Shown here piece by piece: positions 1 to 64,000 of a stretch of 64,000 bases of DNA. A program made the position numbers and the translations under genes. Positions within the stretch are counted from its first letter, which is position 1, and each line of letters starts with the position of its first letter. The notes under the pieces were generated by a model that was given only the letters and a program-made list of their open reading frames with translations, had not been told where the DNA came from and made no database searches. Source of the DNA: Octopus bimaculoides (taxonomy: Eukaryota); the NCBI RefSeq assembly GCF_001194135.2, contig NC_068983.1:99005420-99069419 (forward strand). The letters run 5' to 3'.

Positions 1-371
1 ATCCGACAGAGTAAAGGGAATGAAGTTTATCTGTATATATCTTCATCAAAGAAGTGGGAATACTTCCGGGTTGCTTCTGGGTACCCATGTGGAGACAGGA
101 ATAAAAATTCAACATTGAATATATTCCGTGTATATATTTGATAAATAAATTCAAAAAGGGATAAAACTCTTTTACAAGAATTTTATCAAGAAGCCAGTGT
201 GTAAAAAAATTCATAAGGGAAATTTCTATTCCCAAGAATATAATTATTCGTTTATATTTATATAAAGGGCATTATTATAGAAAATAATAACGCCACACAG
301 AAAATAATAATGCAACCTACCCAGGGAGGCAGGTTGCATGCTAATTACATGCATGTCCAATCAGATAATAC

Positions 372-960
372 AGGAAAGTGTCATATCTAATGATGGCATA
401 GAAGTATTATCCTTAATGATTACAAGAGTAAAAGAAATATTTTAGAAAGAAGTGACTACAGAGGTATAAAACTGATGCACTAGATTATGAAAGTTACTGA
501 AAAAGTTACAGCATAACTGCTTAGAAAAAAAATTAGTCCAGATGAGATGCAGTTTGGGTTTATGCTAGAATGGAGTACCACCGATACCCACCTTTGTCTT
601 GAGAAGCTCTTCAACAGAGTTCCTTACACTGTAGTAGGGTGGTTGTTAAGAAAACTAGGGATAGAAAAATGGTTTATGATTGCCATACAAATATGGAGGT
701 GCTTTCAATAAGAATTAGTTCAACAAGGAATTTAGGGTGCAGGATGGTATCCATCATACTTAATTCTTAATCATTTTCAGTTTGTTATAGTCCTTTCAGC
801 CATAACAGAGGAATTTAAGACTGGTTATTCATGAGAACTCCTGTATGCTAATGACCTAGTTCTCATAGCTCATTTGGTCAAACATAAAAGAAAGGAACTT
901 CCAAACTTAGAAATAAAACCTAGAATCAAGAAGTTTCAAAGAAAAACCTCCCAAAGATTA
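372..960 (+). mobile_element. Degenerate RTE-clade LINE reverse-transcriptase fragment
   Basis: Homologous at nucleotide level to the better-preserved RTE copy at 55.6-56.3 kb (DYRGIKL, DEMQFGF, ELLYANDLVL-like segments); many stops and frameshifts. Confidence 0.8.
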
Positions 961-1571
961 AAGTTGTATTTAACATGATACAGAAGTTTCAATTGACATT
1001 ATTTAAAATAGAACAATAGAAATTAAATTCAAAAATAACTCCAAAAACAAACATTCCTGTAAATTTTTTTAATTCTTTTTGTTTTGGTCATACAGACATT
1101 TTATGAAAATCTTGAGTTACAAAAATGTTTGAGCAATTTTAACGCCCTCATTAAGGTTGAACTGAAGTAAATTACATTTTTCAACAGTTTTACATGGCAA
1201 CAGTTAGTTTAAAGTTTAAAGAGAGCAAGTGATTTAACTACTCCCTATATTTGGAAGTCAATAATAGTAATCATAATTCCTTCCAACAGCACTAAATGAT
1301 TTGATAGTGAGCAGGTTTTCACACAAAATACTGATTTATTTGACAGTCATTCAAATACAAGATACAGAAATGAGTTGTTATATGCATTATTACTCATCAT
1401 TCTGGTAAAGGATAACAGTTTCATTTGTCAATATACTTCACCAGATCACTTTTGATGTGGTTTATATCAGCAATATGATGGATAATATGGAAGCCCTGAA
1501 GTCTTCATTTGATTTCTCTAACAATAAATGGCAGGATACAAAATAATATGGGAAAGAGCTTAATATTTTAA

Positions 1572-1794
1572 CCCTTTGTTCCAATATTTCTGTTCAAATA
1601 CTCTACCTTTATTTCAATTGATTTTGAAAGCAATGGAAGAATTTAGTAAACTAACTTTTTCATAATTAAGCTGGTGTCTGGAATATAAATGAACATGAAA
1701 TTTTGATGTAAGGTTTAAATTTAGATCGTTTCAAAACAGGAAGTTTGTACCATAAGAAATAAGGGCAGTTTTTGGCAGGTTGGTATCAAAAGGG
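1572..1794. mobile_element. piggyBac-like MITE, family P2
   Basis: TTAA|CCCTTTG left end and CAAAAGGG|TTAC right end; second copy at 41123-41541. Confidence 0.65.
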
Positions 1795-1891
1795 TTACAT
1801 ATTTTTTTAATCCACTAAATAAGACAAGAAAAAAATGATCGGAAGATGGCATTAACAATATGCAAAATGTCATCTCTGTTTTCTTTTACAG

Positions 1892-1930
1892 CAGTTCCAG
1901 GATTTTACTGAAGGGGAAAAAGACTTATGA
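1892..1930 (+). CDS. Candidate terminal coding exon of a convergent plus-strand gene (QFQDFTEGEKDL* or, in phase 1, AVPGFY*)
   Basis: Strong polypyrimidine acceptor tctgttttcttttacag|CAG (NAGNAG), early stop, then non-repetitive AT-rich UTR-like sequence. No upstream exon is visible in the window. Confidence 0.35.
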   Translation, partial: QFQDFTEGEKDL

Positions 1931-2571
1931 GATTTTGATACTTTGAGGAATTAATGACTGATTTTCTGCAGCAGTTTACTAAATTATCAGCTATTTATTG
2001 TAAACCTTGTCGGTTATTCCTATAAAGCTAGTTCTATATTTTCAAATATATAGTTAATGTATTATCATGCACTGTTGCAGTTGTTTCAACAACCCAATGG
2101 AATATTATAGATATATTTAGTAAATATTAATATAAATATGTATATTTTTGCTTATGTCTCAAACACATTGGAAAAAAAATATTAAGCTTCCAAAGAGCTG
2201 AAGAGTTGGAATTGTTCAAAGTAAAAAAGAAGTATTTACCAAGAATATTCTCCAGAGAGAGAAATATTAAGAGTTATATATATTGATTTGTTTAGTTTGA
2301 TTATGGAGACAAACATTGTAAACAAAAGTTTCCAAGTACAGCAACACAAGTTCAAAGATTGCAATTAAAGCAATAACACAGACGTAAAAAGAAAACACAT
2401 GCACATGAGTTTTTATATATGTGTTGGTGTGTGTATGTATACATTTATAAACATATATACATACATATATTCATACACACACACATATATAAAGAATTTC
2501 TGTTTGATAAGTCATTCTTTATATACAGTGTAGTGACACATTGGAATGTAAGATTATTTAATATCTTGCTT

Positions 2572-2602
<31 letters not shown>

Positions 2603-3833
2603 AACACACATCTATATACATAGATGACAAATTTTTATTATTAAATCATATATATAAATGTATATATACAGTATACTGACATGTTTGCAATGTAAAAATG
2701 TTCAAAATGTTTCACGCTTCAAATGTTATTTCAGTATGTGATGTGTAATGATATCTTCCTGTCGTGTATGTAAGGCCAATATTATAATCAACCAATGTAT
2801 TGTTCAGACAAGTCACCATCAAACCGGGTTGTGAAATTATAATCTTTACACTGCATCCAATGTCATATGAAGCAGACAGAAAAATTTAAAATAATTCAAT
2901 GATCACATTCTGCACTGAACTGCAATAATACAGGTTCGAGTGGCTATGGGTAACTTAGCCAATTCCTGGACTTTGGCTTGATACCAAATCAAGATGAAAG
3001 TGAATTGTCTCAGTAGCTGGTACTATTATCTTGATGATTCATCTAATTAAACAAACAAACAAACAAACAAATGGTTATCAATCAGCATTTTAGAAAGAGT
3101 TCAAATAAATAATCAATAATCATTGATAGAAATAAATTCATCAATCTTTTTATGGGTACAATACTGAAGCACAGCCAATATTATTATTTCAAATAATTAT
3201 AGTTTTCAGAAAACATAATGAAAATAACTGTCCAATACATGAAATAACTCTCAAATGCTTCTTTTTTTGCTTGACACACTTATCAATAGACACACACACA
3301 CACTTACACTTAAACTAGTAGGAAAAGTGCAAGATTTTTGCATTCCTCTTAATAAATTATTTAACTACAGGCATAGCTGAGTGGATACAAAGTTCCTTTT
3401 GTTACCATGTGGTCTCAGGTTCTATCCCATTTCTTGACACTGTGAGCAAGTGTTTTAAGTGTTTTCTACATTATTCTTGGACCAACCAATGCTTTGTGAA
3501 TGGAAATGGTGGCTAGAAACTGTAAGTAAGTCTGAATATATATATATATATATGTATATATATNNNNNNNNNNNNNNNNNNNNNNNNNNNNNNNNNNNNN
3601 NNNNNNNNNNNNNNNNNNNNNNNNNNNNNNNNNNNNNNNNNNNNNNNNNNNNNNNNNNNNNNNNNNNNNNNNNNNNNGTAGAAGAAAGAACAAAGAAGAA
3701 ATAGTACTTGGAGTATAGTTCCATTCCAGCAGTAAACATCCATGTAAAGAATCCGTGTGGGTATTTTCCAGAGATAATTGTAGTTGCAAAGGTGGATATA
3801 TATCATATCCAGTATACTCTGTGCATTGTTTAC

Positions 3834-3907
<74 letters not shown>

Positions 3908-3995
3908 CGTGTGTGTGTGTGTGTGTGTGTGAACACACACACATATATATTGGAAAATGTGTGAGATCCTTAGTACAGTTAGGTATATTTGAAAA

Positions 3996-4223
3996 AAGAA
4001 AAAGAATGACTTCACTGGTAGTTCTAATCAGTTTAATTTATTATTGATATAAATTTTACATTTTAGTTTGTAGATTGCAATTAAAGCAATAACATACACA
4101 TAAAAAAGAACATATGCACATGAGTTTGTATATATGTGTTTGTGTGTGTATGTATACATTTATAAACATATAAAATAATAAATTAAACTGATTAGAACTA
4201 CCAGTGAAGTCATTCTTTTTCTT
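3996..4223. repeat. Perfect 50-bp inverted repeat (3996-4045 / 4174-4223) with 128-nt spacer
   Basis: Arms checked base by base: 50/50 reverse-complement match. Confidence 0.95.
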
Positions 4224-4484
4224 CTTCCATGTATATACATATATCAGTTGGTGTGGATCCTGTTGATAATGGTTATTAGCTTGGTAGCTTCAATCATGTA
4301 ATTGGGTAGCAGTTCACACTACTGGAATACTAATAATTTACTAATTTAATATTTCCGTTTTATCATCCAATCTCAAAATTAAGATCAATTGCTGAATGAT
4401 ATTGGGTATTCTGCAACTTCAATCTCAGCAGTTACATTAGTCACTTATATCATGTGGTGAAGAAGTTTTTATTCTACTGACAGT

Positions 4485-4492
4485 TCAGATGC
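4485..4492 (-). CDS. Probable last coding exon of host gene (adds C-I-stop; alternative NAGNAG acceptor at 4495 adds S-G-I-stop)
   Basis: Minus-strand ...ctgccatcttag|CAG|GCATCTGA; phase-1 compatible with the donor at 4710; followed by non-repetitive UTR-like sequence. Confidence 0.45.
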
Positions 4493-4709
4493 CTGCTAAG
4501 ATGGCAGGTAATTTCAGATTACATAATGCACAAATCGTGAATAAATTACCATGCTATTAAAACATATGTAGCATGTCAAGTCATCTTTTTACCACACACA
4601 CACACACATATTTGTGTATCCACACACACAGAAACATATATATGTAGTGGGGAAATATATAGGTGTTTTGCAAACTGCAAAAACAAAGATATATTACAAA
4701 AGAACTTAC

Positions 4710-4793
4710 ATGTATTATCCTTCTGTTTTTCTACTTCGTCATCAGATAAATAATTATCTAGAAACTCAAAAGCTTGTGTGGTTACTTTCTGAC
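4710..4793 (-). CDS. Host gene duplicated exon B (GQKVTTQAFEFLDNYLSDDEVEKQKDNT)
   Basis: attgcag|GT...ACAT|gtaagt, 84 nt, phase 1-1, open; paralogous to 5921-6004 with mostly synonymous differences. Confidence 0.9.
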
Positions 4794-5109
4794 CTGCAAT
4801 ACAATGAGATGTTTGTTAATTTGAGATGTTTGAAATGTTATGATGAAAGACATTCTCACATGTAGCAACTGTGTGTAATGTAATGGTATAACTCAGGGAA
4901 AAGAGAATAAGAGTTTATGAGGAGGTTTGTTGAGAGTGAACAATATATAGCTGAAGTTGAAACAGGAGACTTCTTCAGTAAGACTACTATTTATAGAGTT
5001 ATCTTAGCTCAGGATTATGTTAAGTTGATAGAGACCCTTTGGGTCAGGGATCAGAAGGCTCTGCTGCAATTTAGGAAGCAAGTAAGCTTGCAGGTTGTGA
5101 GAAGCATGA

Positions 5110-5335
5110 TGGCATTGTAGTCTTGCACAAGTTTGGCACAAGGCCAGCAGTTCCAGTGCAGAGAGTAAGTTGATTACATCAATACCCAGTGCTAAACTGG
5201 TATTAATTTTATCAACTCTGAAAGGATGAAAGGCAAAATTGACCTTGGTGGAATGTGAACTCAGAACATAAAGATGGACGAAATGCCACTAAGTATTTTG
5301 CCCAGCACAGCAATGATTCTGCCAGCTCACTGCAT
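5110..5335 (-). mobile_element. tRNA-derived SINE, family B
   Basis: Matches the many copies with ggcagaat..ttagca / gagttcaaattcc / ctttcatcctttc / ccttgtgcc blocks. Confidence 0.8.
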
Positions 5336-5399
5336 TGTAGTCTTGTATATATATTGCAATGATGGACAAATACCACTTAGCAGGGATGGGCCACTTTCT

Positions 5400-5760
5400 C
5401 CAGGAATTGTGCTCAGTGTTAATTGCATGAAGATATGAGCTTTAATTGTGTGAGGAATGTGAAGTTGTTATTGTGCAGTCCAGTCCTAGTGGAACAGACC
5501 TATGATCAGAAACTTTCCGACCAAGAGTATCTTTTTATTTGGGTGTGTATCAACACTGGTTATCAAGTGGTGGTGGGTGACAAACAGACACAAAAACACA
5601 CACACACACATGAACGATGAGCTACTTTCAGTTTTACCTCTACCAAATTCACTCACAAGGCTTCAGTTGGCTGGAGGCTATAGTAGAAGACATTTGCTCA
5701 TGCAATAGGGCTGAACCAAGAACTATGTGGTTGGGAAATAAGCTTCTTACCACACAGCCT
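5400..5760 (-). mobile_element. tRNA-derived SINE, family A
   Basis: Reverse complement of the gtgtggtaagaagct...gtgagtggatttggtag...(TG)n...gacaaccgatg family; similar copies near 3370, 10120, 23030, 29765, 35190, 36940, 37730, 46905, 48770, 52025, 58060, 60905 and 62884. Confidence 0.85.
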
Positions 5761-5920
5761 AAATGTTTAATCTAAAGGAACAAATATCAGCAGGAAATGA
5801 TTGGTACTTATTTTATTCATTCAAGAGAAATGAAAAACAAAGTTGCCTTTGATGGAATTTGAACTCAAGACATAAAGGATGATTCTGCCTTAAACTCTGG
5901 ATATATTAAAAACAACTCAC

Positions 5921-6004
5921 TTATAGTATCTTTCTGTTTCTCTGCATCATCATCAGATAAGTAACTGTCAAGAAACTCAAATGCTTGTGTGGTTACTTTT
6001 TGAC
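5921..6004 (-). CDS. Host gene duplicated exon A (GQKVTTQAFEFLDSYLSDDDAEKQKDTI)
   Basis: tgtatttcag|GT...ATAA|gtgagt, 84 nt, phase 1-1, open; not in the ORF track because it lacks its own start. Confidence 0.9.
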
Positions 6005-6472
6005 CTGAAATACAATCAAATATTTAATTATTGAATTAGAACTGATAAAAATATTGATTTTTGATTTAAGCACCATGCTAGAAACTGGCAGAGAGATTGT
6101 GTGATGATGTATAGAAATAGTGACATTTTGCGAAATACTTAAATGTCTGAGACGACTTGTTAATATGATTTGAATTTTTCTGACTATTCTTTTGACTTGA
6201 AAGATTGCCAATAATTATATCTACACAACATTCTGATCAGTTTGATCTCCTTGATCATCATCGGGTCATTTAGTTATGGATGTGTTTGTAGCACCACACT
6301 AAATTTGAACTAACAATATTTATAACTAAACTAAGGGTTCTGATCTGCTAGTAAATTTGTCAGTGGTCCAACAAAAAGTACAAATTTTAGTGTGTACTGA
6401 ACTATTATACAAATCATTTTTCTGTACAGCTCACAGTTTATTACTTACTCTCAAACATCCATGACATCTTAA

Positions 6473-6680
6473 CTCTTTAGCATTTGAACTGGCCATGTCT
6501 AACCAAAATATTTTCCCTGTTTTATGTTCAAAGTGACCAGATCTAACCGTTGACACCAACCCTACAATATCATTCCAAAATTAAACATCATTGAAATCTC
6601 AAAGCTATGAGATAATGCATGATCAATTTGAATAATTAAATAAGCATTACATTTGACAGAGTAATCAGAAGGGTAAAGGG
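6473..6680. mobile_element. piggyBac-like MITE, family P1
   Basis: TTAA|CTCTTTAGCA ... TAAAGGG|TTAA; other copies at 24548-24763, 32578-32797, 41270-41472 and 46352-46571. Confidence 0.75.
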
Positions 6681-7091
6681 TTAAGCACTTCCTCTACTGC
6701 TGCCCTTACATTATACACAACATCCTCTGGAGTAACTTTGTTACCAACATCAAACTCCTTAAACAGGCAGTAGCCACTTGCATCAAGGCCATGCAGTTAT
6801 ACTCACAACTGCACTGGGCAAGACACATTTCCAGGATGGTGGGTCACCTGTCTAAGATGATGGTAAATTCTCTATAGGCCACTATAACAGAAGACCATTA
6901 AAGAAAAGGTACATAGTAAATGCTACAGTACAAGGTAAACCACAGTAGCCATATAAACTCACATAATTACCCTTATATTATGATGAGGGAAGTTATAAAA
7001 CAATTATGAACATTGTTTATTTTCCCTTTCTCAAAATACTAACAAACAAAAAAATAAATACAGTTCTATATTTGAGAGATGAGAAATTGTG

Positions 7092-7318
7092 TACATTTGA
7101 CGGATATTTGTCCTCATCTTGTTTGTTGTTAACACAATGTTTCGGCTGACATACTCTCCAGCCTTCATCAGGTGTCTTGGATAAATTTTGAACTTGGGTT
7201 CTCATTCCTAAGGTATTTTTCGATGTTAGTATTATTATTATTATTATTCAGGTTACTGCCTGGAATTGAACTTGGAATCTTGGGGTTAGTAGCCTGCGCT
7301 CTTAACCACAAAGCCATA
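7092..7318 (-). mobile_element. Family D SINE (tRNA head + (AAT)n + hammerhead-like tail), minus copy of head-to-head pair
   Basis: Reverse complement of 7337-7578 and 14190-14440. Confidence 0.85.
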
Positions 7319-7336
7319 GACTCGTGAGCATGGGTA

Positions 7337-7586
7337 TATGGCGTAGTGGTTAAGAGCATGGGCTACTAACCCCAAGATTCCGAGTTTGATGCTAGGCAGT
7401 GACCTGAACAACAACAACAACAGCAACAGCAGAACAACAACAACAATGAAAAATACCTTAGGAATGAGAACCCAAGTTTGAAATTTCCCCCAAGACACCT
7501 GATGAAGGCTGGAGAGTATATTAGCCGAAACATTGTGTTTACAACAAACAAGATGAGGACAAATATCTGTCAAATGTAAAGAATGT
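7337..7586 (+). mobile_element. Family D SINE, plus copy of head-to-head pair
   Basis: A-box TGGCGTAGTGG, B-box-like GTTTGATGC, (AAC)n linker, CTGATGA-GGCTG..TAGCC-GAAA tail. Confidence 0.85.
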
Positions 7587-7734
7587 AAAAAAAATAAATG
7601 CCTCCATGTTCATATAGCAGACTGGATTTTAATCTCTGTAGTTAAATGGTTCAATAGCAGGAAAATGTAATTTCCTTGCCAACAAATATTTTATACAACT
7701 TAAATGTTAAATAAGCTTTTAAAATATTCTTTCT

Positions 7735-8370
7735 TAAATTTGGTGCAAGGCCAGCAATTTTGAGAGCAAGGGACAGTCAATTATACTGCCCCCATGCTTG
7801 AATGAGACTTATTTTATTAATTCTGAAGGGATGACAGCTAAGTTCTCCATAGTCAATATGGAGAGGTTTGAATTTAGAATGAAAAGAGCCAGAAGAAATG
7901 CTGCTAAGTATCTTGCCTGTCATGCTAATGATTCTGCCAACACACTGCCTTTGAAATATTTGTTTCAAATTTTGGCACAAAATTTTTACATCAACCCTAA
8001 TGCTCAACTGGTACTTATTTTATGAATCCAAAAGAATGAAAGGCAAAGTCAACCTCAGTAGAATTTGAATTCAGAACAAAGAGACAGATGAAACGCTGCT
8101 AAGTATTTTTCCCGGTGTAATAACGATTCTTCCAGCTCGTTGCCTTTAAAATATTGATTTCAAATTTTGGCACGAGGCCAGCAATTTCTGGGGAGTGGGT
8201 CAGTTGATTACATCAACTCCAATGCTCAACTGGTACTTATTTTATCAACCCTGAAAGGATGAAAGGTGAAGTTGACCTCAGCAGAATTTGAACTTAGAAC
8301 ATGAAGACGGATGAAATGCTGCAAAGCATTTTGCCTGGCATGCTAATGATTCTACCAGGTCATTGCCTTT
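7735..8370 (-). mobile_element. Three head-to-tail family B SINEs
   Basis: Three successive units ~7735-7945, 7960-8150 and 8160-8370 with the same conserved blocks. Confidence 0.8.
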
Positions 8371-8417
8371 AAACTATTAAAAGAAAACTGATAAATTGTA
8401 ATAAATCACCAACTTGC

Positions 8418-9020
8418 CTTTTGTTTCTGATTCTGTCACATCACTTATGCTTTCAATACAACTCTGTTCATCTACTGATTTTTCCTGGGCATGAATATCA
8501 ACATTATCTGTTTGATCAGGATTTGAAACAGAACATTCAGCATCAAACTCAAGATCTAGTAATGGATTGACCTTGGCATGTATGCTGAGATCATTATTAC
8601 TGTTGTCCAGGCCAGAATGAGAAGGTGGAAACAATAGTTCAGAGCTGTTGTGTTCACTAATTACTGTGCTCGTGGTTGATTTGGCTAACCGCGGACTGTT
8701 ATTCAGAGATTTCCGTGACAATAGAGATCCTGTTCGACTACTGCCTTTATTTTTAAGAGAAGATTTTGAAGAACCAGATTTTACTGAGAATGACTTAGAT
8801 ATGTTTGATTTTTGAAGGGACCTAGTAAGTTCATTATTGTATCCAGAAAGAGCAGCATTTTCATATGGATAGCTTCTTGTAGGCCTTTGCACTTTGTCGT
8901 CTGGTAATCTGTGTGAAAAGTTTCTCAATACAGGTTGATTTGGTTCGTTATCAGACACATATTCTGTTGGGTAAGCATCATTTGTTTTCAGTAACCTTGC
9001 ACTATTTCGATAGGGTAAAC
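8418..9020 (-). CDS. Host gene large cytosolic-tail exon (201 codons, Ser-rich, contains LLDLE); ends in GC donor
   Basis: Acceptor tttttgaacag|GT, open 603 nt (ORF 8377-8958), phase 1-1, donor AAAG|gcaagt. Confidence 0.9.
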
Positions 9021-9377
9021 CTGTTCAAAAATAGATGAAAAAAAAAGTATTTGAAATGTTCTGAATTAAGTAATTTTATTTTGTATTAAGGAGAAACTGA
9101 ATACAAAGGTTATATTTAAAAATAGAAAATAAAATACAGAATTTTAAAATACATCTTGTGGATGATCTAGGGTGCTTCTGGGGTCTCATGGGGTTTCAAC
9201 ATCAGACCCCATCATCCAGGTGCAGGCATGGGAGTGTGATTAAGAAGTTCATCTCTGAACCATGCGGTCAGGGGACTTGGTCCCATTGCATGAATGCTGT
9301 TGGCTATACAATAGTTGTGGATCAATTGATACCTTGGAAGTGAAATCAGGAGACAAAAGGTGAAGAAGTCTATAGCA

Positions 9378-9432
<55 letters not shown>

Positions 9433-10317
9433 TTTGTGTTTCCCTTCATCTTCAATTGTGTTTGCTGACTATAAATGATAACCTTGTTGTTCCATTGCTT
9501 GCAGTCCACCATAAAACCAAATCCAGGTAGTTCATTGTTTGATAGATTACTACCATTTTTTGGAGACAGGGGTTGGCATCAAGAAGAGCATCTGGCCATA
9601 GAAACTCTGCTCCAATGTAATTTAATGCAACCCATGCAAGCATGGATAAGTGAATGCTCAAATGATAATGATGATGAAAAAAGTAAAGGAATATATCATC
9701 TTTAATATATACACATTTTTTTTTATGTCAGCCTTTGATATTTTCTATCCAAAAAATGATTTTAGCCCAATATTATACACTATTATTTATAGTTTTATAT
9801 GCTTTAAGATTCACTGTTCCTACAAAAAATTATTTCATGTTTTCTCAAAGACTCTGAATTCTTATGATGTCAACAACATACAAATCTCACTGGTAAGAAT
9901 AGAATTTCTAAAATGGAGAAATTCAAAGGATTGCTATGGTCCAATGGCAGAACATCTGTTATGTTTACAGGAAATATGGGTTTGTGTCCCATGGACAGCC
10001 TTCAAATTTTTCTATCCAAAGAGTTTTTAACCCAATATATTTACATGCTATTATTCATAGCCTTATTTGCTTTGAGGTTCACCATTCCTAATAATAATAA
10101 TAATAATACATATATAGATGCAGGTGTGGTTGTGTGGTAAGAAGATTTTTTCTCAACTACATGGTTCTGGGTTCAGTTCCATTGCATGGTACCTTGAGCA
10201 AGTTTTCTACTATAGCCTCAGGCCTATTAAAGTCTTGTGAGTGGATTTGATAGATGGAAACTGAAAGAAGCCCATCGTACACATATATATATATACACGC
10301 ACATACATATATATCAT

Positions 10318-10353
<36 letters not shown>

Positions 10354-12657
10354 CCTGAAATATATGGGGAACAGCTTTTCCTTCCAATTTAATCTTTTTA
10401 TTAAGGTTTTCTCATATATGTGTATCAGATTCTAATGGTTCATACTGCACAATAAAGCTTCCAAATTGCTCTTTATTAATTTCCAGGTTATCTCAGCCTC
10501 ATCTTCAGGATGTTAAGTGGTTTTTGCTTCCCTTTTTATAGTGGGCTCCTTATATCTATAGAGATTTTCTTGCTAGAACTTGACCATATTTGTATCAGTG
10601 GCAGCTTGTGTATAGGCACTTAGAACTGCAGCACCCCTATTTCTACTCGATATTATCGATAACATTCAATATAATGAGTCCTTTTTTTCTTTAATTCTTT
10701 CTATATACTTGTACATTATATAATCCTTAAGCTTAATATCAGTTCTTATACCCTAGTTTATGAAGAAAAATACAAAAATCCTGGTATAGAACTGTGTGCT
10801 TCACAGTTCCAGCAACATGGTGTTTGGCTGTTGTGCATAGGAAGCTTCACACTAGGGAGAGAGGGAGAGAGCACTGCATGAACGGCAGTGCTGACTCTTG
10901 TGTTCTGATGAAAGGTAGTGTTTCTTTTTGACTCCATGTCTGTTGTACTTAAAAGCATGTTTATATTCTTGAATGTGATAAAGTGTAGAATTAGATTATT
11001 ATCCTGCTTCCAGCTTCAGTATTGCTGCCAGGATTTGAAAAATAGGGCACATTTGCCCCCCCCCCCTCCTCCTTATTTTGTGATTTAAGTGGGAATTTTG
11101 GAAAACAAAGGGGAATTCACGTTGGTGTTCAGTAAACAAATTAAACACAATACCTGGCAGTGGTTAAAACGCAAACCAATCAAGTTTATGTATAAATTTT
11201 CTTCTTATATATTTGTTTACTTTTACACAATATTAAAACAGCCCAAAATTTTCTGAAGCAACATCCCCACTAATTTTATCTACGAGCCACCACTGGTGCT
11301 GTATGTTAACTGTAGCCTTGTGTTGCAATATTAATGTTACTTCCATAATCAGTCTTCTATTTCTGTGAGGAATTCTATAAAGTATGGAAATATTTTGTTT
11401 GCTTGCCTATCTAGTTTAGTTTTATGGTGTGTGGTGTAGTGTGTCATAATTTCTCCTTGTTTTAAAAGTATGTGAGTTTATAAAAGAATGTTGTACTTGT
11501 TTACCTAATGCAACAGTTGGAATTATGAAATTTGCAACTTTAAATTTTACAGTCAAATTTGTAAATTACAATGGTCATTCTAAGGTTTACATATTTGCAA
11601 TATGTTTTTAATAAGGAAGATTTTGGTCTTATTATTCTGTAATATATATAACTAGTGTCAGCTTTATGGGTATCAGTTTTTATTGCATGTACTATGAAGT
11701 AAATCTTAGAATCCATCATCAATGTTTACAATGGTTTAANNNNNNNNNNNNNNNNNNNNNNNNNNNNNNNNNNNNNNNNNNNNNNNNNNNNNNNNNNNNN
11801 NNNNNNNNNNNNNNNNNNNNNNNNNNNNNNNNNNNNNNNNNNNNNNNNNNNNNNNNNNNNNNNNNNNNNNNNNNNNNNNNNNNNNNNNNNNNNNNNNNNN
11901 NNNNNNNNNNNNNNNNNNNNNNNNNNNNNNNNNNNNNNNNNNNNNNNNNNNNNNNNNNNNNNNNNNNNNNNNNNNNNNNNNNNNNNNNNNNNNNNNNNNN
12001 NNNNNNNNNNNNNNNNNNNNNNNNNNNNNNNNNNNNNNNNNNNNNNNNNNNNNNNNNNNNNNNNNNNNNNNNNNNNNNNNNNNNNNNNNNNNNNNNNNNN
12101 NNNNNNNNNNNNNNNNNNNNNNNNNNNNNNNNNNNNNNNNNNNNNNNNNNNNNNNNNNNNNNNNNNNNNNNNNNNNNNNNNNNNNNNNNNNNNNNNNNNN
12201 NNNNNNNNNNNNNNNNNNNNNNNNNNNNNNNNNNNNNNNNNNNNNNNNNNNNNNNNNNNNNNNNNNNNNNNNNNNNNNNNNNNNNNNNNNNNNNNNNNNN
12301 NNNNNNNNNNNNNNNNNNNNNNNNNNNNNNNNNNNNNNNNNNNNNNNNNNNNNNNNNNNNNNNNNNNNNNNNNNNNNNNNNNNNNNNNNNNNNNNNNNNN
12401 NNNNNNNNNNNNNNNNNNNNNNNNNNNNNNNNNNNNNNNNNNNNNNNNNNNNNNNNNNNNNNNNNNNNNNNNNNNNNNNNNNNNNNNNNNNNNNNNNNNN
12501 NNNNNNNNNNNNNNNNNNNNNNNNNNNNNNNNNNNNNNNNNNNNNNNNNNNNNNNNNNNNNNNNNNNNNNNNNNNNNNNNNNNNNNNNNNNNNNNNNNNN
12601 NNNNNNNNNNNNNNNNNNNNNNNNNNNNNNNNNNNNNNNNNNNNNNNNNNNNNNNNN

Positions 12658-12690
<33 letters not shown>

Positions 12691-13231
12691 ATTATTGGTT
12701 ATATCTGTTACATATATCTTATCAGTTGTTTATTTGAAATCAACACTGAATGCTTTCCATCAGTGCTTGTTTAAAATTTTGATTTGGCTCATTTTGATGA
12801 ATTGAAAACAATTGAAATAGAATTTTGACAATATCAGTAAATAAATATCTGGGCAAATGATTCTCCAGAAGTCAAAGGAGAGATAATCTATCTAAAAGCT
12901 CATTGAATTTTAGGATATTTTTTCTTAACCTTTCTTAATGTGTATTCTTAGGTATCTTATTTAAGTTTAGCTTATTAAAATGTTCTGGAAAGTTTAAGGA
13001 AGAGTACGATGAGAATCTCTCTGGTCTGATGATGTAATATTTCAGCCAAAACAGACATGGAGTTTGAACAGCCCTTCAGCTGGTCAGCTACTGTCAAACC
13101 ATCTAACCCATACCAGCATGGAAAACAGACACATGATGATGATGATGATGATGATGACTGTTTTAAATTTTAGCTTCAAAATTCTATCAAAGACAAAATA
13201 TTGTTAATGAAAGATCTGAGTAAAAGTTTAC

Positions 13232-13357
13232 CTGCATGAGAAAGAATAAAACCATCATTGTAATAAGCTCTGGGTTCACGGTAATTGCCCATGATATCTG
13301 GAATTTGTTGGCTGTGATACATACGAAGATTGCCTTCATAAACATACCGACCTTGCA
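13232..13357 (-). CDS. Host gene Tyr-rich exon (VQGRYVYEGNLRMYHSQQIPDIMGNYREPRAYYNDGFILSHA)
   Basis: ttttttccag|TG...GCAG|gtaaac, 126 nt, phase 1-1, joins in frame on both sides. Confidence 0.9.
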
Positions 13358-14085
13358 CTGGAAAAAATTAATTCAGTTTTTTTACTCACTATGTTATTTA
13401 TGAAAAATACTTTTAGATGTTTTAAAATCAATAATGTCATAGAGTAGTTTATAGTCTGAGTTCATATGATCAATATAAGAAGAAAATGGTAATATTATGA
13501 TTTCTTAAGACAGTTAACTTCATCTCCAGTAAATAAAAGCTTTTTTTCAAAATTTATATCCATATAATGCTATACAATTGGTTTGATTTCTGATAGTCAT
13601 AAAACGATCTTACTTCCAGCAGTGTACATAGTATAAGATTGGATACAAGGAAGGAACTTTTATTTTTACATAAAAGACACCATTCTAATCCACTGGCAAA
13701 AAAAAAACAAACATAATTAACCTTAATTTAGAAATAAAAGCTCCTGGTTTGAATCTAGTCTAGTATTGAGTATTCATCCAGAAATATAACACCTGATGAT
13801 GAAAAGCAGTTTAGTTGTAAAACTTAAATTCTTTCATTTCTAAAGATGAAGTTAACAGTCTAAAAAAAAATTACAATCTTACTAACAGCTTATGTTGGAT
13901 GTGCTGGAAAATCCAAATTCAATTAGTTAGACAAGGATCAATTTTTGAGAATTTATATTATTTGTGCCAATTCTAAAAAAAAATTTATTTGAGTACATAT
14001 TCTTCTATTGACTCCTCAGGCTGTTCAAAGCTTTGTGAGTGGATTGGATAGTTATAAACTGAAAGAAGCCCATCACAATTATATA

Positions 14086-14123
<38 letters not shown>

Positions 14124-14189
14124 NNNNNNNNNNTTACCCTGGGTTTCTCGCTCACAAGGGGTTTAGCCTTAAGGCATATCTTCAGATCA

Positions 14190-14256
14190 TATGGTGTAGT
14201 GGTTAAGAGTGTGGGCTACTAACCCCTAGATTCCGAGTTCGATTCCAGGCATTGAA

Positions 14257-14299
<43 letters not shown>

Positions 14300-14440
14300 T
14301 CGAAAAATACCTTAGGAATGAGAACCTAGGTTCAAAATTTCCCCAAGACACCTGATGAAGGCTGGAGGGTATATCAGCCGAAACGTTGTGTTAACAACAA
14401 ACAAGATGAGGAAAAATATCCGTCAAATGTAAATAATGTA
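14190..14440 (+). mobile_element. Family D SINE, best-preserved copy, with minimal hammerhead-like motif at 14347-14392
   Basis: A-box TGGTGTAGTGG, B-box GTTCGATTCC, (AAT)n, then GACAC-CTGATGA-a-GGCTG/CAGCC-GAA-ACGT-T-GTGTT. Confidence 0.85.
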
Positions 14441-14684
14441 AATAATTATTTAAGCAAGTTTAAAGTGATTTTTTTTGTGCTGTAAACCATTTCTGTGATG
14501 CCCCCTCCTTCCCTTGATGTCCTAAGCACATGCTTATTTTGCTTAATGGTTAATCCTGCACTGATTACAGTAAAATATGCAAGAACTAGGGATAGAGAGA
14601 ACAAAGATTTATAAAGAATAACTTTCTGAGAGTTCAATCAGTATCATTAATTAAGAAAAGTATCATATAAAGATTGATTCTTAC

Positions 14685-14953
14685 CATTAGTGACATTGGG
14701 CATTGATAAAATGTCTCTCATGAGAACAGGGTTTTTTCTTACACCATTCTTAAGTTCATAGTAAGCATCATTCGGTCCTGATGCTTGCATGTATGGTTTT
14801 GTCATCCATAGACGAGAAGAACCAACCTTTGGCATAGGTTTTGGTGACTGTTCTTCTCTGTGACTCCTGAGTGACTGGCTGTTGCTGGAATCAGTTGCCA
14901 CAGCTGGAAGGTTGTTGAAGTTCTGGTTTCTTCTCTTGCGCTTGCTTCTAGGT
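14685..14953 (-). CDS. Host gene juxtamembrane exon (PRSKRKRRNQ...SMPNVTN)
   Basis: tcatattctag|A...AATG|gtaaga, 269 nt, phase 2-1; polybasic run directly follows the TM exon. Confidence 0.9.
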
Positions 14954-14967
14954 CTAGAATATGATAA

Positions 14968-15006
<39 letters not shown>

Positions 15007-15029
15007 CATGTGTACATGTGTATATACAT

Positions 15030-15179
15030 CTACACTCTCTGAGTGGTTGGCGTTAGGAAGGGCATCCAGCTGTAGAAACTTTGTCAAATCAGATTGGAGC
15101 CTGGTGTAGCCATCTGGTTTCACCAGTCCTCAGTCAAATCGTCCAACCCATGCTAGCATGGAAGCGGACGTTAAACAAC

Positions 15180-15226
<47 letters not shown>

Positions 15227-15512
15227 CATGTATGAAGACATGGGACAAAGGATCTTTGGGTGCTGGGCCTCACTGAGGAAAGGACAAGGGACCAGGAAAT
15301 GTGGAGATTTGCTGTACTTGATAAGACATGTCAAACTAAGAAAAGTCGATGTCTTCCACACACATACAGGCTTGTCCTTTCAGGTGCCACATAAAAAGCA
15401 CTCAGCACACTCTGTCAAGTGGTTGGCATTAGGAAGGGCAGCTCCCAGCTGGTCAGCTCCATGTCAAACCCATGTCAGCATGGAAAACAGACATTAAACG
15501 ATAATGATGATG

Positions 15513-15515
<3 letters not shown>
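15030..15515 (+). mobile_element. Two 5'-truncated RTE 3'-tail copies ending in (GAT)n
   Basis: ttggcgttaggaagggcatccagc...ccatgctagcatggaa...aacgatgatg; same tail as the long RTE copies at 26.5 and 39.0 kb; also at ~13.0, 26.0, 29.1 and 34.4 kb. Confidence 0.8.
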
Positions 15516-15558
<43 letters not shown>

Positions 15559-15800
15559 TGTCTGTAAAACATAAATCTGAAAGAAGAAGCACACTCTAAG
15601 ATATAAGAGCAGCATATATTAAAAATGGGGAAGGCGAGTTCATAGGATTACCCTAGGTTTCCCATCCATAAAGGGTTTAACTTTATGGCATATTGTCAGA
15701 TCCAAAAACCTGTTGGCTCAAGACCTCTTAAAAATATGGAGGGGGAAATGCCTTCGCTATGCACACACAAACACACACACAAAAATACACACATGTATAT

Positions 15801-15840
<40 letters not shown>

Positions 15841-16647
15841 GACAACAGACAGATACACACAGTTGTTCAAAAGTCCTTTTAGCATCTAAATGATATGTAT
15901 TTTTTTTTTATTTTGTTACAATTTTGTTTTTATATATATTTAATACTATCTTTACTATTTTGTTCTGAATACGTTTTGATATAATATGTATAAATTGTTT
16001 GATATATTTTAGAAAAATATTAATATCAAAATATGAGAGAGACTATTCATTGTCCTAAGAATGGCACCATCTAATAATTGTAATACTGTTCAATTGTTTG
16101 AGAATACCTTGTTGAATTTCCCAGGGTGGTCCAGGCAGTTAGTTTATATTAATACTAAAGGGACTTTTAAATCAGCCTTCACACACATATATATATACAC
16201 AAAAGGAAAAAATGGATCAAAGGTCCTTCCCAAGCCATAGGCTCATAAGGCTGGTTTCCCAGATTCTGTGGGATATATACCCCCTCCCCCAACCATTGGA
16301 TGGGATGCTGGTCCATTGCATGATTTTTCATTCTGTCAGCTGAGTAAACTGGAGCAGTGTGAAATGAAGTGTTTTACTCAAGAACACAATGCAATGCTTA
16401 ATCTAGGAACTGAAACCACAATTTCAAGATTATGAATGCAACACTCTTAACCACTAAGCCACATGCTTCCACAAACACACACACACTCGCATACATACGT
16501 ATATATGAAATCATCTAAAATAGAAAATATAAGCAGAACCTCTCATGAGAGTCAAAATATATGCTCGTTAGCAGGTCATGTGCCTACATTACACTTAAGA
16601 AATCCTGAGCAAATTAATCAGTCACAATAGCACTTATATACAACAGG

Positions 16648-16975
16648 ATGTGAAGTTGCGTGGCTTAGTGGTTAGGGTATTCACCTTACAATCATAAGGG
16701 CGTAAGTTCAATTCCCGGCGATCGTTGTGTCCTTGAGCAAGACACTTTATTTCACGTTACTCAGTCCTCTCAGCTGGCAAAAGTGAGTGGTACCTGTATT
16801 TCAAAGGGCCGGTCTTGTCACACTCTGTGCTATGCTGAATCTCCCTGAGAACTATGTTAAGGGTACATGTATTTGTGTAGTGCTCAGCCACTTGTTCATT
16901 AATTCCAGAAGCAGGCTGTTCTGTTGATGAAATCAACTGGAACCCTCATCACCATAACTGATGGAGTGCCAGTTA
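16648..16975 (+). mobile_element. tRNA-derived SINE, family C variant with long central domain
   Basis: tggcttagtggttagg A-box, gttcaattcc B-box, gtgtccttgagcaagacac core; reverse copy at ~34780-35090; related copies at 16215-16470 (-), 17160-17410, 25718-26000, 30440-30660 and 57270-57522. Confidence 0.8.
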
Positions 16976-18194
16976 GAAGAGGAAGAATGTACTGTGGAAG
17001 CAGGACAGCTTCAGGTGGGTTGGTATTAAAAGAATTAAATATATAACATTTCTAAGGAAACCTAAGACATTAAAAAATTGGACAGATTATCTCATAGGAA
17101 TTGTACCTCATATCTATGGAAGGCTGCACTTTTTTCTGTGTGTGTGTGTGTGTGAGTGGGGGGAGCATGTGGTTTAGTGGTTAGGGTGTTGGATTCATGA
17201 TCATATGATTTTGGCTTAGATTCCTGGACCAGGTGATGCATAGTTGTTCTTGAACAAAACACTTCATTTCACATTGCTCCAGTTCACTCAGCTGGCAAAA
17301 ATGTGTAATCTTGCAATGGACTAGAATCCAATCCAGTGGGGGAATATATACACCACAGAATCCGGGGAAATCAGTCATTTGAACCTATGGCTTGTGAAGG
17401 ACCTTTGATCCTTTGGGTATGTATGTATGTGTGTATGTATGTATGTATATATATATATATATATATATNNNNNNNNNNNNNNNNNNNNNNNNNNNNNNNN
17501 NNNNNNNNNNNNNNNNNNNNNNNNNNNNNNNNNNNNNNNNNNNNNNNNNNNNNNNNNNNNNNNNNNNNNNNNNNNNNNNNNNNNNNNNNNNNNNNNNNNN
17601 NNNNNNNNNNNNNNNNNNNNNNNNNNNNNNNNNNNNNNNNNNNNNNNNNNNNNNNNNNNNNNNNNNNNNNNNNNNNNNNNNNNNNNNNNNNNNNNNNNNN
17701 NNNNNNNNNNNNNNNNNNNNNNNNNNNNNNNNNNNNNNNNNNNNNNNNNNNNNNNNNNNNNNNNNNNNNNNNNNNNNNNNNNNNNNNNNNNNNNNNNNNN
17801 NNNNNNNNNNNNNNNNNNNNNNNNNNNNNNNNNNNNNNNNNNNNNNNNNNNNNNNNNNNNNNNNNNNNNNNNNNNNNNNNNNNNNNNNNNNNNNNNNNNN
17901 NNNNNNNNNNNNNNNNNNNNNNNNNNNNNNNNNNNNNNNNNNNNNNNNNNNNNNNNNNNNNNNNNNNNNNNNNNNNNNNNNNNNNNNNNNNNNNNNNNNN
18001 NNNNNNNNNNNNNNNNNNNNNNNNNNNNNNNNNNNNNNNNNNNNNNNNNNNNNNNNNNNNNNNNNNNNNNNNNNNNNNNNNNNNNNNNNNNNNNNNNNNN
18101 NNNNNNNNNNNNNNNNNNNNNNNNNNNNNNNNNNNNNNNNNNNNNNNNNNNNNNNNNNNNNNNNNNNNNNNNNNNNNNNNNNNNNNNNNNATAT

Positions 18195-18560
18195 AATACA
18201 CGCTCACGTGGTCACACCAGCTAATCCTGTCTCCATTCATCAAACACGAACTTCTGGATTCTACCTTCTTTCATTCTGGATTTATTCTTTCTGGACTGTT
18301 TTACTCTGAACTCTACACCCTCCGGCTGCACCTCTCCTACCCACGGATTACACTGGACCCATCTTCTGATTGGAAATCGCCTCAATATACCACGACGTCT
18401 AAAAAACTTTTGAACTTTTGACTCCGTATTCTTTCTGTTGATGGGCGTAGCTCGAAACGTTAAAGACTTTCTGTATTCCCGAACGTCAAACTAATACATC
18501 CTTTTGTTGTTTACACCACCTGTCCTCGTCTGTTGTTGTTTTTTTTTCGTACATTCTCCC
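18195..18560 (+). mobile_element. Penelope-like element 3'-end remnant with degenerate minimal hammerhead motif (18430-18466)
   Basis: TCTTT-CTGTTGA-t-GGGC/GCTC-GAA-ACGT-T-AAAGA architecture; pyrimidine-rich tail ending at (AT)n. Confidence 0.55.
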
Positions 18561-19042
18561 ATATATATATATATATATGTATATATACACATACATACAT
18601 ACAGACACACACACCAGGGACGCCGAGGTGGGCAAGGTAGGCAGGGCCTACCTTGAATAACATAGATTGATAGCAACATTTTCCTCTCATGGCAAAATAT
18701 GCACATAATTCAATAAAATTATGAAGTTTGGTCTGATTACTAAGCATAAAATGCAAAAAGAATCATGTTTTTGTAGATTAGGTCGACTTAATTCGCCCCC
18801 TGCTTTTTAATCACAGTATTTAAGCTATGCATACTACTGCTGTAGTACACATGCTGAGAACATTTCTACAATAACGTTTTCTTTACATGCTATAAAGGCA
18901 GAAATAGATCTGCCTACAACTGACTCCCGCACCTGTGTTTCGGTTATTTTTTGTGTATTTTCCTATATAAAGGTTGCCAACTGCCTATCCTGAGTAATTA
19001 CTGACAGCATGTACCTGATATACACACACACATATATATATG

Positions 19043-19104
<62 letters not shown>

Positions 19105-19105
<1 letters not shown>

Positions 19106-21501
19106 CTATACTATAATGGAGAAAGCTGCTTATTAATTAGGTATGTAACAATTACTAAAAGAAAGCAATATTAAAAGCTTGATCATCTGGAAATATTTAT
19201 AAAAATTCATGTTCTAAGAAATTTCCTATAATTTTGATTTCTGAAGTTTATTGAATTTTTTTAACTTCAAATTCTCATAAATTTAGATATTCATTTCATT
19301 CACTACGGAGTAGATTTTAATGTTTAATAATGAACATCATTAATTTGTTGCAGGCTACGTTTTTATTTGCAACAGTCTTTCATTCTCGCTCACCTCTATT
19401 TTTTATTAATGATAATTTAATAACAGCTATATAACTTTGATACAAGACACAATTTCAAAAATATTATCAGTTTTCAGAGTTTGTTAAATGAATATTTTTG
19501 ATAAAATGAAAATTTTTTAATATACTGGTATAATTTTAAAGTTATTTTGTGTTTAATGACTGCATGCTATTATNNNNNNNNNNNNNNNNNNNNNNNNNNN
19601 NNNNNNNNNNNNNNNNNNNNNNNNNNNNNNNNNNNNNNNNNNNNNNNNNNNNNNNNNNNNNNNNNNNNNNNNNNNNNNNNNNNNNNNNNNNNNNNNNNNN
19701 NNNNNNNNNNNNNNNNNNNNNNNNNNNNNNNNNNNNNNNNNNNNNNNNNNNNNNNNNNNNNNNNNNNNNNNNNNNNNNNNNNNNNNNNNNNNNNNNNNNN
19801 NNNNNNNNNNNNNNNNNNNNNNNNNNNNNNNNNNNNNNNNNNNNNNNNNNNNNNNNNNNNNNNNNNNNNNNNNNNNNNNNNNNNNNNNNNNNNNNNNNNN
19901 NNNNNNNNNNNNNNNNNNNNNNNNNNNNNNNNNNNNNNNNNNNNNNNNNNNNNNNNNNNNNNNNNNNNNNNNNNNNNNNNNNNNNNNNNNNNNNNNNNNN
20001 NNNNNNNNNNNNNNNNNNNNNNNNNNNNNNNNNNNNNNNNNNNNNNNNNNNNNNNNNNNNNNNNNNNNNNNNNNNNNNNNNNNNNNNNNNNNNNNNNNNN
20101 NNNNNNNNNNNNNNNNNNNNNNNNNNNNNNNNNNNNNNNNNNNNNNNNNNNNNNNNNNNNNNNNNNNNNNNNNNNNNNNNNNNNNNNNNNNNNNNNNNNN
20201 NNNNNNNNNNNNNNNNNNNNNNNNNNNNNNNNNNNNNNNNNNNNNNNNNNNCTTGATGTAGGAAATGGTAACATTTCTGTTGAATAAAGCCTAGGTGAAT
20301 TCAAAATCAAACTACCCAATGACCTTTGCTTTGAAAGTGGTACTTTTTCAGATCTATGTGATTTTGTATATACTGACCTCAAAAATAACTTCCCAAACCC
20401 TGAGTGGCTTGCAAACAGAACTATTGTTACTCCAACAAATGAAGCAACACATTTTGTGAATGATCTTCTGTTGACCAGGATCCCTGGTGAGCTAAAAATA
20501 TACAGAAGCTCAAATACAGTTGATAATGAAACTCTGTACCCAATTGAGTTCATCAACAAACTTACACCATCAGGGTTTCCACCACACTTTCTCAATCTGA
20601 AGAAAAAATTATGCATAATGCGTCTGTGGCACATGCTACATCATTGTCAGTTTATATGATCATGTTATTGAGGTTGAGGTTGCTTCTGGTCCTTATGCAA
20701 GATCAACTCTACTAATCCCAAGAATACCACATGTGTCTCAATAAATGGAATTTCTATTCACATTTAAACGCAAACTGTCAAGCCAGCTTTTATCTTGACA
20801 TGCAACAAGACACAGGGACAGACTTTTGAACAAATTGGAATATATCTTCTAACACAATTCTGCTCAAATGGTCAGCTGTATGTTGCATTATCTAGAGTTC
20901 AAAAGAAGGCTAATATAAAAATATTAGCTGAGAGAAATGGAAACAGTATGATTACTAACAATTGTGTCTATAAGGAGATATTACTTTAAAGCAAAATATG
21001 CTTTTTAGCAAATTTCAGCAAATAGAATTCACGCATAAAATCATATGTAAAGTAACATATATTTGTGTGGAATTAAATTGTTTTGGCATATTTCAACACA
21101 TACCAAATGAATGATATCGTTATATTAGATTATTCTAAATTTGGGTATATTTGAAAAATTAAGGAAACGCCATTCCCATGTGTTCTCACAGCACCAGACT
21201 TTTGTGTGTGTGTGTGTGTATCCCTCCCTCCCCCTATCTATCTATTTATCTATCTATCTATGCTCAGTAAGTTCTATCAATTATTAATGATAGATATATA
21301 TAACAGATTGACTCTTTAAAAAACAGAGATTATGATTGTGATAAAATAATGAAAGCAATATTTACTGAGCAAGTGAGCACTAATATACAAAGAAATAATT
21401 AGATGTAAAATATCATAAAAATGGTTAGAACTGGGAATCAAATGTGGGAATATTATCGAGTGGCTAGCAGAAAACTGCCTGGAGGGTGGTCTTTCTGCTA
21501 G
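19105..21501 (+). mobile_element. Non-autonomous Helitron with both termini
   Basis: A|TCTATACTATAA 5' end at 19105; 3' hairpin CTAGCAGAAA...TTTCTGCTAG ending CTAG|T at 21501; internal Pif1-type helicase remnant. Confidence 0.85.
20252..20989 (+). pseudogene. Helitron RepHel helicase C-terminal fragment (frameshifted)
   Basis: YPIEFINKLTPSGFPPH, TCNKTQGQTF, GQLYVALSRV and NCVYKEILL* match Helitron Pif1-family helicase motifs. Confidence 0.9.
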
Positions 21502-22044
21502 TATATATATTGTATCTGTTTGTGTATGTATTACTATGTCAGTATGTGTGGTTGTATTTAAGTGAGAATCCTTTTAAATGGAGTACTACAAAATTCTCTT
21601 AAAGCCCTAATAAGGTTAAATAATATAGCATGTCTTTTCTGTTAGTCAAGTCTGTTATCTAATTACTGTGATCCCTTTAATCTTAAGTCAATTGTCATCC
21701 TACATTTTCTATAAATTTCAAGATGAGTCAAATATTGCAGTTGATTATTTTGTTAATTTCATTAATGAAGTTTTATAGAAATGATCAATGCCACCTGTTA
21801 TTGAGATGCTGAAGGGTAGCACAAAGATAATCTGTTAAATTGAAGTACAATTAAATCAAGAAATAAGTTTTAGCCAAGGAGACAGTTTAAGCTTCCTCAT
21901 TTGGATTAATTAGGAGTTCTGAAATCTGTAAATCTTTGAAACAATAACAATTACATTTTGAAGATGTTTCAGCATTTTAATCTCATCAAGACCCAACATT
22001 ATAGTTATATATATTGATTTAACTGCTCAACTATTCATCTAATG

Positions 22045-22254
22045 CAAGGGTTGGTGAACCAGGGTAAATTACCCCAAGTGGGGTTAAAATGAAATTCTCA
22101 TGGGTAATGAGGACTCATTAGACATAAGTAAAATTATATAAAAAATGTATTCCATGTTATCTATGATTTTCTTTCATTTGAATCAAGGGGTAACATTAGC
22201 GTAAATAAATATATTTTGGAGTAATTGGTTAAAAAAGCTCCCCAAACCTGCCTG
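22045..22254. mobile_element. hAT-like MITE
   Basis: CAAGGGTTGGTGAA left end, ...CCCCAAACCTG right end, near-identical 8-bp flanks ATCTAATG/ATCTAACA. Confidence 0.5.
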
Positions 22255-22269
22255 ATCTAACACACGAGA

Positions 22270-22790
22270 CCTAATGCATCTGTACACCAGATATTCCCTG
22301 CTATACTTATGCTGTACAGATGTAGAGTCTATTGATCCTGCTACTCATCACTCACATCTGGATCTCAGTAGTAAATACTTCCAGTTGTTTCAGCTCAGGG
22401 TCTCTCCTCACCTGAGTTCTTATGTCACTGTTCCACAAAATCCTCCAACCAGCATCAGTTACTGACCATCTCATTTCTTATAGGGAAGACAACTCCTTAA
22501 TATCACCTATCTCTGAAGCCATCATTCTAAGAGACTTTGATGGACACAATTCTATTTTGCTTTCACACTTCTGCAATATTGCTGCTGCAGAAAGTGAATG
22601 TTTTCGCCACTCTCAAATGTTTGTATTACTTGTATGTATCCACTCCTATCCCTGTTCCTGACAAATGTACCAACACATAAACTGCCCTTGATCTCTCTCA
22701 CACCTTCAAAGCCAGTTAGCACCATCTCTGCACCAAATGGATTCTCTGATCACTGCATTATTATTGATTTCATCACATTTTTAATGTCCA
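22270..22790 (+). mobile_element. LINE (CR1/L2-type) APE endonuclease remnant
   Basis: IILRDFDGHN (GDFN-like) and SAPNGFSDHC (SDH catalytic motif) in adjacent frames. Confidence 0.7.
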
Positions 22791-23389
22791 CTTTTCCATG
22801 CTCACATGGATTGGACAGAGTTTATTGAGGCAGATTTTCTAAGAGGGATGCTCTTCCTGTTATCAACCCTCATCTGTTTTCAAGTAAGGTGATATTTCCC
22901 CATGGCCAGACATGTTTTTGCAGAATATTGAAAATTCAATTATGACAATCACATGATGTCAAGACAAGGAGACACAAACATTCTCACACATACACATGTA
23001 CGCACACACACACACACAGATACACATACATATGACAGGATTCTTTCAGTTTCTGCCTGCCAAATCCACTCACAAGGCTTTGGTCAGTCAAGAGCTCAAG
23101 GCTGTAGTAAATACTTGCCCTAGGTGCCATGCAGTGAGACTGAACCCAAAACTACATGAGGCTGGAAAGCAAACTCCTTAACCACATAGCCACATCTGTA
23201 TCAGCTGATGTTACATACTTAACAGTTACATACTTAACAGTCACTTACTACAAAACATTCACCCCATCAATTCTAACCCTCTGGATGGATCCCAGCCTGT
23301 TCTATACTGATTATCCTTAGCAGTAAATGTGTTATACCCCACTTCCACTTTATTTACATGCAGGTATGTTAGTGTGTGAATATATAAAT

Positions 23390-23644
23390 CAGTGTTTCTC
23401 AACCATTTTTTACCTGTGGACCCCTTTGATTCCTATTTTACTCTACTGGACCCTGTTAGCCATTCTATGTTTAAAAAAATCATATATTTTCATAATTGAA
23501 TATTATTAGGAAATGTATAACAAAAAATTGTTAAAATATTTTGTGAATTGTAGAAGTACAAGCAATTCTATTGCACATAAATTTTAACAACAAAATCTTA
23601 TATGGATCCCCAAGGGTTGTAGGGACCCTGGTTGAGAACAGTTG
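23390..23644. mobile_element. hAT (Charlie-like) MITE
   Basis: TIRs CAGTGTTTCTCAACC / GGTTGAGAACAGTTG, 8-bp TSD ATATAAAT/GTATAAAT; same family at 35868-36316 and 59209-59443. Confidence 0.8.
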
Positions 23645-24876
23645 GTATAAATGAACCATAATACCACTGTGTGAATGCTTATATTTTTTGCTGCTGAGTC
23701 AGAAGAAGGGTAGTGTCCATGAACTTTTTCAGAGTCTCCAAAACTGATGTGAGGAAGGGGAAATTATCTTCAAACTGGAGACCTAACTCAAATGCTTTCA
23801 GTAGAGTTGACTGAACTAATTAAGCCTACCCAACAAGAAGTATTAAATGTCAGCTAAACAGGTGACCAAAATCCTCTTCTTGAGCATGTTCTTCCTTCCA
23901 CAATCTTCTTACAACCATAGTCCATAACTGCAGGACATCTACCAATCTGTTGCTCTCATTTCTAAAACTCAAAGGTTAAGGATATTGATGCTATTAATTA
24001 CCATCGTCACTTTGAGATCCTTTCCTTTCTCACTTATCACATGGAACCATGACAACTGGAGATATACTCCTATGACATTCACCTGTGAGAAATTAGGCAA
24101 AAGCAATGTTTTCACACTTGATTAGCATATGAAAAATTTCTAGTCAAGTTACCCTCCTGTTGTGCGCATTCCATTTCTTATTTCTTGGATGAGATGCTTC
24201 ATGTCAGTTCTACCATTACAATATATAGTGAAAGGGCCCTCTTTGATCACTTTCTTATCTATTCTACTGTATTTCAAGTTTCAGTAATGTTTATTTGATT
24301 GTTGTTTTTTTATATTAACATAACAAATACTTGTAAAATAATATATATTAGTGACAGAGGCAGTAGTAATACTGATAGGTAATATTAAATGTGGATGTTC
24401 TGTTAGAACAAACCAAACTGCAGCAGATATCACAAGGGAAACTCTCATATTGGCTTTTAGTGCAAAATGCATGCTTGTTTATATAACTAGAAGGGAGATA
24501 CAAATACTAGGTAAATATTCAAGATAAATAGGCTTTAACTACTTTAACCCATTAGCATTCAAACTATATCCAGCTCAAATATTCTACCTGCTTTACATCC
24601 AAAGTGGCCAGATCCAACCTCTCATACCTACTCTACAAGATTATTTTTAAAATAAATAATCACATCATTGAAATCTCAAAGCTACAAAATAATGCATTAT
24701 TAATTTTTTTAAATATGAATAAATAAGCGTTACATTTGACAGAATAATCTGAATGCTAAAGGGTTAAATTGTACCTACCCACAATAGATATAGCAGTAAA
24801 CCATAATAATATAAGTCTTACATGCAAAAACTAGTGAGTTGCTCCCTGCCAAATTAGATTACAAAGTAAGACTTAC

Positions 24877-24974
24877 CCGCAGCAAAAGTAGAAAATTACT
24901 GCAGAAACGATAACTATGATGAGAATCAAGCAGACACAGACTATCAGAACGATGATGATCTTCTCATTTTCCAT
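24877..24974 (-). CDS. Host gene first coding exon: N-terminal transmembrane helix (MENEKIIIVLIVCVCLILIIVIVSAVIFYFCCG)
   Basis: Exon 24877-24977: ttattattgcag|GAAATGG ... GCGG|gtaagt; phase-2 end joins 14953 to give FCCGPRSKRKRR. Confidence 0.85.
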
Positions 24975-26289
24975 TTCCTGCAATAATAAGATAACATATT
25001 AAAACCGATGACTTTGGAAACAATGACAAGCATAAAACATGGTGCTCTATCTATCATGATAATTATATAAGGAAGAAAGAAAATTATATAAAAACTGTTC
25101 ATGGAGATGTGATGTAATAAGAAAGCTATTAAAATTATTTCAATTTTAAATGTCAAGTCTTTTTTTTTATTTATTTGTTTATTTTCTGAAAGCTATTATA
25201 TATTTGTCAAATAATCCGAGTTACTGTCCAGTTATGGTTTATCTTCTTTGCCTTGTCATTGAATACTAAATTACTACAGTATATCAAACTATTGTTCATG
25301 TATATTCACCAACTGGCAGAATGTACACAGTGAAAATCAGTGGAAACAAAAATGTGAAGCATCTGAGTGGTCACTTGCCCTTCACCTTGCTAAAAATATC
25401 AGCTAAATCTCTCTAAAATTACACCCTAGTATCTTAACAAAACACACACACACACTGGATAATATATTCCTAAATGTCTTCTGCCTTTTAGTACCAGGCT
25501 TAAAAAAAAAAAGTACGTACTAAGGTTGGTTCATTCAACTAAAACCCTTCAAAGCAGTGCAATGGCAAGTATAACATGATTCACAATTGAACGTACTGTG
25601 TTACCCAGGATCAGTGATGAATGAATCAGTAATAAACAAGCACAGCCGTATTTGTAAATGACTTATTTAATCAAATCATTGGTTATTCCGAAATTGTTTA
25701 CAGTGTAATGTGGTTGGTGAAGGTGCATAACTCAGTGGTTAGAGTGTTGGACTCCCAGACCAGGCTGTGTGTTGTGTTCTTGAGCAAGACACTTTATTTC
25801 ATGTTGCTCCAGTTCACTCAGCTGTAGAAATTAGTTACAATGTCCCTGGTGCCAAGCTGTATCATGCTTTGTCTTTGCCTTGGATAACATCACTGGCATG
25901 GAGAGGAGAGGCTGGTATACATGGGAAACTGCTGGTCTTTCATAAAGTGGACTTGTGCCTCAGAGGGTAACTTTCCAAGTGCAATCCCATGGTCATTCAT
26001 GATTGAAAAGAGTCTTTACCTTTTACCCTAATGTGGTTGATATTAGGAAGGGTATCCAGCAGTAGAAACCATGTCAGAAATGACATTAGAACTTGGTGCA
26101 GCTTTGTGGCTCACTGGATCCAATCAACCAACGCCAACATAGAAAACAAATGTTAAATGATGATGTTGATTATGATGATGTTGATGTTCCTTATTTAACT
26201 CTTCCAAAAAACTTTTCTTATGTCAAATCCCATTAGTGAGTACATAAGCAACATTTTTATCATTACTTCTATGCAAATTAGCCTCTTAC

Positions 26290-26349
26290 CTAATGATCAG
26301 CCACTTAACAATTGAACATTCAGAACTGAATTGTTAAATTGAGATATTC
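26290..26349 (-). other. Probable 5'UTR exon of host gene
   Basis: atatacag|GAA...TTAG|gtaaga, 60 nt, stops in all three frames; splicing places TAG two codons before the ATG. Confidence 0.6.
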
Positions 26350-26483
26350 CTGTATATAACACATCAACAAACTTATAGAGCACTGTGTTCATCTTCATCT
26401 TGGTGGTATTCATTCTTTTGAGCTTATTCCGGACTTTCACTTAATAGAGTTCATTTGTAATATCTACCTTTTCTACGTGTGTT

Positions 26484-27960
26484 CATCATCATCATTTAAC
26501 GTCCGCTTTCCATGCTGGCATGGGTTGGACGGTTTGACTGAGGACTGGTGAGCCAAAGGCTGCACCAGGCTCAATCTGATCTGGCAAAGTTTCCACAGCT
26601 GGATGCCCTTCCTAACGCCAACCACTCCGAGAGTGTAGTGGGTGCTTTTATGTGACACTGGCATGGGGGCCAGTCAGGCGGTTCTGGCAACAACCACACT
26701 CAAAAGGTGTTTTTTACACGCTACCTGCATGGGAGCCAGTCTTGGCGGCACTGGCAATGACTATGCTCGAATGTTGTTTTTCACGTGCCACCGGCACATG
26801 TGCGGTAAGCCGACACTGGCAATGATCACGCTCGAATGGTGCTTTTCACATGCCACCAGCACGGGAGCCAATCCGTGGCCCTGGCAACGATCACACTCGG
26901 ATGTGCTTTTAAAGTTCCACTGGGACGAGTGCCAATCAGGCGGTACTGTCATCAGCCATGTAAGTGATTTTGATTTGTTTTCACTCGCCTCAATAGGTCT
27001 TCGCAAGCAAAGTTCATTGTCCAATGTTTATAAGTGGGCTGGTTACACCCACTGGCATAGGCCATGGGCCATGGTTTCACTTGGCTTGTTGGTTCTTCTC
27101 AAGCACAGCATATTTCCAAAGGTCTTGATCACTAGTCATTGCCTTGGAAAGGCCCAATGTTCAAAGGTCGTGCTTCACCACCTCATCCCAGGTTTTCTTG
27201 GGCCTACCTCTTCCACAGGTTCCCTCAACTGCTAGGGTGTTACACTTTTTCACACAGCTGTCCTCATTCATTTGCAACACATGACCATACCAGTACAGTC
27301 GTCTCTCTTGAACACCACATCTGATGCTTCTTATATCCAACTTTCCTCTCAAGGCGCTTACACTCTGTCGTGTATGCAAGCTTACGCATGTCCTCACCAG
27401 TCACAGCCCATGTTTCACTGCCATGTAGCATGGTGGTTCATACACATGCATCATACAGTCTACCTTTTACTCTGAGTGAGAGACCCTTTGTCACTGCAGA
27501 GGTAAGAGCTCTCTAAACTTTGCCCAGGCTATTCTTATTCTAGCAGCTACACTTTCAGAGCAAGCACCCTCGCTACTGACTTGGTCCCCTAGGTAACAGA
27601 AGCTATCAACTAATTCTAGTTTTTCTCCCTGGAATGTGACAGGAGCTGTTCTCTGCACATTTTCAGTGTTTATAGCACCTGAGTATTTGCCACAGACAAA
27701 TACTATCTTCCCAGTTAGCTTCCCTTTGATATTGCTGCACCTCTTATGTGTCCATAGCTTAGACTGGGTACATATTTTGGAGTTTCTACCTATGCCTTTT
27801 CTATAGATCGAGCAGGGTCATCTACCTGAAGGGATTTGTGTTTTGTGTGCCTTCCTACTTATTAAGACTTTGGTTTTAGCGAGGTTGACTCTAAGGCCCT
27901 TCAATTCTAATCCTTGCTTCCACATCTGTCAACACGGAAATGTCATATCATGTGTACTAT
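26484..27960 (-). mobile_element. 5'-truncated RTE LINE (RT C-terminus, 3'UTR, (GAT)n tail)
   Basis: VQERRLYWYGHV...GRGRPKKTW RTE C-terminal motif (ORF 27161-27397); homologous to 39.0-40.6 and 55.2-56.6 kb copies. Confidence 0.9.
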
Positions 27961-30900
27961 GATAAATCTTGTTGCTATTATATTGATTTATTAACAAGCA
28001 GAGAACGTAAATAAAACCAAGTTGTTATGTGTTTTTATCTAATCTACAGTGTATTTACAATTACCCATAACTAAACAACAACAACAATAACAAAATGGAT
28101 TTCCACAGTTAAATGATTTCTTCACTATACTAAGAGCTGAAAATAAAAGTAAAGTTTTAAATTTGCACAAGATACATTTTCTTTATACTTCATTCTTATT
28201 TGTTACTTAACCTTTTCATAATAAAACTTGCCTACAAACTTTCCTCGAAAATGTTATAAGTCTCAAAACTCTATCAACATAATTGACAGTGTCTCACTAC
28301 CACTCTCTGTTTGTCCATCCCATGAAGGGAGATAACTTTTATGTTATTGTGAAATATATTTGCTACCTAAATGTGGTTAACCCTTAAGGGTTGATGCTAC
28401 TGTAGCTTGTAGCCCCAGGAAGACATCTCCAGCTGGCTATTGACACACTTTCTGTGCCCTATCAGTATTTGCAAAGGGAAGTCATCTTTCCCATCTCCAG
28501 CCTGACATGATATACACGGACCCAAGTTTCTGGGTATTGACCCGTCATCAGCATGTGACAACCACCGGTTGGTGATGGGAACCAAAAAGTAACCTCTCAT
28601 ATCGCATGTAATATTGGGAATATATTTTTTCCACTGTTGGTAACAGCAGGTAATGTTACATTTGTAATTAATGGAGAGCTGTTCAACAATTAAAATAGCA
28701 GAATCTACATAAAATCACATTTCTAAGCCATTCACTTCTGATGATGAGCCTTTAAGCCTGAAATACATAAAAGTTACTTTACTTCCCCTTTTCACACAGT
28801 TAGAAGCTCTCTGTCTTCATTATTTGTTATCTTACTGCTGTATCACAATGCTTCTGGCAAACTACAATGCTCTTCTACTATTATTGTCACTGATGACTAC
28901 TTTGTATATTTGGAAAAAATATGAGTTTCTCTTATTTAATTTTATTTTAATTTAATAAATGATTTATTTTAAAAAGTAGTATTTGTTTCACTCTTTTCTA
29001 TATGCACTAAAGAATTTCAATTGAGTAAAATTATAATCATAATTTTACCTGCCTATAACATGCAAAAAGCACCCAGCCATAGAAACCAAGCCAAGTCAGA
29101 CTGGCGCCTGGTGCAGCTCTCCAGCCTGCCAGCTCTGGTCAAAACATCCAACCCATGCCAGCATGGAAAACAGACATTAAATGATGATAATGATAATGTA
29201 CCCAGTTAATATTACCTAATATTTCAACAGTATACTTCAAACATTATTGAACAGTTAATAATCTAGCAGATAATATTTTTCCTCCTTCCAGTAATTCACT
29301 CTGGAAATTAATAATATCTAAATAAACCTATTTCAATTTTTAAAATCCTACTGCAAAGGACTTTGAGGTCAAATTTTTTTGAAAGCTTAGCTGTTATTCA
29401 CAAGTGGGTATGAACAGCCTGGGAGAATGCACCATGCTCTCACTAATTGTTTTGTGTGCCTGTGTAGTCATGAGCAGACACAGACACCCTCTTAGCTTCT
29501 CCCTTGACCCAGCAAAACAGCAAGGATGTGACAGTTGAAAGGAGAGAAGTCTGCACTAGCATTCAGAAAGAACCCACTTTCAGTTGAATAAACTGGAGCT
29601 ATATGAACTGATGTGCTTTGCTCAAGTACACAATGCATTACCTAGTTGAGGAAGTGAACTGATGATCTTATGACTATGGTCCTAACAACCTAATCGTTAG
29701 GCTACTCAGCTGAGACTAAATACATATGAGTTCATATATTTATTAATTTGTATTTATAGATGAAGACATGGGCATGTGGTAAGAAGCTTACTTCCCAATC
29801 ACATGGTTTTGGCTTCAGTCCCACTGCATGACACCTTAGGCAAGAGTCTTCTACTGTAGCTCCAGGTTGACCAAAGCCTTATGAATGCATTTGGTCAGTG
29901 GAAACTGAATGAAGCCCATTGTGTGTGTGTGTGTGTATGTATGTATCTGTGTGTGTATCTTTGTGCTTGTCTTCACCACTGCTTCACAATTGATGTTAGC
30001 TTGTAAATATCCCCTGTAACTTAGCAGTTTAGCAAAAGATATTGATAGAATAAGTACCAAACCTAAAAATGACTACTAGTATTAATCTTTTCAACTAAAA
30101 TCTTTCAAGGCAGTGCCCTAGAATGGTCCAATGATTGAAACAAGCTAAAGATAAAGCAAAGATAACTCACACTGTACTGGTGCTCTCATAGTTATTGTTT
30201 GGGCATCAACCATGCAAATTTATGCAAATAAGTTAGTCTCTAGGCATATACTTGGTTTACATTTTAATGAGTAGCCATCAGCCAATATCATTGGAGAGCA
30301 TAAGATGGTGAGCTGGCAGAATTGTTAGCATGCCAGGCAAAATGCTTAGAAGCATTTTCTCTGTCTTTATGTTCTGATTTCTAATTCTGCCGAGTTTCAC
30401 TTAGCCTTTTATCCTTTCGAGGTTGATAAAATAGGTAGCTTAGTGGTTAGGAGTGTTGGACTCATGATCATAAGATTGTGGTTTCAATTCCTGGACCGGG
30501 CGACACATTGTGTTCTTGAGCAAAACATTTCATTTCACATTGCTCCAGTCCACTCAGCTGGCAAAACAGTAATCCTGCAACAGGCCAGCATCCAGTCCAG
30601 CGGGGAATATATAAGTCAGAAAAACCAGGAAACTGGACCTATGAGTTTGTATGACTCAGGAAGGACCTACTTTATTCCCCAAAATTGCTGGTCTTGTACC
30701 AAAATTTGAAATCAGTATTATTGGAGAGCATGTGAAGGCCATAAGCATAGCACCTTTCTCCTGGCAAAATCAATAAAGTTTGGGCAGAAAAGGTGAGTGA
30801 ATTTTGGTGAATTATTAAATGACACTGTAAACAGCTGGTCCAAACATCATCTCAAGTTACTCAATTTCCTATCTCTATGTGTTCATTCAGGTGACAGTGC

Positions 30901-31647
30901 ATAGGACAAATGCGCAGGTATGGGAAATTCAGAGCTGCTTAATGAATACATTATGCATACATATAGTTATACAAACATATGTACTTATATCCATACACAC
31001 AGACACCTAAATACATATATATATGTAAACCTGATGAATTCACAAAGAGAAAAATACATATTCATGAACACACACACACATTTATAGAATATCCCACCCT
31101 GTTTCTCGTTGACTGTAATTGTTATTTTTTATTTATTTATTTTTTTTTGCATAAAGATTAATCATTTGGACAGGGGGTGATTATTAAAATACTTTTCATA
31201 TGTGACGTATGCATGTATGCACATACATATATACATGCATGCATAATACATGCACGCATGCATGCATACATACACACATATGTACATACATACATACATA
31301 CATAAATACACACACACATATAATATCATCAAAATATTTTCTGATGACGTCTTATATAACACACTATAAAAGCATTTAATACTGATATACTTCAACTTGT
31401 TCATGAATAAGTGTCTTGAAGCATTAACAGTGCAAAGCCTAGTATTAATAATATTGTTTTTCAAAGGTGAATAGATGTTTGTTAGTAAGGCAGGTCACTT
31501 AAAAGTTTCTTGGACCTGATGACCGAGATATGTTAAATTCCTAAATTTTCATGGGCTGTCAGATTATACAGTGACACAAAAATAGTGAAACGAAGATTGC
31601 ATACATGTAGTGTAAGCCATTGATCAGACACATGCATGAATACTTAC

Positions 31648-31737
31648 ACCACACGTACAGAAGATCACAATGCTTGACACTGTGTAAATTAGAACAAAAA
31701 TCTTGACACTTTGTTAGTGACCGATGTTAATTTTGTT
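31648..31737 (-). other. Possible additional 5'UTR exon of host gene
   Basis: Donor GGT|gtaagt at 31648 with two candidate acceptors (31679, 31737) in unique sequence; no independent support. Confidence 0.3.
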
Positions 31738-32999
31738 CTGAAGGAAATACATTCATGCCATAGCAAAAACACTGTGCCATGCAAGTTAAGAAAAGTTAAG
31801 CCATAAAACAACCATACAACAAGTCTATATACACACTTCCATAAGAGTATTAATGGAATGCCCCCAATTAAATCATCAATAAAAAGAAAACAGAATAAAT
31901 AGGACAGCTTACTGTTTCAGAGAAATTAAAATGTACTCTAGGGATATTAGTTGTACACCCAACAGTGAGAATAACAATGATTGTAGACAGCTTCAATGTC
32001 CTATATCTAGATTATAAGTTTAATTTCTGTCCTTAGGTTGTAATATGTGACTGTGTGACCAACTTCCAACAGCACCATATTGGAAACAGTAGGCTTCACA
32101 AACATGAAACAGTCTTGCCTATTAATGAAAGTATCTCAAAATTGAGACATATCCCATTGTCTGTCACTGTTTTTAGCTGATAATAATTGTCATATTGCCC
32201 ATAGAGATTTATATTTTGGCTAGTAAGTGATTATCAAAGATGCCTTTTGTGCGTATGTATCTCAACTTGAATACACTATTAGAAAAGATATCTACAATAT
32301 ATATACATATATATGAACACAAATGTCTAAAAATATTTCTACTCTTTGAATAAAGCTTTATCTCTTTATTTAGTGATTAAAAGGATGCCAGAGTAATTGA
32401 TTTGTAAAGTATAAATTGAAAAGAAGATAGTATTATGGATTGAATAAACTCCAACATATTGGTTTATAGATGATCAACATATCCACTTGCCTTGCTAAGA
32501 AAGGAGCTCACCCAGCTAGTTTGAATAGCAATAAAAAAGCAATTAGATCTCCCTTAACTCATTCCCCACTGTTTTAACCCTTTAGCATTCAGATTACCCT
32601 ATCAAATGTAATGCTTGTGTATTCACATCATTTTGAATTTATCGTGCATTATTTTGTAGTCTTGAAGTTTCAATTATGTGACTATATTTTTTAGGCTAAC
32701 ATTGTAGAATAAGTGTGAGAGGCTGTATCTGGCCAGTTTGAGTATGAAACAGGAAGAATATTTTAGCCAGATATGGCTGGTTTAAATGCTAAAAGGGTTA
32801 AATAAGGCAGGTCACTTTGGATAATGAGTGCTGAACATCTGACAAGATTGGATTGTCACAGTTGGAATACTTTTATCATAAGTCAGCACAATCGAATCAG
32901 ACATGAGCTTAAACAACAATATCTCACCTACATGCCAACATACTTTATTTTTTAAGTCTCTTCTGTCATCATTATTACTATAAACAATCCCTGACCCCC

Positions 33000-33260
33000 C
33001 AAAACTAAAAACCTGTCTACTACCCCAATCCCCCAACTGAAGCTTATCAGATTTTTCCACTCCTCATCATCTCGTCAGCATCTTACCCCTACCAAATCTT
33101 GCATTTTTTCTAAACCTCTGACCAACCAGACCTACAACCTTCTGGAACTCTTTTCCCTGCTACATTTTCTCACAGACTGAGCCTCCTAAAATTCAAGCTG
33201 AGCAACAACCCTATCAACCTCATCAGTTAGTAAAGGTCAGCAAACACATGGCCCTTGCTA
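33000..33260 (+). mobile_element. L2/CR1-like LINE 3' remnant
   Basis: Degenerate T..LWNS(L)P..F...LLKFK-like C-terminal motif. Confidence 0.45.
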
Positions 33261-35867
33261 TTTTCCTTGCTTTAAAATAAATACAACATTGACAAAGTAC
33301 ATAAATTCACCCTTTCTTTTTCTCTCACTCTTTTATCATGTACATGCACACTCTTCTTCTTAAGACCTTCATATCTATGGAGTATAGGGCACTGATGACT
33401 TTTCTCGACTATTCTGGACCCTGGGCTGTCTTAGGGCCATGATCCTAATTTGAGGAATACCCTCCTTTGAGGAAAGGCCTTCCCTTCACATTGTAACCTG
33501 TATGATGGCGATGCTCATGTGATGATTAAACAAGGCTGTAGTATTATTGATAAATAAAAGAACTTGCATCATTACATCATGATTAATAATGGTTTCACAT
33601 TTTGACACAAGGCCAGCAAGTTCAGAGTAGGGGATAAATCAATTACATTGACTCCAGTGCTCAACTGATACATATTTAAGTGACCCCCAAAAGGATGAGA
33701 GGCGAAGCTGACCTCAGTGGAATTTGAACTCAGAATGTAAAGATGAACGAAATGCTGCCAAGCATTTTGCCTGGTGTGTTTAATGATTCTGCCAGCTTGC
33801 CTCCTTAATGTTGTCTAAGAATAATTACTGAGGATTATTTATGACAAGGAACAATAAACAAGGAACAATAAACAAGGAATGACAAGGAACAATAAACAAT
33901 AAAAGTTCAGCTTTAAAAGAACATCAAAACAGTCCTGTCATTGTTATGCAAATTATCATAGCATTGCATATAAATTGATCAAAGCTATTCAAGGACAGCA
34001 AATATTTGCAGCATGACTTTTTGACTAGAACTGCATGACATGACATGACAATAGCATTGCCAACAGGATATAGATAATTGATTTTATCCGATCCAGATTT
34101 GGCCGAAGCCTGGTTGAAGTGCTTGTCAGCTAGTGTAAGAACAAAACAGTTGATGGACAATGACGAATCCAAGTAAACACTTGATCTCTAGTGGGTAACT
34201 GTGTATCTCCTCAATAACAAGACATCCATGCTTGTTGCTCTATCTCACTTTAACCTTTCAACATTCGGCATAAAGCAACATTCTCCTTTCAAGTACTCCC
34301 AGTTTAGTTGTGGAAGCTTTTCTTTTTTCTTCTCCCTGTTCTTTTTTCTGTCTTGCAAGTTACTTAGCAACCTCATTAATGCCAGTAGCATGAGAAAAAA
34401 AAAACAAACATCCAGTACATACAGTTAAATGGTTGGCATTAGGAAGAGTATCCAGCTGTAGAAATCATGCTAAAGTTGATATTGGAGCCCAACACAACCA
34501 TGTGGTTCTCTGGATCCTGTCAAACTATCTAACCTATGCCAGCATGGAAAGTGGACATTAAATTATGATAATGATAACGATGATATCAAAAGCAAGAGTT
34601 GAGAATATCAAAGGAGTTTCGACAATGATATATCCTAAAATGTTGAAAGAAATGAAATTTGAGGATATAAAGGAAACAGTAATGTCATCAATAAGACCAA
34701 AAGAAGAAGTTTTGGGGCTTCAAAACAACTGCAGCACAAGCTTTTGATTAGTACAGTGCAACATGGTGCAACACCATAAACTGGCACTCTGTTGGTTACG
34801 ACAAGGGCTCCAGATGATCCAATCACTAGAACAGCCTACTTGTGAAATTACTGAGCAAGTGGCTGAGCACTCCACAGACATGTGTACCCTTAACATAGTT
34901 CTCAGGAAGATTCAGTGTGTCACAGAATATGACAAGGCTGGTCTTTTGAAATCCAGATACTCCTTTTTGCCAGCTGAGTAAACTGGAGCAACATGAAATA
35001 AAGCACCTTGCTCAACACCCCACTGGATATTGAACTCATGACCTTATGATTGGGAGCCCAATACCCTAACCACTAAGCCAAATGCCTTCACCACAAACAT
35101 ATGCAAAGCAACAATTAATCACTATGAGTAACTTAGTACATAAGTTGTTGATTCCAGTAGGATTTGAACTCAGAACATATAAGAAACATAGATACGGGAG
35201 TGGCTGAGTGGTAAGAAGTTTGCTTCTCAACCACATGGTTTCTGGGTTCAGTATCACTGCATGGTACCTTTGGCAAGTGTCTTCTACTATAGCTTCAGGC
35301 CGACCAAAGCCTTCTGAGTGGATTTGAAATGGAAACTGAAAGAAGCCCATCATATATTATATATATGTGTGTTTATGAATGTATTTATGTATGTGTGTGT
35401 TTGCCCCCACCCCCACCATTTCTTGGCAACTGATGTTGGTGTGTTTATGTCCCCATAACTTAGCAGTTCAGCAAAAGAGACCAACAGAATAATTACTAGG
35501 CTTACAAAGAATAAGTCCTGGGGCCGATTTGTTTGACTAAAGGCAGTGCTCCAGTATGGCCACAATCAAATGACTGAAACAAGTAAAAGAATAAAAGTAT
35601 ACCAATAATATTCAATCAATTGTCATATCTGAAATTTCTGGACATCACCTTTGTCAAATGTCAACACTGACGATAAAAGACATAATAGTCAACTCATAGA
35701 GGAAGAGGAGATATCATATGACATTTAATGGCACCTAGCTAATAAATACCAAACTGATAAACAAATCAATTACATACTTGTAATACTCATTGAGATACTC
35801 TTGCTTCTATCACGTTTATAAGTTTACTAAACAATATTTAGTTTTGCTAATGAAGGAGCCTCTACAT

Positions 35868-36316
35868 TAGTGGTTCTCAACTGGGGTCCATATGGTCCTT
35901 GCAGGTCCATATAAGATATTTTGTCAAAATTTATGAGCAATATATTGCTTAAACTTCTACAATACATCAAGTATTTTAACAGTTTTTTAAAATACACTTC
36001 CTAATAATATTTAATAATCCTTTCTACTATAGGCACAAGGCCCCAACATTTTTGGGGAGGGGTTAAGTCAATTACATTGACCCCGTAACTCAAGTGGTAC
36101 TTAATTTATCAACCCCGAAAGGATGAAAGACAAAGTCAACCTTGGTGGAATTTGAACTCAGAACGTAGTGACAGGTGAAATGCCGCTAAGCATTTTGCCC
36201 AGTATGTTAATAAAAATACAAAAAGACATTTTGAACATTGAACAGCTATGGAGGTCAACCAGAATAAAATAGGAATCAAAGGGTTTCTGTAGGTAAAAAA
36301 TGGTTGAGAACCACTA
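35868..36316. mobile_element. hAT MITE carrying a nested family B SINE (36018-36206)
   Basis: TIRs TAGTGGTTCTCAAC/GTTGAGAACCACTA, perfect TSD CTCTACAT; the inner SINE is flanked by TTAATAA duplication. Confidence 0.9.
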
Positions 36317-37868
36317 CTCTACATGTTCACTTCATCTAGAAATAACAACCAAATCTCCCCCAAATCACATCCTTCTGCTTAATAACAAAGTTTGACACCT
36401 TGGATATCTTCCACTGTGATAGAATGGAAATGGTTGTTTTAAAAGAGAGAGATATTGGGAATGTTCCTCCTCGTCTTTCTCACTGTGCAGTGAAGCCAAT
36501 TCTGAGAAAGGAGGTGGAGAGAGAGGGGGTGGGGTGGAATACAGCACTTGATTAGAATTTTCTATCAACCTGAAAGAGTAAAATGTAAAACTGACTTTGG
36601 TAGGATTTGAAGTCAGAATGCACAGAGTCAGAACCACAAGGTATTTATCCAACACTACTGATTCTGCCAAATGACTGATACTACAATCCTAGATAAAGTG
36701 TAGTTAGTATTACATTAGGCAATGTAATCATCCTTTTATAAAATGGGAGATTGTGATTTGAAGGATATTTGGCAGCTATTTCTGGCAAGTTTAGCAACCA
36801 TGATGATCTTTCTTTGGTTCAAGTAGTGGTAAGAAAATTGTTGCTTAGACTTAAATCAATCATGATCCTGAAGGCTTAATGCTAAAGATGTTTCAGTTGT
36901 GACTATTCCTATCTAAGTTATCCTTTTTATTCATAGGCACAGGTGTGGCCGTGTGGTAAGAAGCTTGTTTCCCAACCACATGGTTTTGGGTTCAATCCCA
37001 CTGTGTGACACCTTGGCCAAGTGTCTTCTACTTATAGCCTAGAGTTTATCAAAACCATGTGAGTGGATTTGGTAGATGGAAACTGAAAGAAGCCTGTCAT
37101 ATATACATACATATATATATGTGTGTGTGTGTATGGATCTTTGTGTCTGTGTTCGTCCTCCACCATCACCACTTGACAACCAGTGTTGGTCTGTTTGCAT
37201 CCCCCTGGGTAAAGAGGCTGGTACAATAAATACCAGGCTTAAAAAAAAAAAAGTACTGGGATCAATCCATTCGACTAAAAATTCAAGATGGTGCCACAGT
37301 ATGGTTGCAGTCTAATGACTGAAACAAGATGAAAGATACAGTGAAATATTAGAGCTGTCAAGGGCAAACCATTGCTCACAGGACTTTCTGAATGGTGCAC
37401 CTAACTAAAAATTTAATTACCTTGAAAGTATTTAGTAATGGAGCCCACCTGATGATGAGCCAAGTCTCATGTGGCCTGCTTTTCGAAAAAAGGTAGCCCA
37501 TGCCTGAATTTGAATATAAGGAATTCTGTCAACTCAACACATAGAAAATGATTTGCTAGTAACTATGTCCACTGATAAAAGACGACAAGATTGACTGGTG
37601 AATTGTTATGTCAATATAAATTACTTGTATAGTGGTCATGTCAATACTCACTGGAGATTACCTGCTTCTTTTATCTTTTATCATTTACCTGTTTCAGTCA
37701 TTGGATTGCAGTCATGCTGGGGTACCACCTTGAAGTGTTTGGGTGAATGAATCAATCTCAGTGCTTATGTTTTTTTTGAGTCTCGTACTTATTCTATCGG
37801 TCTCTTTTGCTGAACTGTTAAATTATGAGGGTGTAAACAAATCAATGGTAGATGTCAAGCAGTGGTGG

Positions 37869-37908
<40 letters not shown>

Positions 37909-38149
37909 TATACAATAGGCTTCCACACAGTTTCCATTTACCATATTTGCTCACAAAGCACTGGTTGGCTCAGAGCTGTAGTAGAAGATAGCTGTCCAAT
38001 GTACTCTGCAGTGGAACTGAACCTAAAACCATGTGGTTGCAAAGCGCCTAGTGTTTAGTGTTAGTAAATAACAGGATCGTCTTGTGAAGAAGAAAGATTA
38101 AAATGTTGGTCCCTAGTAATACATTGAATTTGACAGGATTGGACTACAT

Positions 38150-38635
38150 AGTGTTGTGTCAACACACTGGACATGAACATCTGACCTATGCAGAGTAGTA
38201 CTGTGTCAATACTAAGGGGATAACCTACATGAGTACTGTGTCAATACCCTAAAGATGACTGTCAATTATACACACTGGTGACAGGACTGACCTATATAGT
38301 ATCATATAAAAACACGCTGGAAATAACATATATAGGGATATGTATCAACATACTAAAGATGACGGAATTCATCTGTCCAGTGTGTAAACCTAACACTGGA
38401 CAGGAAGAGTTTAATGTCAGATCAATACACTTGAGATAATGCAATACAGTGTTATGTCAATACACAGGAGACAATGGGGTTGATTTATGTAATGGCATGT
38501 AAACACACTGGAGATGATAAAATAGAAAGTGTCAACACACTTGGAAATAATAAGTATATAGGATATATATATCTCAACACCATGGAGCTGATATGGTTGA
38601 CTTGTGTAATGTCATGACTATGCACTGGAGAGGAA
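38150..38635. repeat. Degenerate ~38-nt-period array with core GTGTCAAYACACTGGA
   Basis: About 13 recognisable units with variable spacing; 6 exact TGTCAA. Confidence 0.6.
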
Positions 38636-39009
38636 GTGTTAGAAGAACAAAAACATTATGGCCAATGACGTTTTTAATCTTCTATCAATGACATGCAGCA
38701 ACATAAAATATCTATATTTATACTTAAATAACACCAAGTATATAACAGTTATATACTTGTTCCCTAAGCACTATATAATTTATATTTCAAATGAAATTAT
38801 GCTTTAATTTATGACATAGCATAAATTTATATTGATAGAATATTGTGACAATATATTTCACCAAAATGTTCAATCAATGCTTATATACATATATCTTCTC
38901 TGTCAATAAAGGCAAGACATCTTTAATTCATATAACAACATATGGATAAGTGTACACATGTACATGGGTTTGAGAGAGAGAGGAAGAGAAGAGAGAAAGA
39001 GAGACTGTG

Positions 39010-40560
39010 TGTCATCAGCATCATCATCGTCATCGTCATCATTTAACATCTGCTTTCTATGCTGGCATGGGTTGGATGGTTTGACTGAGGACTGGGAAGC
39101 CAGGATGCTGCACCAGGCTCCATTCTGATTTAGCAAGGTTTCTACATGCCCTTCCTAATGCCAACCACTCTGAGAGTGTAGTAGGTGCTTTTTATGTGTT
39201 ACTGGCATGGGAGCCAGTCAAGTGGCAACGGTATCAACCATGCACAAATGGTGCTCTTTATGTGCCACCGGCACAGGTGCCAGTCAGGTGGCACTGGCAT
39301 CGGTCATGCTCGAATGGTGCATTTCACGTGCCAGTTAGGTGGCATTGGCATCGGCCATGCTTGAATGGTGCTTTTTACGTGTCAGGGGGCACTGGCATCA
39401 GCTACAACTATAATTTCATTTGGTTCAACAGATCTTCACAAGCATGACATATTGCCCAATGATTGAAGGGTGCTTTTAAATGGTACAGTTATGTGACACT
39501 GGCATCGGCCACGACTATGATCTCATTTGGTTTGCCGGGTCTTCTCAAGCACAGCATATCTCTAAAGGTCTCAGTCGTTTCTCAGTGCCTTTGTGAGGCT
39601 CAACATTCAAAGGTTGTGCTTCACCACCTCATCCCAGGTCTTCCTGGATCTACCTCTTCCACAGGTTCCCTCCACTGTTAGGGTGTGATGCTTCTTCACA
39701 CAGCTGTTCTCATCCATATGCATCACATGACCATACCAGCGCAGTTGTCTCTCTTGCACACTACATCTGATACTTCTGATGTCCAACTTTTCTCTCGGGG
39801 CACTTACACTCTGTCATGTATGCACACTGACATTATACATCCAGCAAAGCATACTAGCTTCATGTTTCACTGCTGTGTAGCATGGCTGTTTGCACACAGT
39901 CATCATAAAGTCGACCTTTTACTCTGAGTGAGAGGACCTTTGTTACCAGCAGAGGTAGGAGCTCTTTGAACTTTGCCCAGGCTATTCTTATTCTAGCAGC
40001 TACCCTCTCAGAGCATCCATCCCCACAATTGACTTGGTCACCTAGATAATGGAAGCTATCAACTACTTCTAGTTTTTCCCCCTGGCATGTGATGGAATCT
40101 GTTTTCTGTATATCTTCGGTGTGCATTGCAGCTGTGTATCTGCCACACACAAAAACTATTTTCCCAGTTAACCCTCCATAACTTACACTGAGTACATCTT
40201 ATGGAGTTTCTACCTATGCCTTTTCAACAGAGTGAGCAGGGCCATCTACCTGAAGGGATTTTTGATTTGTCTGCCTTCCTACTTACTAAGACTTTGGTTT
40301 TTGCTAGGTTGACTCTAAAACCCTTTGATTCTAGACCTTTATTCCACACCTGAAACTTCTTCTCTAGTTCTGGTAGTGACTCAGTTATTAGAGCAAGGTC
40401 ATCAGCATAGAGGAGCTCCCAGGGGCAGCTTGTCTTGAATTCCTCTGTTATTACCTGGAGGACTATAATGAATAGGTNNNNNNNNNNNNNNNNNNNNNNN
40501 NNNNNGGGGGGGGGGGGGGCTGAGGACTGATCCTTGGTGAACCCCCACTTCACTAACCAC
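39010..40560 (-). mobile_element. 5'-truncated RTE LINE
   Basis: PWELLYADDLAL RT motif (ORF 40224-40571), GEKLEVVDSFHYLGD, same 3' tail as 26.5 kb copy. Confidence 0.9.
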
Positions 40561-41122
40561 TTATATAGCATCAGTGGTGCTTATCCATGGTACAAACCCA
40601 ACAGCATCTCATCTAAACTAATTCTCTCCCTAATTAGTTGGGCTATGACCCTCTCTGTGACTTTCATCACCTGATCCAACAATTTGAAACCTCTGTAATT
40701 ATATCTATCTAATGCGTCACTTTTACCTTTGTAACTTTGACTATGGTGCTGCTACACCAGTCATTGGGTATGACTCCTTTGTGTATGCATGTAAAATTAG
40801 GGGTAGGCTACAAATGAGTTATTTCTTTGTTTTGCAATGGTTAATTTAATTCCCTTGTGTTCTATTTTACCGATCTCAATATGAAATAAAATTTTCACCT
40901 CAGGATCCAAGAATCATAGTATACAGTTACATTCTGCATCCCCCATACCTTATTTTTGTTGCAAGAGCTTTTCTGAGACCTCATGTTTTGCTTTCATTAA
41001 AGACTTCATCTAAAGAGTTTCCCCAAGATTATTTATGATATATAAAGTCAAAAACATTAGATAATCTTATAAGTATAATCAGTACTCAAAAAATATTTCT
41101 TGTAAGTTAAAACATACCTTAA

Positions 41123-41541
41123 CCTTGTTACCATATTTCTATTGAAATACACTGCCTTTGTTTCAATTAATTTACAAAATAATGAAGAATTCAGTAAAAT
41201 AACTTTGTCATTATTCCGCTGGCATTTAGAACAAATTATATAAAATTTTGATGGAACGTTTTAATTTAGCCCTTTGTCATGTAAACTGGTCATATCCAGC
41301 CCAAACATGCTACTTGCTTTATTTTCAAACCACTCGCACCTACTCTACAATGTTGTTTTAAAAATAAACAATCACATCAAAATCTCAAAGCTAGGAAAAA
41401 ATGTATGATTAATTCAAAACAATGTGAATAAATAAATGTTAATTTTAACAGAATAATCTGAATGCTAAAGGGTTAGATCACTTTAAAAGAGGAAGTTTAT
41501 ATCATAGAAAGACAGTCTCAATGAGGTTGATATGAAAAGGG
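41123..41541. mobile_element. P2 MITE with nested P1 MITE (41270-41472, TSD TTAG)
   Basis: Removing 41270-41476 restores the continuous sequence seen in the 1572-1794 copy. Confidence 0.75.
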
Positions 41542-42359
41542 TTTGTTAGTAAATTTCTAAAACCAAACTGTGCATTCTTCATCTTCAAAGACTGATATTT
41601 TAAAACATGTTTTAAAATTTTGTGTTCTCTTAATCATTTTGTGAAAGACTTAATTCCTATCAACATTTGCCTATGTCCTTTGGTGTGTCTTGTTTCACAC
41701 CATGACAATTTTCTTGATGATGTCATCAGAAAGAGGCAGAAACATGAACCCACAGCTGTCTTCTTATGTCTGGACAATAAGCTTCTCCTTTTCCTTGGTG
41801 GCATGGAAATCCCCAACACCACCTCCTCATTTCTCTCTCTACCCCAAACAAAACACACACAGACATATAGTTGAAATAAGCACAGAAAACAAGTTATCGA
41901 TATACTGAGTTATTGATATTTCAATATTTTTCATGTAATGAATATGATCTGTGAAAGCTCATTGAAACACATGTAATTAAACAATTGGAATATCAATAAT
42001 TTGCTTTCTGTGTTCTATTCCAACTGTATGTGGCTCTTGTTACTATGTTGTAGCCTGAATCCATATCTATGTTGCCTTACACAATGCATTATAGAAACAC
42101 AGGAGTTTAACATGGTTTGAATATTGAGTCCTAATTCATATGGTACCCTGTCATGCATTTTAGCACATCACTTACATGTACACACACACACACATACGAG
42201 TTTGGTGTAATTTAATGCACACAGGATTTAAAAGCAAAGTACTATAAGTCCCATACCTCTGATAACACAATAGTCAGACAAACTTATATAGTCTTCCATG
42301 CATTATTGAGCAATCACACACAGCACACACCTACACACAAAATCCACACATCATTTTAC

Positions 42360-42399
<40 letters not shown>

Positions 42400-42959
42400 T
42401 GAGGAGACAGCTATTGTGTATAGGGTGACTACTCAGTCTAAATCTATAGTTATACTTTGGCAACATATGTTAAATTCAATGGTTATGTATTCCTGTTGTA
42501 CACTTGTGTCAATGGGCTTGAAACTTTCAGACATCCAGAAGAAACTACTTTTGATGGTGACAGATGGATGATATTTCTGACAACTGATCAAAGGATATCA
42601 CTGCTTGCCTTAATATGTAGAAATTCTCAATTAGACAAAGTCTACAGTTTAGTTATCCATTCAAGTAATGAGTAGCTTTATTAACAACACAGTGTTATTG
42701 TAGGAAGTTTTAGATTCTTAGGCCTTGATTTTCCAGATGAATCAAGTCAAGAATATGAATTTTTCCTTAAATCTTTGATCTAAATAAGTGAAAAAGCTGG
42801 TAGTAATGACATTTGAAATTGTTCACAGTAATTCTTGTATAAATCTTTTCAATCTCATTCAGATATGATGGTTTACTAATCTCATATAATATGAATGTCT
42901 ATATTATATAGAAAGATTTTAAAAAGATATAACATAAATACTTTGAAAGCTTGACTTAA

Positions 42960-43330
42960 TCAGTTTGCTAGACATAACACTAAATTTAAATACAAGGAAA
43001 TACTACCAATATAGAAAACCAAATGAGGATACTATATATACTGTATATATTTACAAAGGTTCTTACCACCTCCTACCCCATAATTATGAATCTTACAATT
43101 GGAATAAGTGTATCTTTGAGCTGCCCTTGAAAAAAATCATCTTTAACGGCACCACTCTCTACTATTCTGAAAAGCTAGCTAGAAACAGCCCAAGTGAAAC
43201 ATTAGTGTATCTAGTGAACAACACACTCATCCCAAAACCAGAACAGAAGCTTGAAGAAAGGAATCTGATTTACTTCACTGTATGACTTGGATGATACCAC
43301 AAACACTGTCAGAAACTTTCTATCTCAAGA
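42960..43330 (+). mobile_element. Penelope-like element RT C-terminal (thumb) remnant
   Basis: LDITLNLNT..Y..YRKPNE..IY...S.H and IFN.TT.YY match the Penelope RT C-terminal region. Confidence 0.8.
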
Positions 43331-44699
43331 AAAACAACATTTTCCAGGATACACAAATATACTAGCCTTTTTGACATGTATATAATTAAGGTAGCTATTC
43401 TTGCCAGGACAGCTTCAGTTCCCATGTCACCAGTACTGTGGAATACACCTACCCAAAAGCCAACTTGTGCTGTTGAAATCTCTCAAATTGCCCAGTCAGG
43501 AGATTCTGTTTTGCAAATGTAGTTGTATATTGAACATCTATGACATCTTTAGTGTTGAACAGAATCACAGGAAACTCACAGCGGACTTTATTAATTGTCA
43601 TTATTGTCAGCATCTTCATTCATTTAGATCAAATTATCCTAATTTGTCAAGAAATTCAAGGACATCAACAATTTTCTTTAAAGCTATTCCATACTTCAAA
43701 CGATAAAACTTCTGGTTTTGTCTAATGAAAAAGCTCTAGATGTTAAAGCAGCCAATGCTAATCTTTAACTACTAGTCAGAAGCATTGTCCAATTGTTGTT
43801 ATCAGAAGAAGTTTCTTCTGGACATCTGCTACCATATGCCTAAACGCTCAACTCCCACTAACACAAATTCATAGCCAGTGAATTTCACAAGTATCATAGA
43901 GCAGTTGTCCTTGACAACATGTTTGATTTGGTAGTCTTCATTTATATCATAGTAGTACAGTAACCTTCAGCAATAAATTTGATTATAGGACTCATCTTCA
44001 CTGATGAGAAACAACCTGCCTTGTAGTTTGTGAATATAATTTTTATTTACTACGTGCTGTCTTGTCAATCATTTAAAAACTTTTTGCATGAGAAACTCCA
44101 AATAACAATGGTGTGATTTACCAGCTGTGTTCCTTCAATAAGTATAAATCCCACACTATGCATTGAGTGATTTTCTTTTCTTTTGCTCATAAGCATAAAT
44201 GTATACTTACTCCCTATCTACAAAACAACAATAAATAACTGAAGACGGTGAGGCAAACCATTTTTTATTCTTTGAAGAATGTGTGTATGTGTGTGTGTGT
44301 AAGAAAGCGTTATCAAGTACATGTGTTGGAAACCTTTTTAACATGGGAGGGAAACAACTAGGATATCAACACATGATTACAGATCCAAAACATGGAAATC
44401 ACCTCATTACACAGGAAAAAAAAGGGTGTTGAAAAGTTCATTTATCTTCACTGGCCAAATTTTTTTTTAAATGTAAGATTTTATTATATTAATAGTTTTT
44501 TCTAAAACAGTTTCAATAACTATATGAAACTCTTCAAATGATAATTCCCAATGACCATATACTTTCAGATAAAACAAAGAATTTACACAATCTGAACAAG
44601 ACCATGAACTTTAAACTTCAGACAAACAACAACGCTAATATATATATGTATATATATATAAGACAACTCCACCACAAACAGTATCATAAATCCAGAGGA

Positions 44700-45350
44700 G
44701 AATGAATTAGTTTCCCAATTAGAAAGAGATGACCATATGGACAGTCTTGATATGCATACAAGCTACTTTACCTTTAACAATCATATGGGTAACTTCCTCT
44801 TCAAATTCAAACGAGGATAATCAACTCAGCATAAGTAAAATGGGAAGAATTTGCAAGTATATTTTCAACTTAGTTAACCTCAAAATTATATGTATCACGA
44901 GACTACAATAACAGAACTGCAGTACTACTGTCCTCAAGTGGGTGTCATGGTACTGAAAACAAATTCTCTGGCACATTCACCTAATTCAATATTGTTGACT
45001 GTTATTGCTCTATATCTAAGTCTCCAGTTGAGAAAGCTTGTATAACAACATTAATGATTTATGAATCTCTCCCACTTTAAACCCTGGATTTTGAGAAATG
45101 ATTCATTATAATCAATGATCTAGACACCAGAATAACAATGACTGCTAGAAAGTCACTATTGTTTCATGATAAATCCTACTGGGTTGAAAGGGAAGGTGAT
45201 GCTTTCTTCTACATCTCCATGGGGAGTTATAATAGAGCTAAAGTGGCTGAACTTGTTGGGTTGGTTACTTATGATATATTCAGAAAGTACACTATCCCAT
45301 ATTTCTGGAAGGTACAGAGATGAAGATATATCAATCTCATAAAATAGGAG
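44700..45350 (+). mobile_element. Penelope-like element RT N-terminal/core remnant
   Basis: RIINSA..KMGRICKYI, FNIVDCY, ARKSLLF..W, MGSYNRAKVAELVG (cf. MGSYDGAEVCELVG) and YRDE at 45313-45324. Confidence 0.85.
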
Positions 45351-46177
45351 CAGTCATCCCATGGATAGATGTACAAAGTATTCACTATGAATATTTAAGA
45401 AGTTTGGCTTAACCCTCAAACTGCTCTGCATAATTAAATTTCATGGTTGTTTCTTATGATATTAATTATCTACCAAAAAAATATAATTAGTATTTTTAAT
45501 GAGTCATGTTGCCTTATAATAAAATATGACATGCCTCAACAAGAAACAGATTTGCATTAAAAAAATCATTTTGAGGAGTTAATGCTAACGAAAAGTTTTG
45601 AGAGGATTTCCTTATTAAGTGGATTAAATGTAAACATTAGCACTAAATGATAGTCAACATTGTAAACATAACAAACACAATATTTAAATACAAGCAAACA
45701 CAATTCTGAATATGCATATATCTATACCAGCTTACTACCCATCCTACAGACAGAGAGAATTCATTGTAAACAAAAATTCTTGTTTCATAGATTAAATGAA
45801 TATTCATATAACTTCAGTTGAATTAACAATGTCAAAGATTTCTTTAAATATGTGCATACAATTTTCTGTCTATGTACACATTTCTGCATTTACATACATC
45901 TGCGGAAGCATATGTATGCATGTGCATAACTTTCATGTACAATCTTAATCAAACGTTTGAATACAAAGATGAAATCTAGTATTTTTCAAAATATGCTTTG
46001 ATATAAAGATAATTAATTATTTACTAGATATTTGCAAGTAATTAAAGTTAACTCATTAATATTACTTATGGTATAAGAATGATGAACTATTATTTCATAC
46101 TTTTATTTTCTCTTTGGCATTTCTGATATTGCAAGATATATCAATATTTTATTATCTCGTTTATTATTTTCATACAT

Positions 46178-46276
46178 GAATGTTGTTAACAGTGACTTCA
46201 AAGTTTCAGCCAGCGAAGCCATTGTTGGACAACGGCTTGGCTGGTCAAAACTTCGAAATCACAGTCAACAACATTC
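46178..46276 (-). ncRNA. Candidate structured RNA hairpin (pre-miRNA-like or palindromic repeat)
   Basis: 47-bp stem with 5-nt loop; on the minus strand 6 G.U pairs and only 3 mismatches. Confidence 0.35.
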
Positions 46277-49200
46277 TTGTGTAAGAACAATAAATTTTTA
46301 CTTTACAAAAGTATAGTATAATCCATCAGATTAATGTAAAATTGTTTTTAACTCTTTAGCATTTAAACTGGCCATATCCAGCCCAAATATTCTACCTAGT
46401 TTATGTTCAGAGCAGCCAGATCCAGCCTCTCGGACCGATCCAACAGTGTGATTCTAAAAATAAACAGTCACATCATCAAAATCTTGAAGATACAAGATAA
46501 TGCATGGTCAATTCAAAACATTGTGAATAAATATGCACTACATTTAACAGAGTAATCTGAACATTAAAGGGTTGATATATTTTATTATTTAGTTTATTTA
46601 TAATCTCACAAAAACGTTGGGGGTTGAAATTGTTACTTTATTTGACTGATGTCCAGTAAGACATCGGCTAAGTATTTGCCAGTATTGTCCAAAAAACTTT
46701 GACTTCATAACATCACTGAAGTGAATATATATCGTGAAGCAGATGATCTTGTGCCACAACTCATCAAACTGATTATATGATTCATTATCTATGCCCATTT
46801 ATATTTAGCAGTGTCATATAAACACAGCTGCCATCAATAGTGAAAAGCAGCAGACTTCAAACTAGTTACAAGATGTCAAGCAAAAAGAAAGAAAAAGTCT
46901 AGGTGTAGCTATGTGGTAAGAAGTTTACTTCTCAACCACATGGTTCCAGGTTCAGTACCACTATGGTACTGGGCAAGTGTCTTCTACTATAGCCTCAGGC
47001 CAACCAAAGCCTTGTAAGTGGATTTGGTAGGCGGAAACTGAAAGAAACCCATTGTATGAGTACATACATACATATTTATATATATATATATATATGTAAT
47101 TGAGTGTTTTAGGAAAATGGAGGAGACTTCATTTCATCAAGATACAGTACAGCAGGCTTGTTACTCCTTAGATCATAAAGTAAAGAACCCAGCATGGCTG
47201 ATGTAACAGAGTTAAATAAGAATGTCTAAGAAAGAAGCTAATAATGACAAGCTTAGTTGTGAATGAGTATGTCTTTATGTTTATTTGAGTGTCTGTTTGG
47301 TATGTGCATACGTATTTTTTTAGATGTATGTCAAAAGGAAAGGAAAAGTTCAAAGTTCAACAGAGTTAAAATAGACTAATTGTTTCAAAAGTCTAATTAC
47401 AACTAGTAACACCTGCCAGAAAACATCATGTGTGTGTGTGTGCACACACACACACACACAGACATGAAATTCCAGGTATTGTGGAAAACAGCAATAAAGT
47501 TTTCTTTGTATCTGCTGGTGACAAAATATATAAAAATTTTTAAATGTTCTCAATTATATACAAAATTGTCTAAACTCATATGAGTGTTGAAGGTGTATTA
47601 TGATTTACCTGTGATGATGTGTGTGTGTGTGTATATATAAATAAATATATATATATATATATATGGAAAAAAGACAAAGTAGAAAATGCTAAAATACTTT
47701 TATAAAAGTATTTTAGCATTTTCTACTTTGTCATTTTTCCATATATATCTACTTGTGTGTTCCTCTTCAACCTTTTATNNNNNNNNNNNNNNNNNNNNNN
47801 NNNNNNNNNNNNNNNNNNNNNNNNNNNNNNNNNNNNNNNNNNNNNNNNNNNNNNNNNNNNNNNNNNNNNNNNNNNNNNNNNNNNNNNNNNNNNNNNNNNN
47901 NNNNNNNNNNNNNNNNNNNNNNNNNNNNNNNNNNNNNNNNNNNNNNNNNNNNNNNNNNNNNNNNNNNNNNNNNNNNNNNNNNNNNNNNNNNNNNNNNNNN
48001 NNNNNNNNNNNNNNNNNNNNNNNNNNNNNNNNNNNNNNNNNNNNNNNNNNNNNNNNNNNNNNNNNNNNNNNNNNNNNNNNNNNNNNNNNNNNNNNNNNNN
48101 NNNNNNNNNNNNNNNNNNNNNNNNNNNNNNNNNNNNNNNNNNNNNNNNNNNNNNNNNNNNNNNNNNNNNNNNNNNNNNNNNNNNNNNNNNNNNNNNNNNN
48201 NNNNNNNNNNNNNNNNNNNNNNNNNNNNNNNNNNNNNNNNNNNNNNNNNNNNNNNNNNNNNNNNNNNNNNNNNNNNNNNNNNNNNNNNNNNNNNNNNNNN
48301 NNNNNNNNNNNNNNNNNNNNNNNNNNNNNNNNNNNNNNNNNNNNNNNNNNNNNNNNNNNNNNNNNNNNNNNNNNNNNNNNNNNNNNNNNNNNNNNNNNNN
48401 NNNNNNNNNNNNNNNNNNNNNNNNNNNNNNNNNNNNNNNNNNNNNNNNNNNNNNNNNNNNNNNNNNNNNNNNNNNNNNNNNNNNNNNNNNNNNNNNNNNN
48501 NNNNNNNNNNNNNNNNNNNNNNNNNNNNNNNNNNNNNNNNNNNNNNNNNNNNNNNNNNNNNNNNNNNNNNNNNNNNNNNNNNNNNNNNNNNNNNNNNNNN
48601 NNNNNNNNNNNNNNNNNNNNNNNNNNNNNNNNNNNNNNNNNNNNNNNNNNNNNNNNNNNNNNNNNNNNNNNNNNNNNNNNNNNNNNNNNNNNNNNNNNNN
48701 NNNNNNNNNNNNNNNNNNNNNNNNNNNNNNNNNNNNNNNNNNNNNNNNATATATATATATATATATACATTGGGCTTCTTTCAGTTTTAATCTACCAAAT
48801 CCAATCCACTCACAACGCTTTGGTTGGCCCAAGGCTATTGTAGAAGACACTTGCCCAAGGTGTCAAGCAGTGTGATTAAACTGTGAACTATATGGTTGGG
48901 AAGCAAGCTTCTTACCACACAGCCACATCTGCATCTCATGTACATAAATATTTTGTCTGTATAAGTGTGTATTGTGGACAATCTATTGATAGATGAGTGT
49001 GCACAGACAGTATATGTTCACATGTTTATAGAATCTTATCTATGTTTGCATGTGGTGTGTAATCTTTTGATAGATATATATAGTAGAGTACACTTATGTA
49101 AATGAGATGCAAATGTAATCTGATGACCACCTTCTAATTTTTTTTCACTTACTTTCTCTTTCTCTCTCATCCATTCTTTTTATTGCCCTCCAACCCTTCT

Positions 49201-49340
49201 CCATTTGCTTCCTCTTTTTTTCAGGTCACACTCCTTTCTTACCTTACTTTTTTTCCTCTTTCACCTTTACAGCTTACTAATTAAAACCTGTTATGATTTG
49301 TTTTGGGTGGAGGGACACACAGACTTACTGCAAATTCACA

Positions 49341-49557
49341 AACACATACACTTTAAGGGCATTGTGAAAGGCCTGGTTGGAGGCCCAACCTTCCCAGTTC
49401 TTTTACAGGGATTAGAAAAACTGAAGGACTACTGCAATAAGTGTGTGAATCTGAAAGGTGAATATATTGAATAAAATCATAATTAACTGATCCTCCAGTA
49501 TTTTCTTTTACTCAAAGCCAAGAACTTTTCAGCACCCCCCATATGTATGTATGTATG

Positions 49558-49604
<47 letters not shown>

Positions 49605-50580
49605 NNNNNNNNNNNNNNNNNNNNNNNNNNNNNNNNNNNNNNNNNNNNNNNNNNNNNNNNNNNNNNNNNNNNNNNNNNNNNNNNNNNNNNNNNNNNNNNN
49701 NNNNNNNNNNNNNNNNNNNNNNNNNNNNNNNNNNNNNNNNNNNNNNNNNNNNNNNNNNNNNNNNNNNNNNNNNNNNNNNNNNNNNNNNNNNNNNNNNNNN
49801 NNNNNNNNNNNNNNNNNNNNNNNNNNNNNNNNNNNNNNNNNNNNNNNNNNNNNNNNNNNNNNNNNNNNNNNNNNNNNNNNNNNNNNNNNNNNNNNNNNNN
49901 NNNNNNNNNNNNNNNNNNNNNNNNNNNNNNNNNNNNNNNNNNNNNNNNNNNNNNNNNNNNNNNNNNNNNNNNNNNNNNNNNNNNNNNNNNNNNNNNNNNN
50001 NNNNNNNNNNNNNNNNNNNNNNNNNNNNNNNNNNNNNNNNNNNNNNNNNNNNNNNNNNNNNNNNNNNNNNNNNNNNNNNNNNNNNNNNNNNNNNNNNNNN
50101 NNNNNNNNNNNNNNNNNNNNNNNNNNNNNNNNNNNNNNNNNNNNNNNNNNNNNNNNNNNNNNNNNNNNNNNNNNNNNNNNNNNNNNNNNNNNNNNNNNNN
50201 NNNNNNNNNNNNNNNNNNNNNNNNNNNNNNNNNNNNNNNNNCCAAAGCCAGGAACTTTTCACCACCATCCATGTATGTATGTATGTATGTACACATAATC
50301 TGTGCATATGTATATAAGTGTGTTCATATGTATATATGTATACATATATATATATATTTATACACACAAGGTAGTGCTGAAAAGTTCCTGGCTTTAAGGA
50401 TATTGCAAAAGGCCTGGCTGGAGGTCCAATCTTCTGAGTTCTTTTATAGGGCTTAGAAAAACTGAAGAACTGCTGCAAAAAAGTGTGTGAATCTGAGAGA
50501 GGAATATGTTTGATAAAATCATAATTAACTGATCCTCCTGAATTTTCTTTTACCCAAAGCCAGGAACTTTTCACCACCAT
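49341..50580 (+). mobile_element. Tandem array of at least 3 mariner-derived MITEs separated by microsatellites (partly in gap)
   Basis: TIR GGTGCTGAAAAGTTCCTGGCTTT / AAAGCCAGGAACTTTTCA; internal mariner C-terminus QGLEKLKDYCNKCVNLKGEYIE*. Confidence 0.85.
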
Positions 50581-50601
50581 CCATGTATGTATGTATGTAT
50601 G

Positions 50602-50650
<49 letters not shown>

Positions 50651-52179
50651 TTCACTGATTAATGTTATATACCAATATAGCAATGTTTTTATAAGCATAA
50701 CAAACATTTGAAGATATGATCACTTTTAAATATATTTTTATTAATAATTTTATAGTTCTCATAAATATCAACTAAAACTTCAAAATACTCCACATATCTA
50801 TTTCTGTTCAAAATATTAAATAAAGCATTTCCTTTCTTTAAATAAATCTGAAGGTAAGCTGATTTACTGTACACTTAACAGAACAATTGACTATATATTT
50901 TATAGGTAATTTGCAGAAGTATTTAGCATTATCAGATATTAACCACAGTATAACTAAGTCATTTACATGCAGTATACGGTCATTTTGTCATTATCTAGAA
51001 TCTAATTATACATTATCTTTTTCTTAAATGTCAGATATGAAGACGCGGAGGCTACAGCATAATAAACAAAACAGCTAGAGATTTATTGCTAGTTTAACAC
51101 AAGAAAAATTATGACCTTTAGAATGACATTATTTTCAGCCACACAATGTAGAATGTTATAATGTTGACTACAACTAAATTGTATGTATGTATGTATGTAT
51201 GTATGTACGTATGTACGTACGTAAGTACACACGTACATACATACGTACGTACGTACGTACATACGTATGTATGGTTCTCTTCTATTTCTAATTACTTGAT
51301 ATCTTCCTGTATGGAAAGAGCAGGTTTCTAACAAAAATACAAAGCTTTATTGTTGGAATGTAGAGAACAAAAAAAAACTTGAGAAAATCCTTGAATATTT
51401 TTACTTTCCATTTACAGACTGTATTTTTAATGTGCAAGTTAGCTGGTTAATTCCATCCTCTCAAAAACCTCAACTTATGATTGCCATTAAAACATTTAAT
51501 GAATGTCTATATGTCAAGGTTAATTATATGATATTTTTTAATACATTAGTATAACAGAAAATTCATTTCAGAGCAGATTATTTCAACAAATGAATTTTCA
51601 AACAACATGGAAAGGAAAGTACTAAATTGTTCTTTGACCAAAAGGAAGATAAAGGTGGGTCAACTTACAAAATATGGTTTAGTTTAGACAGAGTCACCCA
51701 GTGTTATAATAGTTCAAACAGCTGCAATTTATGCTTATCTGAAAAATATGATATTATAAATCATCTACACCATTCATAAGTAATAATAACAAAAGAACTA
51801 AGTTTATATTGTAACATGGTTCAATATTCTTGCAATCCCTTTTCAAGACATTGGTGAAGGTACACATCATGTGACACATCATACTTTCTTTTGAATTTCC
51901 AACTACTGTAAAATTCTGTTAAATATTAGTGTGTCCTCATTCTTAGGCACTAGCGGGAAACGACAGTATGGAAGTATCTACACATATTTATACACACACA
52001 AGTAAATGTAAATGGAATGGTACTGGTGTGGCTGTGTGGTTAAGAAGTTCACTTCCCAAGTACATCGTTTTCAGGTTCAGTCCTACTAAGTGGCACCTTA
52101 GGCAAGTGTCTTCTATATAGCCTTGACTGACGAAAGCCTTGTGAGGGATTTGGTAGATGGTAACTGAAAGAAGCTTATC

Positions 52180-52229
<50 letters not shown>

Positions 52230-52299
52230 ATATTAGCAATAGTTATGATATAGAACATGGAGACTTCATATACCCCCCAAAATAACATTTATATATATG

Positions 52300-52334
<35 letters not shown>

Positions 52335-53079
52335 TAATATTTCTCTTCCCTTATATGTGTTCACAAACTGATTGTAAACAATAGTTTTGCTAACAATGTC
52401 ATCTGCTTGTAGTCCACTGCAAAAGCATGCCTGGGCTTCTTGGCATGGCTCGATATATTGCAAGATGGTTGTAAACAAAAGGCTGGTCCACAATATCATT
52501 TCCTTCCATTTCTCTACATGAACAAACAATCAGATTGTTTGTTGTTTCATAGACTGAGAAATTACTTCCTCACTTGGAAACAAGTGAAGTCAACTGGCTG
52601 CAGAAAACACTGGTTCAGCATACACTAATATGACAAATGTAAGCATGGAAAAGGATATGAAGATGTCTGTGTATTATATATATATATATATATATATATA
52701 TNNNNNNNNNNNNNNNNNNNNNNNNNNNNNNNNNNNNNNNNNNNNNNNNNNNNNNNNNNNNNNNNNNNNNNNNNNNNNNNNNNNNNNNNNNNNNNNNNNN
52801 NTTCAGGGACATGTTTCTGAGTCATTGCTCATCATCAGCCTGAAGTAGCAAGACCAGCTGGAGGAAGATGTCTGTCAACCTCTCGCAAATATATGTATTT
52901 CTAGTGAAAAAACATTCACTGATTACAAAAATTAGAAATGATGTAATTATAAATCTCACAGAATTAAGCAGCAGTGTTACGATAAAGCAGTTGTATGCTG
53001 TCAACTTAATGTGACAGTCCCAATAATTCTCTCTGCTTAATTCTCTCTGTGAGATTTATAATTAGATTGTATATATCTA

Positions 53080-53106
53080 TACAAATATATATATATATAT
53101 ATATAT

Positions 53107-53163
<57 letters not shown>

Positions 53164-53178
53164 TGTAAATATATATAT

Positions 53179-53209
<31 letters not shown>

Positions 53210-53225
53210 AATATATATAAATATA

Positions 53226-53258
<33 letters not shown>

Positions 53259-53280
53259 TTTAAATATAAATATATATTAT
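53080..53280. repeat. (AT)n / (ATATAA)n microsatellite block; many other (CA)n, (AT)n, (GA)n, (GAT)n, (TAGA)n and (TATG)n tracts throughout the window
   Basis: Direct inspection. Confidence 0.95.
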
Positions 53281-54375
53281 TTTATTCTTTTATATGTTTC
53301 AGTCCAATGACAGTGGCCATAGTGATCATCTTTCCACTTTCCACCTTTGTCGGAGTGGCGTTTGGTGAAGGATGGAATTCAATGTTACTGCCTTCTTTTG
53401 AGTTTCTTGCCTAAATATTGGCTCATCCGTGACCTCGCCGAGCCAGAGGTGAAGTTCACGTTTGAAAACATCTACATCCACTGTATGGAGGCTCCTGAGA
53501 TGCTTCAGAAGACAGTTAAACAGCTGTGGGCCCTTGAAACCCAAGGTATTGCAGTACATCATCCTTGCCCGAGATGAGCCAGTTGGCACACTGGGGACAG
53601 CACAGTGATGTCCCGTTCTGGTATAGCTCTTTATTCCAAAGTTTGGTACCAGTCCTTCCAGTATCTTCCATATATATATCACTGCATACCTCTTCCACCT
53701 TCCTTCCAGGGAATAGAGTCGTAGCTCTTTCAATGTCCCAGTAGCTCAGTCATTCCATTGATGCAATTTTCTTTGTGTAATGTCGTTGGGCTGCTCCAAG
53801 CTCTGCTATCATCCTTGTAGTATAAGGTGACCATAGCTGAGAGCAGTAGTCCAGTTGGCTGAGGATGAATGACTTCCATCGTGTCATCATAGTTTCTTGG
53901 TCCCTTGTCCGGAAGGTTCTCAGAATCTTCTGGATACTGCTACCATTTTGTTGATATGTGTGTGAAATGAGGTATTGTTGCTCATTTCTATTCCAAGATC
54001 ACGCACCGTATTTGATTCTGGGATCGTTGCTCCACTTGATAAAACATACTGTGGTCGTGATTCCTGAGCAGTGCTTAACTGGTAACGGAGGACATGGAAT
54101 TTACTTGCATTAAATTGCATGTTGTTATCCTCAGCCCATGTATAGATGGCATCTAGATCTTTCTGTTAGAGAGTAGCATCAGAGGTTTCCTTGACTGACT
54201 GTGCGACTTTTGTGCCGTCGGCATAGCTGGTAAGCATGGCTGCCTCTGTCACTGATGGCATATCCGATAGGGCTACCGTGAAAAGCAGTGGCCCCAGCAC
54301 AGTGCCCTGGGGCACTCCACTCACTATTGGTGTCTCTGTGGAGAGAGCTCCGTTGGCCGCTATAGTTTGGCATCA
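53280..54375 (-). mobile_element. 5'-truncated CR1-like LINE (RT C-terminus to 3' tail)
   Basis: QGSVLGP-like GTVLGP, SYADDTK, WAEDNNMQFNASKF, VRDLGI, LDYCSQLWSP, LKELRLYSLE motifs. Confidence 0.9.
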
Positions 54376-54810
54376 AGTACTACACGAATGCCCGCACAGG
54401 TCGCCACTGCATAGTACCAAGGGTACCGTCCACTACATCTCACATAAGAACAAGGTATTGCAACAGCCTCAGTTTCTGAGGACCTCAGCTCTTTAATGCC
54501 CTGCCAAAACAATTGAAAGACCTGCAAGACATGGATGTAGAGATCTTCAAACCAAAATTCGACCCTTTCCTATCCACGATACCAGACGAACTGATGGCTC
54601 GAAATGAGACAGTTGAGGGCAGCGATATCAAATTCTCTTATACACGAGATGTGTCATCGAAAGTCTTGACTGGATTACATCAGCTGGCAGAGAAGAGCCA
54701 TGCAAGGAACATGCAGAGAGCACAGCATAAGGAGGGAAAGTCATGGTGGTGCTCCAGCAGGACCACAGCCACTTGGCTGAAACGCATAAATGAAAAAGAA
54801 AATAAATAAA
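54376..54810 (+). mobile_element. Second CR1-like 3' fragment, head-to-head with the previous copy
   Basis: TGRHCIVP...GPQLFNALPKQLKDL...FLSTIPDE parallels the minus copy; ends in gtgctccagc...ctgaaac A-rich tail. Confidence 0.85.
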
Positions 54811-55208
54811 TACATAAATATAAATATATATATGTATGTATATATATATATATATATATAAATCCATATATTTATATATATATANNNNNNNNNNNNNNNN
54901 NNNNNNNNNNNNNNNNNNNNNNNNNNNNNNNNNNNNNNNNNNNNNNNNNNNNNNNNNNNNNNNNNNNNNNNNNNNNNNNNNNNNNNNNNNNNNNNNNNNN
55001 NNNNNNNNNNNNNNNNNNNNNNNNNNNNNNNNNNNNNNNNNNNNNNNNNNNNNNNNNNNNNNNNNNNNNNNNNNNNNNNNNNNNNNNNNNNNNNNNNNNN
55101 NNNNNNNNNNNNNNNNNNNNNNNNNNNNNNNNNNNNNNNNNNNNNNNNNNNNNNNNNNNNNNNNNNNNNNNNNNNNNNNNNNNNNNNNNNNNNNNNNNNN
55201 NNNNNNNN

Positions 55209-56621
55209 AAAAAATTTGCCAATGTTCTGCGCCGTGAGGACCAAAGACTTGAAGTATTTCGTGTTGCAAGACAGTGTATGAGAGAGAATCGTGATGTCAT
55301 AGGAGAGAAATGTGTCCGCATGGATGATGGTTTACTTGCACTAAACGAGGTTGCAAAGAGAGAGGTTTGGAGACGCCACTATGAAAGGTTGCTCAATAAA
55401 GAGAATGAATGGGAGAAAGCGAGTCTGCTGAATGTCAATCCAACAGAGGGACCAGCTATCCGAATTGACAGTACCTTGATAGATAGAGCAATTAAGAGTA
55501 TGAAGACAGGGAAAGCCCCCGGCCCATCAGGAANNNNNNNNNNAGAGTATGAAGACAGGGAAAGCCCCCGGCCCATCAGGAATCACCGCAGAGATGCTCA
55601 AAATATCTGGCAGTGTCGGCTATAACCTAGTCACCCATATAATTAACCAGGTGACACATGAAGGAGTCATATCCAATGACTGGTGTAGCAGCACAATAGT
55701 CAACTGCTACAAAAGTAAAGTCACGCTTTAGATACAAATAATTACAGAGGTATCAAGTTGTTGGATCAGGTAATGAAGGTCACGGAGAGGGTCATACCCC
55801 AACTAATTAGGGACAGAGTTAGTTTAGATGAGATGCAGTTTGGGTTCGTACCAGGGAAAAGCACCACTGTTGCTATATTTCTGGTAAGACAGCTGCAGGA
55901 GAAATACCTAGCCAAAGATAAACCTCTGTACTTGGCTTTCGTTGACACGGAGAAAGCCTTTAACAGGGTCCCCCATTCCATTATCTGGTGGTCAATGAGG
56001 AAACTAGGGATAGATGAGTGGTTAGTGAGAGCTGTGCGAGCCATGTACAGGGACACTGTCAGTAAGGTGAGGGTTGGCAACGAGTACAGTGAAGAATTCT
56101 GGGTAAAGGATGGGGTCCACCAAGGTTCAGTCCTCAGCCTCCTCCTATTTATCATAGTCCTCCAGACAATAACAGGAATTCAAGACAGGATGCACCCGGG
56201 AGCTTCTCTATGCTGATGACCTTGCTCTAATTGTACCCAGTGCAAGCTATGGACACATAAGAGGTGCAGCAATATCAAAGGAAGGCTAACTAGGAAGATA
56301 GTTTTTGTATGTGGCAGATGCTCAGGAGCAATAAACACTGAAAATGTGCAGAGAACAACTTTTGCCACATTCCAGGGAGAAAAACTAGAAGTAGTTGATA
56401 GCTTCAGTTACCTAGGTAATCAAGTTTGTAGTGGGGGTGGGTATTCTGAAAGTGTAGCTGCTAAAATAAGAATAGCCTGGGCAAAGCTCAGAGAGCTCTT
56501 ATCTCTGCTGGTGACAAAGGGCCTCTCGCTCATAGTAAAAGGTAGACTGCAAGACACATGTGTACTAACAGCCATGCTACATGACAGTGAAACATGGGCT
56601 GTGACTGCTGAGAACATGCAG
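55209..56621 (+). mobile_element. RTE LINE RT region (internally deleted, 3' end lost)
   Basis: KAPGPSG, DEMQFGFVPG, AFVDTEKAFNRV, GVHQGSVLS and LLYADDL motifs. Confidence 0.92.
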
Positions 56622-57035
56622 TGATTCCTGAAGGGCCGGGGGCTTTCCCTGTCTTCATACTCTTAATAGCTTTATCTACCATGGTACTGTCAACTCGAAT
56701 CGCTGGTCCCTCTGTTGGGTCGACATTCGGCAGACTGTCTTCCTCCCTTTCATTCTCTTTATTGAGCAACCTTTTGTAGTGGCGTCTCCATATCTCTTTC
56801 TTTGCAGCCTCGTTTAGTGCAAGCATACCATCATCCATGCGAACACATTTCTTTCCGACGACATCACAATTCTCTCTCACACACTGTCTTGCAACACGAA
56901 ATACCTCAAGTCTTTGGTCCTCACGGCGCAGAGCATTGGCAATTTTTTTCTTATCTGCTTCCCCTCTGGCTAAATAAACCTGTCGCTTAGCTTCCCTTCT
57001 GGCAGTCTGATACAATTCCTTGCCACCACCGTTCT
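56622..57035 (-). mobile_element. Inverted RTE fragment fused tail-to-tail with the plus copy
   Basis: ORF 56530-57279 encodes the same segment as 55209-55533 with clear substitutions; TGCA microhomology at the junction (56617-56620). Confidence 0.88.
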
Positions 57036-57522
57036 TNNNNNNNNNNNNNNNNNNNNNNNNNNNNNNNNNNNNNNNNNNNNNNNNNNNNNNNNNNNNNNNN
57101 NNNNNNNNNNNNNNNNNNNNNNNNNNNNNNNNNNNNNNNNNNNNNNNNNNNNNNNNNNNNNNNNNNNNNNNNNNNNNNNNNNNNNNNNNNNNNNNNNNNN
57201 NNNNNNNNNNNNNNNNNNNNNNNNNNNNNNNNNNNNNNNNNNNNNNNNNNNNNNNNNNNGTGTGTGTGTGAACGCACATGGCTCAGTGGTTAGAGCGTAG
57301 AGCTTACGATCGTGAGGTTGTGAGTTTGAATCCCGGACCGGGCTGCGTGTTGTGTTCTTGAGCAAGACACTTTATTTTATGTTGCTCCAGTTCACTCAGC
57401 TGTAGAAATGAGTTGCGACGTCACAGTTGCCAAGCTGTATCAGCCTTTGCCTTTCCCTTGGATAACAGGGGTGGCGTGGAGAGGGGAGGCCAGTATGCAT
57501 GGGCGACTGCTGGTCCTCCATA

Positions 57523-57694
57523 GCAATTTTCAATGGCCAGAGAACTGAAGAGATGGCGGCGTGGGTTTCCGCCCCGGCATCCGAAACTCGGAGTTTTATC
57601 ATGGCTACCAAATAATTGTCACATATTTTTACAGATAAATTCCTCTATTTACATAATATCGAGGTCTCTTTCTTTCTTTTGTTGTCTTTTCTAT

Positions 57695-57700
<6 letters not shown>
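57523..57700 (+). mobile_element. Penelope-like tail with near-intact type I hammerhead motif (57540-57600)
   Basis: GAGAA-CTGAAGA-GATGGCGG/CCGGCATC-c-GAA-ACT(CGG)AGT-T-TTATC. Confidence 0.55.
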
Positions 57701-57729
<29 letters not shown>

Positions 57730-57967
57730 AATTATATATATATACATGAATTATAGCGCGCGCGCATATATATATGGGGGGGGGGTTCAGGACCTCAGCA
57801 ACTGTAAACAACATGAAATACGAAAGCAAATGTGTTGAATATGTTAACAACGAGATAAATACCTCAGCATATCCCCGTTTATTACTTAAACTTATGTCGA
57901 TTCCTCCGTGATATTGTTTTGCATTTATAATTAAAAAAATATATGCAAATTATAAAAGAAATAAACA

Positions 57968-58048
57968 GTACTGTTTCTACTTTGCGGATTTTCACCTATA
58001 ACAGGTGATTTTGGACGTAACACCCGCGATAGCAGAGGGATTACTGTA
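57968..58048 (-). mobile_element. pogo/Tigger-type transposon end
   Basis: Reverse complement reads TA|CAGTAATCCCTC..TATCGCG, a Tigger-like TIR. Confidence 0.6.
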
Positions 58049-58581
58049 TATATAAACACACACGCGCGACGAACTTCTTTCAGTTTTTGTCCCAGATGCA
58101 CTCACAAAGCCTTGGTCGGGCAGTGGACATGGTAGAAAACACCTTCCCGAGGTGCGACACAGTGGGATTGAATCCGGAACCATGTGGTTGAGTAGCAAAC
58201 TCCCTACTACACAGCCACGCCTTCGCTCGTCAATTTGATACATATATTTATCGAAGAAAAGTTTATTTTTAAAATTCCACTCGAAACTTTTCATTTTGTC
58301 AACAGTGACTCTAGCTCTTCCTTAAATATCTGGTATTTGTGAACGTATATACTTCCTAACCATAAACAATAATATATTCACGTTTCTTTCTTCGTGTAAA
58401 ATATTTAGTCCATTGTTTGCACTTGTCTAATTTGAACCAATGAGAAAGTCTCCATGTAATTGCTTGACTCGCTAAAATAGCAGCCAAATCTTCCTAAAAT
58501 TACACCTTATTTTTAAAAAGGAGAAACACATTGAATAATATAGTTTTAAATACAATTTGTCTAAAAACTCGACAGGATAGT

Positions 58582-58984
58582 CACTTCCGGCGTACATTCG
58601 ATTGAATCATCGATAGGGTTTTTAAAAAAAGAGACTATTTTCGTATTACTTTCTTTCAGAGTTTTATTACGAAGTTAAAATCTTAAAATTTCTATTATTT
58701 GTCTTCATAACATAAGCCCTTTTTTTCCGTAACACTAATATATACTAATACGTGGATACCATGTAATAGTATATATTAGTATAAATATTTTCATTCTCTC
58801 GACAATGGCAAATATCACATAAATGGGATTGAGACTACATTCCACCGAGCCCTCTCATATCAACAGAGTAATGTTGGTTAAAGTATTCACATTGTATCAA
58901 ATTGTTAGAAATCTACTTAAATGTACTTAAAATATACTTTCAATATTTGATGTTTCATGTTTAAAATTCTCCTTTCGCCATTTT
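58582..58984. promoter_or_regulatory. Candidate core promoter (ETS/GABP CACTTCCGG at 58582-58590; YY1 CGCCATTTT at 58976-58984)
   Basis: Both motifs lie in unique, CpG-retaining sequence at the CpG-decay boundary, upstream of the minus-strand gene. Confidence 0.45.
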
Positions 58985-59008
58985 TTAAACTACCTAGTTT
59001 TCCTCGCA

Positions 59009-59550
59009 TTAGTGCGGACTGAGCCAATTAGGAGCTACATTAGCGTGCAGTCTTACCGCAGTATCCGTAGTTTACACTGTGAAATGACCTGATCTGGGTT
59101 AGGAGGTTAAGGCTTAGGGATAGAATTTGGACCTACAATTGAGCTAGTGTTAGGGTTTAAGAATAAGGTTTGTGTTTAGGGTCTAGGCTTCAAGGTTAGG
59201 GTCTAGGGTAGTGGTTCTCAACCAGTGCCTATGGACCCTTTTGATTCATATTTTACTCTACTGGATCTCCATAGCCATTCGATGTGTACATAAAAAAATC
59301 TTCCTGCATTTTTATCACTAAATATTATTAGGACTTGTATAAAAAAATTAAAATATTTTTGTGTATTATGGAATGTATAAGCAACTTATTGCACGTAAAT
59401 TTTAATAACAAAATTTTATATAGACCCCGGGTGGGAATCACTGGTCTAGGGTTAGGAATAGGGTATAAGGATTAAGATCTAGGGTTATTTTTCAGGTTTA
59501 GGCTTACACTGCACGCTAAAGTATAAATGGCTTGGTAGACCGCACGCTAA
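59009..59550. mobile_element. MITE-like element with modular inverted ends and internal TTAGGG-like repeats, containing a nested hAT MITE (59209-59443, TSD GTCTAGGG)
   Basis: Perfect 12-bp IR TTAGCGTGCAGT (59040-59051) / ACTGCACGCTAA (59508-59519), plus outer related IR. Confidence 0.7.
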
Positions 59551-59689
59551 GTGGCATCGCCAATTGTTGTTTAGATCTTTCTATGATCATGTGTCCCCAT
59601 TTACTGATGATCAATCATATTGATTAGTGAAAGAAACAGTGACGGTATCGATCCAAATACTCAATTGATACTTATCTTATATGCTACGG

Positions 59690-60830
59690 AAAGATGAAAG
59701 AGAAAATCGACCTTGACAAGATTTGAACTCCGTACATAAAAGACTGTAATACTGTAGGGTATTTATTCAACTTTCTAGCCATTCTACTAATCTGCAACTC
59801 TCTCCCACCATTAAATGTATCGTAAGGACGGCGACCGAGCAGAATGATTAGTGCGTCGGACAAAATGCTTAATGACATTTCTCTTGGCATTACGTTCTCA
59901 CTTCAAATTCCGCTGAGGTTGACTTTGCCTTTCATCCTTTCAGGGTCAGTGAAATAATTACCAGTGGAACATTGGGGTCGATGTAAATTTCAGACCTTGT
60001 GTCTATAATAGAAAAGATTATTATTAAAAGCGGTGAGCTAGAAGAATGGTTAGCACGCCGGGCAAAATGCTCAGCAGCATTTCATGCGTCTATACGTTAT
60101 GAGTTCCAATTCCGCTGAGGTCGATTTTGTCTTTCATCCTTTCAGGATCGACAAAATAGATATCAATACAACACTGGAAACGATGTAATCGGATAGCCCC
60201 TTTTCCCAAAATTTCAGGCCTTGTGCCTATAACAGAAATGATTATCGTTATTGTTGTTGTTAAGACGACGAGCTAGCAGAATCTTTAGCATGACGAACCA
60301 AATGCTTAGCGACATTTTTTCCGGCTTTATGTTCTCAGTTCAAATTCCACTAAGGTCAACTTTATCTTTCATCCTTTCGCGGTCGGTAAAATAAGTACCA
60401 ATTGAGCACTGGAGTCGATGCAATCTACTACCTACCTTCCCCAAAATCTCAGATTTTGTAACTATAGTAGAAGGGATTAGGTATATCAGAAATGCCAAGA
60501 AAAATGTCCAGTTTAACATAGAATAGCTGCCTCCCATTAGAAATTAAGATATGACTAATGAGATTGCCTGATACTGACTATAATAAACATAATTTATAAT
60601 AGGATGAAAGTCACATAAACATTTATTGATTTCTAACTTCAGTACACGACCAGAAATTTAAAGAGGAGAGATATAATTGATTGACTTGATCCACATTACA
60701 TTAAGGCTATCTATTTTATTGATCTCTGTGAGATGAAAGGCAGTCAACCTCGGTAAGATTTGAGCTATGAACATAAAGAGAGGCAAGTAAATACGACTTG
60801 CCGTTTAGTCTGGCACTACCATGTCCGCAA
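59690..60830. mobile_element. Cluster of tRNA-derived SINEs, including three head-to-tail plus-strand family B copies (~59830-60480)
   Basis: Repeated ttcaaattccgctgaggtcgactttgcctttcatcctttc blocks with retained CpGs. Confidence 0.8.
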
Positions 60831-61075
60831 CCCCGAACGCTTTTTTTTTTTGTAACTAAATAATTTTAATGTTTGTATGAATTAATTCTAATACAATTAC
60901 GCACAGGTATGGTTATGTGGTGAGAAGTTTGCTTCCCATCCAAATGGTTACGGTTTCAATCCTACTACGTGGCACCTTGAGCAAGTATCTTTTACTTTCG
61001 CCCCCGGTCGACCAAAGCCTTGTGAGTGGATTTGGTAGAGGAAAACTGAAAAAAAAAAAAACCGTCGTGTATGTA

Positions 61076-61790
61076 TATAGGGTGTTTGGGCTAAATTCGA
61101 CGATTTTTTTAATGTCTCCTTATTTCAGGAACAACTTGATGTTTTGGTGAACAGTCAATGCCGTTGGAGAGCATAAAGATTAAAATTGTAGTTGAGAAAA
61201 AGTTAGCTGACATGGAGGACTAGAAGCTACTTGGATTTTGGAAAAGAATTACCTGTATCATGACAATTCATGCCGGATGTCAAAATGCAGACTAGTAATC
61301 AATGCTCTGAGAACAATGTAAAGGCTGTAAGATGTGACATGGTCTTTGGGTGCGTCTCCAGTGAAGTCATGCCGCCCCACATCTTTGAACAGGGCTTCAG
61401 GCGCAATTTAGATGGCTATATGAAGCTGCTGGAGACTGTGGTCAATCCTTGGTCAGAGAAGGTTACTGCTTGAAGGCCATATGTATTCCAACAGGATTCG
61501 GCTCCTTGCCATACCTCTGGAAAGCGTCAGAAGTAGTTGTTGGAGAATTTCTACGACTTCACCAACCCCAATATCTGACCTCCTAATCCCCCGATTGTAA
61601 TTTCATGGATTGCTATTGTGAGGCTCTGTTGAGAAAAGCACCAACCGCTCAGTCAACAACACCATTGCAGACCTGGTGCCCAAGATCAAGGTGATCGCAT
61701 ATTTCCCCAGGGACACAGTGAGGAATGCATACGCCAGGTTTCGGTGCAGTCTTGAGGCCGGGATGGAAGCTGAGGGTGGATATATGTAGA
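61076..61790 (+). pseudogene. Tc1/mariner-superfamily (maT/DD37D-like) transposase relic with left end
   Basis: MVFGCVSS..VMPPHIFEQG, YVFQQDSAPCHT, PP..PD motifs with stops and frameshifts; TA|TAGGGTGTT left end; no right TIR found. Confidence 0.8.
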
Positions 61791-62429
61791 TATATGTAGA
61801 TATATATGTGGATATACGTTGGATATATGTAGTTAAAGGATTTTAAAAAGTTATTAAAAAGATTTCTATTATTTAACAGAATGTCACTAACCTTTGTAGA
61901 AGTTTATATATAGTACAGCCGGAAATTATATATAGTACAACCGGAACTAGTCAACATTTAAACAGTTAACAATTCAAAACACTCCCTATTTACAAAATAT
62001 AAGATTATGGTTTGTTGCCAACTTAATGTGACAGTCCCAGGAAAGGGAAGAATGCTACTGCTATTTAGCCCCAGAAAATACCGTTTCCAGTTGGAATTTC
62101 CAGTTTTCACTTGAAATTCTGTATGTTTTCAAAGGTGAATAAGCATCGACAGCTAGCAAGCCAAGCTACTCCAGACTGATGAAAAGCAATAACTCTGAAA
62201 CTAGTCTCTGGATGCTGGCTTTGCTGGATTGAGGTGCTTATCTCCCTGAGGTGCTTATCTCCCGAGCGTCCTTAGTAGTTTACGATTGCTTTCAATTAGA
62301 CCAGTTCTTCTTGAAATCCTTAAAATCAACTTTCAGAAAAATAAATCTTGCAAACATATTGTGAATAATAGTAAAGAATCTGTTGATGGAATCTTATGTA
62401 TATATGTATGTATGTTATATAAAGATATC

Positions 62430-62700
62430 ATGGAAAATATGCGCGGATTCAATGTTTCTCTATACATGGTCTTCATAGGCTAGGAAAAGGCATTCGGCTC
62501 AGAGCGACATATAGCAAGATCTATCTTCAAAAGGTTAGGAGTGATTAGTAAAGTTGTTATTCTGTTTAGATATCTCTGAAAGAATCAACAAGCAGACGTC
62601 AGAGTGAAGAAGGAATACAGAATACTTCTATATCAAGAAAGGAGTTCATCAAGGTTGTCTTGTCTCACCCATGTGCTTCAACTTCAGCCAATAAGTTTGA
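62430..62700 (+). mobile_element. Old RTE/BovB-type RT fragment
   Basis: MENMRGFNVSLYMVFI..EKAF and KGVHQGCLVSPMCFN motifs. Confidence 0.7.
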
Positions 62701-62883
62701 ATTTGTATAGCAACATTCTGGGAACGATAAGTCCCAGTAAATACTTGTAATATACTCGTTTGTTTCAATCGAGTATACGTCGTCCATGGCAAAATTAAGT
62801 AATATACTTAATACAGTAAAATTATAATTAAAGTTATGAAGTGACTTGCTAAATTATGAACAATCCTTTTTTTTTTTTAACTG

Positions 62884-63282
62884 TGACTGTGTGGTAATAA
62901 ACTTACTTCACAATGACATGGTTCTGGGTTCAGTCCCACTGCGTGACATCTTGGGCAAGTGTCTTCTACTATAGCTTCGGGCCGACCAAAGCCTTGTGAG
63001 TGGATTTGGTAGACGGGAACTGAAAGAAGCCTGTCATATATATATGAATATATTTATATGTGTGTGTCTTTGTTTGTCCCCCACCATCATCGTTTGACAA
63101 CCGATATTGGTGTGTTTATGTTCCCGTAACGTAGCGGTTCGGCAAAAGAGACCGGTAGTATAAGTTCTAGGGCTTACAAAGAATAAGTCGTGGGGTCGAT
63201 TTGTTCGACAAAAAAACCCTTTAAGACAGTGCTCCAGTATGGCCGCAGTCATATGACTGAAACAAGTAAAAGAATAAAGAAA
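62884..63282 (+). mobile_element. Full-length family A SINE with retained CpGs
   Basis: tRNA-like head, core, microsatellite, second half and CR1-like tail; 15 CpGs counted. Confidence 0.9.
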
Positions 63283-64000
63283 GCAAGCTATTGCAAGCTC
63301 TTGTAAAATAGATGTTGTAGAAAGGTGGATTTTTGCCCTTTTATTTTCGTTGTTAAATGGTCTTAGTATGACATTGTCACGCTGTCTTAACGTCACAAAG
63401 CGACATTGTCGTACTGGCTCGTTGTCAAATTGCTACAATATAATCTTATTACATTGAGGCATTGCGATATTTCCATTTTATTAATCATGTAGACGCTATT
63501 CATTACTTTTTTTTCTTCATAGCATCATTAACACCGTCCCTTAAATCGGGAATATTCATTTGCATCATGTGTGACTTATGAACGACTTGGTAAACGTTCT
63601 TTATCTAGGGAGGGCAATTCAGACGGTGTTTATTGGACAGAGAGAAATACTGTACTAGACCAATGATCCGACAAGCTTGTGACTGGAAACGTTCAAGATT
63701 TTTGGATTTTCCGGTTTTCTAGAGACGGTCTAAAAATATACTTAAAATATAAAATAAACTATGAAAAGTAAAGAACTAAATTGTGTGAATAAGATTCAAA
63801 TTAATACACTTCTAAAGCAGGATCTGTTTGATATGTATTAATCCGCTTAAAATTCTTGAAATATATCAGGATGAAAATTAAAAGAAGAAAAGTAAAGAAC
63901 ATGATTTTATTTAACAGATAGGTACAAATTAATACAATTCTGAAGCAGAGTAGCTTTAATCCCTATCAATCAACGTAATAAATGTAAAGAATACAAATAT

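Follow-up and report, generated by a model that had tools for sequence, protein, structure and literature searches.

The window analysed here, a 64,000-nucleotide stretch of Octopus bimaculoides chromosome CM046603.1 identical in sequence to the assembly, carries a real minus-strand gene, whose product RefSeq already lists as uncharacterised. This gene, LOC106877405, is protein-coding, with a 426-aa product and seven coding exons distributed across ~22 kb, and its annotated CDS spans 21,949 bp, exactly 24974..3026. The corrected spliced protein was 100% identical to O. bimaculoides XP_052822305 (P0003), with RefSeq and UniProt entries in agreement. The features of the locus are as follows.

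40949..40984, minus strand: putative alternative upstream coding first exon (coding part at least), peptide MRSQKSSCNKNK
26290..26349, minus strand: originally predicted, putative 5′ UTR exon, cag/G...CATTAG/gtaaga, reading TAG-GAA-ATG, with good splice signals
24877..24977, minus strand: coding exon 1, acceptor ...attgcag/GAA ATG, CDS start at 24974, ending GG/gtaagt; it encodes MENEK, the transmembrane (TM) residues 6-30 (24959-24885) and CC (24884-24879)
14685..14953, minus strand: coding exon 2, 269 nt, with the PRSKRKRR polybasic stop-transfer, MPKVGSSRLW (an LPKVGSxGLW-type block) and DAYYEL
13232..13357, minus strand: coding exon 3, 126 nt, GRYVYEGNLRMYHSQQ...AYYNDGF, a Tyr-rich conserved block
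8418..9020, minus strand: coding exon 4, 603 nt, Ser/Asn-rich low-complexity tail with LLDLE; GC-AG intron, AAAG/gcaagt
5921..6004, minus strand: coding exon 5, 84 nt, copy one, QKVTTQAFEFLDSYLSDDDAEKQKDTIS
4710..4793, minus strand: coding exon 6, 84 nt, copy two, QKVTTQAFEFLDNYLSDDEVEKQKDNT
3026..3042, minus strand: last coding exon (coding part), ...ttaattag/AT GAA TCA TCA AGA TAA, giving (Y)ESSR and the stop

The original prediction had assembled seven exons into ~423 codons, and six of these (24974-24877, 14953-14685, 13357-13232, 9020-8418, 6004-5921 and 4793-4710) proved exact, with in-frame joins, AG acceptors and GT donors, save for the GC donor of exon 4 (gcaagt), which O. sinensis shares and for which Argonauta has GT. 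The motifs read from these exons on the minus strand were likewise found in place: MENEK (24974-24960), FYFCCG (24893-24876), PRSKRKRR (14952-14929), YYEL (14763-14752) and LLDLE (8562-8548). Only the predicted last micro-exon was wrong. The candidate at 4485..4492 on the minus strand (GC ATC TGA, ending the protein in CI) keeps the frame and has a plausible acceptor, yet it is unused in the annotated proteins of O. bimaculoides and two orthologues, all of which end ...Y/S-E-x-x-R; the RefSeq C-terminus, YESSR, comes from 3042-3026, and the gene therefore extends past the lower limit originally drawn for it. All four assembly gaps within the predicted interval (11740-12657, 14124-14133, 17469-18190 and 19574-20251) lie in introns 1-3, and a fifth below it (3564-3677) is likewise intronic. 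In O. sinensis (L002) and Argonauta hians (L001), where the orthologous loci are free of gaps, the identical set of seven coding exons is present, including exon 1 and the 17-nt final exon, with lengths of 98, 269 or 254, 126, 603 or 540, 84, 84 and 17 nt, and no additional coding exon was found in either. For O. bimaculoides itself, annotation is the source for the 5′ exons and for the joint use of exons 5 and 6. The latter two exons are 85% identical in DNA, and their similarity extends into the flanking intron.

The gene had also been predicted to encode essentially no ectodomain, on the strength of the stop-containing exon at 26290..26349. This exon is 92.6% conserved in O. sinensis, the level of the surrounding non-coding DNA, and has no match in Argonauta. 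The alternative first exon at 40949..40984 (ATG AGG TCT CAG AAA AGC TCT TGC AAC AAA AAT AAG/gtatgg) is in phase 0 and would splice to the acceptor at 24977; its peptide exactly matches the sequence that extends the N-terminus in O. vulgaris isoform CAI9720049.1 (P0004), and no recorded alternative N-terminus adds more than the 13 residues of this isoform. RNA-seq contigs of the cuttlefish Sepia esculenta place an in-frame stop immediately 5′ of the ATG: intronless ORFs of 401 and 403 aa, with in-frame stops 5′ of the ATG, lie on contigs of 1.6-1.8 kb, and the Sepia esculenta transcriptome is given as the source of two of the runs. A long upstream coding ectodomain was sought and not found, and given this cuttlefish stop and the 13-residue maximum the prediction of nearly no ectodomain, with five residues outside, stands.

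The protein comprises a 5-residue N-terminus, a 25-residue hydrophobic helix, a juxtamembrane CC, an Arg/Lys run and a tail of ~393 residues. Its sole hydrophobic segment covers residues 6-30 (Kyte-Doolittle 3.8), in agreement with an AF2 helix at residues 2-31 (pLDDT 83-95); the remainder is predicted to be disordered (pLDDT <50), with C-terminal helices reaching 53-64, and AF2 runs with 3 and with 18 sequences agreed. Together with a juxtamembrane Cys that is invariant in 18/18 family members, these results bear out the single-pass, N-terminally anchored layout first proposed. Since the helix is flanked by acidic residues on its N side (MENEK) and by strongly basic residues on its C side (PRSKRKRR), an N-out/C-in orientation is favoured by the positive-inside rule.

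Although no orthologue had been recognised at first, searching 1.84 billion representatives with a profile returned 17 matches, 16 of which share a common architecture and motifs; the other, P0021, was judged spurious from its sequence. All named matches whose source was looked up are mollusc proteins. By sequence, the octopus protein belongs to an unnamed family with members in cephalopods, gastropods and bivalves, all of them annotated as "uncharacterized", for example O. sinensis LOC115209825, Lottia gigantea LOTGIDRAFT_230124 and Aplysia californica LOC101863806, and among bivalves Ostrea edulis LOC125668794 and Pecten maximus LOC117321971. No Pfam or PDB relatives of the family were found. 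Its members share, in order, a short N-terminus, the TM helix, the Cys and polybasic run, LPKVGSxGLW, a YHSQQ block (RxYHSQQ), a long, variable central stretch of low complexity and, at the C-terminus, the helix AFxFLDxYLSD[DE]; they measure 400-426 aa in cephalopods versus 430-670 aa elsewhere. Across 18 members, columns C32, P74, K75, V76, L81, W82, Y136, S138, G366, A401, F402, F404, L405 and Y408 are invariant, and Y97, Y129, H137 and Q139 are conserved in at least 90%. No identifiable short linear motif matched the conserved blocks. The AF.FL..Y motif occurs in 24/24 members, and within the family octopods alone have two copies of it (exons 5 and 6), as they alone have LLDLE, whereas the gastropod blocks ATDSMKLLAKNKTDDQK, GDIYAVP, NPIYQEV and a terminal SPPxSP are absent from cephalopod members. 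The gene is under purifying selection, with a whole-gene dN/dS of 0.17 versus O. sinensis and 0.21 versus Argonauta; regional values were 0.07 for the C-terminal repeats, 0.11-0.16 for the N-terminal 180 residues and, highest, 0.33-0.49 for exon 4.

One might expect from this layout a functional analogue of the vertebrate adaptors LAT, PAG1 and LIME1, in which Src-family kinases would phosphorylate tail Tyr, Grb2, Csk, Crk or Shc would dock through SH2 or PTB domains and LLDLE would act as a clathrin box leading to endocytosis; we consider this rather unlikely. PAG1/Cbp, with LAT, LIME1 and NTAL, forms the vertebrate "TRAP" class, and Pfam presumably includes models for LAT and PAG; no homology to vertebrate transmembrane adaptors was found and the octopus protein shows no detectable sequence relation to PAG1/Cbp or to any Pfam family. 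To our knowledge, LPKVGSxGLW, RxYHSQQ and AFxFLDxYLSD[DE] have no TRAP counterpart. The architectural likeness is close: PAG has a 16-aa ectodomain, a 397-aa tail with ten Tyr and a palmitoylated Cys beside its TM helix (PMC2213442; PMC3492796), and the octopus protein similarly combines a very short exoplasmic N-terminus (5 aa versus 16), one N-terminal TM anchor with a Cys directly after it and a domain-free cytoplasmic tail of ~390-400 aa (18 Tyr versus 10), its phosphorylation and acylation being putative. Indeed, the predicted 17 tail Tyr were recovered, with 15 of them at residues 87-225 of the 423-codon model, a clustering (15 in 139 residues) above that of shuffled sequences (P=0.0007). 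YxN motifs number four against 1.56 expected (P=0.06), and two of them (YYN and YEN) are retained in Argonauta. However, YxxΦ motifs are depleted (one against 3.65 expected), and a scan of the octopus protein found no ITAM, ITIM, NPxY, PPxY or LPxY. The LLDLE motif, proposed as a functional clathrin box, is confined to octopods, being absent from two decapodiform-type transcripts and from all gastropod and bivalve members, and its single match is within chance (0.16 expected, P=0.15). Nor did Tyr prove specially conserved, with 13/18 (72%) shared between Octopus and Argonauta versus a tail background of 70%. Gastropod members do conserve GDIYAVP (YxxP type) and NPIYQEV (NPxY type), but cephalopods lack Tyr at both positions, and no Csk-type or Grb2-type docking site is conserved across the mollusc family. 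Neither LLDLE, YxxΦ nor Tyr conservation between Octopus and Argonauta thus supports the tyrosine-signalling and endocytosis scaffold first proposed, while a phosphotyrosine role stays alive because Y136 and Y408 are invariant, Y97 and Y129 are at least 90% conserved, and gastropods keep YAVP and NPIY.

An auxiliary or sorting subunit, whose TM helix would pair with a channel, receptor or transporter and whose C-terminal acidic cluster with a CK2-type site (LSDDE) would route the complex among the Golgi, the endosome and the surface, seems unlikely to us. Acidic-cluster motifs steer furin-type cargo, and the invariant C-terminal S-D-[DE]-[DE] conforms to the established CK2 consensus. Database similarities, all of them weak, are moreover limited to the TM and juxtamembrane regions of single-pass proteins that act as partners or receptors (sodium-channel beta-2/beta-4, CD4 and syndecan, and Pfam EphA2_TM in 9/18 members); all have E ~0.002 or weaker, fall below curated thresholds and are of a generic kind for a TM helix with a basic stop-transfer. 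Non-cephalopod members carry a GxxxG-like TM (AIIGGSIAG), a common helix-pairing motif, but this is missing in cephalopods, and the octopus protein lacks an acidic dileucine, a YxxΦ cluster and a PY motif. The Commissureless/PY-motif sorting adaptors (Comm, NDFIP, PRRG4) are alike in being single-pass and acting through short motifs in a domain-free cytoplasmic tail; however, the octopus protein lacks PPxY/LPxY, and its Pfam Comm match (E=0.14; 12.8 bits, cutoff 27) is sub-threshold and not seen in the other 17 members. A secreted prohormone-like precursor, with a cleaved N-terminal signal peptide and convertase sites at RSKR/RKRR, is highly improbable. These furin-type sites do follow the hydrophobic segment directly, and V23-S24-A25 fits the -3/-1 rule for possible cleavage at residues 23-25, but the hydrophobic run, at 25 residues, is much longer than the core of a signal peptide, acidic rather than basic residues precede it and no further repeated peptides flanked by dibasic sites occur. 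The rest is Ser/Asn/Asp-rich with only three more Cys, and thus shows no disulphide-rich pattern, while the post-helix Cys and polybasic pattern is family-invariant, as for a stop-transfer and acylation site.

The best reading, which we regard as probable, is that the octopus protein is a lipid- and TM-anchored scaffold acting through short motifs. "Scaffold" is a broad class, hard to falsify unless partners are named. The hydrophobic helix would be a reverse signal anchor (N-out, C-in) set by its acidic N and basic C flanks, the invariant juxtamembrane Cys may be S-acylated, and the tail would form a membrane-tethered scaffold whose active parts are short blocks kept across Mollusca. Candidate blocks are LPKVGSxGLW, (V)Y-x-G-N-x-R-x-YHSQQ and the acidic amphipathic C-terminal helix GK-x-[IV]T-x-x-AFxFLDxYLSD[DE][DE], which would bring cytosolic partners to the inner membrane face, probably under the control of Tyr and Ser phosphorylation; a TRAP-like role through phosphotyrosine is possible. 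LLDLE and YxN, as motifs confined to octopods, would be lineage-specific additions at most, while in octopods the exon duplication of the C-terminal helix may have created a bivalent binding site.

The original prediction had joined seven exons at 4485-26349 into a single-pass membrane protein. A protein search matched LOC115209825 of O. sinensis/vulgaris and an orthologue in Argonauta hians. The same cluster contains O. bimaculoides LOC106877405 (XP_052822305, XP_014781785, UniProt A0A0L8GFK2), whose protein equals the predicted product except at the C-terminal end, which reads YESSR rather than CI. The prediction was essentially right, save for a wrong last exon and an annotation that it had missed. 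Its five peptide landmarks all lie at the predicted positions on the minus strand, and the reverse complement of window positions 1-34974 is exactly the retrieved O. bimaculoides locus (assembly GCA_001194135.2, chromosome CM046603.1), gaps included.

Peptide landmarks, coding exons and assembly gaps of LOC106877405
24974-24960, minus strand, peptide landmark MENEK
24893-24876, minus strand, peptide landmark FYFCCG
14952-14929, minus strand, peptide landmark PRSKRKRR
14763-14752, minus strand, peptide landmark YYEL
8562-8548, minus strand, peptide landmark LLDLE
24974-24877, minus strand, coding exon 1, read from the sequence with scripted joining
14953-14685, minus strand, coding exon 2, read from the sequence with scripted joining
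13357-13232, minus strand, coding exon 3, read from the sequence with scripted joining
9020-8418, minus strand, coding exon 4, GC donor AAAG/gcaagt
6004-5921, minus strand, coding exon 5, read from the sequence with scripted joining
4793-4710, minus strand, coding exon 6, read from the sequence with scripted joining
3042-3026, minus strand, last coding exon, ...ttaattag/AT GAA TCA TCA AGA TAA, matching the annotated end YESSR
17469-18190 and 19574-20251, gaps in intron 1
14124-14133, gap in intron 2
11740-12657, gap in intron 3

Exons 1-6 have AG acceptors throughout, GT donors save at exon 4, and compatible phases. The donor of intron 4 (8412-8417, minus strand) makes this a GC-AG intron; the GC is kept in O. 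sinensis, and Argonauta has gtaagt. With 4492-4485 ('CI*') as its last exon the predicted model does yield 423 residues; that exon is in frame, and it is ruled out by the annotated protein, whose end is encoded at 3042-3026, and by both orthologues. The CDS is annotated as covering 21,949 bp, which is exactly 24974..3026, so that the gene ends about 1.5 kb past the predicted lower limit, the protein has 426 residues, and intron 6 holds a fifth gap (3564-3677). The orthologous O. sinensis and A. hians loci contain no N at all, and exact splicing reconstructs their annotated proteins, which are collinear with the window product, from the same seven coding exons of 98, 269 or 254, 126, 603 or 540, 84, 84 and 17 nt. 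Exons hidden in the assembly gaps are thereby ruled out, and no coding sequence is missing.

Most of the gaps seen in ORF listings are flanked by TA/TATG-type microsatellites (translated IYIYIY), on both sides for 11740-12657, 14124-14133, 17469-18190, 47779-48748, 49605-50241 and 54885-55208 and on one side for 3564-3677, with none seen at 19574-20251; these flanks suggest that the assembly breaks at simple repeats. Adjoining the last-named gap, within intron 1, are two short ORFs at 20456-20989 (plus strand), …IPGELKIYRSSNTVD… and …CNKTQGQTFEQIGIYL…LYVALSRV…, which we take to resemble a PIF1/Helitron-type helicase in its C-terminal part and which gave no Pfam match at E up to 0.001. Elsewhere in the window, reverse-transcriptase fragments mark decayed retroelement copies at 40227-40571 (minus strand; RVT_1, E=1.8e-6) and 55758-56213 (plus strand; RVT_1, E=1.2e-15), and the reverse-transcriptase-like ORF pieces at 53329-53733, 55278-55622 and 56533-57036 had no Pfam match.

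At the 5′ end, an annotated O. vulgaris isoform (CAI9720049.1) carries 13 additional N-terminal residues, MRSQKSSCNKNKE. An upstream exon in the window, 40949-40984 on the minus strand, encodes MRSQKSSCNKNK, identical to this extension. Its GT donor is in phase 0, as is the acceptor at 24977 that it would join, so that the predicted range probably falls short of the gene's upstream end by at least 16 kb. These 13 residues are the longest alternative N-terminus found; a long coding ectodomain spliced into 24977 was not. The 5′ UTR exon that had been proposed at 26349-26290 does have good splice signals and the terminal TAG, and its status stays putative, since comparison is uninformative here: identity to O. 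sinensis stays at about 92% all across the non-coding DNA, and no match was seen in Argonauta. Just upstream of this putative exon, at 26642-27235 (plus strand), a 197-aa ORF with internal repeated units (…GASQAVLATTTLKRCFLHATCMGAS…) gave no Pfam match and probably represents a repeat element.

The original prediction had recognised no orthologue, a view overturned by the cephalopod, gastropod and bivalve relatives that protein and profile searches recovered. A profile built from the octopod trio of proteins, run as a full HMM scan against 1.84 billion representatives, returned 17 proteins at E up to 1e-3, of which 16 have the same layout. The other, a long, repetitive, multi-TM protein (P0021, E=4.5e-4), was judged on reading its sequence to be a spurious match through the TM segment only. 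Profile E-values of the members range from 8e-71 to 1e-6, and the named ones come from Argopecten irradians, Ostrea edulis, Gigantopelta aegis, Lottia gigantea, Littorina saxatilis, Nucella lapillus and Lymnaea stagnalis, to which a second search added Pecten maximus, Aplysia californica, Physella acuta, Plakobranchus ocellatus, Bulinus truncatus and Elysia. Every named member is labelled uncharacterized or hypothetical. P0021 aside, all hits of the octopod-profile scan were mollusc or unnamed family members, with no non-mollusc relative among them, and word-indexed searches with an 18-sequence profile and with a trimmed profile of the conserved blocks likewise returned none. A literature search on the locus names and accessions of six members found no paper. 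The gene has an annotation but no characterisation, and its family, shared by cephalopods, gastropods and bivalves, has neither a name nor a Pfam model.

The members are united by plan and by short motifs. The 18-sequence alignment shows an N-terminal TM segment, supported by hydropathy and AlphaFold2, behind at most 10 residues and ahead of a Cys and a polybasic run, and it places LPKVGSxGLW and RxYHSQQ blocks within the first ~150 residues and a GK-x-[IV]T-x-x-AFxFLDxYLSD[DE] helix at the C-terminus. Invariant in this alignment are C32, P74, K75, V76, L81, W82, Y136 and S138, with H137 and Q139 at least 90% conserved; invariant or nearly so are Y97, Y129, the blocks L-P74-K75-V76-G-S-x-G-L81-W82 and R-x-Y136-H-S138-Q-Q, and the C-terminal G366-K-x-[IV]-T-x-x-A401-F402-x-F404-L405-D-x-Y408-L-S-D-[DE]. 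The AF.FL..Y core occurs in 24/24 members examined and is present twice solely in the three octopod proteins. Its two copies lie in exons 5921-6004 and 4710-4793 (minus strand), which are 84 nt each, of the same phase and 85% identical in DNA, with similarity reaching into the flanking intron ends, and therefore represent a tandem exon duplication. Both Octopus and Argonauta have it, and Sepia-type transcripts and all other molluscs have a single copy; the duplication of the exon carrying the most conserved motif is octopod-specific.

The gene is real, selected and expressed. Comparison with O. sinensis gives a dN/dS of 0.17, and comparison with Argonauta 0.21; the ratio has its low points in the C-terminal repeats (0.07) and over the first 180 codons (0.11-0.16) and its high point in the Ser-rich middle (0.33-0.49). 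Two family members of 403 and 401 aa (P0007 and P0037) are encoded without interruption on contigs of 1.6-1.8 kb that were assembled from sequencing runs, and because two of the runs are given as Sepia esculenta transcriptome data (SRR20545814, PMC9538352; SRR31864754, PMC11917092) these contigs represent spliced mRNA. Both contig types have an in-frame stop a few codons 5′ of the ATG, and their ORFs start MSTDEVTII... and MASEEVTII..., with the hydrophobic helix following directly. Two further Logan contigs of about 1.2 kb (P0005 and P0006) carry exon 4 of another Octopus species at 88-89% identity; their translations run past the exon-4 donor into the intron (…ETRGKSMIYCSLSVFF), like the raw ORF of the window, which marks them as genomic contigs rather than transcripts.

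The overall architecture that had been predicted, a TM anchor with a tiny ectodomain and a long disordered tail, holds. The sole hydrophobic segment spans residues 6-30 (Kyte-Doolittle mean 3.8 over 19 residues) and is preceded by five residues. AlphaFold2 gives a helix at 2-31 (pLDDT 83-95) and pLDDT <50 for the remainder, except for low-confidence helices on the two C-terminal repeats (53-64), a result that is alike with 3 or 18 aligned sequences. The helix is flanked by the net acidic MENEK on its N-terminal side and the strongly basic GPRSKRKRR on its C-terminal side, and by the positive-inside rule this suggests an N-out, C-in reverse signal anchor. With an ectodomain of five residues and a stop 5′ of the ATG in the Sepia mRNAs, there is indeed no ligand-binding domain outside. 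Residues 31-32 are CC, and the Cys motif is found with an invariant C32 in 18/18 members. Three gastropod proteins (P0017, P0018 and P0036, including Aplysia LOC101863806) lack the TM helix: they begin MDC[LFI]..., directly at the juxtamembrane Cys with its polybasic run. Either a conserved alternative first exon gives an isoform anchored purely by lipid or charge, or the same annotation error was made repeatedly.

This layout is closest to that of the vertebrate transmembrane adaptors, a likeness of plan without homology. For example, the ectodomain of PAG has 16 residues and its 397-aa tail carries ten Tyr (PMC2213442), and Cbp/PAG has two palmitoylation sites just after its TM segment (PMC3492796). 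What defines this class biochemically is acylation, phosphorylation of the tail tyrosines by Src/Syk-family kinases and recruitment of SH2 proteins. No Pfam model exceeded threshold for the octopus and Argonauta proteins (searched at E up to 10) or for the 18 members (E up to 0.1), and none of the matches at these limits was to a transmembrane adaptor model. Sub-threshold matches, driven by the TM segment or by low complexity, were to the TM/juxtamembrane models EphA2_TM, Syndecan and TMEM154 or, by chance, to Arm_3 and Comm, and none was treated as real. Commissureless and other PY-motif adaptors also differ from the octopus protein: the Comm match is below threshold (E=0.14), and neither the O. 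bimaculoides nor the A. hians protein has a [PL]P.Y motif for Nedd4-type WW binding. Sequence searches of the PDB, whether the query was the single protein or the profile, gave nothing or TM-only matches (sodium-channel beta subunits, CD4 and syndecan-2, at E of 0.02 or weaker). Very little weight falls on a secreted neuropeptide or prohormone precursor, for which one would look for a cleavable signal peptide with a basic n-region and a 7-15-residue core, and for several dibasic-flanked peptides; here a hydrophobic run of 25 residues follows an acidic N flank, and dibasic convertase sites occur at residues 35-41 only.

The original prediction had noted that 15 of the 17 tail tyrosines cluster in the first half; they fall within residues 87-225, a clustering that beats composition-preserving shuffles (P=0.0007). 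The clathrin and YxxL inference is not supported by tests of conservation and chance. LLDLE, at 318-322 in a region of pLDDT <50, is found in the three octopod proteins, including that of Argonauta, whereas neither the two decapodiform-type proteins nor any other mollusc of the family has it; no part of the tail is less constrained than the one that holds it, and its one match compares with 0.16 expected by shuffling (P=0.15). YxxL at Y97 (YYEL, YSGL, YHQL) is kept in cephalopods and not in other molluscs, and YxxΦ is rarer than expected (1 vs 3.65). The octopus protein contains no ITAM, ITIM, NPxY, PPxY, acidic dileucine, DPF/W or strict LIR. YxN is mildly enriched (4 vs 1.56 expected, P=0.06), and two of its copies are common to Argonauta. 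Tyrosines are conserved between Octopus and Argonauta at 13/18, no better than their neighbours (70% overall), and four are conserved across the three mollusc classes. Gastropod members have conserved GDIYAVP and NPIYQEV blocks, where cephalopods lack the Tyr; we assume that these resemble Crk-type (pYxxP) and PTB-type (NPxY) sites.

The tail is disordered and keeps three short blocks in all three mollusc classes sampled, and from such sequence features we consider a general membrane scaffold rather probable. The N-out/C-in anchor would be strengthened by S-acylation and by the basic run on the inner leaflet, and the tail would hold a series of short docking motifs tethered to the membrane. 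Among these the acidic amphipathic C-terminal helix, the most constrained site (dN/dS 0.07), would be bivalent in octopods, and phosphorylation of Tyr and Ser may regulate the whole, as is plausible from the conserved Y, R-x-x-S and S-D-[DE]-[DE] sites. A phosphotyrosine version of this scaffold on the lines of the vertebrate adaptors, argued by analogy, seems unlikely, and a sorting or auxiliary-subunit role is quite improbable. The phosphotyrosine version would mean that molluscs evolved their own palmitoylated transmembrane adaptor, without sequence kinship to LAT or PAG, organising Src/Csk/Grb2/Crk-type phosphotyrosine signalling, a proposal that we hold to be doubtful. Such an adaptor might act through Y97, Y129, Y136 and Y408, and in gastropods through YAVP and NPIY, and it would, no less tentatively, have in the AFxFLDxYLSD[DE] helix a previously undescribed docking motif.

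As things stand, this is one among many uncharacterised lineage-restricted genes. Regardless of its function, the annotation gains a Pfam-less family in three mollusc classes with its invariant motifs named, a corrected last exon and a record of the octopod exon duplication. To our knowledge, nearly all described transmembrane adaptors come from immune cells of vertebrates, and little has been charted, as far as we know, of the way in which invertebrates, lacking them, recruit Src-family, Csk and Grb2-type proteins to the membrane. If true, the adaptor proposal would describe convergence on this protein class in Lophotrochozoa. Should the family do an adaptor's job, it would be a case of a scaffold that arose convergently from nothing but short motifs, and it would offer a way into signalling close to the membrane in molluscs, the cephalopod nervous system included.

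Follow-up and report, generated by a model that had tools for sequence, protein, structure and literature searches.

Tandemly duplicated exons are found in about 10% of animal genes, and equal length, equal phase and homologous sequence form the signature used for predicting mutually exclusive exons (PMC9013439). Known tandem exon duplications consist of adjacent homologous exons of equal length and phase whose splice sites were duplicated as well and which were retained as a pair, and the two exons described here, termed A and B, share all of these features. The well-studied cases are mostly mutually exclusive, whereas the annotated octopus mRNAs include both exons, and what results in octopus is a short motif repeated within a predicted disordered tail, with no isoform switch.

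Two autophagy proteins with short binding motifs offer a second comparison. In TEX264, a lumenal stub of some 5 residues is followed by one transmembrane (TM) helix and a cytosolic region of about 286 residues whose C-terminal part is disordered (PMC6971691). Its Atg8/LC3-interacting region (LIR), FEEL, occupies residues 273–276 of 313 in the context ...SGSSFEELDLEGE (PMC6971691; bioRxiv 10.1101/2022.02.11.480038). Most LIRs are negatively charged upstream, and TEX264 needs pS271/pS272 at X-2/X-1 (bioRxiv 10.1101/2022.02.11.480038), while RTN3L carries six LIRs (PMC6971691). The octopus protein resembles TEX264 in its negligible stub, its single TM helix, its long and probably cytosolic region with a disordered end, and an F-E-x-L-D sequence near the C-terminus. 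It differs from TEX264 in that its core is preceded by T-T-Q and an invariant Ala, where TEX264 has CK2-phosphorylated serines, in that its motif is conserved over about 20 residues, and in a juxtamembrane CCG present in the octopus protein only. With RTN3L it shares the repetition of a short motif within one disordered region, plausibly a source of avidity; the RTN3L motifs, however, are dissimilar, unevenly spaced and not derived from exon duplication, whereas the octopus copies are near-identical and are spaced by exactly one exon, or 28 residues.

The LAT, PAG and NTAL adaptors provide a third comparison, with a very short ectodomain, one TM helix, juxtamembrane cysteines and a basic patch, and a long disordered Tyr-containing tail. 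The octopus protein has the same layout, and its tail contains no folded domain. It differs from these adaptors in that it has no homology to them, its motif is not a recognised pTyr docking consensus, and its family was found in molluscs only.

To identify the gene, we used the joint translation of the upstream exon, A and B as the query of a protein search. The results showed that A and B belong to Octopus bimaculoides LOC106877405, which encodes a 426-aa "uncharacterized protein" (XP_014781785) whose short N-terminal stub is followed by one TM helix, a juxtamembrane patch (CCG/basic) and a predicted disordered tail. XP_014781785 maps at 100% identity onto the window, that is, the whole 64-kb stretch of DNA that was analysed, and a brute-force search over GT/GC-AG sites yielded a single exon model that recovers the protein exactly, with A joined to B (Table 1). 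No relevant paper turned up in a literature search on the LOC identifiers and the motif string. Gaps are frequent in the assembly, and the window contains 12 N runs.

Two splice sites outside the pair could be compared with a sequence-only reading made previously on this DNA. That reading had correctly ended the upstream exon at 8418, and the donor proved to be of the GC type (gcaagt at 8417–8412). Its last acceptor, 4492, was wrong. The true acceptor lies at 3042 (ttaattag/AT), because the 426-aa protein, ending in Y-ESSR-stop, is rebuilt exactly with it and because the resulting tail is conserved: its O. sinensis counterpart is YESPR and its Argonauta counterpart SEFSR, and the octopod tail resembles the YPGKS and YSGKS of decapodiform mRNAs. 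Acceptor 4492, with which the protein would end in ...CI-stop, was ruled out by the exact reconstruction and by the conserved Y/S-E-x-x-R tail.

Table 1. Coding exons of LOC106877405 in the window and the features of the duplicated exon pair, listed in the direction of transcription
Feature	Position	Strand	Description
Coding exon 1	24877..24974	-	Start codon, 5-residue stub, TM helix (residues 3-31), juxtamembrane FCCG
Coding exon 2	14685..14953	-	Basic patch PRSKRKRR; conserved LPKVGSS-LW and GPNDAY blocks
Coding exon 3	13232..13357	-	Conserved YVYEGNLRMYHSQQIP block
Coding exon 4	8418..9020	-	603 nt; predicted disordered Ser-rich tail, end ...SETK-G; splices to exon A
Exon A (coding exon 5)	5921..6004	-	84 nt; phase-1 introns on both sides; orthologous exons with AG/GT
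Exon A product	5921..6004	-	(G)QKVTTQAFEFLDSYLSDDDAEKQKDTI(S)
Exon A motif core	5961..5984	-	AFEFLDSY; A, F, F, L, Y are family-invariant residues
Intron 5 (A-to-B spacer)	4794..5920	-	1127 nt; interspersed repeats and a (CA)n tract
Exon B (coding exon 6)	4710..4793	-	84 nt; phase-1 introns on both sides; orthologues present
Exon B product	4710..4793	-	(S)QKVTTQAFEFLDNYLSDDEVEKQKDNT(Y)
Exon B motif core	4750..4773	-	AFEFLDNY; A, F, F, L, Y are family-invariant residues
Terminal coding exon	3026..3042	-	AT GAA TCA TCA AGA TAA: rest of Tyr, ESSR, stop

We then compared the two exons directly. A and B differ at 14 of 84 nt, with 8 synonymous changes, 5 non-synonymous changes and 1 change in the 3' split codon, and in the core QKVTTQAFEFLD(S/N)YLSDD the ratio is 6 synonymous to 1 non-synonymous. 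The acceptors are tttcag/G for exon A and ttgcag/G for exon B, and the donors are /gtgagt and /gtaagt, respectively. The exon boundaries, the 1-1 phase, the good splice sites and both counts of differences had been given by the sequence-only reading, and recomputation returned the same values. A blastn comparison of A and B, each with 400 nt of flank per side, produced a single 134-nt alignment (82% identity, E = 1e-31). The alignment extends beyond the exon by about 28 nt upstream and about 21 nt downstream, whereas the rest of the introns gave no alignment, so the view that the flanking introns cannot be aligned holds for most of their length but not for these adjoining segments. No third copy of the exon was found within the 64-kb window by blastn and tblastn. 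A single symmetric 84-nt exon (phase 1-1) has been duplicated in tandem to give A and B.

With a profile built from the cephalopod proteins, a search of 1.84 billion representative proteins (cut-off E ≤ 0.001) gave 20 matches. Eight of these carried a species name, all from gastropods (Gigantopelta, Lottia, Littorina, Nucella and Lymnaea) or bivalves (Argopecten, Ostrea and Solemya) and all annotated as "uncharacterized" proteins; Pecten, Mya, Physella, Dreissena and Bulinus came from a second search. No Pfam domain was detected in the family, with no Pfam family at or near its gathering score, and a PDB sequence search gave only chance matches to GST helices (E > 0.5). A profile search with the motif only found nothing beyond the family, returning just terminal-exon fragments of bivalve-like relatives. 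The family layout comprises an N-terminal TM helix after a very short stub, a conserved Cys-Gly, a basic patch, LPKVGS-GLW and IYHSQQ blocks, a long disordered tail, and the motif itself, which is located 24–41 residues from the C-terminus.

The motif, G-K-x-[VI]-T-x-x-A-F-x-F-L-[DE]-x-Y-[LIM]-S-D-[DE]-[DE], is acidic and about 20 residues long. It occurs in 28 copies across 26 family members, with two copies in octopods only, and every one of these copies keeps its A, F, F, L and Y unchanged. The whole-protein family alignment has nine invariant columns, and five of them fall in the motif. Judged by these alignments, the motif is the most conserved element of the unnamed mollusc-wide family.

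Cuttlefish, gastropods and bivalves have a single copy of the motif near the C-terminus. Two further cephalopod-like sequences, represented by mRNA contigs only, have one copy each, and one of the two is from Sepia esculenta (runs SRR20545814 and SRR31864754, both larval RNA-seq of this species; PMC9538352, PMC11917092). Among cephalopods, the motif is thus present in O. sinensis, O. vulgaris, Argonauta hians and S. esculenta as well. In Pecten maximus, the motif is located in the last coding exon, and the intron before it has the same site and phase (phase-1, within a Gly codon). Because relatives carry one copy and only octopods carry two, we placed the duplication in octopods; on this distribution of copies it is an octopod novelty, acquired after the split from decapodiforms.

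Most parsimoniously, the duplication also occurred before the split between Octopus and Argonauta, an event dated to about 100 Myr ago or more by published cephalopod clocks. In the exon sequences, the signal for a single ancient duplication is slight, at three informative sites compared with 2 and 1 for the other groupings. The flanks of the two O. bimaculoides copies and of Argonauta A are alike, while those of Argonauta B have diverged, so that some gene conversion between the copies may have taken place.

To these data we added estimates of selection on both copies. In O. bimaculoides, A versus B gave dS = 0.93, dN = 0.08 and ω = 0.09 (Nei-Gojobori), with 8 of 13 changes synonymous (binomial P for 8 or more = 0.0007). 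Between Octopus and Argonauta, exon A showed 7 synonymous and 4 non-synonymous changes (ω = 0.08, P = 0.0011), and exon B showed 8 synonymous and 4 non-synonymous changes (ω = 0.06, P = 0.0003). Over all paralogous and Octopus–Argonauta comparisons, ω ranged from 0.04 to 0.16 (P ≤ 0.0075). In addition, all six copies in three genomes (O. bimaculoides, O. sinensis and Argonauta) are 84 nt long with an open frame and AG/GT sites. The sequence-only reading had proposed that both copies were retained under purifying selection, which is confirmed between the paralogues and, at about 0.06–0.08 per copy, between the orthologues. These results indicate that both exons are genuine tandemly duplicated coding exons kept by selection.

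We ran AF2 on the 20-sequence family alignment, which is shallow. The model contained a confident TM helix at residues 3–31, with the remainder disordered and a mean pLDDT of 45; pLDDT was below 60 throughout the tail, a predicted disordered and accessible setting for the motif. Beyond the N-terminal 40 residues, the motif region was the longest stretch with pLDDT ≥ 50 (50–59), and helices were predicted at 365–378 and 386–409 with low confidence (pLDDT 50–59). The hydrophobic moment of the motif was 0.31–0.41 as a helix versus 0.05–0.07 as a strand. A helical wheel put the five invariant residues (A, F, F, L, Y) and the next L/I/M within an arc of about 160 degrees, with the variable and acidic positions opposite this face. 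The S-D-D-[DE] sequence in the motif is presumably a CK2-type site. The tail is probably cytoplasmic, because a basic patch follows the TM helix (positive-inside rule). We read the motif as probably a docking element for a cytosolic partner, in the form of a conditionally folding acidic amphipathic helix.

The sequence-only reading had instead matched the motif to an Atg8/LC3-interacting region and likened the protein to TEX264. Taken further, the protein would be a membrane-anchored selective-autophagy receptor of TEX264-like layout whose doubled motif raises avidity for lipidated Atg8, as the multiple LIRs do in RTN3L, which we consider possible but unlikely. The minimal match stands: F-E-F-L fits the [FWY]xx[LIV] core, F-x-F-L is present in 28/28 copies, F-E-x-L-D resembles FEELD of TEX264 and FELL of FAM134B, the core is followed by acidic or CK2-type residues, and two of the four minimal cores in the whole protein are the A and B motifs. 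The expected upstream residues do not accompany it, since X-1 is Ala in 28/28 copies, X-2 is Q/A/E/S/D/T and X-3 is T in 10/28 copies and otherwise A/S/D/E/M, with no consistent acidic or phosphorylatable residue, and the stricter xLIR pattern gave no match. Invariance extends to the Ala, the second Phe and the +6 Tyr, which goes beyond what an LIR needs and fits a helix face; an amphipathic helix fits better than an LIR because the X-1 Ala, the second Phe and the Tyr do not vary. As for TEX264, the likeness holds for the layout (stub, TM helix, long disordered tail, F-E-x-L-D, and a motif 25–53 residues from the C-terminus) but not for homology: the profile search matched mollusc orphans only, no Pfam family came near its gathering score, and the GyrI-like domain is absent. 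The juxtamembrane Cys (CCG in cephalopods) resembles instead the palmitoylation site of plasma-membrane adaptor proteins.

A related proposal is that the motif is a non-canonical helix-type effector that binds a conserved hub (e.g. Atg8/GABARAP) in a mollusc-specific family of membrane-anchored receptors or adaptors and was doubled in octopods for avidity. We regard this as quite doubtful; if true, the protein would be a lineage-restricted organelle-turnover or trafficking receptor.

The short ectodomain, TM helix, conserved juxtamembrane Cys and basic patch would also suit a palmitoylated TM signalling adaptor of the LAT/PAG type, in which the Tyr of D-x-Y-L-S-D-D-E would be a phosphorylation-dependent docking site that was doubled. 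Several Tyr residues of the tail are conserved (Y97, Y129, Y136 and Y380/Y408), and the motif Tyr is invariant in 28/28 copies with acidic surroundings like those of many tyrosine-kinase substrates. A pTyr site alone, however, leaves the invariance of the upstream A-F-x-F-L unexplained, the Pfam and PDB sequence searches revealed no homology to any known adaptor, and to our knowledge pY-L-S-D fits no nameable SH2/PTB consensus, so that this reading appears decidedly unlikely.

Two further binding motifs were considered and rejected. The FFAT consensus, EFFDAxE, calls for a small fifth residue and an upstream acidic tract, and LC8 anchors are of the T-Q-T type. With the octopus E-F-L-D-S-Y-L taken as positions 1–7, the family is most variable at position 5 (N/T/S/G/H/K), and its acidic tract follows the core instead of preceding it. 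The T-T-Q-A that could recall the LC8/DYNLL TQT anchor is cephalopod-only, with TAEA, SAAA, TTAA and TAKA in other family members. Both candidates were rejected because their key positions vary across the family.

To return to the preferred docking-element reading, its doubling depends on both exons being used in one mRNA. All four octopod annotation sets, those of O. bimaculoides, O. sinensis, O. vulgaris and A. hians, give proteins in which B comes after A; the orthologues are LOC115209825 (O. sinensis/O. vulgaris) and a 400-aa A. hians protein. These proteins read ...SETKG-[A]-S-[B]-tail, the O. vulgaris set consisting of two N-terminal isoforms, and no isoform lacking A or lacking B is on record in the four octopod annotation sets. 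Co-inclusion was judged from gene models, and a model may link homologous exons simply by default. The Logan Octopus-cluster contigs (L012–L014) are unspliced and run past the exon-4 donor into the intron, and no spliced octopus contig was found in the Logan collection. Since all annotated octopod proteins hold A and B in tandem, the models favour both exons in one mRNA over mutually exclusive use. The sequence-only reading had left these two options side by side; the annotated gene models side with joint inclusion and against exclusivity, and neither copy is missing from any annotated octopod protein.

A and B could still be used as alternatives, either as mutually exclusive exons or with A as a regulated cassette, in which case most mRNAs would have one motif and slightly different tails. 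We judge this distinctly unlikely, although equal length, phase and homology are the classic predictor of mutually exclusive exons (PMC9013439), all skipping combinations are in frame, and the (GT)n/(CA)n tracts at 3905–3931 and 5589–5615 could pair, looping out exon B. The intronic flanks of exon A (60 nt on both sides) are conserved between Octopus and Argonauta (z ~4.5 each), unlike those of exon B and exons 1–3, and thus of most other exons; such conservation is typical of regulated exons, so the splicing of A may be regulated. None of the simple mechanisms of exclusivity (frameshift/NMD, steric hindrance or U2/U12 incompatibility) applies to A and B. Double inclusion keeps the frame, since the exon length (84 nt) is divisible by 3; an intron of 1127 nt leaves no steric block between the exons; and all introns are GT/GC-AG and U2-type. 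Joint inclusion is therefore unpenalised and unblocked. An inverted-repeat scan found no docking/selector arrangement, only transposon-like hairpins and microsatellite complementarity, and the Argonauta introns were not alignable. The absence of a recorded single-copy isoform in four annotation sets argues against alternative use, and with near-identical motif cores, switching would alter little.

Given the gaps in the assembly, one might suspect that either exon is a dead pseudo-exon, or that the pair is an artefact of a collapsed or duplicated haplotype. This is extremely improbable: three independent assemblies contain the A/B pair with its frames and splice sites intact, both copies show a strong synonymous excess between orthologues, and 17% of sites differ between A and B, far beyond haplotype divergence.

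Overall, we consider it likely that an octopod exon duplication, with both copies spliced in, doubled a docking motif in a membrane protein. In the proposed sequence of events, a symmetric 84-nt exon was tandemly duplicated in the octopod lineage, and A and B would both be spliced into the main mRNA, as in the annotated models, giving an octopod protein with two motifs 28 residues apart where relatives have one. Each motif would act as a docking element for a cytosolic partner, folding as a helix with a putative CK2-type S-D-D-E site, and the doubled motif would bind a partner that is dimeric or clustered at a membrane with higher valency or avidity.

RefSeq models already include the gene and both exons. 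The case adds an instance to those known of tandem exon duplication, a common process, and reveals no new kind of genetic element. It offers a clean, datable example of a short, putative docking motif in a predicted disordered tail that was doubled via a symmetric exon and then kept under selection, probably for more than 100 Myr. The duplicated unit is the most conserved element, by alignment, of a mollusc-wide orphan membrane-protein family and is clearly functional, and with the motif singled out as the functional element, this family becomes open to experiment.

The locus of the duplicated 84-nt coding exons of LOC106877405 (exons A and B), each encoding one copy of the acidic AFxFL motif, was compared with those of other molluscs. 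Intron 4, which lies immediately upstream of the duplicated exons, carried a GC donor (AAAAG|gcaagt) common to O. bimaculoides, O. sinensis and a third Octopus-like species (SRR11869391), whereas Argonauta carried the canonical gtaagt at the equivalent position. The GC-AG form of intron 4 is thus confined to the Octopus lineage.

The Octopus-Argonauta comparison also revealed conserved intronic sequence on both sides of exon A and upstream of exon 4, and these flanks may mark splicing-regulatory elements. In this comparison the flanks of exon B and of exons 1-3 lacked such conservation. Intron 5 contained a (CA)n-rich tract and intron 6 a (GT)n tract; the two were complementary over 27 nt (85%) and lay on either side of exon B. 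Pairing of these tracts in the pre-mRNA would loop out exon B; the complementarity is probably an incidental microsatellite effect.

Coordinates of features in the window and in comparison sequences
Feature	Sequence	Position	Strand	Remark
GC donor, intron 4	window	8412-8417	-	O. bimaculoides
Same donor position	L002	~14447-14452
Same donor position	L012 (Octopus-cluster contig, Logan collection)	~1020
Same donor position	L001	9102-9107
Exon A intronic flanks	window	6005-6064; 5861-5920		z ~4.5 each side
Exon 4 upstream intronic flank	window	9021-9080		z=7.2
(GT)n tract, intron 6	window	3905-3931
(CA)n-rich tract, intron 5	window	5589-5615
Hairpin inverted repeat, intron 4	window	7086-7584
Hairpin inverted repeat, intron 6	window	3984-4235
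Interspersed repeat, introns 4 and 5	window	5186-5363; 7791-8396
Transposon ORF fragment	window	40227-40580	-	degenerate
Transposon ORF fragment	window	20768-20986	+	degenerate
N run	window	3564-3677		inside intron 6 (exon B to terminal exon)
N run	window	11740-12657		inside intron 3
N run	window	17469-18190
N run	window	47779-48748
Juxtamembrane Cys-Gly	window	24877-24885	-	also family alignment A2
Motif-bearing last coding exon	L011 (Pecten maximus)	13183-13279		also P0047-P0049

Two hairpin-forming inverted repeats, with arms of 107 nt at 90% plus additional nested arms (intron 4) and of 62 nt at 94% (intron 6), look like MITE-type transposon insertions. Introns 4 and 5 shared an interspersed repeat with a unit of ~150-200 nt in 3-5 diverged copies (60-80% identity), probably a SINE-like element. 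One of the two transposon ORF fragments was a reverse-transcriptase piece (RVT_1, E=2e-6, slightly under the gathering score), and the other a C-terminal piece of a UvrD/PIF1-type helicase (E=7e-4, under the cut-off). The 12 N runs (4734 nt in total; four are listed as examples), none of which overlapped coding sequence, were assembly gaps and mostly adjoined (TA)n or (CA)n microsatellites.

In the encoded protein, a Cys-Gly beside the transmembrane segment, followed by an Arg/Lys run, was near-invariant in the mollusc family alignment A2 (octopus form: FCCG-PRSKRKRR). It may be a site of palmitoylation and may determine the topology of the protein.

Exon structure around the motif differed between bivalves and octopods. 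The last coding exon encoded the motif in bivalves, whereas octopods encoded it in an 84-nt internal exon, after which came a coding mini-exon of 17 nt. Judged from these gene structures, the cephalopod branch gained either an additional intron or a novel terminal exon.
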